Positions 1 through 64,000 of a stretch of DNA of 64,000 nt are shown here, piece by piece (positions within the stretch are counted from its first letter, which is position 1; each line of letters opens with the position of its first letter). The stretch spans positions 3,658,001 through 3,722,000 of the forward strand of contig OZ251224.1 of assembly GCA_965240325.2 (NCBI GenBank), read 5' to 3'. The position numbers and the translations under genes are program-made. The notes below the pieces were generated by a model. The model was not told the origin of the DNA, made no database searches, and worked only from the letters and a program-made list of their open reading frames with translations. Source of the stretch: Rebecca billardiae RCC1528 (Eukaryota > Protista > Haptophyta).

Positions 1-1068
1 TGCTCCTACGGCATCACGCTCGCGGCGCGCTGCCTCCATCGCGCGGGGCGCGTGCCCTCGGGATCCGACATCCTCGTGCTCGAGGACCAGATGTCGTCCA
101 ACGTGTACCCGTGGCAGCGACTCGCCCGCGACGCGGGAGCGACGCTGCGCGTCGTGCGCCGGCCCGCCGACGGCGACTGGACGCGCGCGGTGTGCGCGCA
201 GGTGGGCCCGCGGCTCAGCGTTGCCGCGCTGCCCAACGTGCACTGGTGTGACGGCTCTTTCCTCGACCTGCCCACGGTCGGAGCCGCGTGCCGCGCCGCG
301 CGCGGCGCCCTGGTCGTCGACGCGACGCAGTCCCTCGGTGCACTCGCATTCGACCAGGCCGTAACGCGCGCAGACTTTGTGATGGCGAGCGCACACAAGT
401 GGCTGCTCGGTCCGTACGGCGTGTGCCCCGTCTACGTCGCGCCCGAGTGGCAGCGCGCCGGCCTACCCCTCGAGGAGCACGAGCACTCACGGCTCGCGCC
501 GGGCGCCGGGCGCGACCTGCCGTTCCGCGTGCCCATGCGCGCCGGCCAGCTGCCATACGCGGAGGCGTTCGTGGCAGGCGCGGGCCGGATGGACAGCGGC
601 GGGCGCCCCAACCCGATCCTGCTGCCGATGCTCAACGCCGGCCTGCGGCAGGTGCTCGAGTGGACTCCGGCGGCCATCCACGCGCACTCGGCGTCGCTGA
701 GCGCGCGGCTCGCCGCGTGGGCGCGGCAGACCACAGGCTGGGAGGTGCCACGCCCAGCGCAGCACTTTGTCGGCGTGCGACCCCGCCGCTCCAGCCACGC
801 CAGCGGCGAGCACGATCCGCGCGCCTGGGACTGGGCCGAACGGGTCGAGCGCGCGTGCCGAGCGCGCGGCGTGCACGTCGCCGCACGATTCGGCTGGGTG
901 CGCGTCGCGCCCCACGTGTACAACGATGAGTCCGATATTGACGCACTCATCGCGGTGCTCGCCGCTGAGGCCGAGCTTGAGGCCGACGCGGAAGCCTACG
1001 CCTACGAGGTCGAGGGCCGTGCTTGCGAAAAGGGCTGCGCGGCCGATCGTCGTCGAGCGAAGCTGTGA
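1..1068 (+). CDS. PLP-dependent class V aminotransferase / cysteine desulfurase-selenocysteine lyase-like protein (5' end outside window)
   Basis: Frame open from base 1 to TGA at 1068. Motifs LVVDATQSLG and SAHKWLLGPYG (PLP lysine), and C-terminal VRVAPHVYN. Confidence 0.85.
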   Translation, partial: CSYGITLAARCLHRAGRVPSGSDILVLEDQMSSNVYPWQRLARDAGATLRVVRRPADGDWTRAVCAQVGPRLSVAALPNVHWCDGSFLDLPTVGAACRAARGALVVDATQSLGALAFDQAVTRADFVMASAHKWLLGPYGVCPVYVAPEWQRAGLPLEEHEHSRLAPGAGRDLPFRVPMRAGQLPYAEAFVAGAGRMDSGGRPNPILLPMLNAGLRQVLEWTPAAIHAHSASLSARLAAWARQTTGWEVPRPAQHFVGVRPRRSSHASGEHDPRAWDWAERVERACRARGVHVAARFGWVRVAPHVYNDESDIDALIAVLAAEAELEADAEAYAYEVEGRACEKGCAADRRRAKL

Positions 1069-1289
1069 TTATCAGACGATGACGACCGAAAACCGCGCGG
1101 GACACATCCGCGCGCTCTCTCCCTGCGCACCACCACCACGCCGCGCGAGGGCACGTCGCTGCAAGCGCGGCCGCAGCGCCTGCCGGAGGGCCCGGGCGGA
1201 GGGCCCACGCGGCCTGTTGCTGTCGTGGCGGACCGAGACGGATGGCCGGGGAGTCGGGGGTCCCGGCCCGGGCGGCCCTTGCGCGCCCG

Positions 1290-1756
1290 GGCCCGTGGAG
1301 TGGTACGCGACCACGCCCGCAGACGTGCGAGCTCAGCTCCCGCGCGTCCTCGCGGGCCTCTCGCGCTTTGACGCCGTGGGCCCGGTCGAGCGCTTCGACG
1401 AGCTCTTCTACTGGCTGTCAGAGCGGATGGGACCGCACACGCTCCGCTATGACAAGGACAACGTGCTCAACGCCACGCAGCGGCTCGAGTGGATCGAGCA
1501 GCAGATGAAGGTGGGCTCCAAGTCCAAGGAGCGCCAGTACGCCGAGCAGCTGGCGCAGGGGTACGCCGTCGGGCCGCTGGTGACCGAGCTCACCCAAGCC
1601 CAGCGCCGCGCCGTAGTTGCGTCCGTGCAGGTGGACGCGCAGCTCTATCGCTACGTCCAGGGCATGTGGGAGGCCAAGGTCAGGACCATGCCAGCGACCC
1701 TGCAGGCACGCATGGCCGCGTACGCAGGGCGCATGCGAGAGAGCCGCGCGTACTAG
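1290..1756 (+). pseudogene. C-terminal fragment of a sulfotransferase-like protein
   Basis: LSRFDAVGPVERFDELFYWL...VDAQLYRY resembles the F-x-x-VG-x-x-ERFDE / D-x-x-LY C-terminal signature of Golgi sulfotransferases. No N-terminal PAPS-binding half is visible upstream. Confidence 0.35.
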
Positions 1757-2030
1757 CACCAGGATGTTGCGTCAGTCCGCGTGCGCGGCTGTACCCGTGC
1801 GAGGATGACGCGACAATGATTCGTCGTCTTCTTTTTGCTGTCTTTGGGCTGTTACGAATCGTCATCAATGACATTCCGAAACCGCTCGACGACGACGGAG
1901 GAGTGCTCAAAGGTTTTTCGACGCGACTTCATCCATTGTCATCATGACAATGACGATGACGATGAAATCAATCGCGCCGAGGTCGCCGACCGGGCGAACC
2001 GGGGGCGAACGGGGCGGGTTGTGCGGCCGA

Positions 2031-3375
2031 ATGGAACCTGAGCCGACCCTTGCGCCCACGGCGCCCGACGCGCTGGACGAGGCCCCGCTGGTGCGTCCAG
2101 CGTCTGATGGTGCGCCGGGGGTGGCTGCACCAAGTCTGCTGCCCTCGGCCGAGCCCTCCACGACCGACCTCGCAGGGCAGGCCGTAGCCGCCGCCGCGGT
2201 GCTCGCCGCCGCTGGAAGTGCGTACCGCGAGGCAGCCGCGGCTGCCCCGGGCACCGAGGCGCTCGTGTCAGCCCCGGCCGACGCGCCGGCGGCGGACGAG
2301 GATGACGAGCCGCAGCGCGTCAAGACGTACGCGGAGCGGCGCGAGGAGTTGCGCGTGCAGCGGACTGTGCGCGCCGCGCTCGGCGGGCTCTTCACGGGCA
2401 AGACGCCGGGCGAGCTCACGACCGAAGAGCAGGAGCTCAAGTGCCAAGCCGTCGTGCAGGCGCTGTCGGGGCCCGAGCGCCCCATGCTGCTCGAGCAGCT
2501 CGTGCGCAACCTCTGCCGAAAGCCCAAGGCCAAGGACAAGCTGTCCAAGCGCGCGGGCAAGCGCATGGCGGCGCTGCTCGCGCCCGCCATTAAGCTGCGG
2601 TACGGCGAGACACCGGAGAAGCTGCAGGACGGGCTGCAGGCGATGGTGGACGAGGCGCTCGGACGCGATCAGGCGAGCGTGATCGTGCTCACCAAGAAGG
2701 CCAAGGCGGACGTGGAGCGCGACATGACGAAGGGTGCGCGCTGCGTGCACATCTCAGCCGCTCCCTCCCCCATCCCTCCGCCGCCCCGGCTGCGCTGATG
2801 CTCGCGCTGCGCGCTGACGCGCGCGCGCGCCACTCGCTGCGCCACCGCCCCGGCCACACGCAGTCCTGCTCGAACACTCGGGCATGACCGTCTCCAAGTG
2901 GCGCAAGACGCGCTCCGAGCTCAAGCCGCACTTCTCGCGCGTCGGCGGCATCGAGTTTGTCAAGTCGTGGGTGTACGCTGACGCTGTGCGGAATGACGAC
3001 CCCAACCTGCCGCGGCCTGAGCCGTGCATCCGCGGGCAGGGCGCGGACCGCGTGCGCAACGAGGGCGGTGAGGTCAAGATCGCGCAGGCGCCGGCGCGGC
3101 TTGGCTACGCCGATGGGCGCGGGAACCGCGGCCGCGGCGGCGGCGGCAGCGGGCGCAAGGGGCGCAGGGCAGACGCATTGGCGTCGCCAGCGCCGGTGGT
3201 GTCGCCGCAGCAGGCGATGCAGGCCGCGGCCCAGCCGCTCGCGCCGATGGCGCCGATGGCGCCGCACGGGACGTGGCCCGCGCTGCCGCCGACCACGTCG
3301 CGGCCTGGCCCAGGCTGGCCGCTGCAGTCGCCGACGCCAAACTACTTGCCACCGGGCGCCTTCCGCGGCTGGTGA
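2031..3375 (+). CDS. hypothetical protein (2 exons), possibly the N-terminal part of a decayed DNA transposase
   Basis: Exons 2031-2733 and 2864-3375. The GT..CAG intron 2734-2863 joins the frames (MTK-V-LLEHSGMTVSKWRKTRSELK), and codon usage is typical of coding DNA. Confidence 0.55.
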
Positions 3376-4809
3376 TGCTGGCAGAGTGAGCCCACTGGCA
3401 GACCTGCCGCCGCGCGTGCAGCCGGCGCAAACAGCTCGGCCATCGGCCCAGCGTTGGCGTGATGGCCGCGCCTCTCTCGCCCCGTCGCGCCCACCACCCA
3501 GGCGTGCACGCAGAAAGCGCACGTGCGCGCCCTCCTTCCGCCTGCTCTGGCGGGTGCCAGAGGCCATGGAGGGCCTGGCGCCGCCTGCAGCTTGCACCTG
3601 TTCGTGATCTGTGGGGACGGGGCAGCCCGACTGCCTGTGAGTGTGATCGGCTTCTTCCATCTCTCCTCATTTCGTCGGGCCATGCCCACATCACGTCTGT
3701 ACCCCTTCGCAGCCTTGAACGCCCAGCTTCCCAGATGCGCGGCGCGAAGCCAACGCGACCACAACGCGGTGGCAAGCCGCAAGCGGCTCGATGACTATGT
3801 CGCATGGCGTCGGCGTCACGACCACACGGTCGCTTCATCATTCTGCATTCAGTGCCTGTCCGCATTTATGAGTCTGTACTGTACTCTGTGATGCCGCATC
3901 ATGCGCGCTGCCACGGCGCAGCCGCGAGGCCGGCATGGCGCGGCACTCCTCGTACTCGAACGTCGTCCAGTCGCATCGTGTCACTGTCAGCGGCGCAGCG
4001 GCGCTGACCGGGTCCGAGCCGGGTCACCCGCCGCCACTTGAATCTTGATTCATGCATGATTGGCAGGCATTAGCATTCCGCGCCGCCGACTACGGACCGT
4101 ACTGTACGGACGGACTCTGAGTCCGTTAGACCGATCTGAGTCTGACGACTACCGAGTGCGGCCTGCGGGCCATTCATAGCTTACTCTGAGTCTGATAGTG
4201 ATCGGACTGGCTCTGACTCACTCCGCGTGGTACGGTCCGTGACGTCTCCGTGACCGTGTAACGACCGCGTAACTGCTTCTGCTACTAACTATAGTAATTG
4301 GCGACGCGGTCTCCGGGCCAGTTCAGGCCTTCTGGCGGTACAGAGTCAGACCGCTGACGCCTGTGCTGAGTGAATCGGCTGAGAATGAACCGGCGGACGC
4401 GGACTGTCCCGGTGATCACCGTGTCCGTGATGACCTAACTGCTGCGCGAGTGTATGTACATCATGATACACATTCTTATAATTGACGCGAGCATTGGGAG
4501 TTCATTGACACTGATCACTGATTAATTTTTATGCTTAGCTAAAGTTAAATCAAGTCATATGGGGGTACTATCATCCTTATTATTATAATAATTAATTTTA
4601 TTTCAGGCACTATAGTAAATTAACGAGCACAGCACTGCTACGGCCCGTATCAATCCGGTCTTAGCCAGTCGGCCGTTCAGCCTTCAGGCCGCCTTATAAG
4701 GCTACTAGAGCTTAGGACAGACAGGCTACACTGCCTACGTGCGTAGACCATCGCGCCATCTGAAATATCAATCGTCAGTGTCGGCATGACCGCCGTCGCG
4801 CGTAATTAC

Positions 4810-5595
4810 TCAGCGCCGATGCTTGCAGTTGCTGTGATGAGTCGGGGCCGCAGCAGGCGATCCCTCCGACGGTTCCGGGCCGAACATGACATCGGCTCGC
4901 AGGACGAACTTGATGCCACGCTGCACCTCTGTGGATTCGTGCATGAGACATCTTCGCCCATGGGCGTGCAGCAGCGCGACTCCGGCGCGCGGCGTCACCC
5001 TTGCAAGCTCGCGCTTGGCTGAGGCCATGAAGACAGTCTCGCCACCGACGAGGGGCTGGTCGTGTCCGGACGTGGGCTCACCTGTGCTGTTCAGATAGAT
5101 GAGGAGAGTGAACTCCGTCTGCACACCTGGCTCCGGGCCCCGCCAGCTCTGGTCGACGTGCAGGCCGAAGCTCTGCCCCTTCGTGTATCGGTAGAAGCGC
5201 AGCTCGTTCACGCACCCGCGCTCGCCGTCGCCACGCAGCCCAAGGGGGACACGCCCATCGAGCTGCGGCACGTACGGGCGCACGCGCGCCCAGATCTGCT
5301 CGGTGAGCCGAGCGTCGACAAACCGAGAAGAATCGCGGTTGAGGTATGCCTCCCCTTTGCGCGGCTGCTTGTCTCGCGAGGCGGCGGGCTGCACTCCCAT
5401 TGCCTCGCACGCGCCGATGATGGCTGCACACTCCTCGCGCGTCAGCAAATCGTGGACCTGAAGGACGAAGCCGGGCGTCGCGGGCGCGAGGTCGACAGCT
5501 CGAGGCTCCGACACCTCCAACATTGCGGCCCGGCTGAACGCCTCGCCCACGGGACTGGCCTCATCGCGCTGGCCCCGCCTGCTCTTCGCGCCCAT
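4810..5595 (-). CDS. 2OG-Fe(II) oxygenase, prolyl-4-hydroxylase-like
   Basis: LLTREEC, RFYRYTKGQSFGLHVD (HxD), FTLLIYLN, GGETVF, and LMHES...KFVLRADVMF (distal His and 2OG-binding K/R). Confidence 0.85.
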   Translation of the reverse strand: MGAKSRRGQRDEASPVGEAFSRAAMLEVSEPRAVDLAPATPGFVLQVHDLLTREECAAIIGACEAMGVQPAASRDKQPRKGEAYLNRDSSRFVDARLTEQIWARVRPYVPQLDGRVPLGLRGDGERGCVNELRFYRYTKGQSFGLHVDQSWRGPEPGVQTEFTLLIYLNSTGEPTSGHDQPLVGGETVFMASAKRELARVTPRAGVALLHAHGRRCLMHESTEVQRGIKFVLRADVMFGPEPSEGSPAAAPTHHSNCKHRR

Positions 5596-6123
5596 CGTGG
5601 GGTCCGGCTGCAACGTCCGGACATGTCCGGCAAAAGGGGCGCGCGAGCAGCGAGCTTCCGATGGCCCGCGGCGCCCGCGTCAGTCAGCGCATGATGAACA
5701 TACGAGCGGTTCTGCTGATGACTGTTGTTGTGACTTGTGATGAGTTCAGATCAGGTTCAGATGATGACATGATTTACGTTGGCCGCCGGCAAGGAAGCAC
5801 TGGACGGACACCTTTTGTCTGTTGTACAAACCGCCGTTTGGCCGCCCACCGCAGTAATCAGCTGACCAACTGACACTCTCAAATCGCGCAGCAGCAAATC
5901 AAGGGTCCTCCTCACCTGGGCAGCCAAGCACTGGCGCTGCCCAGTCCAGTGGCGCGCACCTTCCGCCACCGCCAGGCAGGGGAGGCAGGAGTGCGGTGGG
6001 CAGAGCGCAGGGTGGCCAAGCGGCTGGCCAGGGCGGCTGCCCGCGTGCTGCCGGCCTCATACCCCGGCGCGTGTGCGTGAGGCGAGCGCGAGTGGCTGTC
6101 GGCCCCTCGGCGCGTCCGCGCCC

Positions 6124-7355
6124 ATGGCGCAGGACGCCGCCTCGTGCCGCACGCGCCCCAACGAGTACCTCGCCAAGGCGCGGTGCCCGTCATCAGAGTG
6201 TGTGAGCGAGCCCGACCTCGAGCTGACCCACATCTTCGCGGCGCGCGAGGCGGGGGCCCGGGGGGGCTCGGGGGAGCAGCAGGAGCTGCACGACGCGACA
6301 TCGCCGCACAGATCGGTGCGCCCCCCCCGCCCGCCATCCGCGCCGCGCACCGGCTGTGGCCACGGCCGCCGCATGCATGCGGCGCGTCGCCTCGCCGGCT
6401 GCAGCGGTGGCCGCGCGAGCGCGCGCATGCAGCACTGACGCCGCGCGCGCTCCCTGCCGCGCCACCGCCGCGCGCAGGACGCCTCGAGCATACCCGTCGA
6501 CCCGACCGCCGTCCCCGAGTACTACGGCGGCGCCCCGCTGCGCGAGGAGGACGAGGGCGAAGGCGCGGAGCTCGAGTTGGATGGGGACGGCGTCGGCGCC
6601 AACTTCCACTTCAGCCCGATCCTGTCGAGCCCGGCGGATCTAAACGCGGAGCTGGGGCTGAGCGCGTCGATGGGGATGCTCGTGATGGGGCCCGACGGCG
6701 CGATGGCTGCCTCGCAGGCGCCGCCGGCCATGCCGCGCAGCGCGGCGGCTGAGGGCGATGCGAGCGCGGGCGTTCCTCCGTCGTTTGCGCACGCGACCAC
6801 GCCGTCCGCGGCGGTGGTGGCGCAGCTCGTGGGCGCGCGGAGCGGGGCGACGTCCGCGGACTGCTCGCTCAGCGCGCTCGCGCACGTCCCGAGCACCCCG
6901 CCGCCGCACCCGCCGCACCTGCCGTACGCGACGTGCGGCGAGGGCGCGGGCTATGCGTCGTGCGCGGCGCCGGCGCCGCCGTTCGCCCACCCGTCGTACA
7001 TGTCGCCGTACCGGCCGATGGGGGGCAGCCGGCGCAGCCCGGCTGGGTTCTCGCTCTTCAATTTTGTCAAGCCGCGCACGCCGCCGCACGCCGCCGCGGC
7101 GTCGCTGCCGCTCGGCGCGGCGGGCGTGTCTGCGCCCTGCGCGCCGACCTCGGCCGCGGCCGTGAGTGTTGATGGCATGAAGCTGTCAGCGGTTGGGCCG
7201 CCGGGGCCAGCGGCGGAGGCGAATGGCTCGTCTTCGTACGACATGTTCCGCGGCTCGGGGCCCTCGCTCGTCCACGCCTTCGGCGCGCACGGCGCGGGCA
7301 GCGCCGAGGCGGCCGGGGCCGCGGCATGCGCCGCCCACCCTGACGCCCAGGCGGC

Positions 7356-7386
<31 letters not shown>

Positions 7387-8202
7387 GCGGCGCGGCAGCC
7401 GCCTTCGGCGCACCACGCGCAGGGCGCGCCGCTTGTCGCGGGCGCGGCGGAGCTGGGCGTGCACGCGCAGCTGGGCATACCGCACGGCGCGCACCGCGCG
7501 CACGGCTGCTGCGCCGGCGCGCACGCGGCCGCGGCCGCCGCGGCCGCAGACGCCATGGGTGCCAACGCAAGGCTGCATCCAACGGGCTGCAGGGCTGGTG
7601 CCGTGCACCTCGGCGCGGGCCCCGCGGACGCGCAGCCGGCGTCCGCGTACTGCATGGGCGCTGTCGGCTGCGCGCCTGCGCCGCACGCGCTGCACGGCGC
7701 CGGCGCGCAGGGCGTGCCGCTGCAGCGGGTCTCGAGCGCGCAGCCGGCCGGCGCGATCGACCCATCCACGGCGGCGGCCATGCTGGCGCATCGGCAGCAC
7801 TGCGCCTCCCAGCAGCACGCGGCGGCGGCGGCGGCGGCGGCGGCGGTCGGGCTCGGCCGCGCGAGCGGCCCGGGCTCGCAGTGCGCCGCGCCGCAGCCGC
7901 AGCCGCAGCCTCAGCCGCACGCGCTGGGCATGCTGCCGCCGGGCTACGGCCACATGTCGCTCTGGCCGGGCCAGGCTGCGGTGCCGGCCGCGCCGCCGAT
8001 CGTGCGGCCGCCGGTCGCGCAGCCGCAGCCGCAGCCGCCGCGGCAGCCGCAGCCGCCGCAGCCCGCGCCGCCGCCGCAGCCCGTGCCGCCGCAGCAGCCG
8101 CCGCCGCCGCGCGAAGCCGCGCAGGGCGAGGGCGGCGCGTCGCAGGCGCGAGCGGCCGCGGGCGCGCGGCCGCAGCCGCAGCCGCAGCCGCCGCCGCAGC
8201 CG

Positions 8203-8235
<33 letters not shown>

Positions 8236-10997
8236 TCGGCGCCGACGAGCGCGCTGGCGGCGTCGAAGGGGGCGGACGGCACGGGCGCGGCGGCGTCGCG
8301 CGGCGAGCTCGCCATGTCGCCGCAGACGCGCGGCCTGTACAAGGAGTTCTGCGCGATGCTGCGTCACAAGGAGACGCAGGGAGAGGGGCTGCAAACCCTC
8401 TCCGCCTTTGTCGACGGCTGCCTGCAGCGGCTGCCGGGCGGCGTGCACTGGCGGGTGCACCTCGAGCTGGCGGACCTGTCGAAGCGGGAGCAGCACTTCC
8501 GCGAGGCGCGCGCGCTGTACCGCCTCGCCGCGCACCTGCAGCCCAACGCGCCGCAGCCGTGGCTCGAGCACGCCAAGATGGAGGAGGAGCGAGGCCACTT
8601 TTCGAGGTGCGGCCGCATCCTCACGGTCGGGCTTCGGCACTGCCCGCACAACGAGTCGCTGCTGCTCAAGGCGATCAAGCACCACGAGCGGATGGGCGAC
8701 ACGGGCGCGGCGCGCGCGCTGCTCGGCCGCCTCCTCGGCGTCGGCGTCGACCGCGCGTGGCGCGCGCTGCTCGAGGGCGCGCTGCTTGAGGCGCGCACGT
8801 CCCACCTCGGCACCGCCAGGCGAGTCTTCAAGTTTTTGCTTCACCACGCGCCGTGGTGCGGGCCTGTGTGGTACGAGGTATGCCGGTTCGAGCAGCGGTG
8901 CGAGCGGAACGAGCGCGCGCTCGCGCTCGCCGAGCAGGGCCTCGCCCAGCTCCCGCGCTACGGCCCGCTCTGGTTCCAGGCCCTGCGCCTGCTCGAGGCA
9001 GTCGTTCGGCCCCCGCAGCTGCTTGCTCGCGCGCGCGCGCTCGTGCAGCGCGGAGCGCGCTGCATCTCCAAGGACCTGGTGTGGAAGCTGTGGTTCGAGT
9101 TCGGCCGCCTGGAGGAGCGCGCGGGCTCGCTCGGCGCCGCGCGCGCCGCGTACGTCCAGGCCGTCCTCGCGTGCCCCGCCAACCTCCGCTGGAAGGTCTG
9201 GCTGGGCGGCGCGCGCACCGAGCTCGCGCACGCGCGCGTCGGCACTGCGCACGAGCTGCTCGAGCGCGCGATGCTTGAGGCGCCGGCCAAGGTGCGCGGC
9301 GCGGTGCGGCTCGAGTGCGCGCGGCTGCTCGAGCTCGGCGGGCACCTCGCCGCCGCGCGGCGCGAGCTCCGCGCCGCGCGCGCCGAGTGCGGCCACGAGT
9401 GGAAAATCTACCTCGAAGCCATTCTACTTGAGGTCCGGGCCAACCCGGGGCAGCCGGCGCGCGCGCTGCGCGAGGCGCGGCGCGCGCTGTGCGTGCACAC
9501 GGGGACGGGGCGGCTGTGGGCGGCGCTGATCCAGCTGCGCCCGCGCTTCCCCGCCGCCGCGACGCTCGCCGCCGCGCCGCCGGCCGCCGCCGCGGACGGC
9601 GCCGAGGCCGCCGAGCGCGCGCGCAGCCGGCACGCAGTCGGCGCACAGCAGCTGAGCGTCTTCTGCGAGGCGCTGCAGGAGGTGTGCGCTGCGCGCTCGG
9701 CGCGGCGCGGGGTGTGCGCGCGCGCGCGCGCATGCGTGCGTGCGTGCCCGGCTGACCCCCTCCGCCGCCGCGCCCCGCCGCGCCGCCCCGCCGCGCGCGC
9801 CGCACGCAGGTGCCCAAGTCGGGCGAGGTCTGGTGCGAGGGCGCGCGCATCTGCCTCGACCCGACCACGCGCGCGTTCAACCCGGCGGCCGCGCGCCGCT
9901 TCCTCGAGTTCGCCATCGAGTTCACGCCGCAGTACGGCGACTCGTTCGTGGAGTACCTCAGGCTGCTCCTCCTCCTGCGCACCGGTGAAGCGGAGCTCGC
10001 GCGGCTCGTGCAGGTACGCGCGGTGCCGTGCGGCGGGCGTGCGCTGTGTGCGCTCCGCGCCCTCTGCGCTGGCCCGGCTGCTGGGGCCAGTGGCCGGACG
10101 GCTGCTGCCATGCTGCTGCTGTGCTGCTGCCGTGCTGCTGCTGCCGCCGCCGCCGCTGTGTGCTGCGGTGCTGCTGCTGTGCTGCTGCTGCCGCCGCTGT
10201 GTGCTGCTGTGCTGCCGCTGCTGCCACGCTGCCGGCGCGCGCGGCGCTGGAGCTCTAGGGCAGCAGCACAGCAGCGCGCCACTCCCACTGTGCGGCTGCG
10301 CCCGCGCTCACTCTGTACTCCCTGCCCGCGCCCGCACGCCCTCAGCTGTGTGTCAACGCCGAGCCCAACTACGGCACGCTCTGGTTCCACTGCAAGCGCT
10401 CCATGCTCCTGTCAACGCGCCAGGTGTGCGCGCGCCGCAGTGCATCGCATCGCGCCGCGCCGCGCCGCGCCACGCGCCACGCGCCACGGCCGCCCGTGCG
10501 CGCCGCACGGTGCAGGCGTGCCCGGTGCGCGCACATCCTCACACACGCGCGCACCCTTGCCGTCCGGCTGACTCACGCAGGTGCTGGTGATCGCCCAGCA
10601 GCTGCTCATCCTCGAGCTGCGACAGCACGCGCCCATCTACGAGGTGTGCGGCCGCGTGCGCACGGCGCGCGCCTCGCGCGACCCCACGGCCCCGAGCGCG
10701 CTCCTGCCCCGCTCACACAGCTCACCTCGCCGCCTTGCCCGCCCGCGCCCTGCGCCGCAGACCGCCATGCGCGAGGCAGGCTTCGAGGGCTACTCGCTCT
10801 CGCTGCCGCCCGCCGACATGTCCATCATCCCGCCTGAGCTGCTGCCGCCAGCCGATTTGTTTGAGGACAGGGCGGTGCGCCCGGGCGACTTCTCGACGGG
10901 CTCGCTCACGCTCAACCGGATGATCCGGCACGCGTCGAGCCTGTCGTTCGAGCAGCGCCGTGCGCTCATCTACGGTGGCGACCAGCTGGTCCCGTGA
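6124..10997 (+). CDS. HAT/TPR-repeat protein (PRP6-like helical C-terminus) with a long Ala/Pro/Gln low-complexity N-terminus, ~1325 aa
   Basis: Exons 6124-6315, 6478-9681, 9810-10013, 10346-10423, 10581-10643, 10761-10997, all joined by in-frame GT-AG introns. HAT-like repeats (PWLEHAKMEEERG, VWYEVCRFE, LWFEFGRLEERAG), plus EVPKSGEVWCEGARI and CVNAEPNYGTLW. Confidence 0.75.
10100..10225. repeat. compound (GCT/GCC)n microsatellite inside an intron
   Basis: Runs of tgctgctgctgtgctgctgccgccg within intron 10014-10345. Confidence 0.7.
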
Positions 10998-11392
10998 GGG
11001 GCGAGCGAAGGCCGGCCGGAGCTCGGTCCAAGCCCGACCTCGCCACCTCTTCGCGGCTCATCATTGGCATCGCCAATCGATGTCGAATCGCCGCGCCAAT
11101 CGGTGAATCGCGCGCGGCGCGGGGTCGTCACTTTTCACATTTGTTGTGGTGCTGCGCCAACAAGGGGTATTCAGAACTTCTCAGTAGCTCGAGGGCCGAG
11201 CCCGAGGCCAAGCTGCTGATGTCAATGACGACGCTGCTGCGTACTACTTAATGCGCCAATAAATATAATAATAATAAATATTGTATCATATATATATATA
11301 ATATGTATTCTATGAATGTCTGTTGCACTCTGAGCCTGACGCTTGTCCGATGCTGCCACGTCGTTAAATATATATACATACCACGTCGTTAA

Positions 11393-13165
11393 TGGCCCGC
11401 GGTGCAGGGCGGAGCGCGCAGCGTGGAGCCCGCACCAGCGGGCCCGAACCACGTTTCAAAAAGATCTTTGATCAAGAAAAAAGGGACGGGGGGCGATTTT
11501 TAGGGCTGGCGGAGACCGAGTTTCGAGTTTTTGAGATCGCATAGAGAGGTCTATTAGGCCGAAAATAACCGCGCCCAGCTGATTCCCTTAAGTAAAGTGC
11601 GATCTGGACGTCAGCTGGACGTGACATTAGTGTAACGGTTCGTTACGAGCGCGATTTTAAGTATGAGATTGCCGCCAACCGCGCCAACCGATAAAAACGG
11701 CAAGGCAAGGGATCGGCCTCATCGGGAAACTTGATCACATCTAACTGTGAATAGTAAAAAAAAGCAGCGCGACGAACCCGGGCGCGCCGGCCCTTGCGGC
11801 AGCCGCGGTCACGAACTCGCGAAGCTCAAAACAGGGGGCTGCACCCACACGGGCGAGCCCTCCTCCCTCGACCCGGCGACCATCGGTGTGGACGACCGCG
11901 CGGAGCGCGCGCCGCGCGCGCGGAGCGCGCGCGGCCGCGGGCGCCTCCCGCGCGGGCGGCGTACGCACGCCCGCGCGCCCGCCCGCGCGCGCGTCCGCGT
12001 TTGCGGGCGCGCGCGGATCAGCCATCAGGCTTCCGTGTCGGGGCGTTGCGTTCGACATGCGCCATGTCGTGCCATGTCGTCACGGCGTGCGCATGTGCGT
12101 ACTCTCGGTGGGGTGGTGCGCGGGCGGCGGCGCTCTCCTGATTTCTACCCCGCGCCCGTGTCGCTGTGCGTGCGCGCTGCGTCGCGCAGGCACGCAAGTG
12201 CGCGGGAGCCCGATCCGCGTGCTCGCGACCGGACGGCCGGCCGACGGCCGGCATCCGGCCGGATGGAGACAGAGCAGACAATTGACAGGCAGGTACTCGC
12301 GTGGAGGCGCTGGGCGCCGAGCCGGCGAAGCGCGATGCCGAGCTCGACGCGTGCGCGCAGAGGCGCTGGGCGCCGACCTGGCGAAGCGAGACGCCGAGCT
12401 CCACGCGCACGCGGACGCGCTGGGCGGTCGCGCTGCCCTTGTCGACGCCCTGCAGCAGCTCGAGCAGGTGTGGACGGCCCTCGAAGCGACCGTGGGCGAG
12501 CGCGCGCCGCTCAGCCTGCCGCTGGCCGCCGCCATCCTCGAGGCCGACGCGGCGGAGCAGGCGGCGGGCGAGCACGGCGGCGCGAGTGGAGCAGGGCACA
12601 CGTGCGCCGGGCGGCGGGCGCGACATGCCACTCGCTTCGTTCCACCCCGAGCTCCGCTCGGTCTGCGCGTGGCTGCGCAGCGTGGGCGGGCGGCAGTGGC
12701 GCGCGCTCTCGCCATGCCGGCCCGAGGCGCGCCGGCTGAGCGACCAGCGGCCCTTCGTCGAGCGCATGGCGCAGCGCGAGCACCTCAAGCTGAAGCAGGT
12801 GCGCCCGCACGCGCGCACGCGCCGGCCCGGCGCCGCGCGGCGCCTCTCGCCCTCTCGCCCTGCGCGCGCCGCCGCCCCGCTTCCCCGCGCGGCCCGTCCG
12901 CGCCTCTCGCCCTGCGAGCGCGCCGCCCCGCTTCCCCGCCGCGCGGCCCGTCCGCTGCGGTGTCCCATGCCACCCTTGGCCGTGCGCGCCCGCATACTCG
13001 CGCCGAGTCCGAGACTCGGTCTCGGGTCCGACTCTCCCTCTCAGAGTGGCTGAACTGTCTTTCTGACTCGGACTGACTGACTCGTCAGTCTCTGAATTCT
13101 CAACCACTGCGCCGCGGGCCCCCAACTGCGTTGGTTCTACGGAAAAGGACCGCGGAACGCGGTCA
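11393..13165 (+). mobile_element. non-autonomous Helentron/Helitron2-like element, copy E1
   Basis: 5' end TGGCCCGCGGTGCAGGG...GCACCAGCGGGCC (hairpin). Subterminal inverted copy GCGCCGCGGGCC at 13109-13120. 3' hairpin GACCGCG-GAA-CGCGGTC at 13148-13164. Both ends recur in three other copies in the window. Confidence 0.75.
12290..12960 (+). pseudogene. captured coiled-coil gene fragment (frameshifted) inside E1
   Basis: EALGA.LAKRDAEL..., LSLPLAAAILEADAAEQAAGEHGG and QRPFVERMAQREHLKLKQ followed by a GTGCGC intron donor. Homologous to the fragments in E2 and E4. Confidence 0.65.
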
Positions 13166-13471
13166 TATATATATTATTTATTTCTGACGACGAGTGACGC
13201 GCGATGATCATTAAGAAACTTGGTCATTGGCGCAGTACGTCCCGAGTGACCGACGGGTCCGGGTCGCGGCAAGTCAGTTTAACAGCATCAACTTAGCAGT
13301 GATGCCGTGCGGCGTATGCATGCAAGGCGTGCGATCGATATCGACTAAACGGCACCGCGCGACGATCAAATTACTTAATGTTAGGGCCGGGGGCATTTAA
13401 CTTACGCGGTCACTTATTAAAATATATATTATAATACCGTCGGTCAGTCCGTCGTGCAGGACTACAGATTA

Positions 13472-14677
13472 TTAGATGCCATATGTCCGCCGTGATCGAT
13501 GCCGGCGGCGGCAGCGCCAGACAACCCGATTTCTGCCGACGAACGGGAGGCGCGACAGCTGCACCACCCAGCCGCCGTCGTCCGCGTCGAAGCCGCGCCC
13601 GCGGCTTCTGTCAGCAGCAGCAGCTGCTGCTGCATCAGCAGCTGCGCCGGCGGGCGTCTGCTGTGCGACGCTTATTACTCCCAGGGAGTTCGCGCCGTTG
13701 TCACACGGGGTGCAGAGCTGCACAAGGTAGGTGCACAGACCGCTCGTCGACGTCACGCCTTGCCCAGCTCGCAGGCGGCGCTCCGGGAACAGGGAAGGGA
13801 ACACGCAGCACGGCACTGTGGCGAACGGCTTGCCCAGCGCGAGCGCCGCATGCACGATAGGGTCTGTGGCCTGGTCCGGGTGCATGCCGATGATCACGCT
13901 GGCCGCGCGCAGTGCGTTGAGGATCGCGGCGGCCTCATCGTCGCGCGGGCCGCCCTCGGCACCTTCCGCATGCGCCAGCCCCTCGCACGTGCGCAGGGTG
14001 ACGATGCCGCGCACGTGGTGCAGCAAAGGGTGTGGCGCGGCGGCGAGCTGGCGAGCGTCCGGCCCGAGGCTGGCTGGGTCGATGACTGTCGTCGGGATCG
14101 CGTGCTCTCGCACGAGCTGGGCGGCGATGTGGCCCTTGCCACCGCCGACGTCGACCACCCCGCCTCCGGCGCGGAGCTCGCTGGCGCCAAAGGTCTCGAC
14201 CAGCCAGCGCGCAAAGATCTCATGCCGCTCCTCCTTGCCCGCCTTGTGCTCAAAGTCGGCATCGGGGTCCGGCATCGGCTCGGCCGCCACGTCGATGAGC
14301 TCGCGCACGGCGAGGACGCGCACGCCATGCTGGTTCGGCTGCGGCTCGAGCACGCCGATGCATTCCACCGCGCAATTCGCCCATCCCAGGCCGCTGATGC
14401 GCTGCATGCGCGCAAACGCCTTGATGTCTACAGGCTCTCCGCGAAACGTGGTGATCGAGGGTTCGAGCATGATGTCCACGCAGTCACCCACGCAGAGCTC
14501 GGCCGGCATGGCTGCAAGACCCTCCACGATCGCCACGGAGCAGAACATCAGGCGCTTGCCGATGAGCCTAGTCTTGCGCACGTGCACGCGCACGTGGGCG
14601 GACGCCATCGACGACGCATCGGACGAGCGAGACGACGACGCTATTTTCTTGGTTTTCTCGGCCGGGGCCGCCGCCAT
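13472..14677 (-). CDS. SAM-dependent methyltransferase-like protein with a probable N-terminal OB-fold
   Basis: RHEIFARWLVETFG, VVDVGGGKG (motif I), IIGMHPDQATDPIV...KPFATVPCCVFP and LPFVGRNRVV. ATG at 14677. Confidence 0.75.
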   Translation of the reverse strand: MAAAPAEKTKKIASSSRSSDASSMASAHVRVHVRKTRLIGKRLMFCSVAIVEGLAAMPAELCVGDCVDIMLEPSITTFRGEPVDIKAFARMQRISGLGWANCAVECIGVLEPQPNQHGVRVLAVRELIDVAAEPMPDPDADFEHKAGKEERHEIFARWLVETFGASELRAGGGVVDVGGGKGHIAAQLVREHAIPTTVIDPASLGPDARQLAAAPHPLLHHVRGIVTLRTCEGLAHAEGAEGGPRDDEAAAILNALRAASVIIGMHPDQATDPIVHAALALGKPFATVPCCVFPSLFPERRLRAGQGVTSTSGLCTYLVQLCTPCDNGANSLGVISVAQQTPAGAAADAAAAAAADRSRGRGFDADDGGWVVQLSRLPFVGRNRVVWRCRRRHRSRRTYGI

Positions 14678-14779
14678 CGCGATTTCAGCGACGCGCGTTC
14701 GGCCCTTCAGCGGCGGCGCCGATCGAGTCTGGCTGGACCAGCTCCGGGCTCTTGGCGTTGGGCGCTCCAGGGCGCGGCG

Positions 14780-16727
14780 ATGGGGAATACGCACACGGTG
14801 TACCTGCCGCCCTGGGTCCCAACGACGCCCGAGGAAAAGGAGCACGCGGACGAGTACACGAAGGCCATTCGAGCGATCGCCCAGGTGCGCGCGAGCGCGC
14901 GCGCGCGGTTTTGACGGCAGGCGCACGGGGCGCAGCGGATGTGGCCGCTGGCTCACACGCACCGCCGGCACGTCTCGCGCGCAGGCTCCCCGCCACTTCG
15001 TGGAGCCCGACCCTGTCCACCAGAGCCCCGACTTCCCGTTCGACTGGTCCTCGCACCGCGACTTTGCCGAGGCGGCGTACCGAGGCGAGCCTCGCATCCA
15101 CAAGCTCCTGCCGCGGCTCGTGCCCAAGCGGGTGACAGAGGAGCAGTTCTGGCGGAACTACTTCTCGCATGTGTACGCGGTGAAGTGCCGGTACTCTGGC
15201 TCCGCCCCGCAGCCCGGCGCAGCCGCCGCCAAGGAGGACGGCCCGGCGCGGCTAGCGCGCGCCGCGTCCATGACGTCTCAGATCCCCTACCCGCGCCGGT
15301 TCGAGCTCGCCGCCAAGTACGTGCAGGAGGGGCCGTCGCTCCCGGCGGACGCCGCGCCGGGGGACCGCGTGCTGATGGACGCGCTCGCGCAGCAGGCCAC
15401 CATCGGCCCGTGCAACACCTCGCGCCCCGGGCTGTGGGACTCGGCCGAGGCGAAGGCGCGGCACGAGGCGTGGACCAAGCTGGGCGGCATGAGCAAGGAG
15501 GAGGCGATGCACCTGTACGTGCAGGCGCTCGAGATCTTCCGGAAGGACTGGGTGTTGTGGGAGGGCGTGGCGCTGGGGGACGGGGCAGCCCGGCCACCTG
15601 CCTCGCCGCCGCCCAAGCCGCCGCCCACCAGCGCGCCGCCGACGGCGCCCGTCGTGGGCTCGGCGGTGGCGGCGCCCCCGCCGGCAGACAAGGCCGCCAC
15701 ACCACCGCCGCGCGCCAACGGCGCGGCCGCGCACGCGGCCGCGGCGGGCAAGGGCGAGACGCTGTACCTGCTGGACATCTCGCCCTCCTCGCGCGCCGTC
15801 GCCGTGCTGCTCCGCGCGCTCCCCTCCGCGCGCGACGTGCACGTCGTCACGGTGCACCGTGTGTCGGACCTGCCTGACTCCGTACACAAGGGGTGCGCCA
15901 AGCTGCCGCTGCTGGTCGACGGCAAGAGCGGCTTCGAGCTGTGGGACGCGCACGCCATCATGGGCTACCTCGCGGACAAATACGCGCCGCCGCCGGCGCG
16001 CGCGCAGGTGCACCTGCCCGAGGACACGACCGGAAAGGCGAAGGTGCGCGTGCAGCTCTCCGCGCGCGCGAGAGGCGGCGCCCAGCCACGCGCCGAGTGC
16101 CACAGGTCAGGCGTCTGATGCCCTGAACGCGCGCGCGCGCGCGCGCTCGCGCGGCGCATGGTGCGCAGGTGCAGCAGTTCCTGGCGTACCGGCAAGCGAC
16201 GCTCTGGCCGGCGGTCCGTGACCACGTCTTCGCGCAGCTCTTCCCCTCCTCGCCGGTCTGCCCCGTGAGCCGCGGCACAGCGCTGCGCGAGTACGTGGAG
16301 AACGCGGAGCGCCGGCTGCAGATGGAGCTGAACAGGCTCAACACCGTCTTCCTCGAGGGCTCGCCCTTCCTCACGGGCGAGCGGCCGTCGATTGCGGACC
16401 TGTCGTGCGCGTGCGCCATCTCGCTGCTCGACTGGGTGTCGAGGTGCGCGCTGGCCGTGCGGCGATGGCCGGGCGGGCGCATCGCAGCACAGCCTGCGCG
16501 CACACTCACGCAGCTCGCGCCCACCGCCCCGCGGGCGCGTGTCGCGCGCGCGTGCCACCCTCCCCCACACCAGCCCCCGCGTCAGCCAGTACCCGCACGT
16601 GGGAAGGTGGTTTGCCGCGGTCAGCCAGCTCCCGGGATATGCAGACGTGTCGGAAACTCACAAGCGCTTCGCGTCGACGCCGAACAACGTGCAGCACACC
16701 CACTTTGCGCTCGCACTCATCGAGTGA
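14780..16727 (+). CDS. BSD domain - acyl-CoA-binding (ACBP) domain - glutathione S-transferase (theta-like) fusion protein
   Basis: Exons 14780-14884, 14985-16043, 16169-16443, 16574-16727. BSD: LVPKRVTEEQFWRNYF. ACBP: QQATIGPCNTSRPG..AWTKLGGMSKEEAMHLYV. GST-N: SPSSRAV..KLPLLVD..LWDAHAIMGYLADKY. GST-C: FLTGERPSIADLS..YPHVGRWF. Confidence 0.8.
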
Positions 16728-17244
16728 AGGTTGACAGCCAGCTGCTCCGCACGCGACCGCGATCTATCTGTCGGGATACGTTCACGGTGCCGTGCGTGCG
16801 GCACGCTGGGAAGCCGGACGGTGACCGGCATTGGGCGCGGGGCGGCAACCGTCTGAAAGTAAGCCGCGTGATCTATATGCGAAGCGCACGGGGCTCCAGC
16901 CACGGTCAGAGACACGGAAGCCCGTGAGTCGACTGAGTCGCGTACGTGAGCGTAACTTCGACTAGTTCGTCCGACACGCCGGGACAGACAGCGGGAGTTG
17001 ACACGGCTCCCGGCCGGATGGGTGGATGGCAGCAGCATTGGCGCGGAATCTAGGCCGCCGGACCGGCCGTCCCCGGCCCGCCGCCGGCCCAGCTGGCCCG
17101 CGTGGGGCCCGGCGGCGCGGCCTCCGAGTGGCGAGTCCGCGGCCGAGTCGCGGCCTCTGCATGTCCATGACGGCTCGGGAGTCGGGGCTGTATACTGCCA
17201 TCACTGTTATTCATGAGGACGCACTGCTGACGCCGTTCCGCCGC

Positions 17245-18084
17245 CTAGTTGTCCCAGCACGCGTTCATGAAGCGCATAGCGTAATTTTGGAAGCCCTCCA
17301 GGATGACAAAGCCGACCAGGATGTAGCGCGTGCCCGATGTGATCGGGTGACCGCCGTGCAGCACGCCGGACGCGTGCATCACCATCTCGCCGCGGTCGAT
17401 GCGCAGCGATCGGTCGATGGACTGGAACCACGTGCCGCCGCCCTCGAACTCGGAGCACTCGTTCAGCGCGATGTTGAAGCTGAGCACCGAGCCGTCGCGG
17501 TGCGGCTTGAGTTCTGTCTGGCCGCCTGCCGCCGAGTACTTGACAACAAACGCATCGGCGACGCGCAGGCTGGTCATGGACGCAGGGAGGGCGCCGGCAA
17601 ACTCCTGGCCGAGGAGCGGGAGGATGCGCTCTTTGAGCAGGGTGTTGAAGAGCTCGATCGACTCGGGCAAGTCGCTCACTGGGAGGTCCGTCGTGGGGTA
17701 TGAGCCATGGCGCTTGGTGGACCAGCCGCTCACAGCGGCAATGCGCTCCGACTCGTCAATGATTGTGCGGCACTCCTCTGGGCTCAGCACGGGCGTCGTC
17801 TTGACGATGGGCTGGAAGTCGCCCACCTCGACGGACACCGTCGGCCCGAACCGCTCCACGCCCACATCTGCCACCGCTGCTGTGCCCTCGTATGGGCCTG
17901 TGTAGAATCGCTTGAGCATTTCCTTGTACTCGGGAATCTGCCGCTCAGACACCATCGAGACGTGCGCAGGCGGTCTCCTGTGCGCACTCGCACACGCCAT
18001 TCTCAACCCCGAGCCGACGCGAGCGCGAGCCGCGTGCGCGCATGTCGTCAGCGTGAGCAGCACGAATGCACGCCTCCGAAGCAT
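17245..18084 (-). CDS. 2OG-Fe(II) dioxygenase (PLOD/lysyl-hydroxylase catalytic-domain-like) with a signal/transit leader
   Basis: WSTKRHGSYPTTDLPV, DAFVVKY..QTELKPHRDGS (HxD), FEGGGT, LHGGHPITSGTRYILVGF. The N-terminus MLRRRAFVLLTLTTCAHA is signal-peptide-like. Confidence 0.85.
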   Translation of the reverse strand: MLRRRAFVLLTLTTCAHAARARVGSGLRMACASAHRRPPAHVSMVSERQIPEYKEMLKRFYTGPYEGTAAVADVGVERFGPTVSVEVGDFQPIVKTTPVLSPEECRTIIDESERIAAVSGWSTKRHGSYPTTDLPVSDLPESIELFNTLLKERILPLLGQEFAGALPASMTSLRVADAFVVKYSAAGGQTELKPHRDGSVLSFNIALNECSEFEGGGTWFQSIDRSLRIDRGEMVMHASGVLHGGHPITSGTRYILVGFVILEGFQNYAMRFMNACWDN

Positions 18085-18327
18085 CGTCGCGTGGCTGCCG
18101 GCCTCCCAAGGAAAGCCGTCCACGCCTCGTCGGTGTTTGATCGCCAGTCGCGCGCCAGTGTGCTGCGGCTTGAGGCCACCTGTGAGATCAAGTTGAAAGT
18201 GATCTCGGAAACCGAGAACCAGGCGACGCTGCTTTCCTGTGCTGCCTGCCGGCCGCCGGGCGATTCTCAATTTCTCATCAGCCGAGCGACCGGCATCGCC
18301 CACCTCCGCAGTTGCATTCGCGACAAG

Positions 18328-21138
18328 ATGCCCGTGGACACCGCCAATCGGCGTGCGCTGGCTGCGCTGGCTAAGGCGCTCGGCTACGACGCCGATGGAC
18401 GCCCAACCATCAAGATCCCGACTCCTGAACAGGCGTTTCCCGACTCGTCTCCCCGGCGCGGAACTCGCCGGACCACTCCCGCCCGCGATGAGTGGGAGTC
18501 TCGAGACGTGTGGGATGGGCTCATCCACCTGATCTCCACGCCTGATACGAAGCTCACCCGTCTGGAAGTCCATCGGGAGATGTCCGACGAGTTCTGGACG
18601 ATGCTGTTCGATGCGCTCACGAAGCAGTCGTCGATGCTCAAGCGGCTGGTGGTGGTGGAGGAGATCTCGATCCCGGTCACGCTCGCGTGCAAGGTCGTCG
18701 GCATGATCCGGGAGAACCTGAAGCAGAGCTCGCCGCTGGACTTGGTCGAGTTTCACACGGTAGCGGGCGCGAAGACGCCCGAGGAGTTTGAACTGCTGGA
18801 GAAGGCGTCCATGGACGTCGCCCTCGCCATCCTGGGCAGCCCGCACAAGTTTGTCGTGAAGCTGGTCGAGGATTGGAAGTGGGACCCGCCCACGCTCACC
18901 TCGAAGCAGGTGGACCTCGAGGCGTCGGCAAGGGGGTACGTGAAGGCTGCTGCCGACCTGCCGCTCGAGCAGATCATCGAGCTCAACGCCAAGCTGATCA
19001 GCCTCGGCGACGGCGAGCTCGGCTGGGAGCAGTGCTACGCTTTCGCCGTCGAGGTCGCGATCGCCTTCTCGCTCGCCGCGCGCGAGCTGCGCTCGACGGA
19101 CCCCGAGCGCGCGAGCACGCTCGTGCGGGGTGGCGTGGCGATGCAGCTCGCGCTGTGCGGCGTGCTCACCGACCCCAAGCGCGGCGTGCTCTCCTTCAAC
19201 GACAGCAGGCTCCCTCTGCCCAGCGCCAAGACCCTCGACCGCGCGGCCACGGGCGGCTGCAAGGAGCTGCTCGCGCTGCCCCTCGTGCAGGCCGAGCACG
19301 ACGCGCTCTTCTTCGAGGGACACATCTGGGAGATCAAGCACGAGCTCACCGTGCTGCGCAAGCGGAAGGGCGAGCGCATCGCTGACGAGGACTTCTCCGA
19401 CGCCTTCTGCCGGCTCATGAAGGCGACCGTGGACGCCGTCGGCTACTTTTTGCTCTCGCTGGTACTCTTCCCGCTGCTGGTGCTGTGCCCGCCGCTGCTG
19501 TACGTCGAGCGCGCCCGCTGGCTCGTCGAGTGGACGCAGCTCGACAAGGTGTTCTTCACGTCGCCCGCGGGCCGGCTCGCGCTCGACTGGGCCGCCGGCG
19601 CGCTGCTCGTCTTCGTGATGATGAAGCTGCCGCCCTCGCTCAGCACGGACAGGGACGAGGACCTCGGCGAGTTTGCGCTGCTCGCGGCCGTGTACACGCT
19701 CCTGGCGTCGGTCGGCGCACTCGTGAACGAGCTGGAGGAGCTGGTCGGCCTCGGGCTGCTGCGCCGGCCCGGCGCGACTCTGCGGCACTACACATCCGAC
19801 CACTTCAACGTGTACGAATTGGCTGGCCTTGTGCTCGCGCTCGCCGTCTGCGTGCCGCACGTGGTCGCGGCGAGCCACTACGCGACGCTCGATCCGTACA
19901 TCGCCGTGAAGGAGTCTGTGTTCGGCCGCACGATATCCAAGGTGGGCGAGAGCGACCTGATTGACGGTGACGCCATCAAGGAGAACCTCAACTACTTCAC
20001 CTACTACGTGCACGTGACGCGCTCGGCGGCTGTGCTCTTCCTCTCCTTCAGGCTGATGCGGATCTTTTATCTGAGCGCCTCGCTCGGGCCGCTCATGCTG
20101 ACGATCCAGCTGATGCTGCGCGACACGCTGCGGCTCGTGTTCCTCGCCGTGCCCATCATGTTCAGCTTCGCGATCTCGCAGCACGTGCTCTTCGACGGGA
20201 CGGTGCCCACCGGCGAGCAGGGCTGCGCCACGGTGGGCGACCCGGATCTGCAGATGGATGCGGAGGAGGACTTCCGGCTCGGCCCGCTCAAGGCCTTTGT
20301 GGTCGAGCTCGAGATCTTCCTCGGCAACGCCGACTCGCGGCTCGAGTGCATGCGCCTGTCGTCCGCGGGGTACAGCGCGTGGGTGCTGCAGACGATGTAC
20401 ATGCTGGTCAGCGTGGTGCTGCTGCTCAACATGCTGATCGCCGTGCTCGCCAAGAGTGCGCGCCAGCGCGCCGCGCGGCATGCTGCCCACACACACCCCT
20501 GCGGCTACCGCCGTGCGCGCCGCGACCCGCTCGCTCAGCAGCCCCCCACCACGCCCACGCGCCGCACGCCGCGCGCCCCTCCTGCGTGACTGATCGCAGC
20601 CTTTGATCTCGTGTACGAGACAAGCGAGATCAACGCCATCTTCGTGAAGACCAAAGTGCTGCAGTCCGCCATGCGGCTGCCGTACGCACCGCCGCCGCTC
20701 AATCTCCTCGGCATCCCCGCGCGCGCCATCTGGTACTGCTGCGTGCAGACCCATTGGGGCAAGGACAACTTGAGGGAATACGCGCCGCTCGACGACTCAG
20801 ACGAGCAGCCGTCTCGGGCGGGCTCCATGACGGACAAGAGCAGGCCAGGGCGACGGCAGGACGCCCAGGTGACACGGAAGCTCAAGCGAGACGAGACTCC
20901 ACGGCTCGCGCGCATGGCTGCTGTCGAAAGCAGCTCTGCCACCGAGGAGGCATCTCGCAAGCGCAGCGAAGAGACCAAGAAGGTCGCCGTGAAGTATGTT
21001 TGGGGGCACCTCGCGGACACGGACGAAGACTCGCGCTGGCGGCGCACCCAGTCGCGGCGGATGGTCACGCTGGAGAAGAAGGTGGATCAAATCCTTGACG
21101 CCTGTACCAACTCCAAGTCCAAGGTGAAGGTAGGGTGA
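18328..21138 (+). CDS. TRP-like cation channel
   Basis: Exons 18328-20455 and 20600-21138. Multiple TM helices: FRLMRIFYLSASLGPLMLTIQLMLRD (S4-S5), VLLLNMLIAVLAKTFD (S6), and post-S6 PYAPPPLNLL. Confidence 0.8.
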
Positions 21139-21678
21139 CGATGACAAGGGAAAGCGCATGGCGCCGACCACTTATGACGTATTGCAACTTTCAAATATTT
21201 CTGCTGCATGGCATGGATCATGATGGTCGCGGCGACGCCGCGACATGGACTCTTCGTCGAAGATCGACGGGATCGACGCCGGACGGGCGGACGGAAGCGG
21301 CGGACGCCGGCCCGCCGACGGCGTCGACTGCGGACGGGCCGGCCGGCTGACGCGGCGCGGTCGCGGCCGCCGTCTAGGCGTCTTCGAGTCTCATCATCAC
21401 CGTTCATCTCATCTCATCTGTTGAGTGTTGATGACTGTTGATTATACTACAGACTGACATTATAATAACGACAGTCTGTTGACTGACTGCTGTTCCGTCT
21501 GTTCGCCGATCAGCGACGGTCGTGTCGGTCGTCGGTCCGTCCGCGAGTTCACGACACTGACAGTGACAGTACACTCATGCGACGACAGAGCAGTTATTGC
21601 GCTACTACTGCCTAACTATACTTGCTGCCGATGTCGTGAGTACTCACTGAGTCTTAACTACTCTTAGACTTAACAGTA

Positions 21679-22225
21679 CAGGCAATCGCGGGCAATAAGA
21701 ATAAGTCAGAGATCTCACGGCTAGTCTCATCACTTCATCAGTTTCTTAGCCGTTCGGTAGCCCGAGCGCCTACGGAGTCTCAGTTCTTCAGCTGGCGGTC
21801 CACCCGCCGCGCAGGCGCGGGGGGCGCAGGGGGGCAGAGCCCCCCGCCGTGAGTCTTTACGACTTTAGGCCCGGCCGGCGAGGCCGACGAAAGCTTTTGG
21901 GCTATTTTGGAGCAAATATGGCATGATGTTGCATGGATGCCGCGGTGCACTGGCCAGGAGTCCGTCACTGGAGAAGTCTGGACTTGGCCTGTACTCGTAG
22001 TCGGGCCGCGCGCCGCGTCCCACGGGCAGCGGTCCGTCCGGGCGGACCACGTCCGAGCCGCGACGACGTAGTCTCGGTTAGTCTTAGTGTGACTATGCGT
22101 CACTTAGCGAACCAGCCAATCGCTACAGTCTCAGCAGTTTCTAGGCCACTACTGATTCGGATCCGCAGATAGCAATAAGCTCCAGTTTCTTAACGTGACA
22201 GCTCCTTATTGCCCGCGATTGCCTG
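21679..22225. mobile_element. MITE, Tc1/mariner-type (21-bp TIR, TA target duplication)
   Basis: CAGGCAATCGCGGGCAATAAG at 21679-21699 and its perfect reverse complement at 22205-22225, with TA on both sides (21677-78, 22226-27). 547 bp, no coding capacity. Confidence 0.85.
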
Positions 22226-22742
22226 TACTAGTAAGTAGTAGACTAGTCGTAGCAAGCCGCTGAGTCGTCTCGGGCCGACCGGAGTAGTCGTCTCCGCCGA
22301 GATCTTAATCTTTTAAAAACAGTTTAATAGTTATTATTATTGGCAGTAGTGATTTTAAGGTATTATTATTATTGGCAGTAGTTATTTTAATTAACTTCAT
22401 GACCAAGCGCTGCTGAGTACTGGCGATGGCCTCTGCTTTGAGTCAGATTCTGCGGCCGCTGCCAACGGCAACGTGACCGTCGGCGTCGGTGACGACGCCT
22501 GGCGCAGCGCCGGCGGCACTCGACGATTCGCCGGTGCCCGGGACCTGCCAGGCTGATGGAATTTCTCACCATGATCTCACCATGATCCGAGCACTTGCAT
22601 CGAACCAGAACTGCGCACGTGCGGCACTTGCGTCGTCCAAGTCATGGAGCGCGTGCAAAACAGGATCACTGTGCGACCAGTCACATCACCTCCGGAGCCT
22701 GCGAAGAGCACTCAACCGTGCGATTAACGCCCCATGTCACGA

Positions 22743-23278
22743 TCAGTTCAAGCCAACGATGATGTTGTTGATCGGAATGAAGATCAACTTGACGAAGAAG
22801 CCAATGAATCCCATGATAGCAAAGCCAACCGACGTGGCGAATGCGATCTTGCCGAGCTCTGCGATAGGGCACACCGAGCAGTCCGCGGAGGCAGAGGGGG
22901 GAGGGGCGTCAGTTCGAAGGCAGGTTCATCATGCGCCATACGTGTGCAGGCGGCGCGGGAGGAGGAGGGAGGGATCCACGCAACGGCGTGGAGAGTCGAC
23001 ACTGCACGAACGCGCGCACGCACCGTTACGATCAGGCTTGGTGCATCGCTTGATCAGACGGATGCTGTCCCGGGTGAACTCCTTCGCTGGCTGCACATCC
23101 GCGTCATTTGCGAGCCGCCCGTGAGCGCGGAGTGCACGCGCAAAGGTGGGGTGTCAGCGGGGCGCACGCTAACACGCATTTCGCTCGGCTCGCATGCAGC
23201 TGAACTCGAGTGAGTCCCGTTGCCAATCAAGGGCGCCCCCCCCCCTCTCACCTTCACGATGAAGTCGACGGACTCCAT
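22743..23278 (-). CDS. SEC61G: protein transport protein Sec61 subunit gamma
   Basis: Exons 23278-23252, 23090-23024, 22858-22743 give [69 protein letters not shown]. Confidence 0.95.
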
Positions 23279-23740
23279 TTCGAGTGCCACGTAATCCCCA
23301 GTCCGGCTCTCCCAGCCGTGGTGCCATCGGGTGCCAAGACAATGGGTCCGGGAAAAAAGCCGGTGATGGTGGGTCCATGGTCTGATCAGCCTCAGGGGAG
23401 AGAGGAGGATTGGTTTGATTGAGTGACGAGCACGCACGTAAAGTGACTTGTGCTACAGGCACGAACGGGCCGTGGTCCGACGGACGCTGGCCCCGATGTC
23501 GCGCCGAAGTCTACCGCTGTCCATTCATTTGGTGATGGAACGCTGGGTCCTCTCGCAGATTCGCAGACCGGCTGACAGACCGGCGCGCGAGCTGATGACA
23601 GTCTGGAGAGACGAGAGAGGCTCGGAGAGTCGGCAGTGGAGTACTCCGAAGAGCACATCGCGACTGGCAGCTGCCCTCCGCCCATGTGAACCGGCAAGCG
23701 GCTGCCAACCGGCTGCGGGGCATATTGTGCTCGTGGCACA

Positions 23741-24316
23741 TCACTTTCCCCTGATCTGGCCGAGGGAGTCGAGGAGGCCGTTGACGTAGGCGTCTTTGTC
23801 GGCAACGCTGGTGTCGGTACTCTGCTTTGTGGCGCCAAAGAGCGTGGCGGCGAAGGTCTCCACGCCAGAGGGCGTCGTCCTGCCGAAGAGGCCCACTTCG
23901 GCGGAGCCTGTGGACGTGTCTGCATCTTTGGATGACTCGGGCAGTGGCGATGACGCGCTGCTCGCCGAGCTGCCAGCGCCGCCCATGCTGTCGCATGCGG
24001 ACTTGCAGTTCTCCTGACAGTATCCGTCGTTCCCCGGCACAAGCGCCTTGCACTCGCGCAGACATTGGGTAAGGCAATCCTCCTCTGCCTGTGCACGCAC
24101 GGGCACTGCGCTCGCGATCGCAAAGGCTGCCGCCGAGGCGCCGAGGGACAGGAGCCCCCGCCGGCCGACAGACGTCGTGGGGCACACCGACATTTGGCCG
24201 AGGCCATGGACTTCACGCCGGCCACCGCTAGGGGCGGAAGTGCACCGGGGCGCACGTGCGCTCGGCGCCGCCGCGCGCACCGCGAGCGCTGCAGTCATCA
24301 GCGCGAAAGGCGTCAT
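23741..24316 (-). CDS. small Cys-rich protein, probably thylakoid-lumen targeted (signal + transit + twin-Arg peptide)
   Basis: MTPFALMTAALAVRA leader, VGRRGLLSLGASAAAFAIASAVPVRAQA Tat-like peptide, mature domain CLTQCLRECKALVPGNDGYCQENCKSAC. Confidence 0.65.
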   Translation of the reverse strand: MTPFALMTAALAVRAAAPSARAPRCTSAPSGGRREVHGLGQMSVCPTTSVGRRGLLSLGASAAAFAIASAVPVRAQAEEDCLTQCLRECKALVPGNDGYCQENCKSACDSMGGAGSSASSASSPLPESSKDADTSTGSAEVGLFGRTTPSGVETFAATLFGATKQSTDTSVADKDAYVNGLLDSLGQIRGK

Positions 24317-24702
24317 CGCGATCGCGATTTCGCAAAGCCGCACTGCCGCACGCTGAACGCGCTACGCGCGCGAGCCGGGAGTTGGGATCTCTTGGGGGCG
24401 CCGTGCGTGCGCCGGGCGGCTGCCCAGGGCAGGGACCAACCCGCCGACGGGCCTCTATGTGACCGGCTTACCCGCACGGCTCGTCGTGCGAGGGAGATAG
24501 ATACGACAATTGGCAGATTGCCCTGCGCGAGGGCCGTGCGCTCGCGTGCATCACTTTCACGCGTGCGGGAGGTTGCCACCGCGGGGACCGAGTGTGGTTG
24601 GCGGACACCCCCAAGGGCGGCGAGGCTCGAGGTGCCCCCGGTCGACACTCGCTCAGAGCACAGCGCGCGCGGCCGTACGGGTCCGCCGCGCCTCGAGCAG
24701 CC

Positions 24703-26641
24703 ATGTCCCTCTCTGCGATGAACGGCGTGTACCGCGTGGCGAACCGCTCGTACTCTGAGACGCGCAGGAACCGACGGAGCGAGGGCGACAACACGGGTGA
24801 AAGCCCAACGCTGCGCGGCGGGCGGCCCCCGAAGCGCAGCGCCGCGCATTCGGGCACGCCGCGCGGTGGGGGCGAGAATCGTTCGGCAGCTCCGCACTCG
24901 GCTCCACCCGCTCGTGAGGCCGCGGGCGTCAGCGCCCTCGACCACGCGAGCGACACGCCGACACAGGTGGAGGACGCGCCGCGGACGCGTGCGCGCGCGC
25001 GCACGCCGCCGGACCAGGGGAGCGTGTGGGACGTCCCGCAAGTGGACGCCGTGTCAATTAGCCAGATCATCAACGCCGAGGAGCTCCGCCGACAGCTGGA
25101 CAAGTCGGAGAAGCAGCTCGCCGAGGCGCGGGCGCGGGCCGAGGCGGCAGAGCGCTCTGCAGGCTCACAGCACGGGCAGCTCGATCGGAAGCTCGAGGCT
25201 GCGCAGCGGCGCGTGGCTGAGCTCGAGCGCGAGCTGCAGCACAAGGATGTGCTGTTGAAGGCAGCAGGTGCGTACCCCTCCTGCCAACGCGCGCGCGCGC
25301 TCGCGCCGCGCCCACCGCCGCGCGCGCGCGCGCTGAGTCCGCTGCCCGCCACGCGCGCTGCCCGTGCCCTGCCGCAGCCGAGCGCGAGCGGAAGCTGGAG
25401 GAAGAGCTCAAGCGCATGCATGAGCGCACGGATGGGCTGGTGGTGCCCATCGTGCACCAGTCCTCCTCGGCGGTCAAGCTCGACCAGCTTGAGGTGCGCG
25501 TCACGCGGCGGCCGTTTCGCTCCCTGCGCGCGTGCGCGCAGCCGCATTCGCGCGCCGTCCGTGGCACTGGCGGCCGCGTCGTGATTCGCACGCAGCCGGT
25601 CACGCGCCCTCGAGGGGCGCGCGCGTCCGAGCGTGCGCACGCGCGCGCGCGGGTCGTTCAAGGCCTTCACACGTCTCGCCCCGCGCTCCGCGCCGCCCCT
25701 TGCCGCGCCGCCCTCCGCAGGCGACCGCGTCCGCGATGGCACACCAGGCCCTGGCGGCGGGCGGGAGTCATCTCGCCTCTCCGGCCTTCAACGGCGAGCG
25801 GCCGCTGCGCGACGGCAGTGTCGCCGCTGTGCAGCGCGCGGATGCCTCCGCGGCGAGCGAGGCGGCGGCGCGCGTAGAGGCCGACGCCGAGGCGGAGAAG
25901 GCCGCCGCCGCCGCCGCCGCCGCCGCCACCGCCTCGGAGCACGAGGCCGCGGCCGCTGCCGAGCGCGAGAAGGCGGCAGCAGCGGCGGCCGCTGCCGCCG
26001 CCGCAGCCGCAGCTGAAGAGGCGGAGCGGCAGCGCGCCGCGGCCGAGGCTGAGGCGGCCGCGAAGGCCGCGGCCGAGGCGGAGGCGGCCGCGAAGGCCGC
26101 GGCCGAGGCGGAGGCCAAAGCGACCGCCGCGGCGCAGGCGAAGGCGGCTGCCGAGGCGGAGGCGAAGGCTGCGGCGGACGCGGCGGCGCAAGCCAAGGCG
26201 GAGCAGGAGGAGGCTGCGGCCGCGGCCGCCGCCGAGGAGGCTGAGCGCGCCAAGGCGGCTGCCGAGGCGGAGGCGGAGGCCACGCGCGCCGAGGTGGCGC
26301 GCGCCGCGGCTGCCAAGCCCGCGGCCGAGCCGGAGGCGCCGAAGCCCGCCGCCGCGGCAGACGGGGAGCCGGCTGCCGCTGCAAAGAAAGCAGCGCCGCC
26401 GCCAGCAGCGCCCGCCGCGCCGAGTGGGCCGCCTGTCTTCAAGGAGAAGAATGCCAAGATCGTGATCTGCCAGTCGTGCATGCAGAAGGTGACGAACGCA
26501 GACTGGGCAAAGAAGGAGCACCGGTACGCCGCAGCCCAGGCCCGCGAGCGCGTCCAGGGGGCGCTCGTCTCACAGGCTCCCCCGCCCGCGCGCGCCCGCG
26601 CGCGCCCGCGCCGCGCCCGCCGCTGCAGGTGTCCGACATAG
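24703..26641 (+). CDS. coiled-coil, Ala/Glu/Lys-repeat protein with a putative C-terminal C2HC zinc finger
   Basis: Exons 24703-25267, 25378-25493, 25721-26523, 26629-26641. AKAAAEAEA repeats; spliced C-terminus CQSCMQKVTNADWAKKEHRCPT*. Confidence 0.65.
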
Positions 26642-27717
26642 TCGGCTGCTTGTGCCTCGCGGCGCAGTACGGGCGTGAAGGCCGCGCGCTTGTGCCGGCT
26701 TGGCTCGCGCGGGTGGCATGCGTGCGCCCGCCACCCACGCGAGCCTCACTGCTGCTTCAGTGTCGGCCGGGGCCAACCACGCCTCCATCCCCCGACCGCG
26801 CGGCCGGATCGCTGCGCTGGGCGCCCCGCTGCGCCGCGGGGCCGAGTCGGGCAACTCCTACTCTGTGCCATCAGGGCTTGCCACGAGTCGCGGCTGTGGG
26901 CTCGACTCGGCTGGGGGCCACGGTGGTGCACGGCTCACGCTGCCCTTGGGAAGGGGGTCAGCGTCACTCACGGCACCAGTGACCAGAGGCAGAGGCAGCG
27001 GCACGGAGCCTGGCGGACGGCGCGCTGCTTACACAGCCGACCTCACTATCTGGCCGCGCAGCCCGCGCAGTGTCGCCGTCGGACGGGCCACGCGCGGGAC
27101 GGCGGTCGGCAGCGATCACTCTGAGGTGCACCGTGGCACCGGGTGTCAGTTACTCGCCCTCAGTCTGCCGGGATCGGCAGCGTACGTGCCGAGTACGTCT
27201 GGGCCGTCAATCTCGGAAACTTATTGCCGTCTACTCAAATACTACTCAGTAGGCACTAATCGGCACTAACTATTACTTTGACGTCCGTTAGTCCCCCTGT
27301 CCGCCCGCGGGGCTGTCCGGCCCATACTGTGTCACATACACTGATACAGTTTACTATTATGTTGTAACGTGCACGTACTTGGCCGCGACACGAAGTCGGC
27401 GTTGGTGGGCCTGCACCGCGATCGGATTGCTTGAGCACGGCCTTGAGCTGCTGGAGCGCGATCCACCTGCGCTGCGCGGCTCACTGCTAACAGCCACCCG
27501 TCCCAGCCCCCTACATCAAGGCCCCTGGTATTGAAAAATACCCGCAGCTATTCGTTGCCAGTCCATTTCATAGTCACTGAGCTCAAAAACCTCGCTGCGA
27601 AGTTTTTGAGCCCGCTGAGCCGAAGACGGGCTCAGAGGCTTTCTGGGACGGGTGGCATCTCTGATCTCAGCATTTCGTCGATCGTCACGGACTCGGCAGC
27701 GGCAAGCGCGAAACAGC

Positions 27718-28131
27718 ATGGCGGTCCCTCCGGAGAGTTTGGAATCGCCGCCGCACGAACGAAGACATGGTCAAGCTGGCGCGCCGGCAGCTGCCTCATC
27801 CGCCAACGACGCCACGCTGGATGCGTTGGGTGTGCAAATGGCCGCACGAGTCGCTGATTACGTGGCGAGCGAGGCCACGGCCCCTTTGGAGAGCTATCGT
27901 TGCCTCGACGAAATGAACACAGCGGCAGCTGACCGCGTTCGCGCGATGGGCGAGCGCGTGGCTGGCCTTACCGAGGCCGCCGAAGCGCTTCACTCGAAGC
28001 ACGCCAAGCTGCTTCCATTACTTGCGCAAGTGAGTGACATCGACTCGCAAGTCACCGAGCTCGAGCGCGTTGTCATCCAGCTGAATGAGTACACGAAGCG
28101 ACTCGAACATCGCTTCAGGGCCCTTGCATAG
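27718..28131 (+). CDS. BLOC1S2: biogenesis of lysosome-related organelles complex 1 subunit 2
   Basis: Short coiled coil: DYVASE...YRCLDEMN...LLPLLAQVSDIDSQVTELERVVIQLNEYTKRLEHRF matches the BLOC1S2 pattern. Confidence 0.75.
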   Translation: MAVPPESLESPPHERRHGQAGAPAAASSANDATLDALGVQMAARVADYVASEATAPLESYRCLDEMNTAAADRVRAMGERVAGLTEAAEALHSKHAKLLPLLAQVSDIDSQVTELERVVIQLNEYTKRLEHRFRALA

Positions 28132-29100
28132 GCAGGCCTCGCTGCACCCCCAAGCTGTCGTCATTCGCCTCTCAGCGGAAGTCCATTGCCACTCCACGAC
28201 AACGGTATTTGTGCCAAGTGACCAGGGAAGAACCGTGACCAGTAGCTGCAGGCGGATCACTACGCGGCCGCGCACAGGCGGCGGCTGGCGCCGCGAGCGT
28301 CGTCGTCTCGCCGATGACGGATGAGTCACTTTCAGTGACTGGGGCCCGACGCCTCGTATGCTCCGATCGATGGGCGATGCCTCAGAATCAGAGTTAGACT
28401 CGATCAGTCTGCCGAGATGTGATGAGTATGTTATAATGGCATCATAGACAGCTCTTGGCCCGGCGGTGCCGAGAGTCCCGTGCCAGACTCCCGCCCGGAG
28501 TGCTCGGCACAGTGACAGTCGCCGTCGGCACTCTCGACTTCACCACGCTGTCTCGGGCCGGGCCGCGCCCGCCGATTCGGTACTGATTTAATACCCGTCC
28601 GCGGGGCGGCCGTGACAGTGCGGCGCAGGTCATATCCGGGCTCGTATACCGCCATTACCGGTGTATGCATTGAGCCAGTTGTCACCAAGTCCAACGACGA
28701 TTGCCCGTGATGACTAGGAACGGTAAAGTGCTCAGTGTGCTGGCCCGTGGCCGGACCGTTGACAAGGACTCCTGACTACCAGTTAGACGCTACCGGGCCG
28801 CGCTGCTCGCCAATCCGCCTGTCGGATTCGTAGCGCCGAGAGAGTGTGAGGCTCTGAGCCGCGTAAACGTTATGCTTATTTGTAGCGGCTGCTTGGAATC
28901 GGCGTGCAAGAGTGGCGGCCGAGATCGGCTGTTGCTGGCAAGGGGTGAGACTATCGGCGGACACGTATCCAGCATCCTGACCAGACGGCGAGCATCTGAC
29001 GTGCCTATTACGAATGTCGCAAGATGACGCATCTAGGGTGCCAACGTTTACGCACGCGACCACATACAGCGTGCCGAAGAGTGAAGAGTTGACTGCAACG

Positions 29101-29151
<51 letters not shown>
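29101..29151. repeat. poly-C homopolymer (51 nt)
   Basis: Uninterrupted C run. Confidence 0.95.
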
Positions 29152-29153
<2 letters not shown>

Positions 29154-29488
29154 CCCGGAGCTCATGACCCGATGAAGCTGCCAACTCAAGACATCGTCGT
29201 GGGCGCATGCATGCAGGCGACTTCTCGCGTGCGGAGAAAACAATCGGAAATCAAAGGGAAGGTTACGGCAGAACCGCAGAAGCACATCGGAGGAGCGGCG
29301 GTTCATCCTGATGATCAATGTATTTGATGGTCCTTTGGATCAATCAATACTGTAAGGCATGATTCGCACGAACGATTCGTTCGTACATAGTGAGTGAGCG
29401 CCGATTGGCTCCGCGGAAAAGTATCAGAGCCTGAAACAGAGTCGGAGCTACCTCGCTGCGGTCGGCGGTGAAAAGCGGCGGCCTGTGA

Positions 29489-30304
29489 ATGACTTTATTT
29501 GGGGCCGAGCAGGCGAAAACGCCCGCGGAACGAGGCCAACCTTCGTGGGTTGGCAGTCATCAACATCAGTATCGGGGCGTCCGCGTTTGCCTGGGCGACG
29601 CGGGCAGCCTCGCGCACGCAAGCCTCGCCATGGTGTTCGTGTGCTTCTCGCGCGCGCCACAAGAGCTGGGCCCGAACACGCTCGCGGAGGAGATCGAACG
29701 CCTCGACAAAGAGGCACAGGCGGCTTTCGACCGCTTTGAAAAGCGCGCAAAGACCATCCGCATTCGGGATGCTTTTGAGCGCGACGAAGCCTGTGCGCGC
29801 ATGCGGCCAGTTGGCAACCTACGCGAGCAGCTGCAGTGTGCGAGATTGGGCGTGATGGCAAACCGTCGTATCTCACCTGCGCTTGCCTCCGCGTCCCTCC
29901 GCCCCGACCCCTTGCCCCCCTCCTCCCCCCGTCACGCAGTGCAAGATCTTCCAGAGTATCACGCTTTCCTGCAGAAGCAGGCAGAGTGGCACTCGGTGCT
30001 GGAGTACGCGGCGGGTGCAGAGGTGCAAACAGACATTACGCGCCCGCATTCGAGGACGAGCTCCAGCTCGGAGGACTCAATCGACGCCGACGACATCGGC
30101 ATGTCCGAGGCGGACGCCGCAGACGCGGCCCCAGCAGCAGCTGCTGATGCAGCACGGCCTGCCGTGGTCGTCGGCGCGCCATCTGTGCTGCCAGCAGATG
30201 GCGGCGCAGCGCCGAGCTGGCGGGCTCGTCTTTGGTTGGGAACAGGGCGCACTTATTTGCCAGCTCATGGCACGAGGTTAAGCGCAGAGCCATCCCGAGC
30301 ATGA
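29489..30304 (+). CDS. hypothetical protein (exon structure uncertain)
   Basis: Open frame with protein-like segments (LAEEIERLDKEAQAAFDRFEKRAK; DLPEYHAFLQKQAEWHSVLEY) separated by intron-like pyrimidine tracts. Confidence 0.35.
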   Translation: MTLFGAEQAKTPAERGQPSWVGSHQHQYRGVRVCLGDAGSLAHASLAMVFVCFSRAPQELGPNTLAEEIERLDKEAQAAFDRFEKRAKTIRIRDAFERDEACARMRPVGNLREQLQCARLGVMANRRISPALASASLRPDPLPPSSPRHAVQDLPEYHAFLQKQAEWHSVLEYAAGAEVQTDITRPHSRTSSSSEDSIDADDIGMSEADAADAAPAAAADAARPAVVVGAPSVLPADGGAAPSWRARLWLGTGRTYLPAHGTRLSAEPSRA

Positions 30305-31133
30305 ACCAGCACGGGCTGACTTTGGGCATCGGTCCTGCCGCCTGACTGTCGGGCAGTGGCAACGCCAACGGACACGGTCCCGGCCGGGCTGCGAGCTGCT
30401 GTCCTTTTGTGCACGACTATTGCTGTCATCATAACTTATCATTAGGCTAAACTCACTTGTAAACTACTAAGCTTAGAAGGCCGGTCACGTCTGCGACTGC
30501 TGCTGCGCACGATGATCAGCCCCTGCGGCGCCCTGACAGTGCCGCCCGCGGTAACCCGTATAACCCGGCGTCGCCGTCGGCGCGGCCGCGGCAGCGGCCG
30601 GCAGCCCCGGCGCGCCGCCCCGCCCCCGCCGGTGCGGGCCTGGCCCGCCTGGGCCCGTGGCCCTGGCCGCCTCGGCCTCGGGCCGCCGCCCTGCCCCTGG
30701 GGGCCCTGGGCCTGGGCCGGGCCGCGGCCCGGAGCCGTCAATTCACTGCGGCGATGCCAACAGACAGACGAACAGTCTGCTGAAGGACAAGTGTCAAGTG
30801 GCCAAGGGCAAGTGCTGAGCCTTCATTCTTCAATCAACTTTCAAGATTCAAGAATCAACTATCAATAAGGCGGCCGCCCAGATCGCCGCCGGGGCGCCAT
30901 CGAGTGATGATCGACTATATCCGGACGAGGCGGTCGGCGGAGCGCCGCGGGAGCGCGACGAGGCGGGTCGAGGGCGAGGCGGACTGGCGCCCGCGGGGCG
31001 CCGCGGGGCCCGCTGCTCATGCTGCGGCCGCGCAGCTCTGACCACAGACGTCACCAGTAGACGGTCGACGGGAGACCGAGCGTCTCGAGCGAGGCTGTGA
31101 GCAGTGCTGAGCGGGCGTGCATTACATTGCGAA

Positions 31134-33155
31134 TCACGCCGTGCGCTGCCGCTTGCTCGACCCCGACGGCCATGTCAGCTTGGGCCCGTACGCCGGCGGC
31201 GGCGGTGGCGGCGCTGCCGATGCGGCCGCGGGTCCCAATGCCGAGTGCGCGCTGCTGTCGTCACGGCTGCCGAGCGAGGCGGCCGAGCGCGCAAGTGGCG
31301 GTGCCGGCGCAGCTCCGCGGCGCGACGCTGGATCGGGCCCCTGTCCGGGTGCTGGTGCGAGCTTGATGAGCGGAGAGCACTCCTCGCCCGCAGCCCCGCC
31401 CTTGCCCTCCGCCAGCGACGGTGCCGGTGCCAACGGTCGCGGCAGAGGCGACCTCGAATCGTTGGCCTCACCGAGCGGCGACGCGCTGGCGGGCGTCGGC
31501 GGCGACGGCGTGCCCGGGACGAGGACGGTGGCCTCGTCAGGCACGTCGCCGCCTGCGCCGTTTTCCTTGCCACTGCCGACCGCCACCCCAGCCCGCCGCC
31601 CCGGGTGCGAGGCCGCAATGGCCGCGCCGGTAAGCGAAGCACGAGGCGGCTCCCGGCCGGGCGATGGGCGCGCGCTGGGAGGACCGCGGGACACGCCAGT
31701 GCACAGCTGCGTGTCGCACACCTCCGCGTCGGGCTGGCCACGCTTGGCGGCCGCGAGACGGACCGGGTTGACGAAGCCCGCGCGCGCGGCAGCGGTCGAC
31801 GCAAGGCCACCCACGACGCCTGAGCCAGCGCCGCGCGCAGCACTCGGAGCGGCGGCGCGCAGCGGCCAGCGGCTGCCCAGCAGGTGGGCAGCGGAGCGAA
31901 TGGGCGCGCGCGCGCCGGCGGCGCCAGCCGGCGCCGGCGGCGCCCCCTCGTGCTCGCCGTCCTCGCTGCGCCGGCTCAGCTCGCCGACCTCGGCCACAGT
32001 CGCGGACGAGTGCGGCTGGCGCGCGGCCGGCACGGCCGAGCCGGGCGCCGGCCGCTGTTCAAACGGCGCGAGTGTGAGCGCGCTCACACTGCCCTCGACG
32101 CACACGCGCTGCACCAGCTCGGCAGGCCACGCGGGGAGCGGCACGGCGGCGCTGAGCTCGGCGGCGCTCGGCGGCGCTCGGCCCAGCGCGCCGGCGGGCA
32201 CGAGCCCCGCGCGCTCCAGCGCGTCGCGGAGGTGCACGATCGTGCGCGTCGCCGCATCGTACACGGGCGCGTGCGTGAAGATGAGCCGCGACGTGCGGAA
32301 GCGGCGCGCGTACAGGCTGATCTCGTCCGCGCTGCCTCCGAGCGCGCCGCGCGAGCGGAGCACGCGCAGCACGTCGGAGGCCGAGCCGAACTGCGCGCAC
32401 ATGCGGTGCGCGGTGCGCACGCCCATGCCCGACGCCGAGGGCAGGTAGTCGCAGCCGCTCAGCACGCACATCTCCGTGAACAGCCCCGCCTCCCACCGCT
32501 CCCATGGCTCGAAGAGGCGCGCCGAGCCCGGGCCGGCCGAGCGCACGCGGCGCAGCGCGTCGAACTCGTACAGCTCGGCGTTGCCCGAGCGATCGAGCTT
32601 GTACAGCACGCGCGGGCAGTGGTACGCCAGGAGGTCCGAGTCCTCGGTCACGACGGCGTGGACGGCGCCCGAGAGGCAGAGGTGGGCGAGCTGCGCATCC
32701 GCCTCGTACGGCGCGACGTAGTAGCACACGCCGACCTCGCGCAGCGCGCGGATCAGCGCGAACGCCATCTCCGGCGTGATGTCCAGCGCCTTGTAGAAGG
32801 CGTCCGCCGTCTCTTGCTCGCTCGCGCCGCTGCAGCGCAGGTACTCTGCGTGCGAGCGGCGGGCGGTGCGCGAGGCGTGCCGATGCTGCTCCGTCGGAGC
32901 CTTGCACGGAAAGTACGCGCCGTCGAAGACGAGCACGGGCTCCACGCCGTGGAAGCGGAGCATGCGGACCATTTCGAGCGCGAAGAGCGTGAACGCCGTC
33001 GTCTCCTCGCCCGTCGCAAGCTCCGTCGCGCACCGGCGCGCGCCGCGGTGGAGCCAGACGTACCCATCAACGGCGACGCGCTCTCCACGGAATTCGCTCA
33101 CGTGCGCCTGGCGCTTGGCGCCCTCAAGGAAAGGGAGCAGCCCGGGAATCCCCAT
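31134..33155 (-). CDS. EXO1: exonuclease 1 (XPG/Rad2 family)
   Basis: MGIPGLLPFL, VAVDGYVWLHRGA, LVFDGA, VAPYEADAQLAHL, TEDSDLL, MCVLSGCDYLPS. Confidence 0.92.
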   Translation of the reverse strand: MGIPGLLPFLEGAKRQAHVSEFRGERVAVDGYVWLHRGARRCATELATGEETTAFTLFALEMVRMLRFHGVEPVLVFDGAYFPCKAPTEQHRHASRTARRSHAEYLRCSGASEQETADAFYKALDITPEMAFALIRALREVGVCYYVAPYEADAQLAHLCLSGAVHAVVTEDSDLLAYHCPRVLYKLDRSGNAELYEFDALRRVRSAGPGSARLFEPWERWEAGLFTEMCVLSGCDYLPSASGMGVRTAHRMCAQFGSASDVLRVLRSRGALGGSADEISLYARRFRTSRLIFTHAPVYDAATRTIVHLRDALERAGLVPAGALGRAPPSAAELSAAVPLPAWPAELVQRVCVEGSVSALTLAPFEQRPAPGSAVPAARQPHSSATVAEVGELSRRSEDGEHEGAPPAPAGAAGARAPIRSAAHLLGSRWPLRAAAPSAARGAGSGVVGGLASTAAARAGFVNPVRLAAAKRGQPDAEVCDTQLCTGVSRGPPSARPSPGREPPRASLTGAAIAASHPGRRAGVAVGSGKENGAGGDVPDEATVLVPGTPSPPTPASASPLGEANDSRSPLPRPLAPAPSLAEGKGGAAGEECSPLIKLAPAPGQGPDPASRRGAAPAPPLARSAASLGSRDDSSAHSALGPAAASAAPPPPPPAYGPKLTWPSGSSKRQRTA

Positions 33156-33356
33156 GCCGCCACCCGCGTGGCGTGCTCTTCCCCCACCCGCGCTGCCCCT
33201 GCGTCCGGGGAGCCAGCTCCCAGGCCCCCAGCGCGAGGACGCCGACCACCACCGTTGCAGTGGGGGCCTCAAGGACTCGGCCCGGGCGGGCCGGGGCCGC
33301 CGACCGGCGGATCGCGGATCCAGGATTCAAGGACCGATTTCACGATTTGAGATTCA

Positions 33357-34643
33357 ATGATGGCGGACACGATGCAGCGTTCGGAGAACCCGCACGAGCA
33401 GCTCGTGCGCGAGCTGTCGGAAGCGGCGAGCTCAACCCCCAGATGGATCGCCAGCGCAAGCAAGCTCGGCCAAGATCGCCCCGCCCCGCGCGTAGACGCC
33501 GCGCCACGGCGTCCGCCTGCTCGCACGATCGAGTGGAGCGCGCTCGGCGAGGGCAGCGGCGCGTTTGCCAGGCGCGGCGAGCTCGTGGCTGAGCTCCACG
33601 AGGCGTGCACCGTGGAGGGCGGCCGCACGGCCGCCAACGCACCGCCCGTATCCATCCGCGCGCGGGGGAGTGCCATCGGCGCTGACGGCGCCTTTGCGCT
33701 CGCCCAGTGCCTCGCGGTCTGCGCGCCGCTCGAGCTGGTGCAGCTGGACGTGAGCAAGGCGGCTCTGGGCGACGAAGGCGTGCACGCACTGGCGAGCCTG
33801 TTCTGCACGGCGCACGCCCCAGCCGTGCGCGTGCTCACGCTCAGTCTCGCGGTGAACGGGCTCACCTCGGAGAGCGGCCCGGCGCTCGCCGCCGTGATCG
33901 CGCCCCAAGCGCGCCCGCTCGGCGGGAGTGACGGCGGCGGGCGCGGCGTGCGTGAGCTGCTGCTCGCGCACAACACGCTGGGCGACAGCGGCTGCGCGCA
34001 CCTCGCGGCGGGTTTGGCCCGTGCAGGGTGTGGCGTGACGCGCCTGTCACTCGCCTCGAACGCCATCGGCGATGCCGGCGCCTCAGCCCTGGTGGACGCA
34101 CTGCCATCGGTGCCAAGTCTGACTGCGCTCGATCTGGCCGACAACGGGCTCACGGCGCGGGGCGTGCGCATGCTCGCCCGCGTGCTGCCGCGCACGGCGG
34201 TGCGAGAGCTGCGCATCGGAGGGCACCCGATCGAGATGGCCGGCGACACGGGCGCAGACGAGCACGCCCCCGCGCTCTGGCGAGACTTCGCTGCATGCGC
34301 GACGCTCCGCCGGCTGCACGTCGATCGGTGCGCGCTCGGGCTGAGTGCAGTCGGGCACCTGCTCCCGATGCTGGTGGAGCCGGCGTGCACGCTCGTCGAG
34401 CTCTCGCTGGTGGGCAATCGGATGAGTCTCCAAGCGGCGCGCGACCTGCTCGCCGTCAGCGGCATTGAGCACACGCAGGACTCGGGCGGATCACACGCCT
34501 TCCGCCTCGTTCGCCGCACAGCAGCGGCGGCGCAACCCGCTGCGGCGGCCACAACCCCTACTGGTGGCAACGGCGCCCGAGGCTCGCAGCGCACAGTGGC
34601 CACAGAGCAAGGCAGGCTCGACTGCTGCCGGGTGCTCTTCTGA
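33357..34643 (+). CDS. leucine-rich repeat protein (RNI-like)
   Basis: Repeated LxLxxNxLGDxG motifs (LLLAHNTLGDSG, LSLASNAIGDAG, LDLADNGLTARG). Confidence 0.8.
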   Translation: MMADTMQRSENPHEQLVRELSEAASSTPRWIASASKLGQDRPAPRVDAAPRRPPARTIEWSALGEGSGAFARRGELVAELHEACTVEGGRTAANAPPVSIRARGSAIGADGAFALAQCLAVCAPLELVQLDVSKAALGDEGVHALASLFCTAHAPAVRVLTLSLAVNGLTSESGPALAAVIAPQARPLGGSDGGGRGVRELLLAHNTLGDSGCAHLAAGLARAGCGVTRLSLASNAIGDAGASALVDALPSVPSLTALDLADNGLTARGVRMLARVLPRTAVRELRIGGHPIEMAGDTGADEHAPALWRDFAACATLRRLHVDRCALGLSAVGHLLPMLVEPACTLVELSLVGNRMSLQAARDLLAVSGIEHTQDSGGSHAFRLVRRTAAAAQPAAAATTPTGGNGARGSQRTVATEQGRLDCCRVLF

Positions 34644-35861
34644 ACGAGGACGACGGTGACACGGTGCGGCTCCGCGGAGCTGCGAGTGCCGCTCTAGCGC
34701 CGCCTGATGGCCACCACCGCACCGCGGCGCACGACCTCGTCGCTCACGGGGCGGACGGCCTCGTCGCTCGTACACAGCCGGTGCGGATGGCCAGGAGGCG
34801 GCTACTGTACTCATTCGGACATAGTGGCCGCAGCGGTCGCGCGTTACCAGCGGGCGGTCTGGTCGGTTGGCGGACGAACTCGGGACTCGCTGCCGCTCGG
34901 CGGTGGTGCCAGTCGGCGGATTCTGCGGCGCCACGCGGCGCAAGCTCCGGGTCCCCGTGCCAGGGCGGACTCACTACTCAGGCGCCCGCCGCCCGCCTGG
35001 TCAGGCCCGGCCGCGGGCTGGCCCCGCCGCTCGGCACCGTGGTCGGCCGCGCGGGCCGGCCCGGCCCGAGGCCGAGGCCGAGACCTGGGAGTCCGAGTGC
35101 GGAGTGGGCGGAGTGGCGCCTGGCGATGCCAGGCGAGTGCCGTGAATCGTGGCGTCGCCGTCTGTCGGAGGCCGGTCGGCGGGTCGGCTGCGTCAGGCCG
35201 TCCGAGACCGAGGCCGTGCGCCCCGGGGCCGGGCCCGGCGGCCGCCCTGCACTCCACTCCGTCCAGAGTGCAGCCGGGCCCGCGGGCGCGGGCCCCGCGG
35301 CGGGCGCGGCCGCTGCCGCCGACCCAGATTGAGCCATATGGCATATTGCCTACTGGCTCCGGGATGGCTGGGCCGCGGTGTGCCGGTGTGACACTGTCAG
35401 TTCGGCCAGTGACTTGTCGGCGGCTCTGCCCGACTGCCGTCACTCTGAGTCTGCCATTCACTACTCAGTCCGACTCTGACTCGTCCGAGTTGATGGCACC
35501 AGGCCCAGCAGAGTACTCCGTCTAACTGCTCTCGCATTTGGCCGTGCCGACCGGCGGTTCAGGAGTTCGGGTTCCGACTAATTCAGTAATTGACATATTG
35601 TAGTCAGTACTCTGATTCCGAGCGGCGGCTGCTATAGATACAACAGCTCTGAGCCCATCATCATGATGCTCGTCCGACCATTTCTGAGCATTGAGCTGAC
35701 CGCCGCCGGCGCCGGACCGTGGCAGCCATGGCAGGTCTGAGGTCTGACCAGAGATAGTCCAGCCTGACCCGTGACCGACGCCGAGAATCCGAGTCCGTCA
35801 CTTACCGCTGGCGAACTCAGCGGTTCGGACAAGAAGCTGCACTGAGTGGGCGAGTACGAGC

Positions 35862-36729
35862 CTAGTCGTCGTCAAGGTCCATGTGCTTCTTGTTGTATCT
35901 CACAGCGATGTGCGCGATGCAAAGTCCGAGGAGCATGCTGACGAATGTCCAGTTCGTCTGCGCTGTGCCCGGGAGCAAATGGCCCGTGATGAGTTTCGGG
36001 ATCCAGTTGACTGCAATCAGGACGCCCGAGTTGTAGTACAGGTAGGTCATCATGCTCATGTGCATGCGGATCCACTTGCGCGGACCCTTCACGTACCAGA
36101 TGCCGAGCAGCTGCAAGGCGATCTGGATGAAGCCGATCGTCATCATGAGCACCTTTGTGCCCAGCGGGAGGGTGCTCTCGCCGCCAAGGACGTACGCATA
36201 CCCGGTGAAAACGGAGAGGAAGCCGATGAGCATTGCGAAGCGCCCGACCCACTTGTGGATCGAGCGGTACGACACCCCGTGGTTGGGCGTGTGAAACAGG
36301 TTCCACGCGCATCCAAGGACAAACAGAAAGGCAAACGGGATGTGGACTGCCATGGTCATGGAGTCCGTTTCGATCCGGGGAAATCCCAGCTCGCTGCGTC
36401 GCGCGAGCGCGAGCGAACGGGCGGAGAGTCGCAGGGGCGTGCGCGCCCACTCAGCTGCGCGACATCGGCGCAGTCGCTGCCAGACGCACGCGGAGGGCGC
36501 AGTCGCTGCCAGACGCACGCGGAGGGAGGCACGGTGGTGCACGCGTGAGCGCGTGCGGCGCGCACAAAAGGAAGTAGATGACAAACACTGTCCCACCAAA
36601 CCACCACGGCGTGATGTTGCCCTTGAGGAAGACGACGATGGGATGCTTCCCGGGCGGAGGCGCCGACCCGGCTCCCGAAGGCCTGCCCGAAGGCTTCGCC
36701 ATCTTGAGTGCTGACTCGTCAGCGAGCAT
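35862..36729 (-). CDS. integral membrane protein, DUF2306-like
   Basis: Exons 36729-36566 and 36393-35862 (intron 36394-36565). About 5-6 TM helices with His in AVHIP, SIHKWVGR and RMHMSMM. Confidence 0.65.
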
Positions 36730-37499
36730 GGCTACTGTGGGGGGTCCCTGGCTCCCGCCCCTCGTGCGCTGTACCGTAAAGTAGACCGCCGCCGTCTCGT
36801 CATATGTCGGTCGTCGGTTTCGCGACGCGAGATTATAATACTTCCCCAACGTCCGACCCGCCAACGACAGATGGGAGGATGGTTTATGGCGTTTCGACGT
36901 GAATGATGATGAACAATTGCTATCGTCGAATGAAAAACGGACATTGAAATCTCGCGCGACTCTGACGAAGCCTTTGGAAGCGAATTCGATCATCGGTATC
37001 GTTTTTCAGCAGCTACGATCGAAAGTACCGCGCTCATCGAAAAAAGTGTGGCCGCGAACCAGTTTGGATCATTTACCGAAGCGTAATGCAATTCTGAGAG
37101 TTTGATGTATATATACATTGATACCGGGTCTTTTGACGAAAACACTGTTCGGCTGTGTGCGACGAAACACATCAACATTCTCAAAAGGTCTCAAACCGAC
37201 AGATCTCATAATCGCCTCATCCACGCCTATTCTTAATCAGGCTCGCTAAATTACCCGCTACCCGACGACCCTTCTCCTATCGTCGCCAGCCCGGGCGAAT
37301 ACTCAATATTCATCGTTCCGTTCATCGTCGCATGGACCACGTTGCAACGCCAATCCGCAACAAAACGCCGCTCATCAGCGGCAAGGGCGGTTCGGGCGGC
37401 TTCTGTTGGGGGTCACGGACCAGCGACGGGCGTGGTCTCTGCTCGCCCGCCACTCCGCCTCAGGCCGGGCTGCATCCGCCGGCCTCGACGCACCACCCG

Positions 37500-40400
37500 A
37501 TGAGTGACGCCTCCTTCGTCGTGCCCATCAAAGGCGCGCCCCTTCTTGACGACGGCTCTGGTGAGCTCGGCGGCCAGACCGTCCCGAATGGCGAGCGAAA
37601 GAAGAGCGTCGCGCGCCGCGCGAGCGTCCTGGCCTCGCAGCTCGTCCGGCGCGTGCAGCATGCACCGCCGGGCGAGGATGAGGGCGACGGTGCAAAAGCA
37701 GTGCCTGCGAAGGCCGTGAAGCTCAAGGGCATCCTCAGGACCGGTGAGGGCGGTCGCAGGAAGAAGGACCTGCACGTCGAGTTTCGCACCGTGCTCGCGG
37801 GCGAGGAGGCTCACGTGCAGGACGTCCGCATCAAGCAGGCTCAGGAGGCCGAGGAGCGCGAGCGGCGGGCGAGGCTGCTCAACATCGCCAAGCTCGCGCG
37901 GCTGCCCACGCTGACGATCGAGGAGCTGATGATTCCGCTGCGCCTCGCGTTCCCCGACCTCATCGTGAACAGCCCCATGGCGATGATCCTCGACATCATC
38001 AGCGACTCGTTCGAGCTCTGCTGGATTGTCAAGACGATCCGCGAGCAGCCGACGCTGGAGGAGGTGCGCAAGATGGAGGAGAACGGGAACAAGGCGGGCG
38101 ACGAGAAGTCGAAGATCGAGCTGTACACCGCCGCGCACGCCGTGCGCGACATTGGCACGGTCCTCTCGCTGCACTTCTCGCGCGGCATCTACATCATCTC
38201 GGGCGACGACACGCTGTGGACGCTCGTGCAGGTGGTGCGCACGGTGCGGGTGCGCGAGCTCGTGGCGTACGTGCAGCAGATCAACAACGACCTGACCACG
38301 AACGTCAAGTTCCTCGCCGTGTACAAGTTCTCGCTCGTGCTCATCTCCGTGCCGCACTGGGTGCGCGCGCGCGCGGCCTGCGCGCGCGCGGCCTGCGACG
38401 CGGCACCGCGGCACCGCCCCGGCACCGCGGCGCGCGACACCCTGCGACCTCTTTGACCGAGCCCTGCCCCGCGCGCGTGGCTGTGCGCGTGCGTCTCGCA
38501 GGTGGCGTGCATCTGGTGGGCCCTCGCGGCGCGCTGGGGCGGCGAGGTGCTCGCGCTGCCGTCGTGGCCCGCGCAGGTCCCGCTGCTCACGAGCAACCGG
38601 GACCTCAACGCCGCTCAGATGAGCGACGTCGACAACTACATCATGTCGCTGTACATGGCGTGGATGGGCCTCACGTCGATGGGCTACGGTGCGCGCGGCG
38701 GCGGCCCGGTCGCCACGCGTGCGCGCTGCTGCTCGCCGCGCCGCGGCCGCATGCTCACGCGCGCACCGCCTCGCGCCCGGCATCGCGCGCCCGTCTCCAG
38801 GCACGCTCGTGCTGACGATCCAGCAGGAGGTGATCTTCGCGGCGTTCGTGGCGATGCTGCAGATGGTCTTCTACGCGTTCGTGCTCGGTACCCTCTTCCA
38901 CTACCTCGTGCGCACCGACGAGAACACCGTGCACTACAACGAGCTGATGAAGGCGGTGGACGAGTACGTGAGCCACCGCAAGTTGCCCAAGGAGCTCGCC
39001 GCCAAGATCCGCGCGCACTACGCCTTCCAGCACCGCAAGCAGGCGGCGGGCACGGAGCGCATCTTCGGGCAGATGCCGCTGTCGATGCGCACCGAGGTCG
39101 CCGTCTCGCAGCACAGCCGCCAGATGCACGCCACGTGGGTGTTCTGGGCGTGCACGCCGCAGTTCCTCAGCTACGTCGCGCTCTACCTGCGCGAGCGCTA
39201 CATGATGGTGCGTGCCCGCGCGCGCGCCGCGCGCGCCGTGCGGCTTGCTTCAAGGCGCACCGCGGCCGCGGCCGGCGCGCGCGCGCCGCGTGCTCACCAC
39301 ACCGCCCCGCATCGCCGCGCGCGCGCCCCGCCTCGCGACTGCGCAGCCAAGCGAGACCCTCTTCAAGCGCGGCGACGGCGCGGCCGAGCTCCTCTGGTGC
39401 GTCGGCGGCTCGCTGCACGTCAGCAAGGGCGATCAGCACATCACGACGATCCGCTCCGACCTCGGGCCGGGCCAGATCGTGGGCGAGGTCGCGTTCTTCA
39501 TCGGCATCCAGCAGCCGTACTCGGTCGTCGCCTCCTCCAAGGGCGAGGTGACGCTGATCGTGCTCACCAGCGCCGCCTTCGAAGAGATCATCGGCTCGTA
39601 CCCCGAGCAGACCGACCAGATCACGCAGAACCTGCTGCGCAAGTACGGCCTCGACAAGAACGGCGCCGACCTCACCTCGGGCGGGTTCAACGAGCAGATG
39701 GACGAGGACGAGCAGCGCGAGTACGAGGCGCTGCGCTCGACCATCCGCGCCGCCATCCTCGAGCGCAACGAGGAGCTCTTCGCGCAGATGTCGACGGCGG
39801 TGCACCAGGGCGACGTCGAGACGGTGCGCGCGCTCACGGCGCGCGGCTTCGACCTGGGCGCGGGCTCGTACGACATGCGCACGCCGCTGCACCTCGCCTC
39901 GATGGAGGGCCACCGCACGGTCGTGAAGGTGCTGTGCGAGCTCGGCGCCGAGGTGAACACGGTCGACCGCTTCGGCTCGACGCCCATCAAGAACGCGGTC
40001 GAGGGGAAGCACGGCGCGGTCGCGGACGAGCTCTCGCGCTTTGGCGCTCGGCTCTCGCTTGCGCGCCCGGCGTCGCGGCTGCACGCGGCGGCCAAGACGG
40101 GCGACATGAACACGATGACGATGCTCGTCGCGCACGGCATCAACATCAACTCGGTCAACTACGACGGGCGCACCGCGCTGCACGTCGCCGCCTCCGAGGG
40201 CAACGCGCGCGTCTCCGAGTACCTCATCTCCAACATGGCCGACGTGCACGCGCGCGACCGCTGGGAGCACTCGCCGCTCGACGACGCGATCGACAACGAC
40301 CACCCGCTCGTCGCGCAGATGCTGGTGCGCTCGTCGGCGAAGCCGGACATCAAGACCATGGCCGAGCTGCTGCGCACGTCGGCCGCCGGCGGCGACACCG

Positions 40401-43400
40401 ACCGCCTCAAGTTCCTCCTGTCGATGGGCGTCGACATCGACGCGGCCGACTACGACGATCGGACTGCGCTGCACTACGCGGTGCGCTCGGGCTCGGTCTC
40501 GTCGACGCACCTGCTCGTGTGCGCGCTCGCGGACGTCAACATCGTCGACCGCTGGCTGCGCCCGCCGCTGCTCGACGCGCTCGAGGTGAACCCGAAGATC
40601 GCGTCCGTGCTGCTCCAGGCGGGCGCGCGCGTGCCGGACAGCCACAAGGACGACCCGGAGATCACGGCCAAGGTGCGCGCGGCCGAGGCGTCGGACCTGT
40701 ACGACGTGAACCGCGCGATCAGCGACACGTCCAGGCAGCGCGACAAGCTGAACGAGGCGAAGCTGAGCAAGTCGCGCGAGGTGGAGATGGAGATCGCCGG
40801 GCTCGCCGACGAGTTTGGGGGCCTCACGCGCGCGCAGCGCGGCCTCTTCCGCCAGGTCTCCAAGCACGCCGACATCTGGATCGCCGAGTACGGCGAGGAG
40901 GGCGACTCGGACACCGACTCCGACATCGGCTCGCAGGAGGGGGGCAGCGGGCGGATGGACCCGGAGGACCCGGACAGCGACTCGGACGACACGGACAGCG
41001 ACGACGGCAAGATGGAGGGCTCCACCTCGAAGCGCCAGTCCAAGCACTTCATCAAGCTCGTGCTGCAGCTGCCCAAGGCCGAGGACGGGCTGGTCGAGAT
41101 CCGCAACGCGTTCCGCACCAAGCTCGGGCCCGACATGCGCAAGCACATGCCCGAGCAGCAGCGCCGGCTCGAGGAGGACAAGGCGCTGTACCAGATGCTG
41201 CAGCAGGAGTTTGGCATCCCCGTCGAGAACGCGGACCGCGTCCTCGACGACATCTACGCCGAGCTCAACGTCTTCCTCGGCGACGTCGCGCCCAAGGCGC
41301 CGGTGAAGGGCACGCACGCGACCGCGGCGCACTCGCGCGACGACCCGATGACGGGCGCCGACTTCAGCGCCGCGGACGAGATGGAGGAGCTCGCCGCGGA
41401 GGGCGGCCACGCGTTCGTGGGCACGCGCAAGACGGCGCACAAGGTCGACGACATCAAGCGGAACTCGCTCCGCCGCGGCTCGAACGCGGGCACGTCGCTC
41501 ATCGACCTGTCGATGGCGCGCAGCAACGCCGACTCGTCGTTCAAGCGCAACGGCCTCGCGCACCTGCGCAAGAAGCAGATGACGCACCCGACCTTCGCCG
41601 ACTTCCTCGACTCGGACGAGCCGATCTTCCTCTCCGACCTCGGCCACGTCGTCCTCTTCTGCTCGCGCCGCTTCATCGACACGCTCGCCGAGCGGCACGT
41701 GAAGGCTGCGCGCGAGGCGGGCGTCAAGGACATGCTCGCCACCCCGCCCAAGCGCGACCCGAACGCGCCGCAGCCGCCGCCCATCTTTGAGGAGCGGTCT
41801 GGCTCGGACTTGATCAAGAGCGGAGGGCTGAAGGCGGTCACGCGCGCCGTGCGCGCCAGCTTCAACGGCAGCGAGCAGGGCACGCCGGGGATGTCGCGCT
41901 TCAGGCCGTCGCAGGCCAAGAATGACGGCTCGCCGACCGGCCAAGATCGCATCTCGCCCAAGCGCGGCGCGGCGAGCCCGCCGAGCTGGTCGCCCGACGG
42001 CCAACGGCGCGCCAGCCTCACCTTGGAGGAGGCGGACGGCAAGAACCGGCGGTCCACCGCGTCTTCGGACCAGGATCCGTCGTTCATCAAGCACCTGACG
42101 GTCACGCCGAAGGGCGGCGGCTCCTTCTACGGTGATGGCGCGGCCGACGCGATGCGCTCGGTGGAGAAGGCGCTCTTCATCATCACGAGTCTCTTCCGCG
42201 TCTTTGACCACGCGGGCAAGGGCGTGATCCGGCTGCGCGACGTGAAGCGGCTGCAGGGCGATCTGGGCGAGCTGGGCTCGACGGAGATCAAGTCGCTGCT
42301 GTCGTACCTGATGGCGGCCTCGCGCACCTTCGCGCTTCCCGCCGTCGAGGACGCCGGGCTGATGGTGGGCGCGCCGGGCGCGGCGGAAGACCCCTTCTAC
42401 GGCCGGCGCCGCAGCAGCACGCCCGCCTTCGACCTGGACGGCAGGAAGAGTGGCAAGCGCACGTCGCAGAAGCTGCGCACCTCGCTCATGCTCAGCGCCG
42501 ATGGCATCGTGATGAAGGCGCAGGACCGGCAGCCCGAGGCGCACAAGCCGGCGGCGATGCCGCCTGCCAGCGAGGCGATCGAGCCGCCTCCGGCCGCCGC
42601 GCCCGACGTCGTCGTTTCGCTCTCGGCCAACGTCGCCCCGCCAAACCTCGATGTCGTGGAGGAGGCGGCGCCGGCGGAGGAGACGGACGACGCGCCGCTC
42701 TTCGCCTCGGGCGAGCTCAACCGGAAGCACATCGTCTCGGACGACGCGGCCGACGAGATGTACCTCGGCCGCGGCAACGTGCTCGGCGCGCTCGGCCAGG
42801 ACAAGGTCCAGGCCACGCGGCCAGGCCGCGCGCGCAAGGCGCGCGCAATGACGGAGGTGCAGTTCTTCGTCGGCGTCGCCTCGTGGATCCTCCTCTCGCA
42901 CTCGGAAGACGCGGACAGGGACGAGGGGCTCACCGACTTCGAGGGCATCGCCGCGGCGGAGGGCGTCTTCATCCCCAAGCTCAAGACCGGCCCCGCCGCG
43001 GCCGAGAACAAGCAGACGGCGGCGGCGGCTGCCAAGGCCGCCAAGGCGGAGGCGGCGGCCAAGGCGGCGCACGAGGAGGCGATCGTGCGCGAGCTCGACG
43101 CCGCGCTCAACTCGGTGGCGGCGTGCCTGCTCCTCGCGGACAACCTGCAGCAGCGCGTCGACACCGGCCGCATCAACCTCGCCGAGCCGACGGACACGGA
43201 GGTGCTGCTCAAGGCGGTGCAGCACTCGGTCGTGATCCCGCACGGCACCAACGCGGGGCACATCGAGCAGTGGGTCGAGGTGCACCTGGACATGCGGCTG
43301 GGCACGATCGGGACGCACCACGGGCACCACCCCGAGCGCGGCTCCGAGACCGGGCACCACGCCCACGCCCACGCCCACGCCCACGCCGCCGGCGAGGAGG

Positions 43401-46400
43401 GCGGCTCGGAGGACGGGCTGCGCGAGGACAAGCTGATTGCCGCCGAGCTCGAGGAGGGCATTGACACGACGCTGCTCACGTGGCAGACGCTGCTCGGCCG
43501 GCTGCGCGAGCGCGCGGCGACGCTGCGCAACGAGGCGGGCGACAACCTGAACGCGCAGCAAGCGAAGAAGGGCCCGGTCGCAGCCGTCCTCGAGGCCTTC
43601 GGCGTCGGCTCCTCGGCCGTCGTGCCCGTCGACGACGCCAACGCTGAGGGCGGGCACGAGGGCGAGGGCGAGGGCGGCGCGGTGGTGTGGCCGTGGTACA
43701 TCATGAGCGTGCGCTCGCAGTGGTACTCGTACATACACACGCTCTTCCTCGTGCTGGTGATGTGGGACGCGCTCTTCGTGCCGATGCAGCTCGCCTACTT
43801 CGACGAGATCTCGCGCATGCCGTGGGTGCTCGGCCTCAACCTCACGTTTGACGTGCTGTACGCGATGCGGATCGTGCTCCTCTTCCACACGACCTACATC
43901 AACGAGAAGTCGGTCGAGGTGTTCCGCCCGCGCGAGATTCGGCGGCAGTACCTCGCGGGCGACTTCGCGCTCGACCTCTTCGCGTGCTGGCCGCACGACC
44001 AGGTGCTCTGGGCGCTCGGCGTGCCGACCATGATCCGCTTCGGGCTGCGGCTGCTGCGGATGATCAACTGCCGGTACGCGTTTGCGTCGTTTGGCCGCTG
44101 GAAGGCCAAGCTGAGCGACTCCGACTTCAGCTCGGGGCTGATCAAGAACCTGACGCCGCTCTTTATCACGATCCACTACATGGCGTGCGTGTGGAACGTC
44201 CTCGGCTTCTCCGACGTGGGGCGCACCTTCGGCATCCGCACGTGGGCGGACGTGTACCTGCACTCGCGCCAGGACGTCGGCGGTGAGATCACCATCTACT
44301 CGACCGCCGAGGAGAAGCTCCTCGACCAGTACCTCACGGCGATCTTCTTCGTGCTCTCGCTCATCTCGGCGCTGGGCGTGGCGCAGCTGCCGGCCAACAT
44401 GGCCGAGTTCTTCGCCTTCGTCGTGCTGGCGATCCTCAACATGACGATCTACGCGTACTGCGTCGGCGGGATCTCCGGCCTCGTGATGAAGCAGGACGAC
44501 GAGATCGTCGGCAAGCGCGCGCACCTCGAGCTCGTGCACGCGTACGTGCGGCACGTGCACGTGCCGCCCGAGCTGAAGGACCGCATGACCAAGTTCTTCG
44601 TGCAGCGGCTGCAGCACACCTCGCTCTCGTCCGTCGACTCGGAGCAGATCTACTCGGGGCTGCCGATGCCGCTGCAGATGGAGGTGGCGGCGCACACGAA
44701 CCGCGCGCTCGTGGGCAACTGCGCGCTGCTGCGCGGCTGCTCGACCGGCTTCCTCGACCGGCTCTCCTCGTCGCTGCGCGAGCGCGAGCTCGAGGCGGAG
44801 ACGGTGGTCTTCCGCTCGGGCGAGGCGTGCAAGGAGCTCATGATCGTCGCGTCCGGCACCATCGAGACGCTGGAGGAGGGCGAGGGCGCGGACGACTCGG
44901 TGGAGACGCTGGGCCCGGGCGACACGGTCGCCGAGGTCGCCTTCGTCTTCCGCATCCGCCACTTCAAGACCGCGCGCGTCGGGCGGAACGAGAAGGCCTT
45001 CGCGTTCACGCTCGCGACCGAGCTGTGCGCGCCGCGCCGGCCGCCCCGCGTTCACGCCCGCGCGGCGCACGCACGGCCGCGCGCCCGCGGCGTTGCTGAC
45101 CGGCCACCGTCCCACCGCCGCACGCGCGCGCCCCTCGCTCACGCGCCGCAGGTACAAGGAGCTGCTCAAGGCGTTCCCGACGCAGGAGGACATCATCATG
45201 GACAACGCAGTGCGGCAGTACGAAGGTGTGTGCCACGGCCGTGCCCGCGCGGCGCATCGGCTGCACACGCCGCCCGGCGCCGCCCTCCGCCCCCGCTGAC
45301 CCTCGCGCTCGCGGCCGCCCGCCCTCGCCTCGTCGCGCGCGCTGGCGCAGGGATGGCCACTGCGCGCTCGGGGAAATCGGGCAAGTCCAAGGCATCGAGC
45401 GGCGGCGGGTCCTCGTCGGCTCTGTCGGCGGGCGACGGCAACTCCTCCGTCGGCGGCAGGTCCGACCTGTCCAACGTGCAGGACGTGAAGACGCTGCACA
45501 AGGTGGGCGCCGAGCCGAGCGCCTGCGCGCGGCGGCCGCGCGCACGGCCGCGCGGCTCCCGCCTCTGCGCATCCCGTGCGCTGCGCTCACGCGGCACGCG
45601 CGCCGTCTGCTTTCCCCGCGCAGATCCTCGCCGAGGCGAAGCGCAAGCGCGAGGAGCTGATGCACGCGCGGCTGTGCACGGCGTGCGCCAAGGGCGACTA
45701 CGACAAGGTGCGCCGCATGCTGACGGGCCGCTCGATCGACATCGACCACGGCGACTTTGAAGGGCGGCGGGCGCTGCACCTCGCGGCGTGCGGCGGCGAC
45801 AAGCGCGTGATCGAGCTACTGCTCGCGTCCCGCGCGGACGTGAACATCGAGGACAGCCTGGGCAACACGCCGCTCGACGACGCGCTCCACTCGGACAACG
45901 CCGACGCCGCGGCGCAGCTCGCGAGCCACGGCGGGCGGCACGGCTCGCGCAACGTTGCCGACGAGGTGTGCACGGCGGGCAGCCACGCCGAGGGCAAGCA
46001 AGAGCTGCAGCGGCTCTGCCAGTACGGCGGCAACGTGAACGCGGCCACGCACGAGCAGCGCACGGCGCTGCACATCGCCGCGTCCGAGGGCCGCGTGGAC
46101 AACCTCCGGATGCTGCTCGAGAACAAGGCGGACGTGAACGCGCGCGACCGGCGCGGCTCGACACCGCTGCAGGACGCGCTGCTCGGCCGTCAGGACGAGG
46201 CGTGCGAGCTGCTGCTGCAGCACGGCGCGATGCTCGGCGAGTTCGACACGGCGCTGCACATGAACACGGCGGCCGCGGAGAATGACACGCTGCACCTCGC
46301 GCGGCTCATCAAGTTCCGCTGCTCGATCAACACGCAGGACGAGCTCGGCCGCGCGCCGGTCCACCTCGCCGCGTCCAGGCGCCGGATCAACGCGCTCAAC

Positions 46401-47161
46401 TTTCTGCTCGACACGGCCGACATCGACGTCAACATCGAGGACAAGTTCGGGAACACGGCGTACGACGACGCGATGCGCGACTCGGCGAAGGAGCAGAAGG
46501 TCCTCCGCGCCCTGCTCGAGACGCGCGGCGCGCGGCCCGGCAGCCACGTCCACAGCGCGTCGATGGCGCAGTCGGACATGGAGGCCGAGAGGCAGACGGT
46601 GGCGGCGCGCGTCGTCTCGCAGCGCGACCTCACGCTCACCGAGGCGCGCACGATCCGGCAGTGGGTGAAGGAGGAGCGCGAGGCGGTGGCGGCGTTCAAC
46701 GAGCAGCTCAAGGTCGCCATCGCGCTGCAGCGCGAGCGCGGCGCCGTGCTCGCCGACGAGCTGCCCGAGCTGTGGGAGCAGGTGTACGCGTACGCGGAGG
46801 GCTACTTTGACTGGCGCGAGGAGGCGCTGCAGACGGTCGCGCCGACCATCCGGCGCTGGTTCGAGCAGAACCGCGACTTTGCCCTTGTCGCGCTGCAGAA
46901 GCTGCAGCAGAAGGTGCGTGCGCGCGCCGCCTCTGCGCTCCGTCGGCCCGGCGCGCGCTGCCGTCCAGCTCGCGCCCGCGCTCCGCGCGCCCTCGCGCCG
47001 TGTGATGGCTCACACCACGAATGCGCGCCGCTCGCCCCGCGGACGTGCGCCTGCGTGTGCAGTTCCACGACCTCGCCATCCTCGGCGAGACGGATGCCAA
47101 GCCGGTCGAGCGCTTGTACGAGGTCACGTTCCGGAAGCCTGTGAAGGTGGATGGGAGGTGA
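37500..47161 (+). CDS. two-repeat cyclic-nucleotide-binding-domain K+ channel-like protein with ankyrin repeats, 2x(6TM-CNBD-ANK), ~2915 aa
   Basis: Exons 37500-38360, 38502-38688, 38801-39207, 39347-45024, 45152-45225, 45351-45502, 45624-46913, 47063-47161 stay in frame. Pore 1 LTSMGYG; CNBDs (LGPGQIVGEVAFF, LGPGDTVAEVAFV); ankyrin repeats (YDGRTALHVAA). The last exon may splice further at AG|GTGAGT (47158). Confidence 0.85.
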
Positions 47162-47466
47162 GTGCACCCAAGGATGCGCTGGGACGACGGACCAACACAT
47201 TTTCGTCGTCCGTTGTGAGGCGCGTCACGCGTGAGGCCCGCACTGTGCGCGGGTGCGCCAACTGCCAACTGGCAACTTGTTACTGCTGGCGTTTATGACA
47301 GCAAGGTTTCGTTGTCTCTGTGTTGTCACAATAATAAGGGCGGGATTACGTATCCCCTCCACTTGTGAGTCGATGTATTGTTGCTGTCGCGATAGTGATT
47401 ACTCAGATCGATGGCTGATGATTTAAAAAGTCAATCATCATTATAATCATGTCATCTCATCAATAA

Positions 47467-49782
47467 TGGCCCGCGGTGCAGGGCGGAGCGCGCAGCGTGG
47501 AGCCCGCACCAGCGGGCCCGAATGTTCAACGTTTCAAAAAGATCTTTGATCAAGAAAAAAGGGACGGGGGACGATTTTCAGGGCTGGAGGAGACCGAGTT
47601 TCGAATTTTGAGACTCCCTTACAGGTGCATTAGCGTCGAAAAAGGTCGCGCCCACGGCAAGTTCATATTGGAGTGACGCCCGTCCAAAAAACTTCACGCC
47701 CTTTAGGATCCATAACGTAACGAACCGTTACAAGCGATTTTTTCCAGCCAATGAGATTGCCGCAAGGTCATCAAGGAGCGATGACGACGTATCTAGATAG
47801 CCAGCCGGCACCGCGGGCCATTCGTTCATTACTTGTGTGCTGGACTGCGCTTGTTATTAATTCATTACTTGTGTGCTGGACTGCCGCTAGCTTTTGCGGG
47901 TTCTGATCATCAATCACCCAGGGCCCGGTCTGGTCATAAATGAGCCGCCCGCCGTTTATGACGACCCATTCATGTACATGTATGAACAATGGGTCATTAG
48001 ACCGCGTCGTATCTTAAAAAAACCGCTTCACGTTGCACCGCGTCGTATCAATGCTCGTAAATGAAATTCTATTCTACCGCTTCACGTAGTAACCCTGAGA
48101 TGATCATAGATTATTGAAGATGCTCCCGTCAAGTCGTCGCGGCCCCGTCACCGACGCAAAACAACAGAGGTGGGCCCGATCGCACGTGGGTGGGGGGCGA
48201 TGGCAAGCAGCACCTCGACCGGCGACGCCGACCAGGACTACGTTCGCCGCGTATTGAACGCGCTGCTCGACTCGAGGACGGTGACGCGGGTGAACAACAC
48301 CACGTTCCAGAGCACCGCTGCCGCCATCTCCGTCGCCAGGCACAAGCAGACCATCCCCGGCGCCGCGAGCGAGTACGGCGTACGTCAACAAAAGCGATCA
48401 AGCAGCTCCTTGGCCAGGTCCGCAAGGTGCTGGCGGCGGAGGGCGCACTCGGCAGCGGTGGCGCTGCGCGGTTGATCACCGACTTTCGTTCGTGCCCCGC
48501 AGGCGTTCGTCACTCGAGGAGCAGCGCGCAAGGGCGAGCCGAGTCCGGAGCACGCGAGCTCGTCGCTCGCCGCCCGGAGCAGAGCGCGCCGCTGCGAGCG
48601 AGCGGGCGCGGCAGAGCTGATGAGCCGGATGCGCCCGGAGCTCGCGCGGCTGAAGGGCGAGCTCGAGCACGCGAGCTCGCGCCTCGACGCCGAGCGCGAG
48701 CTCCTCCTCAACTCGGTCGACGGCGGCGCGGAGGTGCAGCAGCGTGAGGACGAGCAGGAGCATCAGTGAAACGCGCGCCGGTTCCGGGTCGCGCAGCGGT
48801 GCCCAGCTGCCTGCCACGCGAGCGGCGGCCACGTGGCGCGAGGAGCTGCGTGGGGAAATCGCCGCGCGCGTCGACGCGGCGATCACCGGGCTGCAGGCCT
48901 CGGCAATCGACGCGGTGCGCACCCTCGCCGCCAGCCGCGACGACTCCGCCGTCGAGCTGCAGCAGCTGCGCGCGCAGATGCCAGAAGTGCCGATGGGCGG
49001 CGGCGTATCAGCAGGCTGACGTGCACGAGCACGTGACACGCGGAGGCGCTAGGCGCCAAGCTGGCGAAGTGCGGCGCCGAGCTCGACGAGCTGAGCGACG
49101 CGGCAACGGACGCGCTGGGCGCCCGCGCCGCCATCGTCGCGGCGCCCTCCAGCAGCTCGAGCAGCTGTGGATAGTTGGCCGTCGAGGCGACCGCGGGTGT
49201 GACTCACAGTGTGAGTGAGCCGGCGCGCGGCTCAGCCTGCCGCTGGCAGCCGCCGTCTTCGAGGCCGACGCGGCGGAGGAGGCGGCGGGCGAGCACGGCG
49301 GCGCGGTGGAGCAGGCGCGCACGCGCGGCGGCAGGCGCGACGCGCCGCTCGCCTCGTTCCACCGCCCCGAGCTCCGCTCGGTCGGTCTCGGTGCGAGGCT
49401 GCGCAGCCGGCAGGCCGGGGCCAGCAGTGGCGCGCGCTCTCGCTCTGCCGGCACGAGCGACCAGCGGCCCGTCGTCGAGCGCATGGCGCAGGGCGAGTAC
49501 CTCAAGCAGGTGCGCCCGCTCGCGCGCACGCGCCGGCTCGCGCCGCGCGAGCGCCTCTCGTCCTGCCTGCGCGCGCGCGCCGGCCGCTAGTCCCCGCGGC
49601 GGCCCGCGGACCCGCGGCGACAGTCCTCGGCCCGCCGGCCCGGTGGGCGGCAGTGACTGAGTTGGCGGTGGCAGCTCAGGCGAACTGTTACACATGTCAG
49701 ACTGACACAGCAGCCGACGGAGGGTGCGCCGCGGGCCCCGAACTACGTTCGTTCTACGGAAAAAGACCGCGGAACGCGGTCA
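47467..49782 (+). mobile_element. non-autonomous Helentron/Helitron2-like element, copy E2
   Basis: Same 5' hairpin end at 47467, subterminal inverted motif at 49726-49737, 3' hairpin at 49765-49781. An extra internal inverted motif lies at 47808-47819. Confidence 0.72.
48199..49620 (+). pseudogene. captured gene fragments (frameshifted coiled-coil gene) inside E2
   Basis: MASSTSTGDADQDYVRRVLNALLD..., MSRMRPELARLKGELEHASSRLDAERELLLNSVDGG, EELRGEIAARVDAAITGLQ and QRPVVERMAQGEYLKQ followed by an intron donor. Multiple frameshifts. Confidence 0.65.
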
Positions 49783-50086
49783 TAATTATCATCAACGAAT
49801 ATAAATAATTTACTCGGATCGTTCATCATCGCGTCGTCTGATATGACTGACGATGCTGCGTCCGGCGGTGGCCGTTTCGTGCACGGCATCACGCAATATC
49901 ATCACCTCCGACCTCGGCGGCATCGCCCTCGGTGTTGCAGCCTGCGCCCCGGTGCTGAGTGCTGCGCGCACTGTGCACCGTCAATCAATAACGCCGTGAC
50001 GCCACTCGGACTCGGTCTCGGCCTCGCCGCCAGCGTGAGCGTCACGCGCTGTCCGTCGCAGCGCTGAGTGAAACTGAAAGTCGCAT

Positions 50087-50095
50087 AGAGAGAGA

Positions 50096-50133
<38 letters not shown>

Positions 50134-50200
50134 AGAGAGTAGAGAGAGAGAGAGAGGGAGAGAGAGAGTCTGCTGAGAGACTCATCACTAGAGAGAGAGA
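50087..50200. repeat. imperfect (GA)n microsatellite
   Basis: Long gagaga tracts with small interruptions. Confidence 0.9.
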
Positions 50201-50228
50201 TTACTGTATATATAGATCGAGAGCATTA

Positions 50229-51528
50229 TGGCCCGCGGTGCAGGGCGGAGCGCGCAGCGTGGAGCCCGCACCAGCGGGCCCGAACCACGTTTCAAAAAGA
50301 TCTTTGATCATATCAGCAAGAAAAAAGGGACGGGGGGCGGCGGAAAAAAAGGGACGGGGGGCGATTTTTAGGGCTGGCGGAGACCGAGTTTCGAGTTTTT
50401 GAGATCGCATTGAGAGGTCTATCAGGCCAAAAAAAACCGCGCCCAGCTGATTCCCTTAAGTAAAGTGCGATATATCTGGACGTCAGCTGGACGTGACATT
50501 AGTGTAACGGTTCGTTACGAGCGAATCGTACTCGTCTTCCCGGATCGCGTGACGTCCGGACTGGGCCACATCCGGATCGTCGGAGGTGACGTGCCCCGGC
50601 ACGATGGGCGATGGCGGATATGCGGGACGGCGCCTGCACGTGCCTCCGGACCCGCCTCCCGCTTGCTGCTCACGCAGTCAGCTGCGACCGTGGCGCATGA
50701 TCGCAGAAGCAGTGCCGGCAGTACGGCCTGCATCAGCTAGTGCCGCGCCGTCGTGGCGCGCGCGGTACGGTTGCGCGTTTGCAGCGCTCGCCGGTCGGCG
50801 ACGGCACGCGCGTGCGGCTCAGGTGTGTCAAATGCGGTCTCGTCGGCGCGCTTTCGCCTGCCACCTCGTGCACCCGTGCCGCCAGTTTCATCGTCTTCAT
50901 GAGGACTGCTGCTGCTGTCGCCATCCGCTCTCCATCACCCCGAGTCGCCGGTCGCGCGGCGCGCGCGGTAGGCACTAGGCAGGGCGTACGGTCACTCACC
51001 CGTGCAACGGGTCAAGTGGCCAGAGTACGTCTGGTCGTTGGCTGGCACGGGCCGCAGCGCTAAAGCACCCTGCTGTCACACCCGACTCCTTCAGTACTCC
51101 GAGCTCCGCTGCACGACTCACTCGGCACGATCGCGGACGGGTCGGATCCGAGCTGATCAGCCAGAGTTGGACACAGTTTGGCAGCTACGAGTAGTAATTC
51201 CGATGCCGATGGCACGATCGCGGACGGGTCGGATCCGAGCTGATCAGCCAGTTGGACATTTGGCAGCTAGTTGTCAGACGGACGTCCGATTTGACGACCG
51301 GTGCCGGGTGCGGTCTCAGGTCCGCTGCTGTGATTGTGTGAATAAGTGTGAATGAGTCTCGCGGTCGCGCAGGCAGGGCGACGGTCGGACTAATATAGCT
51401 TCAGTCATCTCAGAACCGACTTCAACTGGCGAACTGCCACTACGGCGGAGAGCCGCGATTGCACGGCCACCGCGGGCCCCCAACTGCGTTGATTCTATGC
51501 AGAAAAGGACCGCGTCAGAACGCGGTCA
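50229..51528 (+). mobile_element. non-autonomous Helentron/Helitron2-like element, copy E3 (different cargo)
   Basis: The 5' ~290 bp is nearly identical to E1. Subterminal motif at 51467-51478; 3' hairpin GACCGCGT-CAGA-ACGCGGTC at 51508-51527. Confidence 0.75.
51124..51270. repeat. direct duplication (period ~87 bp) within E3
   Basis: ggcacgatcgcggacgggtcggatccgagctgatcagccag at 51124 and 51211. Confidence 0.85.
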
Positions 51529-51709
51529 TTAGCAGTAGTTAGAGACAGACGGAGAGACGAGATCGAGAGAGTTACTCTACTGCTGTCTGATATGACCGCG
51601 TTCCGCGGTCCTTCCGTAGAACCAACGCAGTTAGAGGCCCGCGGTGCACCCTCCGTCGGCCGTCGGCTGTCACTGTCAGTCTGACATGTGTAACAGTTCG
51701 CCTGAGGAC

Positions 51710-52840
51710 TGTCGCCGCGCGGGCCGCGCGCGGGGAAGCGGCCGCTGGGGCGGCGCGCGCGCGCAGGGCGAGAGGCGCCGCGCGGCGCGGGCCGGCGCGT
51801 GCGCGCGTGCGGGCGCACCTGCTTGAGGTGCTCGCGCTGCGCCATGCGCTCGACGACGGGCCGCTGGTCGCTCAGCCGGCGCGCCTCGTGCCGGCAGAGC
51901 GAGAGCGCGCGCCACTCGGCTGCCCCGGCCTGCCGCTGCGCAGCCGCGCACCGAGACCGAGCGAGCGGAGCTCGGGGTGGAACGAGGCGAGCGGCGCGTC
52001 GCGCCTGCCGCGGCGCGTGCGCGCCTGCTCCACCGCGCCGCCGTGCTCGCCCGCCGCCTCCTCCGCCGCGTCGGCGGCCTCGAAGACGGCGGCGGCCAGC
52101 CAACGGCAGGCTCGGAGCCTGTGCGCGCTCCTGAACCGGCGCCGATCGCCTCGACGGCCGTCTACTCCGCACAGCTGGCTGCTCGAGCTGCTGCACGGGG
52201 CGTCGCGACGAGGGCGCCGCGCGCGCCCAGCGCGTCCGTCGCCGCGTCGCGCAGCGCGTCGCGCTCGGCGTCGCGCTTCGCCAGCTCGGCGCACAGCGCC
52301 TCCGCGCGCACGTGCTGGCATGCACGGCCTGTCTGTCAGTGTCTGTGTGCCTGTGACGCCGCCCATCTGCGCGCGCAGCTCGGCTGCAGCTCGGCTGCAG
52401 CTCGACGGCGGACTCGTCGCGGCTGGCGGCGAGGGTGCGCAACGCGTCGACGGCCGAGGCCTGCAGCCCGGTGATCGCCGCGTCGACGCGCGCGGCGCAT
52501 TCCCAGCGCAGCTCCTCGCGCTACGTGGCCGCCGCTTGCGTGCAGCAGTGTCTTGCGAGCGTTCGGGACTGGCTGGCTGCTCGTCCTCACGCTGCTGCAC
52601 CTCAGCGCCGCCGTCGACCGAGTTGAGGAGGAGCTCGCGCTCGGCGTCGAGGAGCGAGCTCGCGTGCTCGAGCTCGCCCTTCAGCTGCGCGAACTCCGGG
52701 CGCATCCGGCTCATCTCCGCTGCGTGCTCGGCGCGCTCACTCATCCTCGAAGCGTCCGAGCGACAAGCTCGTGAGCGTGCTCCGGACTCGGCTCGCCCTT
52801 GCGCGCTCCTCCTCGAGCGACGAACACGCCCGCGGGCAGG
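51710..52840 (-). pseudogene. captured coiled-coil gene fragment inside E4
   Basis: MSRMRPEFAQLKGELEHASSLLDAERELLLNSVDGGAEVQQREDEQ and CRHEARRLSDQRPVVERMAQREHLKQ followed by an intron donor. Homologous to the E1 and E2 cargo. Confidence 0.65.
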
Positions 52841-53426
52841 CTGTTGCCCGCCGCCTCCGCCGCGATCTCGCCGCCCCCGCCGCCGCGATCTCGTCGCGCA
52901 TGCTTTGCAGCGGGGCGCTGTGGGCGCGCCGTCGGCACGGCCTGGCGACGGACCGGACCGAGCGAGACGCGCGCGACGCCTCGGGGAGAGCCGGAGCGGA
53001 GCGCGAGGGCGAGAGCAGAGCGCGAGGGGGAGACCAGCGGCCGGCCGGCTCCCGCCACCGCGCGCGCACCGCGGCGTACGCGGCGCCGACACGCACGTCC
53101 CCGGTCAGGGCGCCGCAGCGACGAAGCGAACGCGAACGAGCGAGCGAGCAGCTCGAGAGTCGAGGGCCGTCCGTGCTCGGTCGAATAAGTGAGCGTAGGG
53201 CGCGCGCCTGGCGGCTCCCAGTATCCAACTTATTGCGAATAGGTAGCAAAACTTGATCACTTCCAAGTGCCCGTGTATGGCCTATGTTTCCAGCACCAAG
53301 TGATGCATCGGTAAATAACAGCGCGCCGCGCGCGCACGCAGTACGCCGACATGCAGTAGTTGAGGAGGACCCTGACCATGCACATCAACATGCACTTTCA
53401 AAAGGTTGCGCTTAGGCCCGGTTTGT

Positions 53427-53640
53427 AGGCGGGTAACTTGTTACGTTTTAACAAGCCGCCATAGGCGCCATTCAAAGAATCTCGTTTAACATTAGTGCAC
53501 AGGCGGTTCATCCATCGAGGCAGGCGGGTAATGTGGTTGAACAAGCGCTATTCAAAAGAATCTCTCTTAATATTATAGGGCGGTTCATCCATCGAGACAG
53601 GCGGGTAGGTGTTTAAACAAAGCGCTATTCAGAAGCATCT
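53427..53640. repeat. degenerate tandem repeat (~3 units, 77-95 bp) inside E4
   Basis: aggcgggta...aacaag..attca recurs at 53427, 53522 and 53599; ggcggttcatccatcgag occurs twice. Confidence 0.7.
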
Positions 53641-54265
53641 GGCCTCATAGCTGTTTTCGACCCAAAACAATCAAACGTCGCTCGGCAAACTCGTACTCCA
53701 GCATACAAGAATGACAAAAATACTCACTTGTTTCACCCCCGGGGTATCTGATCCCACGTCCGTCCATCGACTTATGCGGAATGGCGTGGGCGCGCTTATT
53801 TCGTCAAGCGCGTAGTTGCTAATGCAGAGCACTATGGGCCAACGTACCCCTCGAAAAAGCGAAAACTCACCCTCCAACACCCCTCAAAATCGTCCCCCGT
53901 CCCCTTTTCTTTGATCAAAAGATCTTTTTGACAACGTAGTGAGGGCCCCCGGCGGGGCTCCACGCTAAGCGCTCCGCCCTACACCGCGGGCCATGAACCG
54001 TCGTCATCATGGCCCGATCGATGAGCATGCGCGAGTGAATAAAGTTATAAAGCAGCTAGCTGATGACGTTTCTCAATCAGCTACCGGTCAGTAGTCGGGT
54101 TACCAGTGGTCGGATCGGTCATCGGACAAGTCGAGTGCCTGAGCGGTGCCGCGCACGCCGTGATGCCTCAGGGCTCATCACACTGCTCTCAGCAGCAGGC
54201 GCAGCATGTCGTCAAGACTCATCAAATGACGCGCGATGATGATGACGCGACTCTGATTATTCGCG

Positions 54266-56934
54266 TCAATGGTGCAGCTTGGATTTGGCGAGCTGCTCCT
54301 TGCGGTATGACGCAAAGTCCCCGCGATGCTCGTACACCTTGCCGGCGTCCACCACCCAGAGCGTCTCGCACGTGCTGGTGATGAGATGCTCGTCGTGGCT
54401 GACGACCAGCAGGCCGCCCTGTGCGGCGCGGGCAGGGCGCGGGCACCGCGTGGGCGGTGCGCAGGTGTCGCGCGCTCGCTTGCGCGAGCACGGCGATGGC
54501 GCGCGTCGGGGCGGCGCGACGCACGTCAAACTCGTTGATCGCGTGGATCAGCGCCTCGACCGCGTCGAGGTCGAGGTGGTTGGTGGGCCTGCCGGGCCGC
54601 GCGCGCGCGCCGCGCGCGCCGGGGCAGCGCGTCAGCTGCCGTGAGCGCACGCGGCGCGGCGGGCGCGGCGCGGCGGGAGCGCGTGGGCGCGCGCACTCGT
54701 CGAGCAGCAAGATGTGCGGCCGCTGCCACATGATCGTCGCGAGCTCGGCGCGGCTCTTCTGCCCGCCCGAGAGCGTGCGCATCGGCTGCAGCGCCAGGTT
54801 GCCCCCGAGCCCCATCTTGCCGAGGTGCTTGCGGATGTCCATGTTGGTCGCGCCCGGGTGCGCGCGCTGCAGCGCCTCGAGGGGCGTCAGGGAGAGGTCG
54901 AGGCCGTCGACGTGGTGCTGCGCAAAGCGGCCGAGCCGCAGCTTGCCCGAGCGGCGCACGTCGCCCGAGCTCGGCTCGAGCTCGCCGTAGATCACCTTGA
55001 GCAGCGTCGACTTGCCCGCGCCGTTTGGCCCGACCAGCGCGATGCGCGACTCGAGGTCGATGCCCAGGTTCACCTCGGTGAAGATGTTGGGCTGCCCCGG
55101 CGCGTACGCGAACGAGCCGTCGCTCACCTGCAGCACGGGCGGAGCGAGCGGCTCGGGCGACGGGAAGTGGAACTGCAACGACGGGTCCTCGAGCACCTCG
55201 GAGAGGACGGCCATGCGGCCGAGCGCCTTGACGCGCGACTGCACCATGCTCGCGCGCTTCGCGTTCGCGCGGAACTTGTCGATGAACGCCTGCGTGTGCG
55301 CGCGCTGCCGGTCGATCGCCTCGCGCTGCCGCTCGTGCTGCCGCAGCTCCTCGGAGCGCGTCTCTTCAAACGTGTCGTAGTTGCCCTTCCACCGCCGGAT
55401 GTCCTTGTTCTGGAAGTGCAGAATGTCGGTGACCACGCTGTTGAGGAAGGCGCGCGCGTGCGACACCACCACCAGCGTCTTCTCCCACTCCTGCAGGTAC
55501 TCCTCCAGCCACATCACGGCGTGCAGGTCGAGATGGTTTGTCGGCCTGGCGCGCGCGCGCGCGGAGGCGGCGCGAGCGGGAGGCGGCGCGCGCCGCGCCG
55601 CGGCCGTGAGAGGGGCGCGTCGTGCGCATCGGGCCCCGGCGGTGCGGGCGCTCGCGGTGCTGGGTGTGCGCTGCGCGCGTGGGCGCGCGCGTGGGCGCGT
55701 GCTGCGTGCGCGTGCTGCCTGCGCGCGTGCGCGCGCGGCGGCGCCCCGGCGCCCCTGCGCCCCGGCGCCCCGGCGCTCACTCGTCGAGCAGCAGCACATC
55801 AGGCGAGATGAAGAGTGCGCGCGCGAGCGCGACGCGCATGCGCCAGCCGCCGGAGAAGGAGGAGGTGGTGCGCTGCTGCGCGGCCTCGTCGAAGCCGAGC
55901 CCCGCGAGGATCGACGCCGCGCGCGCGGGCGCCGAGTCCGCGTCGATCTCCATCAGCCGCTCCCAGACCTCGCGCAGCCGGTCCGCGCGGTCGGCGGCGA
56001 CCTCGTCGTCGTCGTCGTCCTCGTGCTCGGCCTGCAGCTCCGCCTCCTCGGCGAGCAGCGCGGCGCGCTCGGCGTCGGTGGCGAGCACGCACTCGAGCAC
56101 GCTCGCGCTGCCCCCGGGCACCTCCTGCTCGATGTGCAGCACCTGCAGGTGCGCGGGGATCCCGCCGAAGCGCTTGGCGGCGAGGTACTTGAGCAGCGTC
56201 GTCTTCCCGATGCCGTTCCGCCCGATCAGACCGTACCGCCGCCCGAAGACGAGGGTGAAGCTGGCGCCGGAGAGGAGCTCGAGCGCGCCGAGCTGCATGC
56301 TCACGTCGCGCAGCATGATGTCCGACGTGCCCTGCCGCCCCTTCCGCCAGTGCAGCACGACGGGCTCGGTGGTGAGCGCCTGCAGCGTCTCGTCGCGCTG
56401 CATCGACCGAGTCTTCTCGCGCCGCAGCCCGCGCCGGTCGAGCTTGGCCTGCCGCTTCTCCATCTTGAGCCGGCGGGCCATCGCCTCCTCGGACTCGTCG
56501 TCGATCAGCGTGTTCGAGCCGCGCGACATCATCGACGAGTTGAAGTTCACCTTCACCGGGATCGCCTCCTTGAGCGACTCGCTGATCTCGGCCTCCATGC
56601 TCTTCAGGCCGTCGTTCAGCTTCAGCGGCACGCTGAGCTCGTCGGCCGCGGTGGCGGGATCGGCGGCGGTGGCGGAGGCGGAGGCGACGGGCCCCCCGCC
56701 GCCATTTCGCGCCTCGCGCGCGCCGCGGATGATCGCGCGGCACAGGTGGTTGATCTCGCCGCCGTCGAGCGAGAGGCAATCGTCGAGCAGCGGCGCGATC
56801 GCGTCGATCACGTCGTCCTCGTCCTGGCCCTCGTCGAGCGCGTCGTCGACGCTGCCGCAGACGTATTCGAGCACGGCATCGTCAACGTCCGCGTTCGTCG
56901 GGAGGAGCGCGCGCGCGACCGCCGTGGTGGTCAT
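54266..56934 (-). CDS. ABCF3: ABC transporter F family member (ABCF3/GCN20-like)
   Basis: Exons 56934-55781, 55545-54697, 54588-54525, 54418-54266. Two NBDs (GRNGIGKT, FSGGWRMR, LLLDEPTNHLD; GPNGAGKST, LSGGQKSR) and no TM domain. Confidence 0.9.
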
Positions 56935-57072
56935 CGTCCCTCCACCCGGCTCTAGCGGCGGAGCACGCGGCCGGCCGTCGCCGCCATCGTCGTCGACTTT
57001 CGAGCCGCGTCGCTGGCTGTGCCACGCCGCCCGGACCAGCGCCGGCGGCCACCGGCCCGACTCGTGATCATC

Positions 57073-58506
57073 ATGGCGGGAGAAGACGTCGTGCAGCAGG
57101 CGCTCGAGCTCAAGGACGAGGGCAATGCGCACGTGCGCGCGAAGGAGTGGGCAAAGGCCCGCGACGCGTACACACGCGCCATCGAGCTCGTCACCGACGC
57201 TGAGGCCGACGCGTCCCTCCGGATCGCGCTGCACTCCAACCGCGCGCTCGCGCACCTCGAGCTCGCAGACGCGCAGGCCGCGCGCGCAGACTGCGACCGC
57301 GTGCTCGCGATCGACGCGTCGCACGCCAAGGCGCTCTTCCGGCGCGGGCTGGCGAACGAGGCGCTCCATCGGCTCGATGACGCGCTCACAGACTTGCAGG
57401 CCGCGGCCGACGCGCTGAGCGGCCTCGACAGTGATGTGCTCGCGTCGCTTCGGCGCGTCCGGCGCGCGCGAGCCCATGGCCCCGAGCGGCGAGCGGCTGA
57501 GCTTGCCGATGCGGCTCGAGAGCACGTGGGCGGAGGCGAGCACATGCGCGCCATCGAGTGCCTCACCGAGGCCATCGCACTGCACCCAACCGAGGCGAGC
57601 TACTACGAGATGCGCGCGCGCTGCACCTCCGAGGTTGGCAAGTACGCCGCCACGCTGCACGACGCGGAGAGGCTGGTGGAGATGCGGCCGGACCAGGCAG
57701 TGGGGCACGCGCTCGCCGGGATGGCGCTGTACTGCATGCACGAGTACGAGCAGGCGACGCACGCGTACGGCCGCGCGCTCGGCCTCGAGCCGAGCGCGCA
57801 CAACTACGCGGCCGCGCGCGACGACGCGGCGCGCAAGCTCGGCGAGTCGCTGCGGCACGCGGCGCTCTCCGGGGACGCGGCGCTACTCAGGCGGTACACG
57901 CGGAACAAGATCGCCGACGTCGACAGCACGCGGGACAAGAACGGGTTCACGCCGCTCACGCTCGCCGTCGTCGGCGGCCACGCCGACGCGGTCCAGGTGC
58001 TCCTCGACGCCGGCATCGCCGTTGACGCGAGGGACCGCTACCAGAAGACACCGCTGCACTGGGCGGCGGCGCGCTCGCTCGAGCCCGTGGCGCGGCTGCT
58101 GCTCGGCGCGGGCGCGGACCCACTCGCGCGCGACAAGAGCGGGTGGGACCCACTGCGCGCCGCGGCCCACTCGGGATGCTACGCGCTCGTGCGCGAGCTG
58201 CTCGACCGCGGTGCCTCCGCCTCCGGCGACGGCGGCACCCCGGCAGCTGACGCGCCGCCCCCCGCCGCAGCTGCCGCTGAGCCGACGCCGGCGTCGGCTG
58301 ACGTGCCCACACCTCTCATGTGCGCCGCGCAGAAGGGACACGCGCACGTGTGCAAGCTGCTTCTGGAGCGGCGAGCCGACCCGGCGGCACGCACACCCTC
58401 GAGCGGCCTGCGCGCGCTCGACTACGCCGAGCAGGGTGCGCACCAGGGCGTGGTCGCACTGCTGAAGCCTCTCACCCCAATCGACCGGTTCGAGGAGGGC
58501 CTCTGA
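57073..58506 (+). CDS. TPR and ankyrin repeat protein
   Basis: ALELKDEGNAHV..YTRAI, LHSNRALAHL, KALFRRG (TPR); GFTPLTLA, KTPLHWAA, TPLMCAAQKGH (ANK). Confidence 0.85.
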   Translation: MAGEDVVQQALELKDEGNAHVRAKEWAKARDAYTRAIELVTDAEADASLRIALHSNRALAHLELADAQAARADCDRVLAIDASHAKALFRRGLANEALHRLDDALTDLQAAADALSGLDSDVLASLRRVRRARAHGPERRAAELADAAREHVGGGEHMRAIECLTEAIALHPTEASYYEMRARCTSEVGKYAATLHDAERLVEMRPDQAVGHALAGMALYCMHEYEQATHAYGRALGLEPSAHNYAAARDDAARKLGESLRHAALSGDAALLRRYTRNKIADVDSTRDKNGFTPLTLAVVGGHADAVQVLLDAGIAVDARDRYQKTPLHWAAARSLEPVARLLLGAGADPLARDKSGWDPLRAAAHSGCYALVRELLDRGASASGDGGTPAADAPPPAAAAAEPTPASADVPTPLMCAAQKGHAHVCKLLLERRADPAARTPSSGLRALDYAEQGAHQGVVALLKPLTPIDRFEEGL

Positions 58507-59674
58507 TCGACTGCCACCGAGTCACTTCCGTCGGATGAGATCACCTCTGAGCATGAGTCCGAATGCATGCGCGGTACAGCCACTGCGCGTCGTTATTTAT
58601 GCCTCGTGGCTTGACGAACGTCTTCGGATCTAGTGAGCGCAGGCTGCTTCCGATCTGATGAAGTATAATAATTTATATATGGTATTATGTACTAATTTCA
58701 TAATTTCAGAATAGGATTCGTGAAAGGGCCCGGCGTCGTCAGGCAGCCACAGGCCGCTGCCCCACTCATCATCATGCCAGGCCGCAGCGCAGCAGCCGCG
58801 GTGCAGCCAAAACGAGGCGGGTCACCATGAGCTTCGTGTTGCAAGCAGCCTGGTTGGCATTAGCCTCGGAAGACGCAGGTCGTGCAGAGGGACCGCCCGA
58901 CGGGCTTCGACAATGAGCTGGCAAACAGACGGCGGGACATAATGCGGATGCTGTGAGGAGGAGGCATCACGCAACCGTGAAGCGTTGTTGGGCAGCATCG
59001 GCAGCGTGAGGAAGGGTCCGGGCCGATGAAGGGGTGCTTGTTGACCATCAATCGTCGTGGACTGCCCGCGCGAAAGGAGCAGGGCTGGGAGCAGTGCGGC
59101 CGGACGAGCGCTGTGCTTTGTGGGAGAACCCAGCCAAGCATGGGGCCGTAACTGTCTGATAGGCGGATCGTACGACGTGAAGTCCGCCAGTAGTGCACAG
59201 AGGCCACCAGGACGCCCGTGACACCCACCACGAGAAGCCACAGAAAGGCCGAGCTCTCCATTCTACGAGGGCGTGCGCGCTGAGGGCGTGAGCGTGGACC
59301 GCGCGCACGCCAAGATCGGACAGGGCCCTTAGTTGGCTCCACTCGCGGCCATGGATCGCTGCCCACCGACAGAGGGAAAAAATCAAAAAAAGAAAGGGCA
59401 CTGTTGCCCGTCGGCCGGCGGGCGTAGGTAGCGGGTGGGCAAAAGATTCCCCGGACAGGCGGACAGCCCTCCAGCTCTGACCAGGGCCCCCACCTCTCCG
59501 TCTGGGTGGCAGTAGATTCGTCATGCGTCATTTCAGTGGGGTCTCAGACTTTTGCGGCGAAACGCGGAACCGTGCGCCGCCGACGAGCGTGGGATCCGCC
59601 CCGCGGTACACGCCGCGGCGCGGTGGGTGTGCTGTGCTCGCCTTTGAGGGGGTCGTCCACGGCAGTTGGTCACA

Positions 59675-60451
59675 ATGGCTGCAGCCCCGGCTGGCTCAGA
59701 CGAGCCGCACCACGTGATCACAATCGGAGATCAGAGCACAGAGATGGTGGGCGTCGGGTTGCAAGGACATCGCCCCAATCCGCTGGACACGCAGCAACAA
59801 AGGTCTGAGGAGGATTATGACGACTCGGAGGAGGACGAGCTCATCGACGAGCCGCTGCCCATAACGAACGATGACGTCAAGATCTTGGCTGGGTTGCCCG
59901 AGAAGACCGTCGATTATCTCGACGAGCGCATCATCACCGCCGTGTCGAACCGCTTCCCGTGGCTCCTCGTCCTCATGCTGGTGCAGTCGGTGTCAGGCTA
60001 CGTCGTCTCGCGATACGAGGGCCTGATTCAGCAGCACGTGATCATCGCCTCGTTCCTGACCATGCTCGTCGGAGGCGGAGGGAACAGCTCGGGGCAGACC
60101 GTCGCCGAGCTGGTGAAGCGGCTGCGCACGGGCGAGATCACCTCGACCCACTTCTGGCGCGTGCTGCTCAAGGAGTCGACGATCGGTCTGCTGCTCTCGA
60201 TGGGGCTTGGGATGGCGGCGTTCCCACGCGTGCGTCTGATGCACAGGGGCGCGACCAACGCCGACGCCTTCGCCATCGCGCTGTCGTACACCTTCATCAT
60301 CATCATGGCCAATGCGCTGGCCGTCTGCATCACGATGTGTCTCCACCTCTTTGGGAAGGCGGCTGTCGGCGGCCCGCCGGTCGTGCAGGTACTCGTCGAT
60401 GTGTGCGGCATCTCGATGACGTGCCTTGTGTGTAGCGCGGTCCTACAATGA
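59675..60451 (+). CDS. MgtE-family Mg2+ transporter (membrane domain only)
   Basis: RFPWLLVLMLVQS, FLTMLVGGGGNSSGQT, and PVVQVLVDVCG (conserved TM5 Asp). No CBS domains. Confidence 0.85.
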   Translation: MAAAPAGSDEPHHVITIGDQSTEMVGVGLQGHRPNPLDTQQQRSEEDYDDSEEDELIDEPLPITNDDVKILAGLPEKTVDYLDERIITAVSNRFPWLLVLMLVQSVSGYVVSRYEGLIQQHVIIASFLTMLVGGGGNSSGQTVAELVKRLRTGEITSTHFWRVLLKESTIGLLLSMGLGMAAFPRVRLMHRGATNADAFAIALSYTFIIIMANALAVCITMCLHLFGKAAVGGPPVVQVLVDVCGISMTCLVCSAVLQ

Positions 60452-60982
60452 CGGCTGGTGGCGAGCACGACCACGGACGTCCTCCTGGCTGCGTCACTTT
60501 GCCGCCCCAACGACGTGGCCCCCGGTGTTACTCGTACGATCCGCGGCGCAGTGATGATCATGTCTCATGATCGGCGGCCTGTGTGCGGCGTGACACGTGA
60601 GCCCTGGGCCTCGGGCGCGACGAGTCGGACTCGGAGTGACAATGGCAGTCCGCTGGGGCCGCGTCGGTCGGACGTGAATAGCCTGACTGCGCCGATATGG
60701 CAATGCTGTATAGTTGGTGGCCTAGCCTGCTGAGGCTAGCTTTAGCATGTGACGGGGCTGAACTGACGACGGTTCCCGACTGAGTCTGAGGCGCCATATG
60801 CATGATGATGACGACAGCGACTGACCAGTGACCTCCCCCGAGCCCGAGGGCGAGGCCGAGCACACTCAAAGGTGATAGGGCGTAACGGGCGCGGGCCGCG
60901 GCTCGCGAACGTACGGCGGCGCGGCGTGAGATTCTGAACGCCGGACGCGTGTAAGCAGCATGCAACCTGACGAGTACTCAGC

Positions 60983-61598
60983 CTAGAAGGTCTCGATCTT
61001 GTCCGTCGGGCCGGCGCCGAAGAGGTTGAACTCGCCCGGCTTGCCGAGCGCGCGGAACGGGCCGCCAACGGCTGGCTGCTTGCTGGCCTCCTTCTTCGGA
61101 GCGACCTTAGGCGGCGCCGGCACCTTAGAGATGAACGCCTTCTCCGCAATCTCGCCGAGACCATCGAAGAAGTCCCCGATCACGTCGAACGGGCTGCTGA
61201 AGACGGTCCCCGTGAAGAAGTTGTACTCCTCCGACACCGGCTTGTTCAGGTTGTACGACTGGCCCTGCTTGTCCTGTGTGCGCAGGGGCGTGCACGGCGC
61301 GTGCGCGGGCGAGGAGCGTCAGCCTCGTGTCACCTGACACACTCGAGCAGCCTCGCGTGACGCCAGGCCCACGCGCGCTCACCAGGTACAGAGCCCAGCC
61401 AGCCTCCGAGAGCCATGGCTTCTCCGCACCCTCCACCTCGAGCGAGTCATCGAGAATGTTGTCGAACAATGTCTCGTCCATGCGGAGCGCGCGCGTGGGC
61501 GCGGAGGCCCGCGAACTCCGCGCGACCACGCGCGAGCCCGCCGGGCTGTAGCCCAGGCAGGTGCCAACCGCCGCAAGGAGCACGAACGAGCGGAGCAT
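60983..61598 (-). CDS. plastid-targeted small hypothetical protein
   Basis: Exons 61598-61383 and 61273-60983. Bipartite leader MLRSFVLLAAVGTCLG-YSPAGSRVV..RALRM; mature part begins DETLFDNILDDSLEVEGAEKPWLSEAGWALYL. Confidence 0.7.
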
Positions 61599-61762
61599 GA
61601 TGTGCGAGGGGGTGGCTGCGGAGCGAAGCTGACGTCGCGACCTCCTCGGGATTCCTAATGAGTCCGGGTCGTCCACTTGCGGCTCCCGGACCGGCAGCGC
61701 AGCTTTGTGCTGCCGGCCGCTCCGCTTGGCCAGTGGCCACGGCCTCGACTCGCGCCGTTCGC

Positions 61763-63313
61763 ATGATGCTATCGTGCTCGCGCGCGCGCCTGAGCACGCG
61801 CGCCGCGCGATTGCCCATCGTCGCGCTGGTGGGCGCACCGAACGCGGGCAAGTCGACACTCTTCAACCGCATCGCTGGCCGCGCGAGCGCTCGGCCGGGT
61901 GCCATCTGGCGACCACGTCAGCGCGCGATCGTGTCCGAGGAGGCGGGGACGACGCGCGACCGGTTGTACGGGACGGTCGAGTGGGAGGGGCGCACCTTTG
62001 AGGCGGTCGACACGGCCGGCTTGTACGACGAACCAACTGACCCGTCGGACGCCGCAGTGCGCATGCCCGTCATCCACGCCGCGGCCGAACGGCAGGCGGC
62101 GGCCGCGCTCGCAGAAGCAGCCGTCGTCGTGTACGTCGTGGACGGCACGGTGGGTGCTGGCCCGCGCGAGCGTGCGCTGGGCGCGCGGCTGCGCACCCTG
62201 GGGAAGCCGATCGTCGTGGCGGTGAACAAGGTCGACGGGCCGCACCGCGCGGATCTTGCCCTCGACTTCTGGTCGCTCGGCCTCGGCGAGCCGGTGGCTC
62301 TTTCAGCCGTGCACGGCCTCGGCACGGGCACGCTCCTCTCCGCGGTCGCCGAGCAGCTGGACGCGGTGCAGGCGGCGCGCGAGGCGGCAGGCGAGGAGCT
62401 CGGCGATGCGCTCGACGCGCTCCCACGAGCGCGCCCCCTCCACATCGCCATCGTCGGCCGACCCAACGCGGGCAAGTCGACACTGCTCAACCGACTGCTG
62501 GGCGCGGAGCGCTCGGTTGTGAGCGAGCTCGCCGGCACGACGCGCGACGCCGTGGTGGCGGAGTGCGAGTGGAACGGGCAGCCGATCGTGCTGCTGGACA
62601 CAGCAGGGCTGCAGAAGCGCCCCCGGGATCGCGTCGCCACGGGCACGCCCGACAGCGGCGCGCAGGAGAACGCCCTCCGCGAGCTGTCCAAGTCGACGGT
62701 CGCTCTTGTGCTCTTCGACGCGGTGCAGGGCTTCACGCTGCACGACGCGCGCGTTCTGGCGCAGTGCCTCGAGAGCCACCGCAGCTGCGTGCTCGTGGGG
62801 AACAAGTGGGACGCGTCGGACGGCGCCTTCTGGCCCGCCGTCGAGGAGGCCGCCCGCCGAATCATCCGCAACCTCGACTACGTGCCCATTCTGCCCATGT
62901 CCGCATCGACCGGGGCGGGCGTCTCCGAGGTGCTGGACGAGGCGATGCGCGTGGCGGACGCGCGCAAGGCGCACGTGCCCACCACCGAGCTCCTCGACGC
63001 GATCGAGCACGCGATGCGGCTGCGCTCGCCGCCGCGCGGCACGCGCATCCACCACGCCGTGCAGGCGGACGCGGAGGTGCCCACCTTCGTCCTGTTCGTG
63101 CGCGGGGACATCCCGCCGCGCTCCTACTTGGCCTACCTGGAGGCACGCATCCGCGAGCAGGCGGGCTTCCCCGGCACGCCCCTGCGCATCGTGTGCAAGA
63201 AAGACGCCGTCGACGAGGCGCGTGCGGCCAGGCATGCTCCTCGGCGTGACGATGGGAGGCGCCGCGTGGCTGCGCGTCGCCAGCGTGGCTCGAGCTCTTC
63301 TAAAAGGCGCTGA
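61763..63313 (+). CDS. der: organellar ribosome-biogenesis GTPase Der/EngA
   Basis: Two G domains (GAPNAGKSTLFNR/GTTRD/DTAG/NKVD; GRPNAGKSTLLNR/GTTRD/DTAG/NKWD) plus a KH-like tail (PTFVLFV..YLEARIRE..FPGTPL). Alternative ATG at 61658. Confidence 0.92.
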   Translation: MMLSCSRARLSTRAARLPIVALVGAPNAGKSTLFNRIAGRASARPGAIWRPRQRAIVSEEAGTTRDRLYGTVEWEGRTFEAVDTAGLYDEPTDPSDAAVRMPVIHAAAERQAAAALAEAAVVVYVVDGTVGAGPRERALGARLRTLGKPIVVAVNKVDGPHRADLALDFWSLGLGEPVALSAVHGLGTGTLLSAVAEQLDAVQAAREAAGEELGDALDALPRARPLHIAIVGRPNAGKSTLLNRLLGAERSVVSELAGTTRDAVVAECEWNGQPIVLLDTAGLQKRPRDRVATGTPDSGAQENALRELSKSTVALVLFDAVQGFTLHDARVLAQCLESHRSCVLVGNKWDASDGAFWPAVEEAARRIIRNLDYVPILPMSASTGAGVSEVLDEAMRVADARKAHVPTTELLDAIEHAMRLRSPPRGTRIHHAVQADAEVPTFVLFVRGDIPPRSYLAYLEARIREQAGFPGTPLRIVCKKDAVDEARAARHAPRRDDGRRRVAARRQRGSSSSKRR

Positions 63314-64000
63314 GCCCGGCCCTGTCAGCTGGCAGCTGCGGTGCCGTCAGGTACTCGCGACCCGCGGCCTCGTGCCTCGATGATACGACAGACAGGCGGC
63401 TACAGATACGTGACACGTCATGCTCGTCAGAATGCTGCGATGATGCAGTGGGTGCTCGGGCGGTCTGCATGCTCTCTGTGCAAGCCTGCCAGGCTCAGTG
63501 CCGTCAATGGTGCTGGCGCCGCCCGGAGCCTGCTGACGCTGCGCTACTGTCGAGTGTCGGGCTCGTGGCCCTGTCAAACTAGTGGCCCAGTGGGCCAGTG
63601 GCAGTGGCCAGTCGTAGCTCAAGCTGTTTTGGCCGCCATTGGCGCCCGCTGATCCGACGCATCCACTAGACTGCAAGCAGGGGTTGTGCCTCTAAGCAGT
63701 CTACTGTCTAGCTAGACCTCTCAGAGTAGCCGTCGCCGATATCTGCCATCATCATCCGACGGTCCGGACGATATCTCCCGTGCCACTATTGCGCAGTACA
63801 GTGCGCTGTTAACCGGCAGTACTCGGTGACCGTCTGAGTCAGAGTCTGAGTGTTGACTGTGTTGAGTACTCGTAGTGAGTCCGTCAGCAGACTCGGTCAC
63901 TTCAAGTCCGACACAGCGGACTCTGTATTATCATGTATGTAGTAGTCCAGTCGTAGTTACCGTGAGCCACTGACTAGAGTGACTAATATAGACTATATCA

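Follow-up and report, generated by a model that had tools for sequence, protein, structure and literature searches.

The window, that is, the whole 64-kb stretch of DNA analysed here, contained four copies of one repeat family, 1.3–2.4 kb in size and in intergenic positions: E1 (11394–13164, plus strand), reading GGCCCG...GCGGTC between a 5′ flank of TAAT and a 3′ flank of AT, E2 (47468–49781, plus strand), E3 (50230–51527, plus strand) and E4 (51594–53992, minus strand). E1 has a HAT-repeat gene on one side and an ACBP/BSD gene on the other, and E3 and E4 are arranged tail to tail with a spacer of 64 bp. When the four elements were used as blastn queries against the window and profiles built on their ends were run with nhmmer, exactly four 5′ ends (E 1e-30 to 1e-48) and exactly four 3′ ends (E 1e-18 to 1e-21) were recovered, each 5′ end being followed 1.3–2.4 kb downstream by a collinear 3′ end on the same strand, with no unpaired end in the window. 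The original prediction of a four-element family with common ends and different interiors was borne out by these four left and four right ends, and the possibility that the 5′ and 3′ motifs occur independently was countered, within the window, by their constant pairing on one strand; the four elements are confirmed as one real repeat family with paired ends. The 12-mer GGCCCGCGGTGY, allowing at most one mismatch, occurred 13 times in the window against 4.5 expected, a number reached in none of 100 shuffles, and nine of these occurrences fell inside the elements, while a 24-nt 3′ motif was found three times against an expectation of 0.

The left end of all four copies carries the 12-nt repeat GGCCCGCGGTG(C/T) at position 1 (position 2–3 if flank bases are counted), which forms the first arm of a 51-nt 5′ hairpin. 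In E1 this hairpin (11394–11444) has −23.2 kcal/mol in the stem (z −3.1), and its first 12 nt (11394–11405) represent the 5′ asymmetric terminal inverted repeat (ATIR). Folded as single-stranded DNA, the hairpins of E1–E3, including the LTS hairpin of E2 (47468–47518), reached −23 kcal/mol with z about −3.1 to −3.5. The LTS hairpin of E4 (53943–53992, minus strand; 5′ ATIR at 53981–53992) has diverged and changed its pairing partners with folding kept, at −17.4 kcal/mol and z −1.7. At the right end, the inverted 12-mer, or 3′ ATIR, ends about 44–46 nt before the last C of the element and lies at 13109–13120 in E1 (within a right-end module at 13109–13164), 49726–49737 in E2, 51467–51478 in E3 and 51636–51647 (minus strand) in E4. 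Two stem-loops follow downstream; a compensatory change occurs in one, and the stem of the other is invariant. The first, CCAAC-TGC-GTTGG in E1 (13122–13134), had been missed in the earlier description. Its pairing is kept by a two-sided C-G to G-C change in E2 (CGAAC-TAC-GTTCG, 49739–49751; C>G and G>C relative to E1) and by a G-T wobble in E4 (51622–51634, minus strand), the E3 counterpart lying at 51480–51492, although support from covariation is thin, since there are only four copies, three of them with identical left hairpins. The second is the terminal hairpin GACCGCG-GAA-CGCGGTC (E1, 13148–13164; E2, 49765–49781; E4, 51594–51610, minus strand), exact at three copies and differing in E3 (51508–51527) by a 3-nt insertion in the loop only.

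Conservation falls off from the ends inwards. From the left end, E1 and E2 agreed at 51 of 51 hairpin positions, then at 41 of 42, then at 73%, and were unrelated thereafter; the 5′ 260 nt of E3 are about 97% identical to E1 save for a 36-nt duplication. The 3′ module is 80–93% identical among copies, and the 100 nt upstream of it are unrelated in most pairs. The ends are thus strongly asymmetric, with 190–295 nt in common on the left and 58 nt on the right, and the gradient is as expected if the ends are cis-acting sites. Direct similarity between left and right ends reached z about 3 in E4 only, and an internal direct similarity (GCGGGCC plus AAC-NNC-GTT) is weak, non-terminal and barely above shuffles.

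Alignments that included the flanks showed that similarity ends sharply at both boundaries, with unrelated flanks up to identical limits; the boundaries lie at GGCCCG and GCGGTC, and the coordinates first given had included one base of each flanking AT. A shared AGCAGTAG after E3 and E4 was considered as an extension of the element and rejected, because its offsets differ (+2 and +8) and it is an inverted 8-mer of the 64-bp spacer between the two. Every copy reads T-N-A-T|GGCCCG at the 5′ side and GCGGTC|AT at the 3′ side, so that all eight junctions read T-N-A-T, the 3′ side closing with TCAT, and AT is the sole flank identity common to the four copies. An insertion site of AT rather than TT, as first proposed, could not be established, as the flanks are compatible with T|T insertion, cleavage after TNAT, an A|T site or a 2-bp duplication. 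T|T insertion would fit equally well, since a T precedes the 5′ end and another lies past the terminal A on the 3′ side, and an AT target duplication is possible. The simplest rule for all eight junctions would be cleavage after T-N-A-T, and a TNAT 5′ target has already been described for FoHeli1/2 in Fusarium (PMC5148889). Neither an empty site nor a further copy was found in two contigs from Logan assemblies of this organism; one contig contained E4 and stopped 26 nt inside it. The duplicated E1 flank, with one indel against one substitution, does not favour either target model.

The interiors differ in content. E2 contains a coding-like cargo (48200–49515, plus strand) with an ATG at 48200, third-codon-position GC (GC3) of up to 0.9–0.98 with frame switches, stops and frameshifts, and an intron-like GTACGT...CAG (48382–48502, plus strand). 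The 3′ part of this cargo is common to E4 (51720–52836, 79% identity) and E1 (12336–12896, 76%), and the gene-like interior is broken in all three copies that have it, whereas the interior of E3 from 50524 on is non-coding and unrelated to the other copies. The description of the elements as gene-capturing is supported in part only, by one decayed coding-like cargo in E1, E2 and E4 and not by E3, and neither a parent gene nor a homologue was found; with a single cargo common to three copies, capture would amount to one event at most. A protein search with the 406-aa ORF of E4 gave no match, the candidate selection having probably been swamped by low-complexity words, and the in-frame cargo piece at 49219–49587 had no match at E ≤ 0.001 against 1.84 billion representatives. 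Pfam returned nothing above threshold for ten element ORFs, and the products of 17 ORFs predicted near or inside the elements had no record in a Logan look-up of the same organism. RepHel genes were absent both from the window as a whole and from the stretch enclosed by each pair of ends. As no copy encodes a recognisable protein, all four are non-autonomous, and the empty Rfam and tRNA scans of the elements indicate that they are not SINE-like. Tandem repeats differ from copy to copy, with units of 56 and 52 nt in E1, a duplicated unit of about 33 nt in E2 (47828–47893), an 87-nt unit in E3 and a unit of about 80 nt in E4 (start-to-start offset 80 nt; 53465–53640), and, contrary to the original prediction, the copies have no central array in common.

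Outside the window, an exact scan with a 24-nt left-end motif gave no match in JGI metagenomes, IMG/VR or GTDB genomes, nor did a degenerate 28-nt right-end motif, designed to fit all four copies, in JGI metagenomes and IMG/VR. A full-text literature search with the terminal sequences returned unrelated primers only.

With a probability of roughly 0.6, the four elements are non-autonomous copies of one Helitron-like-element-2 (Helitron2/Helentron-type, HLE2) family. We infer HUH mobilisation from the architecture alone, since searches turned up neither a Rep-helicase partner nor an empty site nor a copy beyond the window; the architecture agrees point by point with what has been published for Helitron2/HLE2 and HINE elements. 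An ATIR of 8–15 nt lying 0–2 nt from the 5′ end within a 5′ hairpin, with a subterminal 3′ ATIR upstream of a hairpin, has been described for Helitron2 (PMC3627910), a subTIR of 12–15 nt at 38–60 bp from the 3′ end for Helentrons (PMC4067079), a TIR of 12–16 nt with a 3′ stem-loop past the right repeat elsewhere (PMC11417382), and a 12-bp inverted repeat, a hairpin at either end and TNAT as the 5′ flank for FoHeli1/2 (PMC5148889). The present family has a 12-nt ATIR, within the 8–16 nt of HLE2 with the 5′ copy 0–4 nt from the 5′ end, a 51-nt hairpin that includes the 5′ repeat (Bao and Jurka), and a 3′ repeat within the range of 20–60 nt inside the end, followed by a stem-loop. HLE2 insertion is usually T|T without target duplication, with variants after TTTT or TNAT. 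The terminal hairpin here is flush with the 3′ end (0–2 nt), in contrast to 8–35 nt inside in described HINEs, and, if the flanking T is left out of the count, the ends lack the T-runs and the 5′-T/TC seen in many families of HLE2; both observations speak against HLE2, as does the absence of a RepHel gene from the window. A Rep(HUH, Y2)-helicase from an autonomous relative elsewhere in the genome would nick a single strand first at the left junction and then at the right end, with hairpins and ATIR pairing marking the start and stop of transposition; the excised strand would be circularised, copied and inserted in one orientation, without real target duplication, beside a short T/A-rich target. 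The insertions sit in AT-rich intergenic DNA beside T-N-A-T. The decayed gene-like cargo may be one interior inherited by E1, E2 and E4, and the common left end of E1 and E3 around different interiors is chimerism of the kind that Helitron-type elements generate.

The element family is new, but within the known Helitron2/Helentron kind. FoHeli1/FoHeli2 of Fusarium oxysporum (PMC5148889) share with it the 12-bp ATIR, hairpins at both termini, a 3′ repeat tens of bp inside the 3′ end, the TNAT 5′ flank, non-autonomous derivatives and no reported target duplication; they differ in their fungal host, as opposed to an alga, in their ends, which are (T)GGCCCG and GCGGTC(AT) here, and in their hairpins, which here are GC-rich, much longer at the 5′ side (51 nt) and flush with the end at the 3′ side. 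Autonomous copies and circular junctions have been shown for FoHeli, whereas the present family is known from the sequence of non-autonomous copies. Helitron2 of Chlamydomonas and others (Bao and Jurka 2013; PMC3627910) likewise has a 5′ ATIR 0–2 nt from the end and in a hairpin, a subterminal 3′ ATIR followed by a hairpin, algal hosts and cargo, but its 3′ ATIR lies at 20–30 nt rather than 44–46 nt, its reported target is after TTTT with a 5′ base preference for T, and the Fanzor genes and variable target duplications of CRe-1, 2 and 3 were not seen here. HINE/DINE-1, which are non-autonomous Helentrons (PMC4067079), resemble the family in a subTIR of 12–13 nt, a 3′ subTIR 38–60 bp inside, a 5′ inverted repeat nested in the subTIR (DINE-1), a 3′ stem-loop and no coding capacity. 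They differ in their animal hosts, in palindromes 8–35 nt from the end and T-run boundaries in a TT target (HINE), and in the conserved core, microsatellite and central repeats of DINE-1, in place of which the present copies have copy-specific tandem repeats. Helitron1, with 5′-TC, 3′-CTRR, a single hairpin 10–12 nt from the 3′ end and an A|T target, does not fit, because the elements begin (T)GGCCCG, finish in GCGGTC(A), have a hairpin at either end and possess an ATIR.

Among the alternatives, an HUH single-strand transposon of another type is improbable, though better placed than the others; a one-tyrosine Rep (IS200/IS605-like, Replitron-like or undescribed) would recognise the end hairpins and cleave 3′ of a tetranucleotide. 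Hairpins at both ends and T-N-A-T before the left end and as the last right-end bases in all copies would suit such an enzyme, IS608-type elements having cleavage tetranucleotides similarly placed at the left flank and right end. The bacterial Y1 HUH elements IS200/IS605 also have asymmetric hairpin-bearing ends, no target duplication and strand- and orientation-specific insertion by a short target resembling the right-end cleavage site. They are prokaryotic and TnpA-encoding, however, with subterminal hairpins alike at both ends, and the tie would be one of logic and nothing beyond it. The 5′-terminal/3′-subterminal inverted repeat is an HLE2 hallmark that IS200/IS605 lack and that has not been described for Replitrons, and the window contains no gene for a one-tyrosine Rep. 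Replitrons are known from pelagophytes and other stramenopiles, and probably occur in haptophytes as well (PMC10288648), but are defined by short direct terminal repeats, none of which was found in the four copies apart from the flanking AT. Somewhat less likely still, the family could be RepHel-independent and represent a separate hairpin-ended single-strand transposon lineage of a haptophyte-like alga. Left flank, right end and target would then each be cut 3′ of T-N-A-T by its enzyme, and where head meets tail (…CGCGGTC-AT-GGCCCGCG…) an imperfect palindrome would be centred on the nick site, a layout as in viral and plasmid Rep origins.

Equally doubtful is a cut-and-paste, MITE-like DDE element that duplicates a 2-bp AT target site and has a weak TIR G(G/A)CC(C)GCG. 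AT does flank all four copies on both sides, the inverted last bases GACCGCGT match the first bases GGCCCGCG at six of eight positions with one gap, and E2 contains an extra exact inverted AT plus 12-mer, 14 nt in all (ATGGCCCGCGGTGC, 47806–47819, minus strand, 340 nt from the 5′ end of E2), which has no left-end similarity beyond the motif. Nevertheless, the good 12-nt repeat lies 44 nt inside the 3′ end, and these 44 nt are conserved and mobile with the element in all copies; the asymmetry of the ends also counts against such an element, and a 2-bp duplication leaves the T at position −4 of every junction without explanation. No DDE superfamily is known to make a specific AT duplication with ends of this sort. 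That the copies are non-mobile local duplicates, or members of a small gene family whose upstream and downstream regions are conserved, is very improbable, for although three of the four lie within 6.5 kb and three share a gene-like interior, E1 is 34 kb off in an unrelated context, E4 is inverted, the flanks are unrelated outside boundaries that are themselves identical, the ends of E3 enclose non-coding sequence unrelated to the other interiors and the gene-like interior is broken wherever it occurs.

For annotation, the four copies should be masked as transposons, and their broken gene-like cargo should not be called genes. The HLE2 reading would place clean, well-bounded Helitron2-type ends in a GC-rich, intron-poor alga, Helitron-like elements being barely documented for haptophytes in the literature searched. 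Given their legible end signals, namely the 51-nt GC-rich hairpin, two 3′ stem-loops and one junction tetranucleotide, these elements could provide a convenient substrate for understanding how an HLE2 Rep-helicase chooses its start, stop and target.

The family consists of real, well-bounded, non-autonomous transposons, and it is the single interspersed repeat family in the window on which blastn with the four elements, whole-window self-comparison and nhmmer end profiles agree. These approaches placed four left (5') ends, at 11394, 47468 and 50230 on the forward strand and at 53992 on the reverse strand, and four right (3') ends, at 13164, 49781 and 51527 (forward) and 51594 (reverse). Every left end (4/4) has its right-end partner 1.3-2.4 kb further on in the same orientation, delimiting E1 (11394-13164, +), E2 (47468-49781, +), E3 (50230-51527, +) and E4 (51594-53992, -), and no solo end was found in the window by blastn, self-comparison or nhmmer profiles of both ends. 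The copies have 140-295 nt in common at the left end (74-87% identity) and ~58 nt at the right end (80-93% identity), and in alignments that include the flanks the similarity begins exactly at GGCCCG and ends exactly past GCGGTC. The original prediction of a four-copy family with common ends is thereby borne out, and its high copy number is not established; its copies are real, but each of its element ends takes in one base of the flanking AT. At up to one mismatch, the 12-mer that forms the terminal motif occurs 13 times in the window against 4.5 expected, a count reached by none of the shuffles, and these sites comprise the eight element ends, one additional copy inside E2, and background matches at the other four. 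For the longer 3' motif, zero occurrences are expected by chance in the window.

The left end forms a hairpin of 51 nt, in which the 12-nt terminal motif is paired with GCACC-A-GCGGGCC, located 40 nt downstream, and which folds as single-stranded DNA at -23 kcal/mol in E1-E3 (z about -3.1 to -3.5). In E4 the same stretch carries seven substitutions and one deletion and folds in a shifted register at -17.4 kcal/mol (z -1.7). The conserved left region (11455-11480 in E1, the same place in E2-E4) also holds a pair of short, perfect palindromes, AAAGATCTTT and TTGATCAA, with an A-run and GGGACGGGGG after them, all kept in 4/4 copies. At the right end, the last base of the inverted 12-mer lies 44 nt ahead of the final C of the element, and each copy has one mismatch that is either G-T-compatible or terminal. 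A small stem-loop, CCAAC-TGC-GTTGG, starts one or two bases past this repeat; its second pair is altered on both sides in E2, from C-G to G-C, and is a T-G wobble in E4, and the outer pair is lost in E3. The element terminates in the hairpin GACCGCG-GAA-CGCGGTC, whose stem is invariant in all copies and whose loop has a 3-nt insertion in E3. The sequence just past the left hairpin bears a faint direct resemblance to the right-end repeat and first stem-loop (GCGGGCC, then AAC-NNC-GTT), which is barely above shuffles and is taken as a lead only.

Conservation is graded from the tips. From the left tip of E1 and E2 inward, 51/51 hairpin positions match, then 41/42, then 73%, and then nothing is alignable; the 3' module is conserved, and the 100 nt upstream of it are unrelated in most copy pairs. 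Such a gradient is expected if the tips are cis-acting sites and the divergence, arising between master copies, mostly predates insertion.

Pfam searches of the element ORFs returned no meaningful match in any copy, and no transposase-sized coding content lies between the paired ends of the four copies, which indicates that they are non-autonomous. E1, E2 and E4 have in common an interior block adjoining the right end, 1.3 kb long at 79% identity between E2 and E4, with a share of 0.6 kb in E1 (76-80%). In E2 this block has an ATG at 48200 as start and a GC3 of up to 0.9-0.98, comparable to genuine genes of the window, together with several reading-frame switches and an intron-like GTACGT...CAG interval; it also contains stop codons, and indels of 1, 2, 8 and 13-16 nt separate the copies. 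By these features, the block is of coding origin and no longer intact. Its capture from a gene of the host is plausible and would amount to one event, passed on to E1, E2 and E4. Of the proposed gene capture, therefore, a coding-derived block in three copies stands, but repeated capture does not, and no homologue of the cargo was found by word-indexed search or when 1.84 billion representatives were scanned in full with HMMER. The first 260 nt of E3 are ~97% identical to E1, apart from a 36-nt duplication, and then change abruptly to unrelated DNA with no codon periodicity. Tandem repeats, also part of the proposed architecture, are present but different in every copy. E2 also contains an exact inverted copy of ATGGCCCGCGGTGC (47806-47819, -), after which, on the + strand, comes a duplicated unit of ~33 nt (TTCATTACTTGTGTGCTGGACTGC core; 47828-47893); the inverted site has no wider similarity to the left or right end and could be what is left of an older right end, or else a nested fragment.

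Helitron2 elements are defined by asymmetric terminal inverted repeats of 8-15 nt; the 5' repeat lies 0-2 nt from the terminus and belongs to a 5' hairpin, and the 3' repeat is subterminal, with a hairpin downstream of it (PMC3627910). In the non-autonomous HINE/DINE-1 Helentrons, subterminal inverted repeats measuring 12-15 nt are set back 2-4 nt from the 5' terminus and 38-60 bp from the 3' terminus, and there is also a palindrome on the 3' side (PMC4067079); Helitron-like elements 2 (HLE2) in general have 12-16-nt repeats with a stem-loop past the right one (PMC11417382). All structural features of these definitions are found in the window family. The closest described analogues, FoHeli1/2 of Fusarium, are alike in their 12-bp repeat, in having a hairpin at each end and in their TNAT 5' flank, and their joined ends are consistent with a circular intermediate (PMC5148889). 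The enzyme that defines HLE2 is a RepHel of that clade, encoded by a partner with the same ends. The family represents a known architectural type (Helitron2/HLE2) and a new family within it, and, judged by architecture alone, we would file it under HLE2 with a probability of about 0.6. Another HUH system is possible, be it a Replitron or a Y1 enzyme that works by IS200/IS605-like logic, as hairpins and a shared tetranucleotide suit any single-strand nuclease and Replitrons are present in pelagophytes and probably in haptophytes; nevertheless, an inverted repeat that is terminal on one side and subterminal on the other is specific to HLE2, and the family lacks the direct terminal repeats by which Replitrons are defined. 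A DDE element that duplicates AT is made less likely by the strongly asymmetric ends, by the 44-nt tail past the good inverted repeat, which is conserved and moves with the element, and by the extreme tips, which match at 6/8 positions only and need a gap. Duplication without mobility is, for practical purposes, excluded, since the flanks are unrelated, one copy is inverted and E3 has an unrelated interior despite the same ends.

The window has a GC content of ~69% and long, uninterrupted genes (HAT-repeat splicing-factor-like, ACBP/BSD, ion-channel/ankyrin, XPG nuclease, ABCF and Der GTPase), separated by AT-richer spacers in which all four elements are located. Other features include an unbroken stretch of 51 C in one of the intergenic spacers (29101-29151), a perfect 29-nt tandem duplication (36467-36526; 2.1 copies, 100% match), a (GA)n microsatellite in the E2-E3 interval (~40 units; 50087-50168), and, within 39212-47144, a very long ORF of 2182 aa with cyclic-nucleotide-binding, ankyrin and ion-transport domains. 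An ankyrin ORF (45576-47144) follows and overlaps the latter in a different frame, and the two may together form a single gene that contains an intron or a frameshift. The only matches at 100% identity to window proteins (61658-63313) come from the Logan assemblies of runs ERR14847148/49; the Der GTPase has its only known 100% match in that of ERR14847149, and its best named relative, from the haptophyte Diacronema lutheri, is 51% identical. Since the host genome appears new, the family is probably uncatalogued. One Logan contig, L001, differs from the window at 1/2641 bases, and another, L002 (2678 bp, ERR14847148), is 100% identical to 56644-53967 and terminates 26 nt into the E4 left end (53967-53992), at the hairpin apex. 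In a k=31 assembly this break could reflect TCAT plus an E4-type left end in another context elsewhere in the genome, as an additional copy or at a head-to-tail junction; alternatively, it could reflect a coverage drop at a GC-rich hairpin.

Across the four copies, the invariant flank positions are AT on both sides and a T four bases upstream of the left end. The proposed AT rather than TT flank is not established: AT is the sole sequence common to both flanks in all copies, but insertion between T and T fits as well. Four readings fit alike: an element GGCCCG...GGTCA between T and T, as is usual for HLE2; GGCCCG...GGTCAT inserted after TNAT; TGGCCCG...GGTCA inserted in A|T; and a 2-bp AT duplication. 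The 5' flank of E1 (11357-11393, with 13165-13180 past the element) holds a local tandem duplication in the order CCACGTCGTTAAATATATATACATA - CCACGTCGTTAAT - E1 - ATATATATATT, whose interrupted second unit resembles the first too loosely to place the insertion point: one target model requires a single substitution, the other a single indel. A spacer of 64 bp (51528-51593) separates E3 and E4, which are arranged tail to tail; it contains an inverted 8-mer (AGCAGTAG at 51531-51538, CTACTGCT at 51578-51585), so that both 3' flanks seem to run on into AGCAGTAG; this motif was rejected as part of the element, the offsets being unequal (+2 vs +8). With insertion after TNAT, 8/8 junction tetranucleotides are T-N-A-T (left TAAT, TAAT, TTAT and TCAT; right TCAT in all four), and, if this reading is true, a single cleavage rule would apply to both the donor ends and the target.
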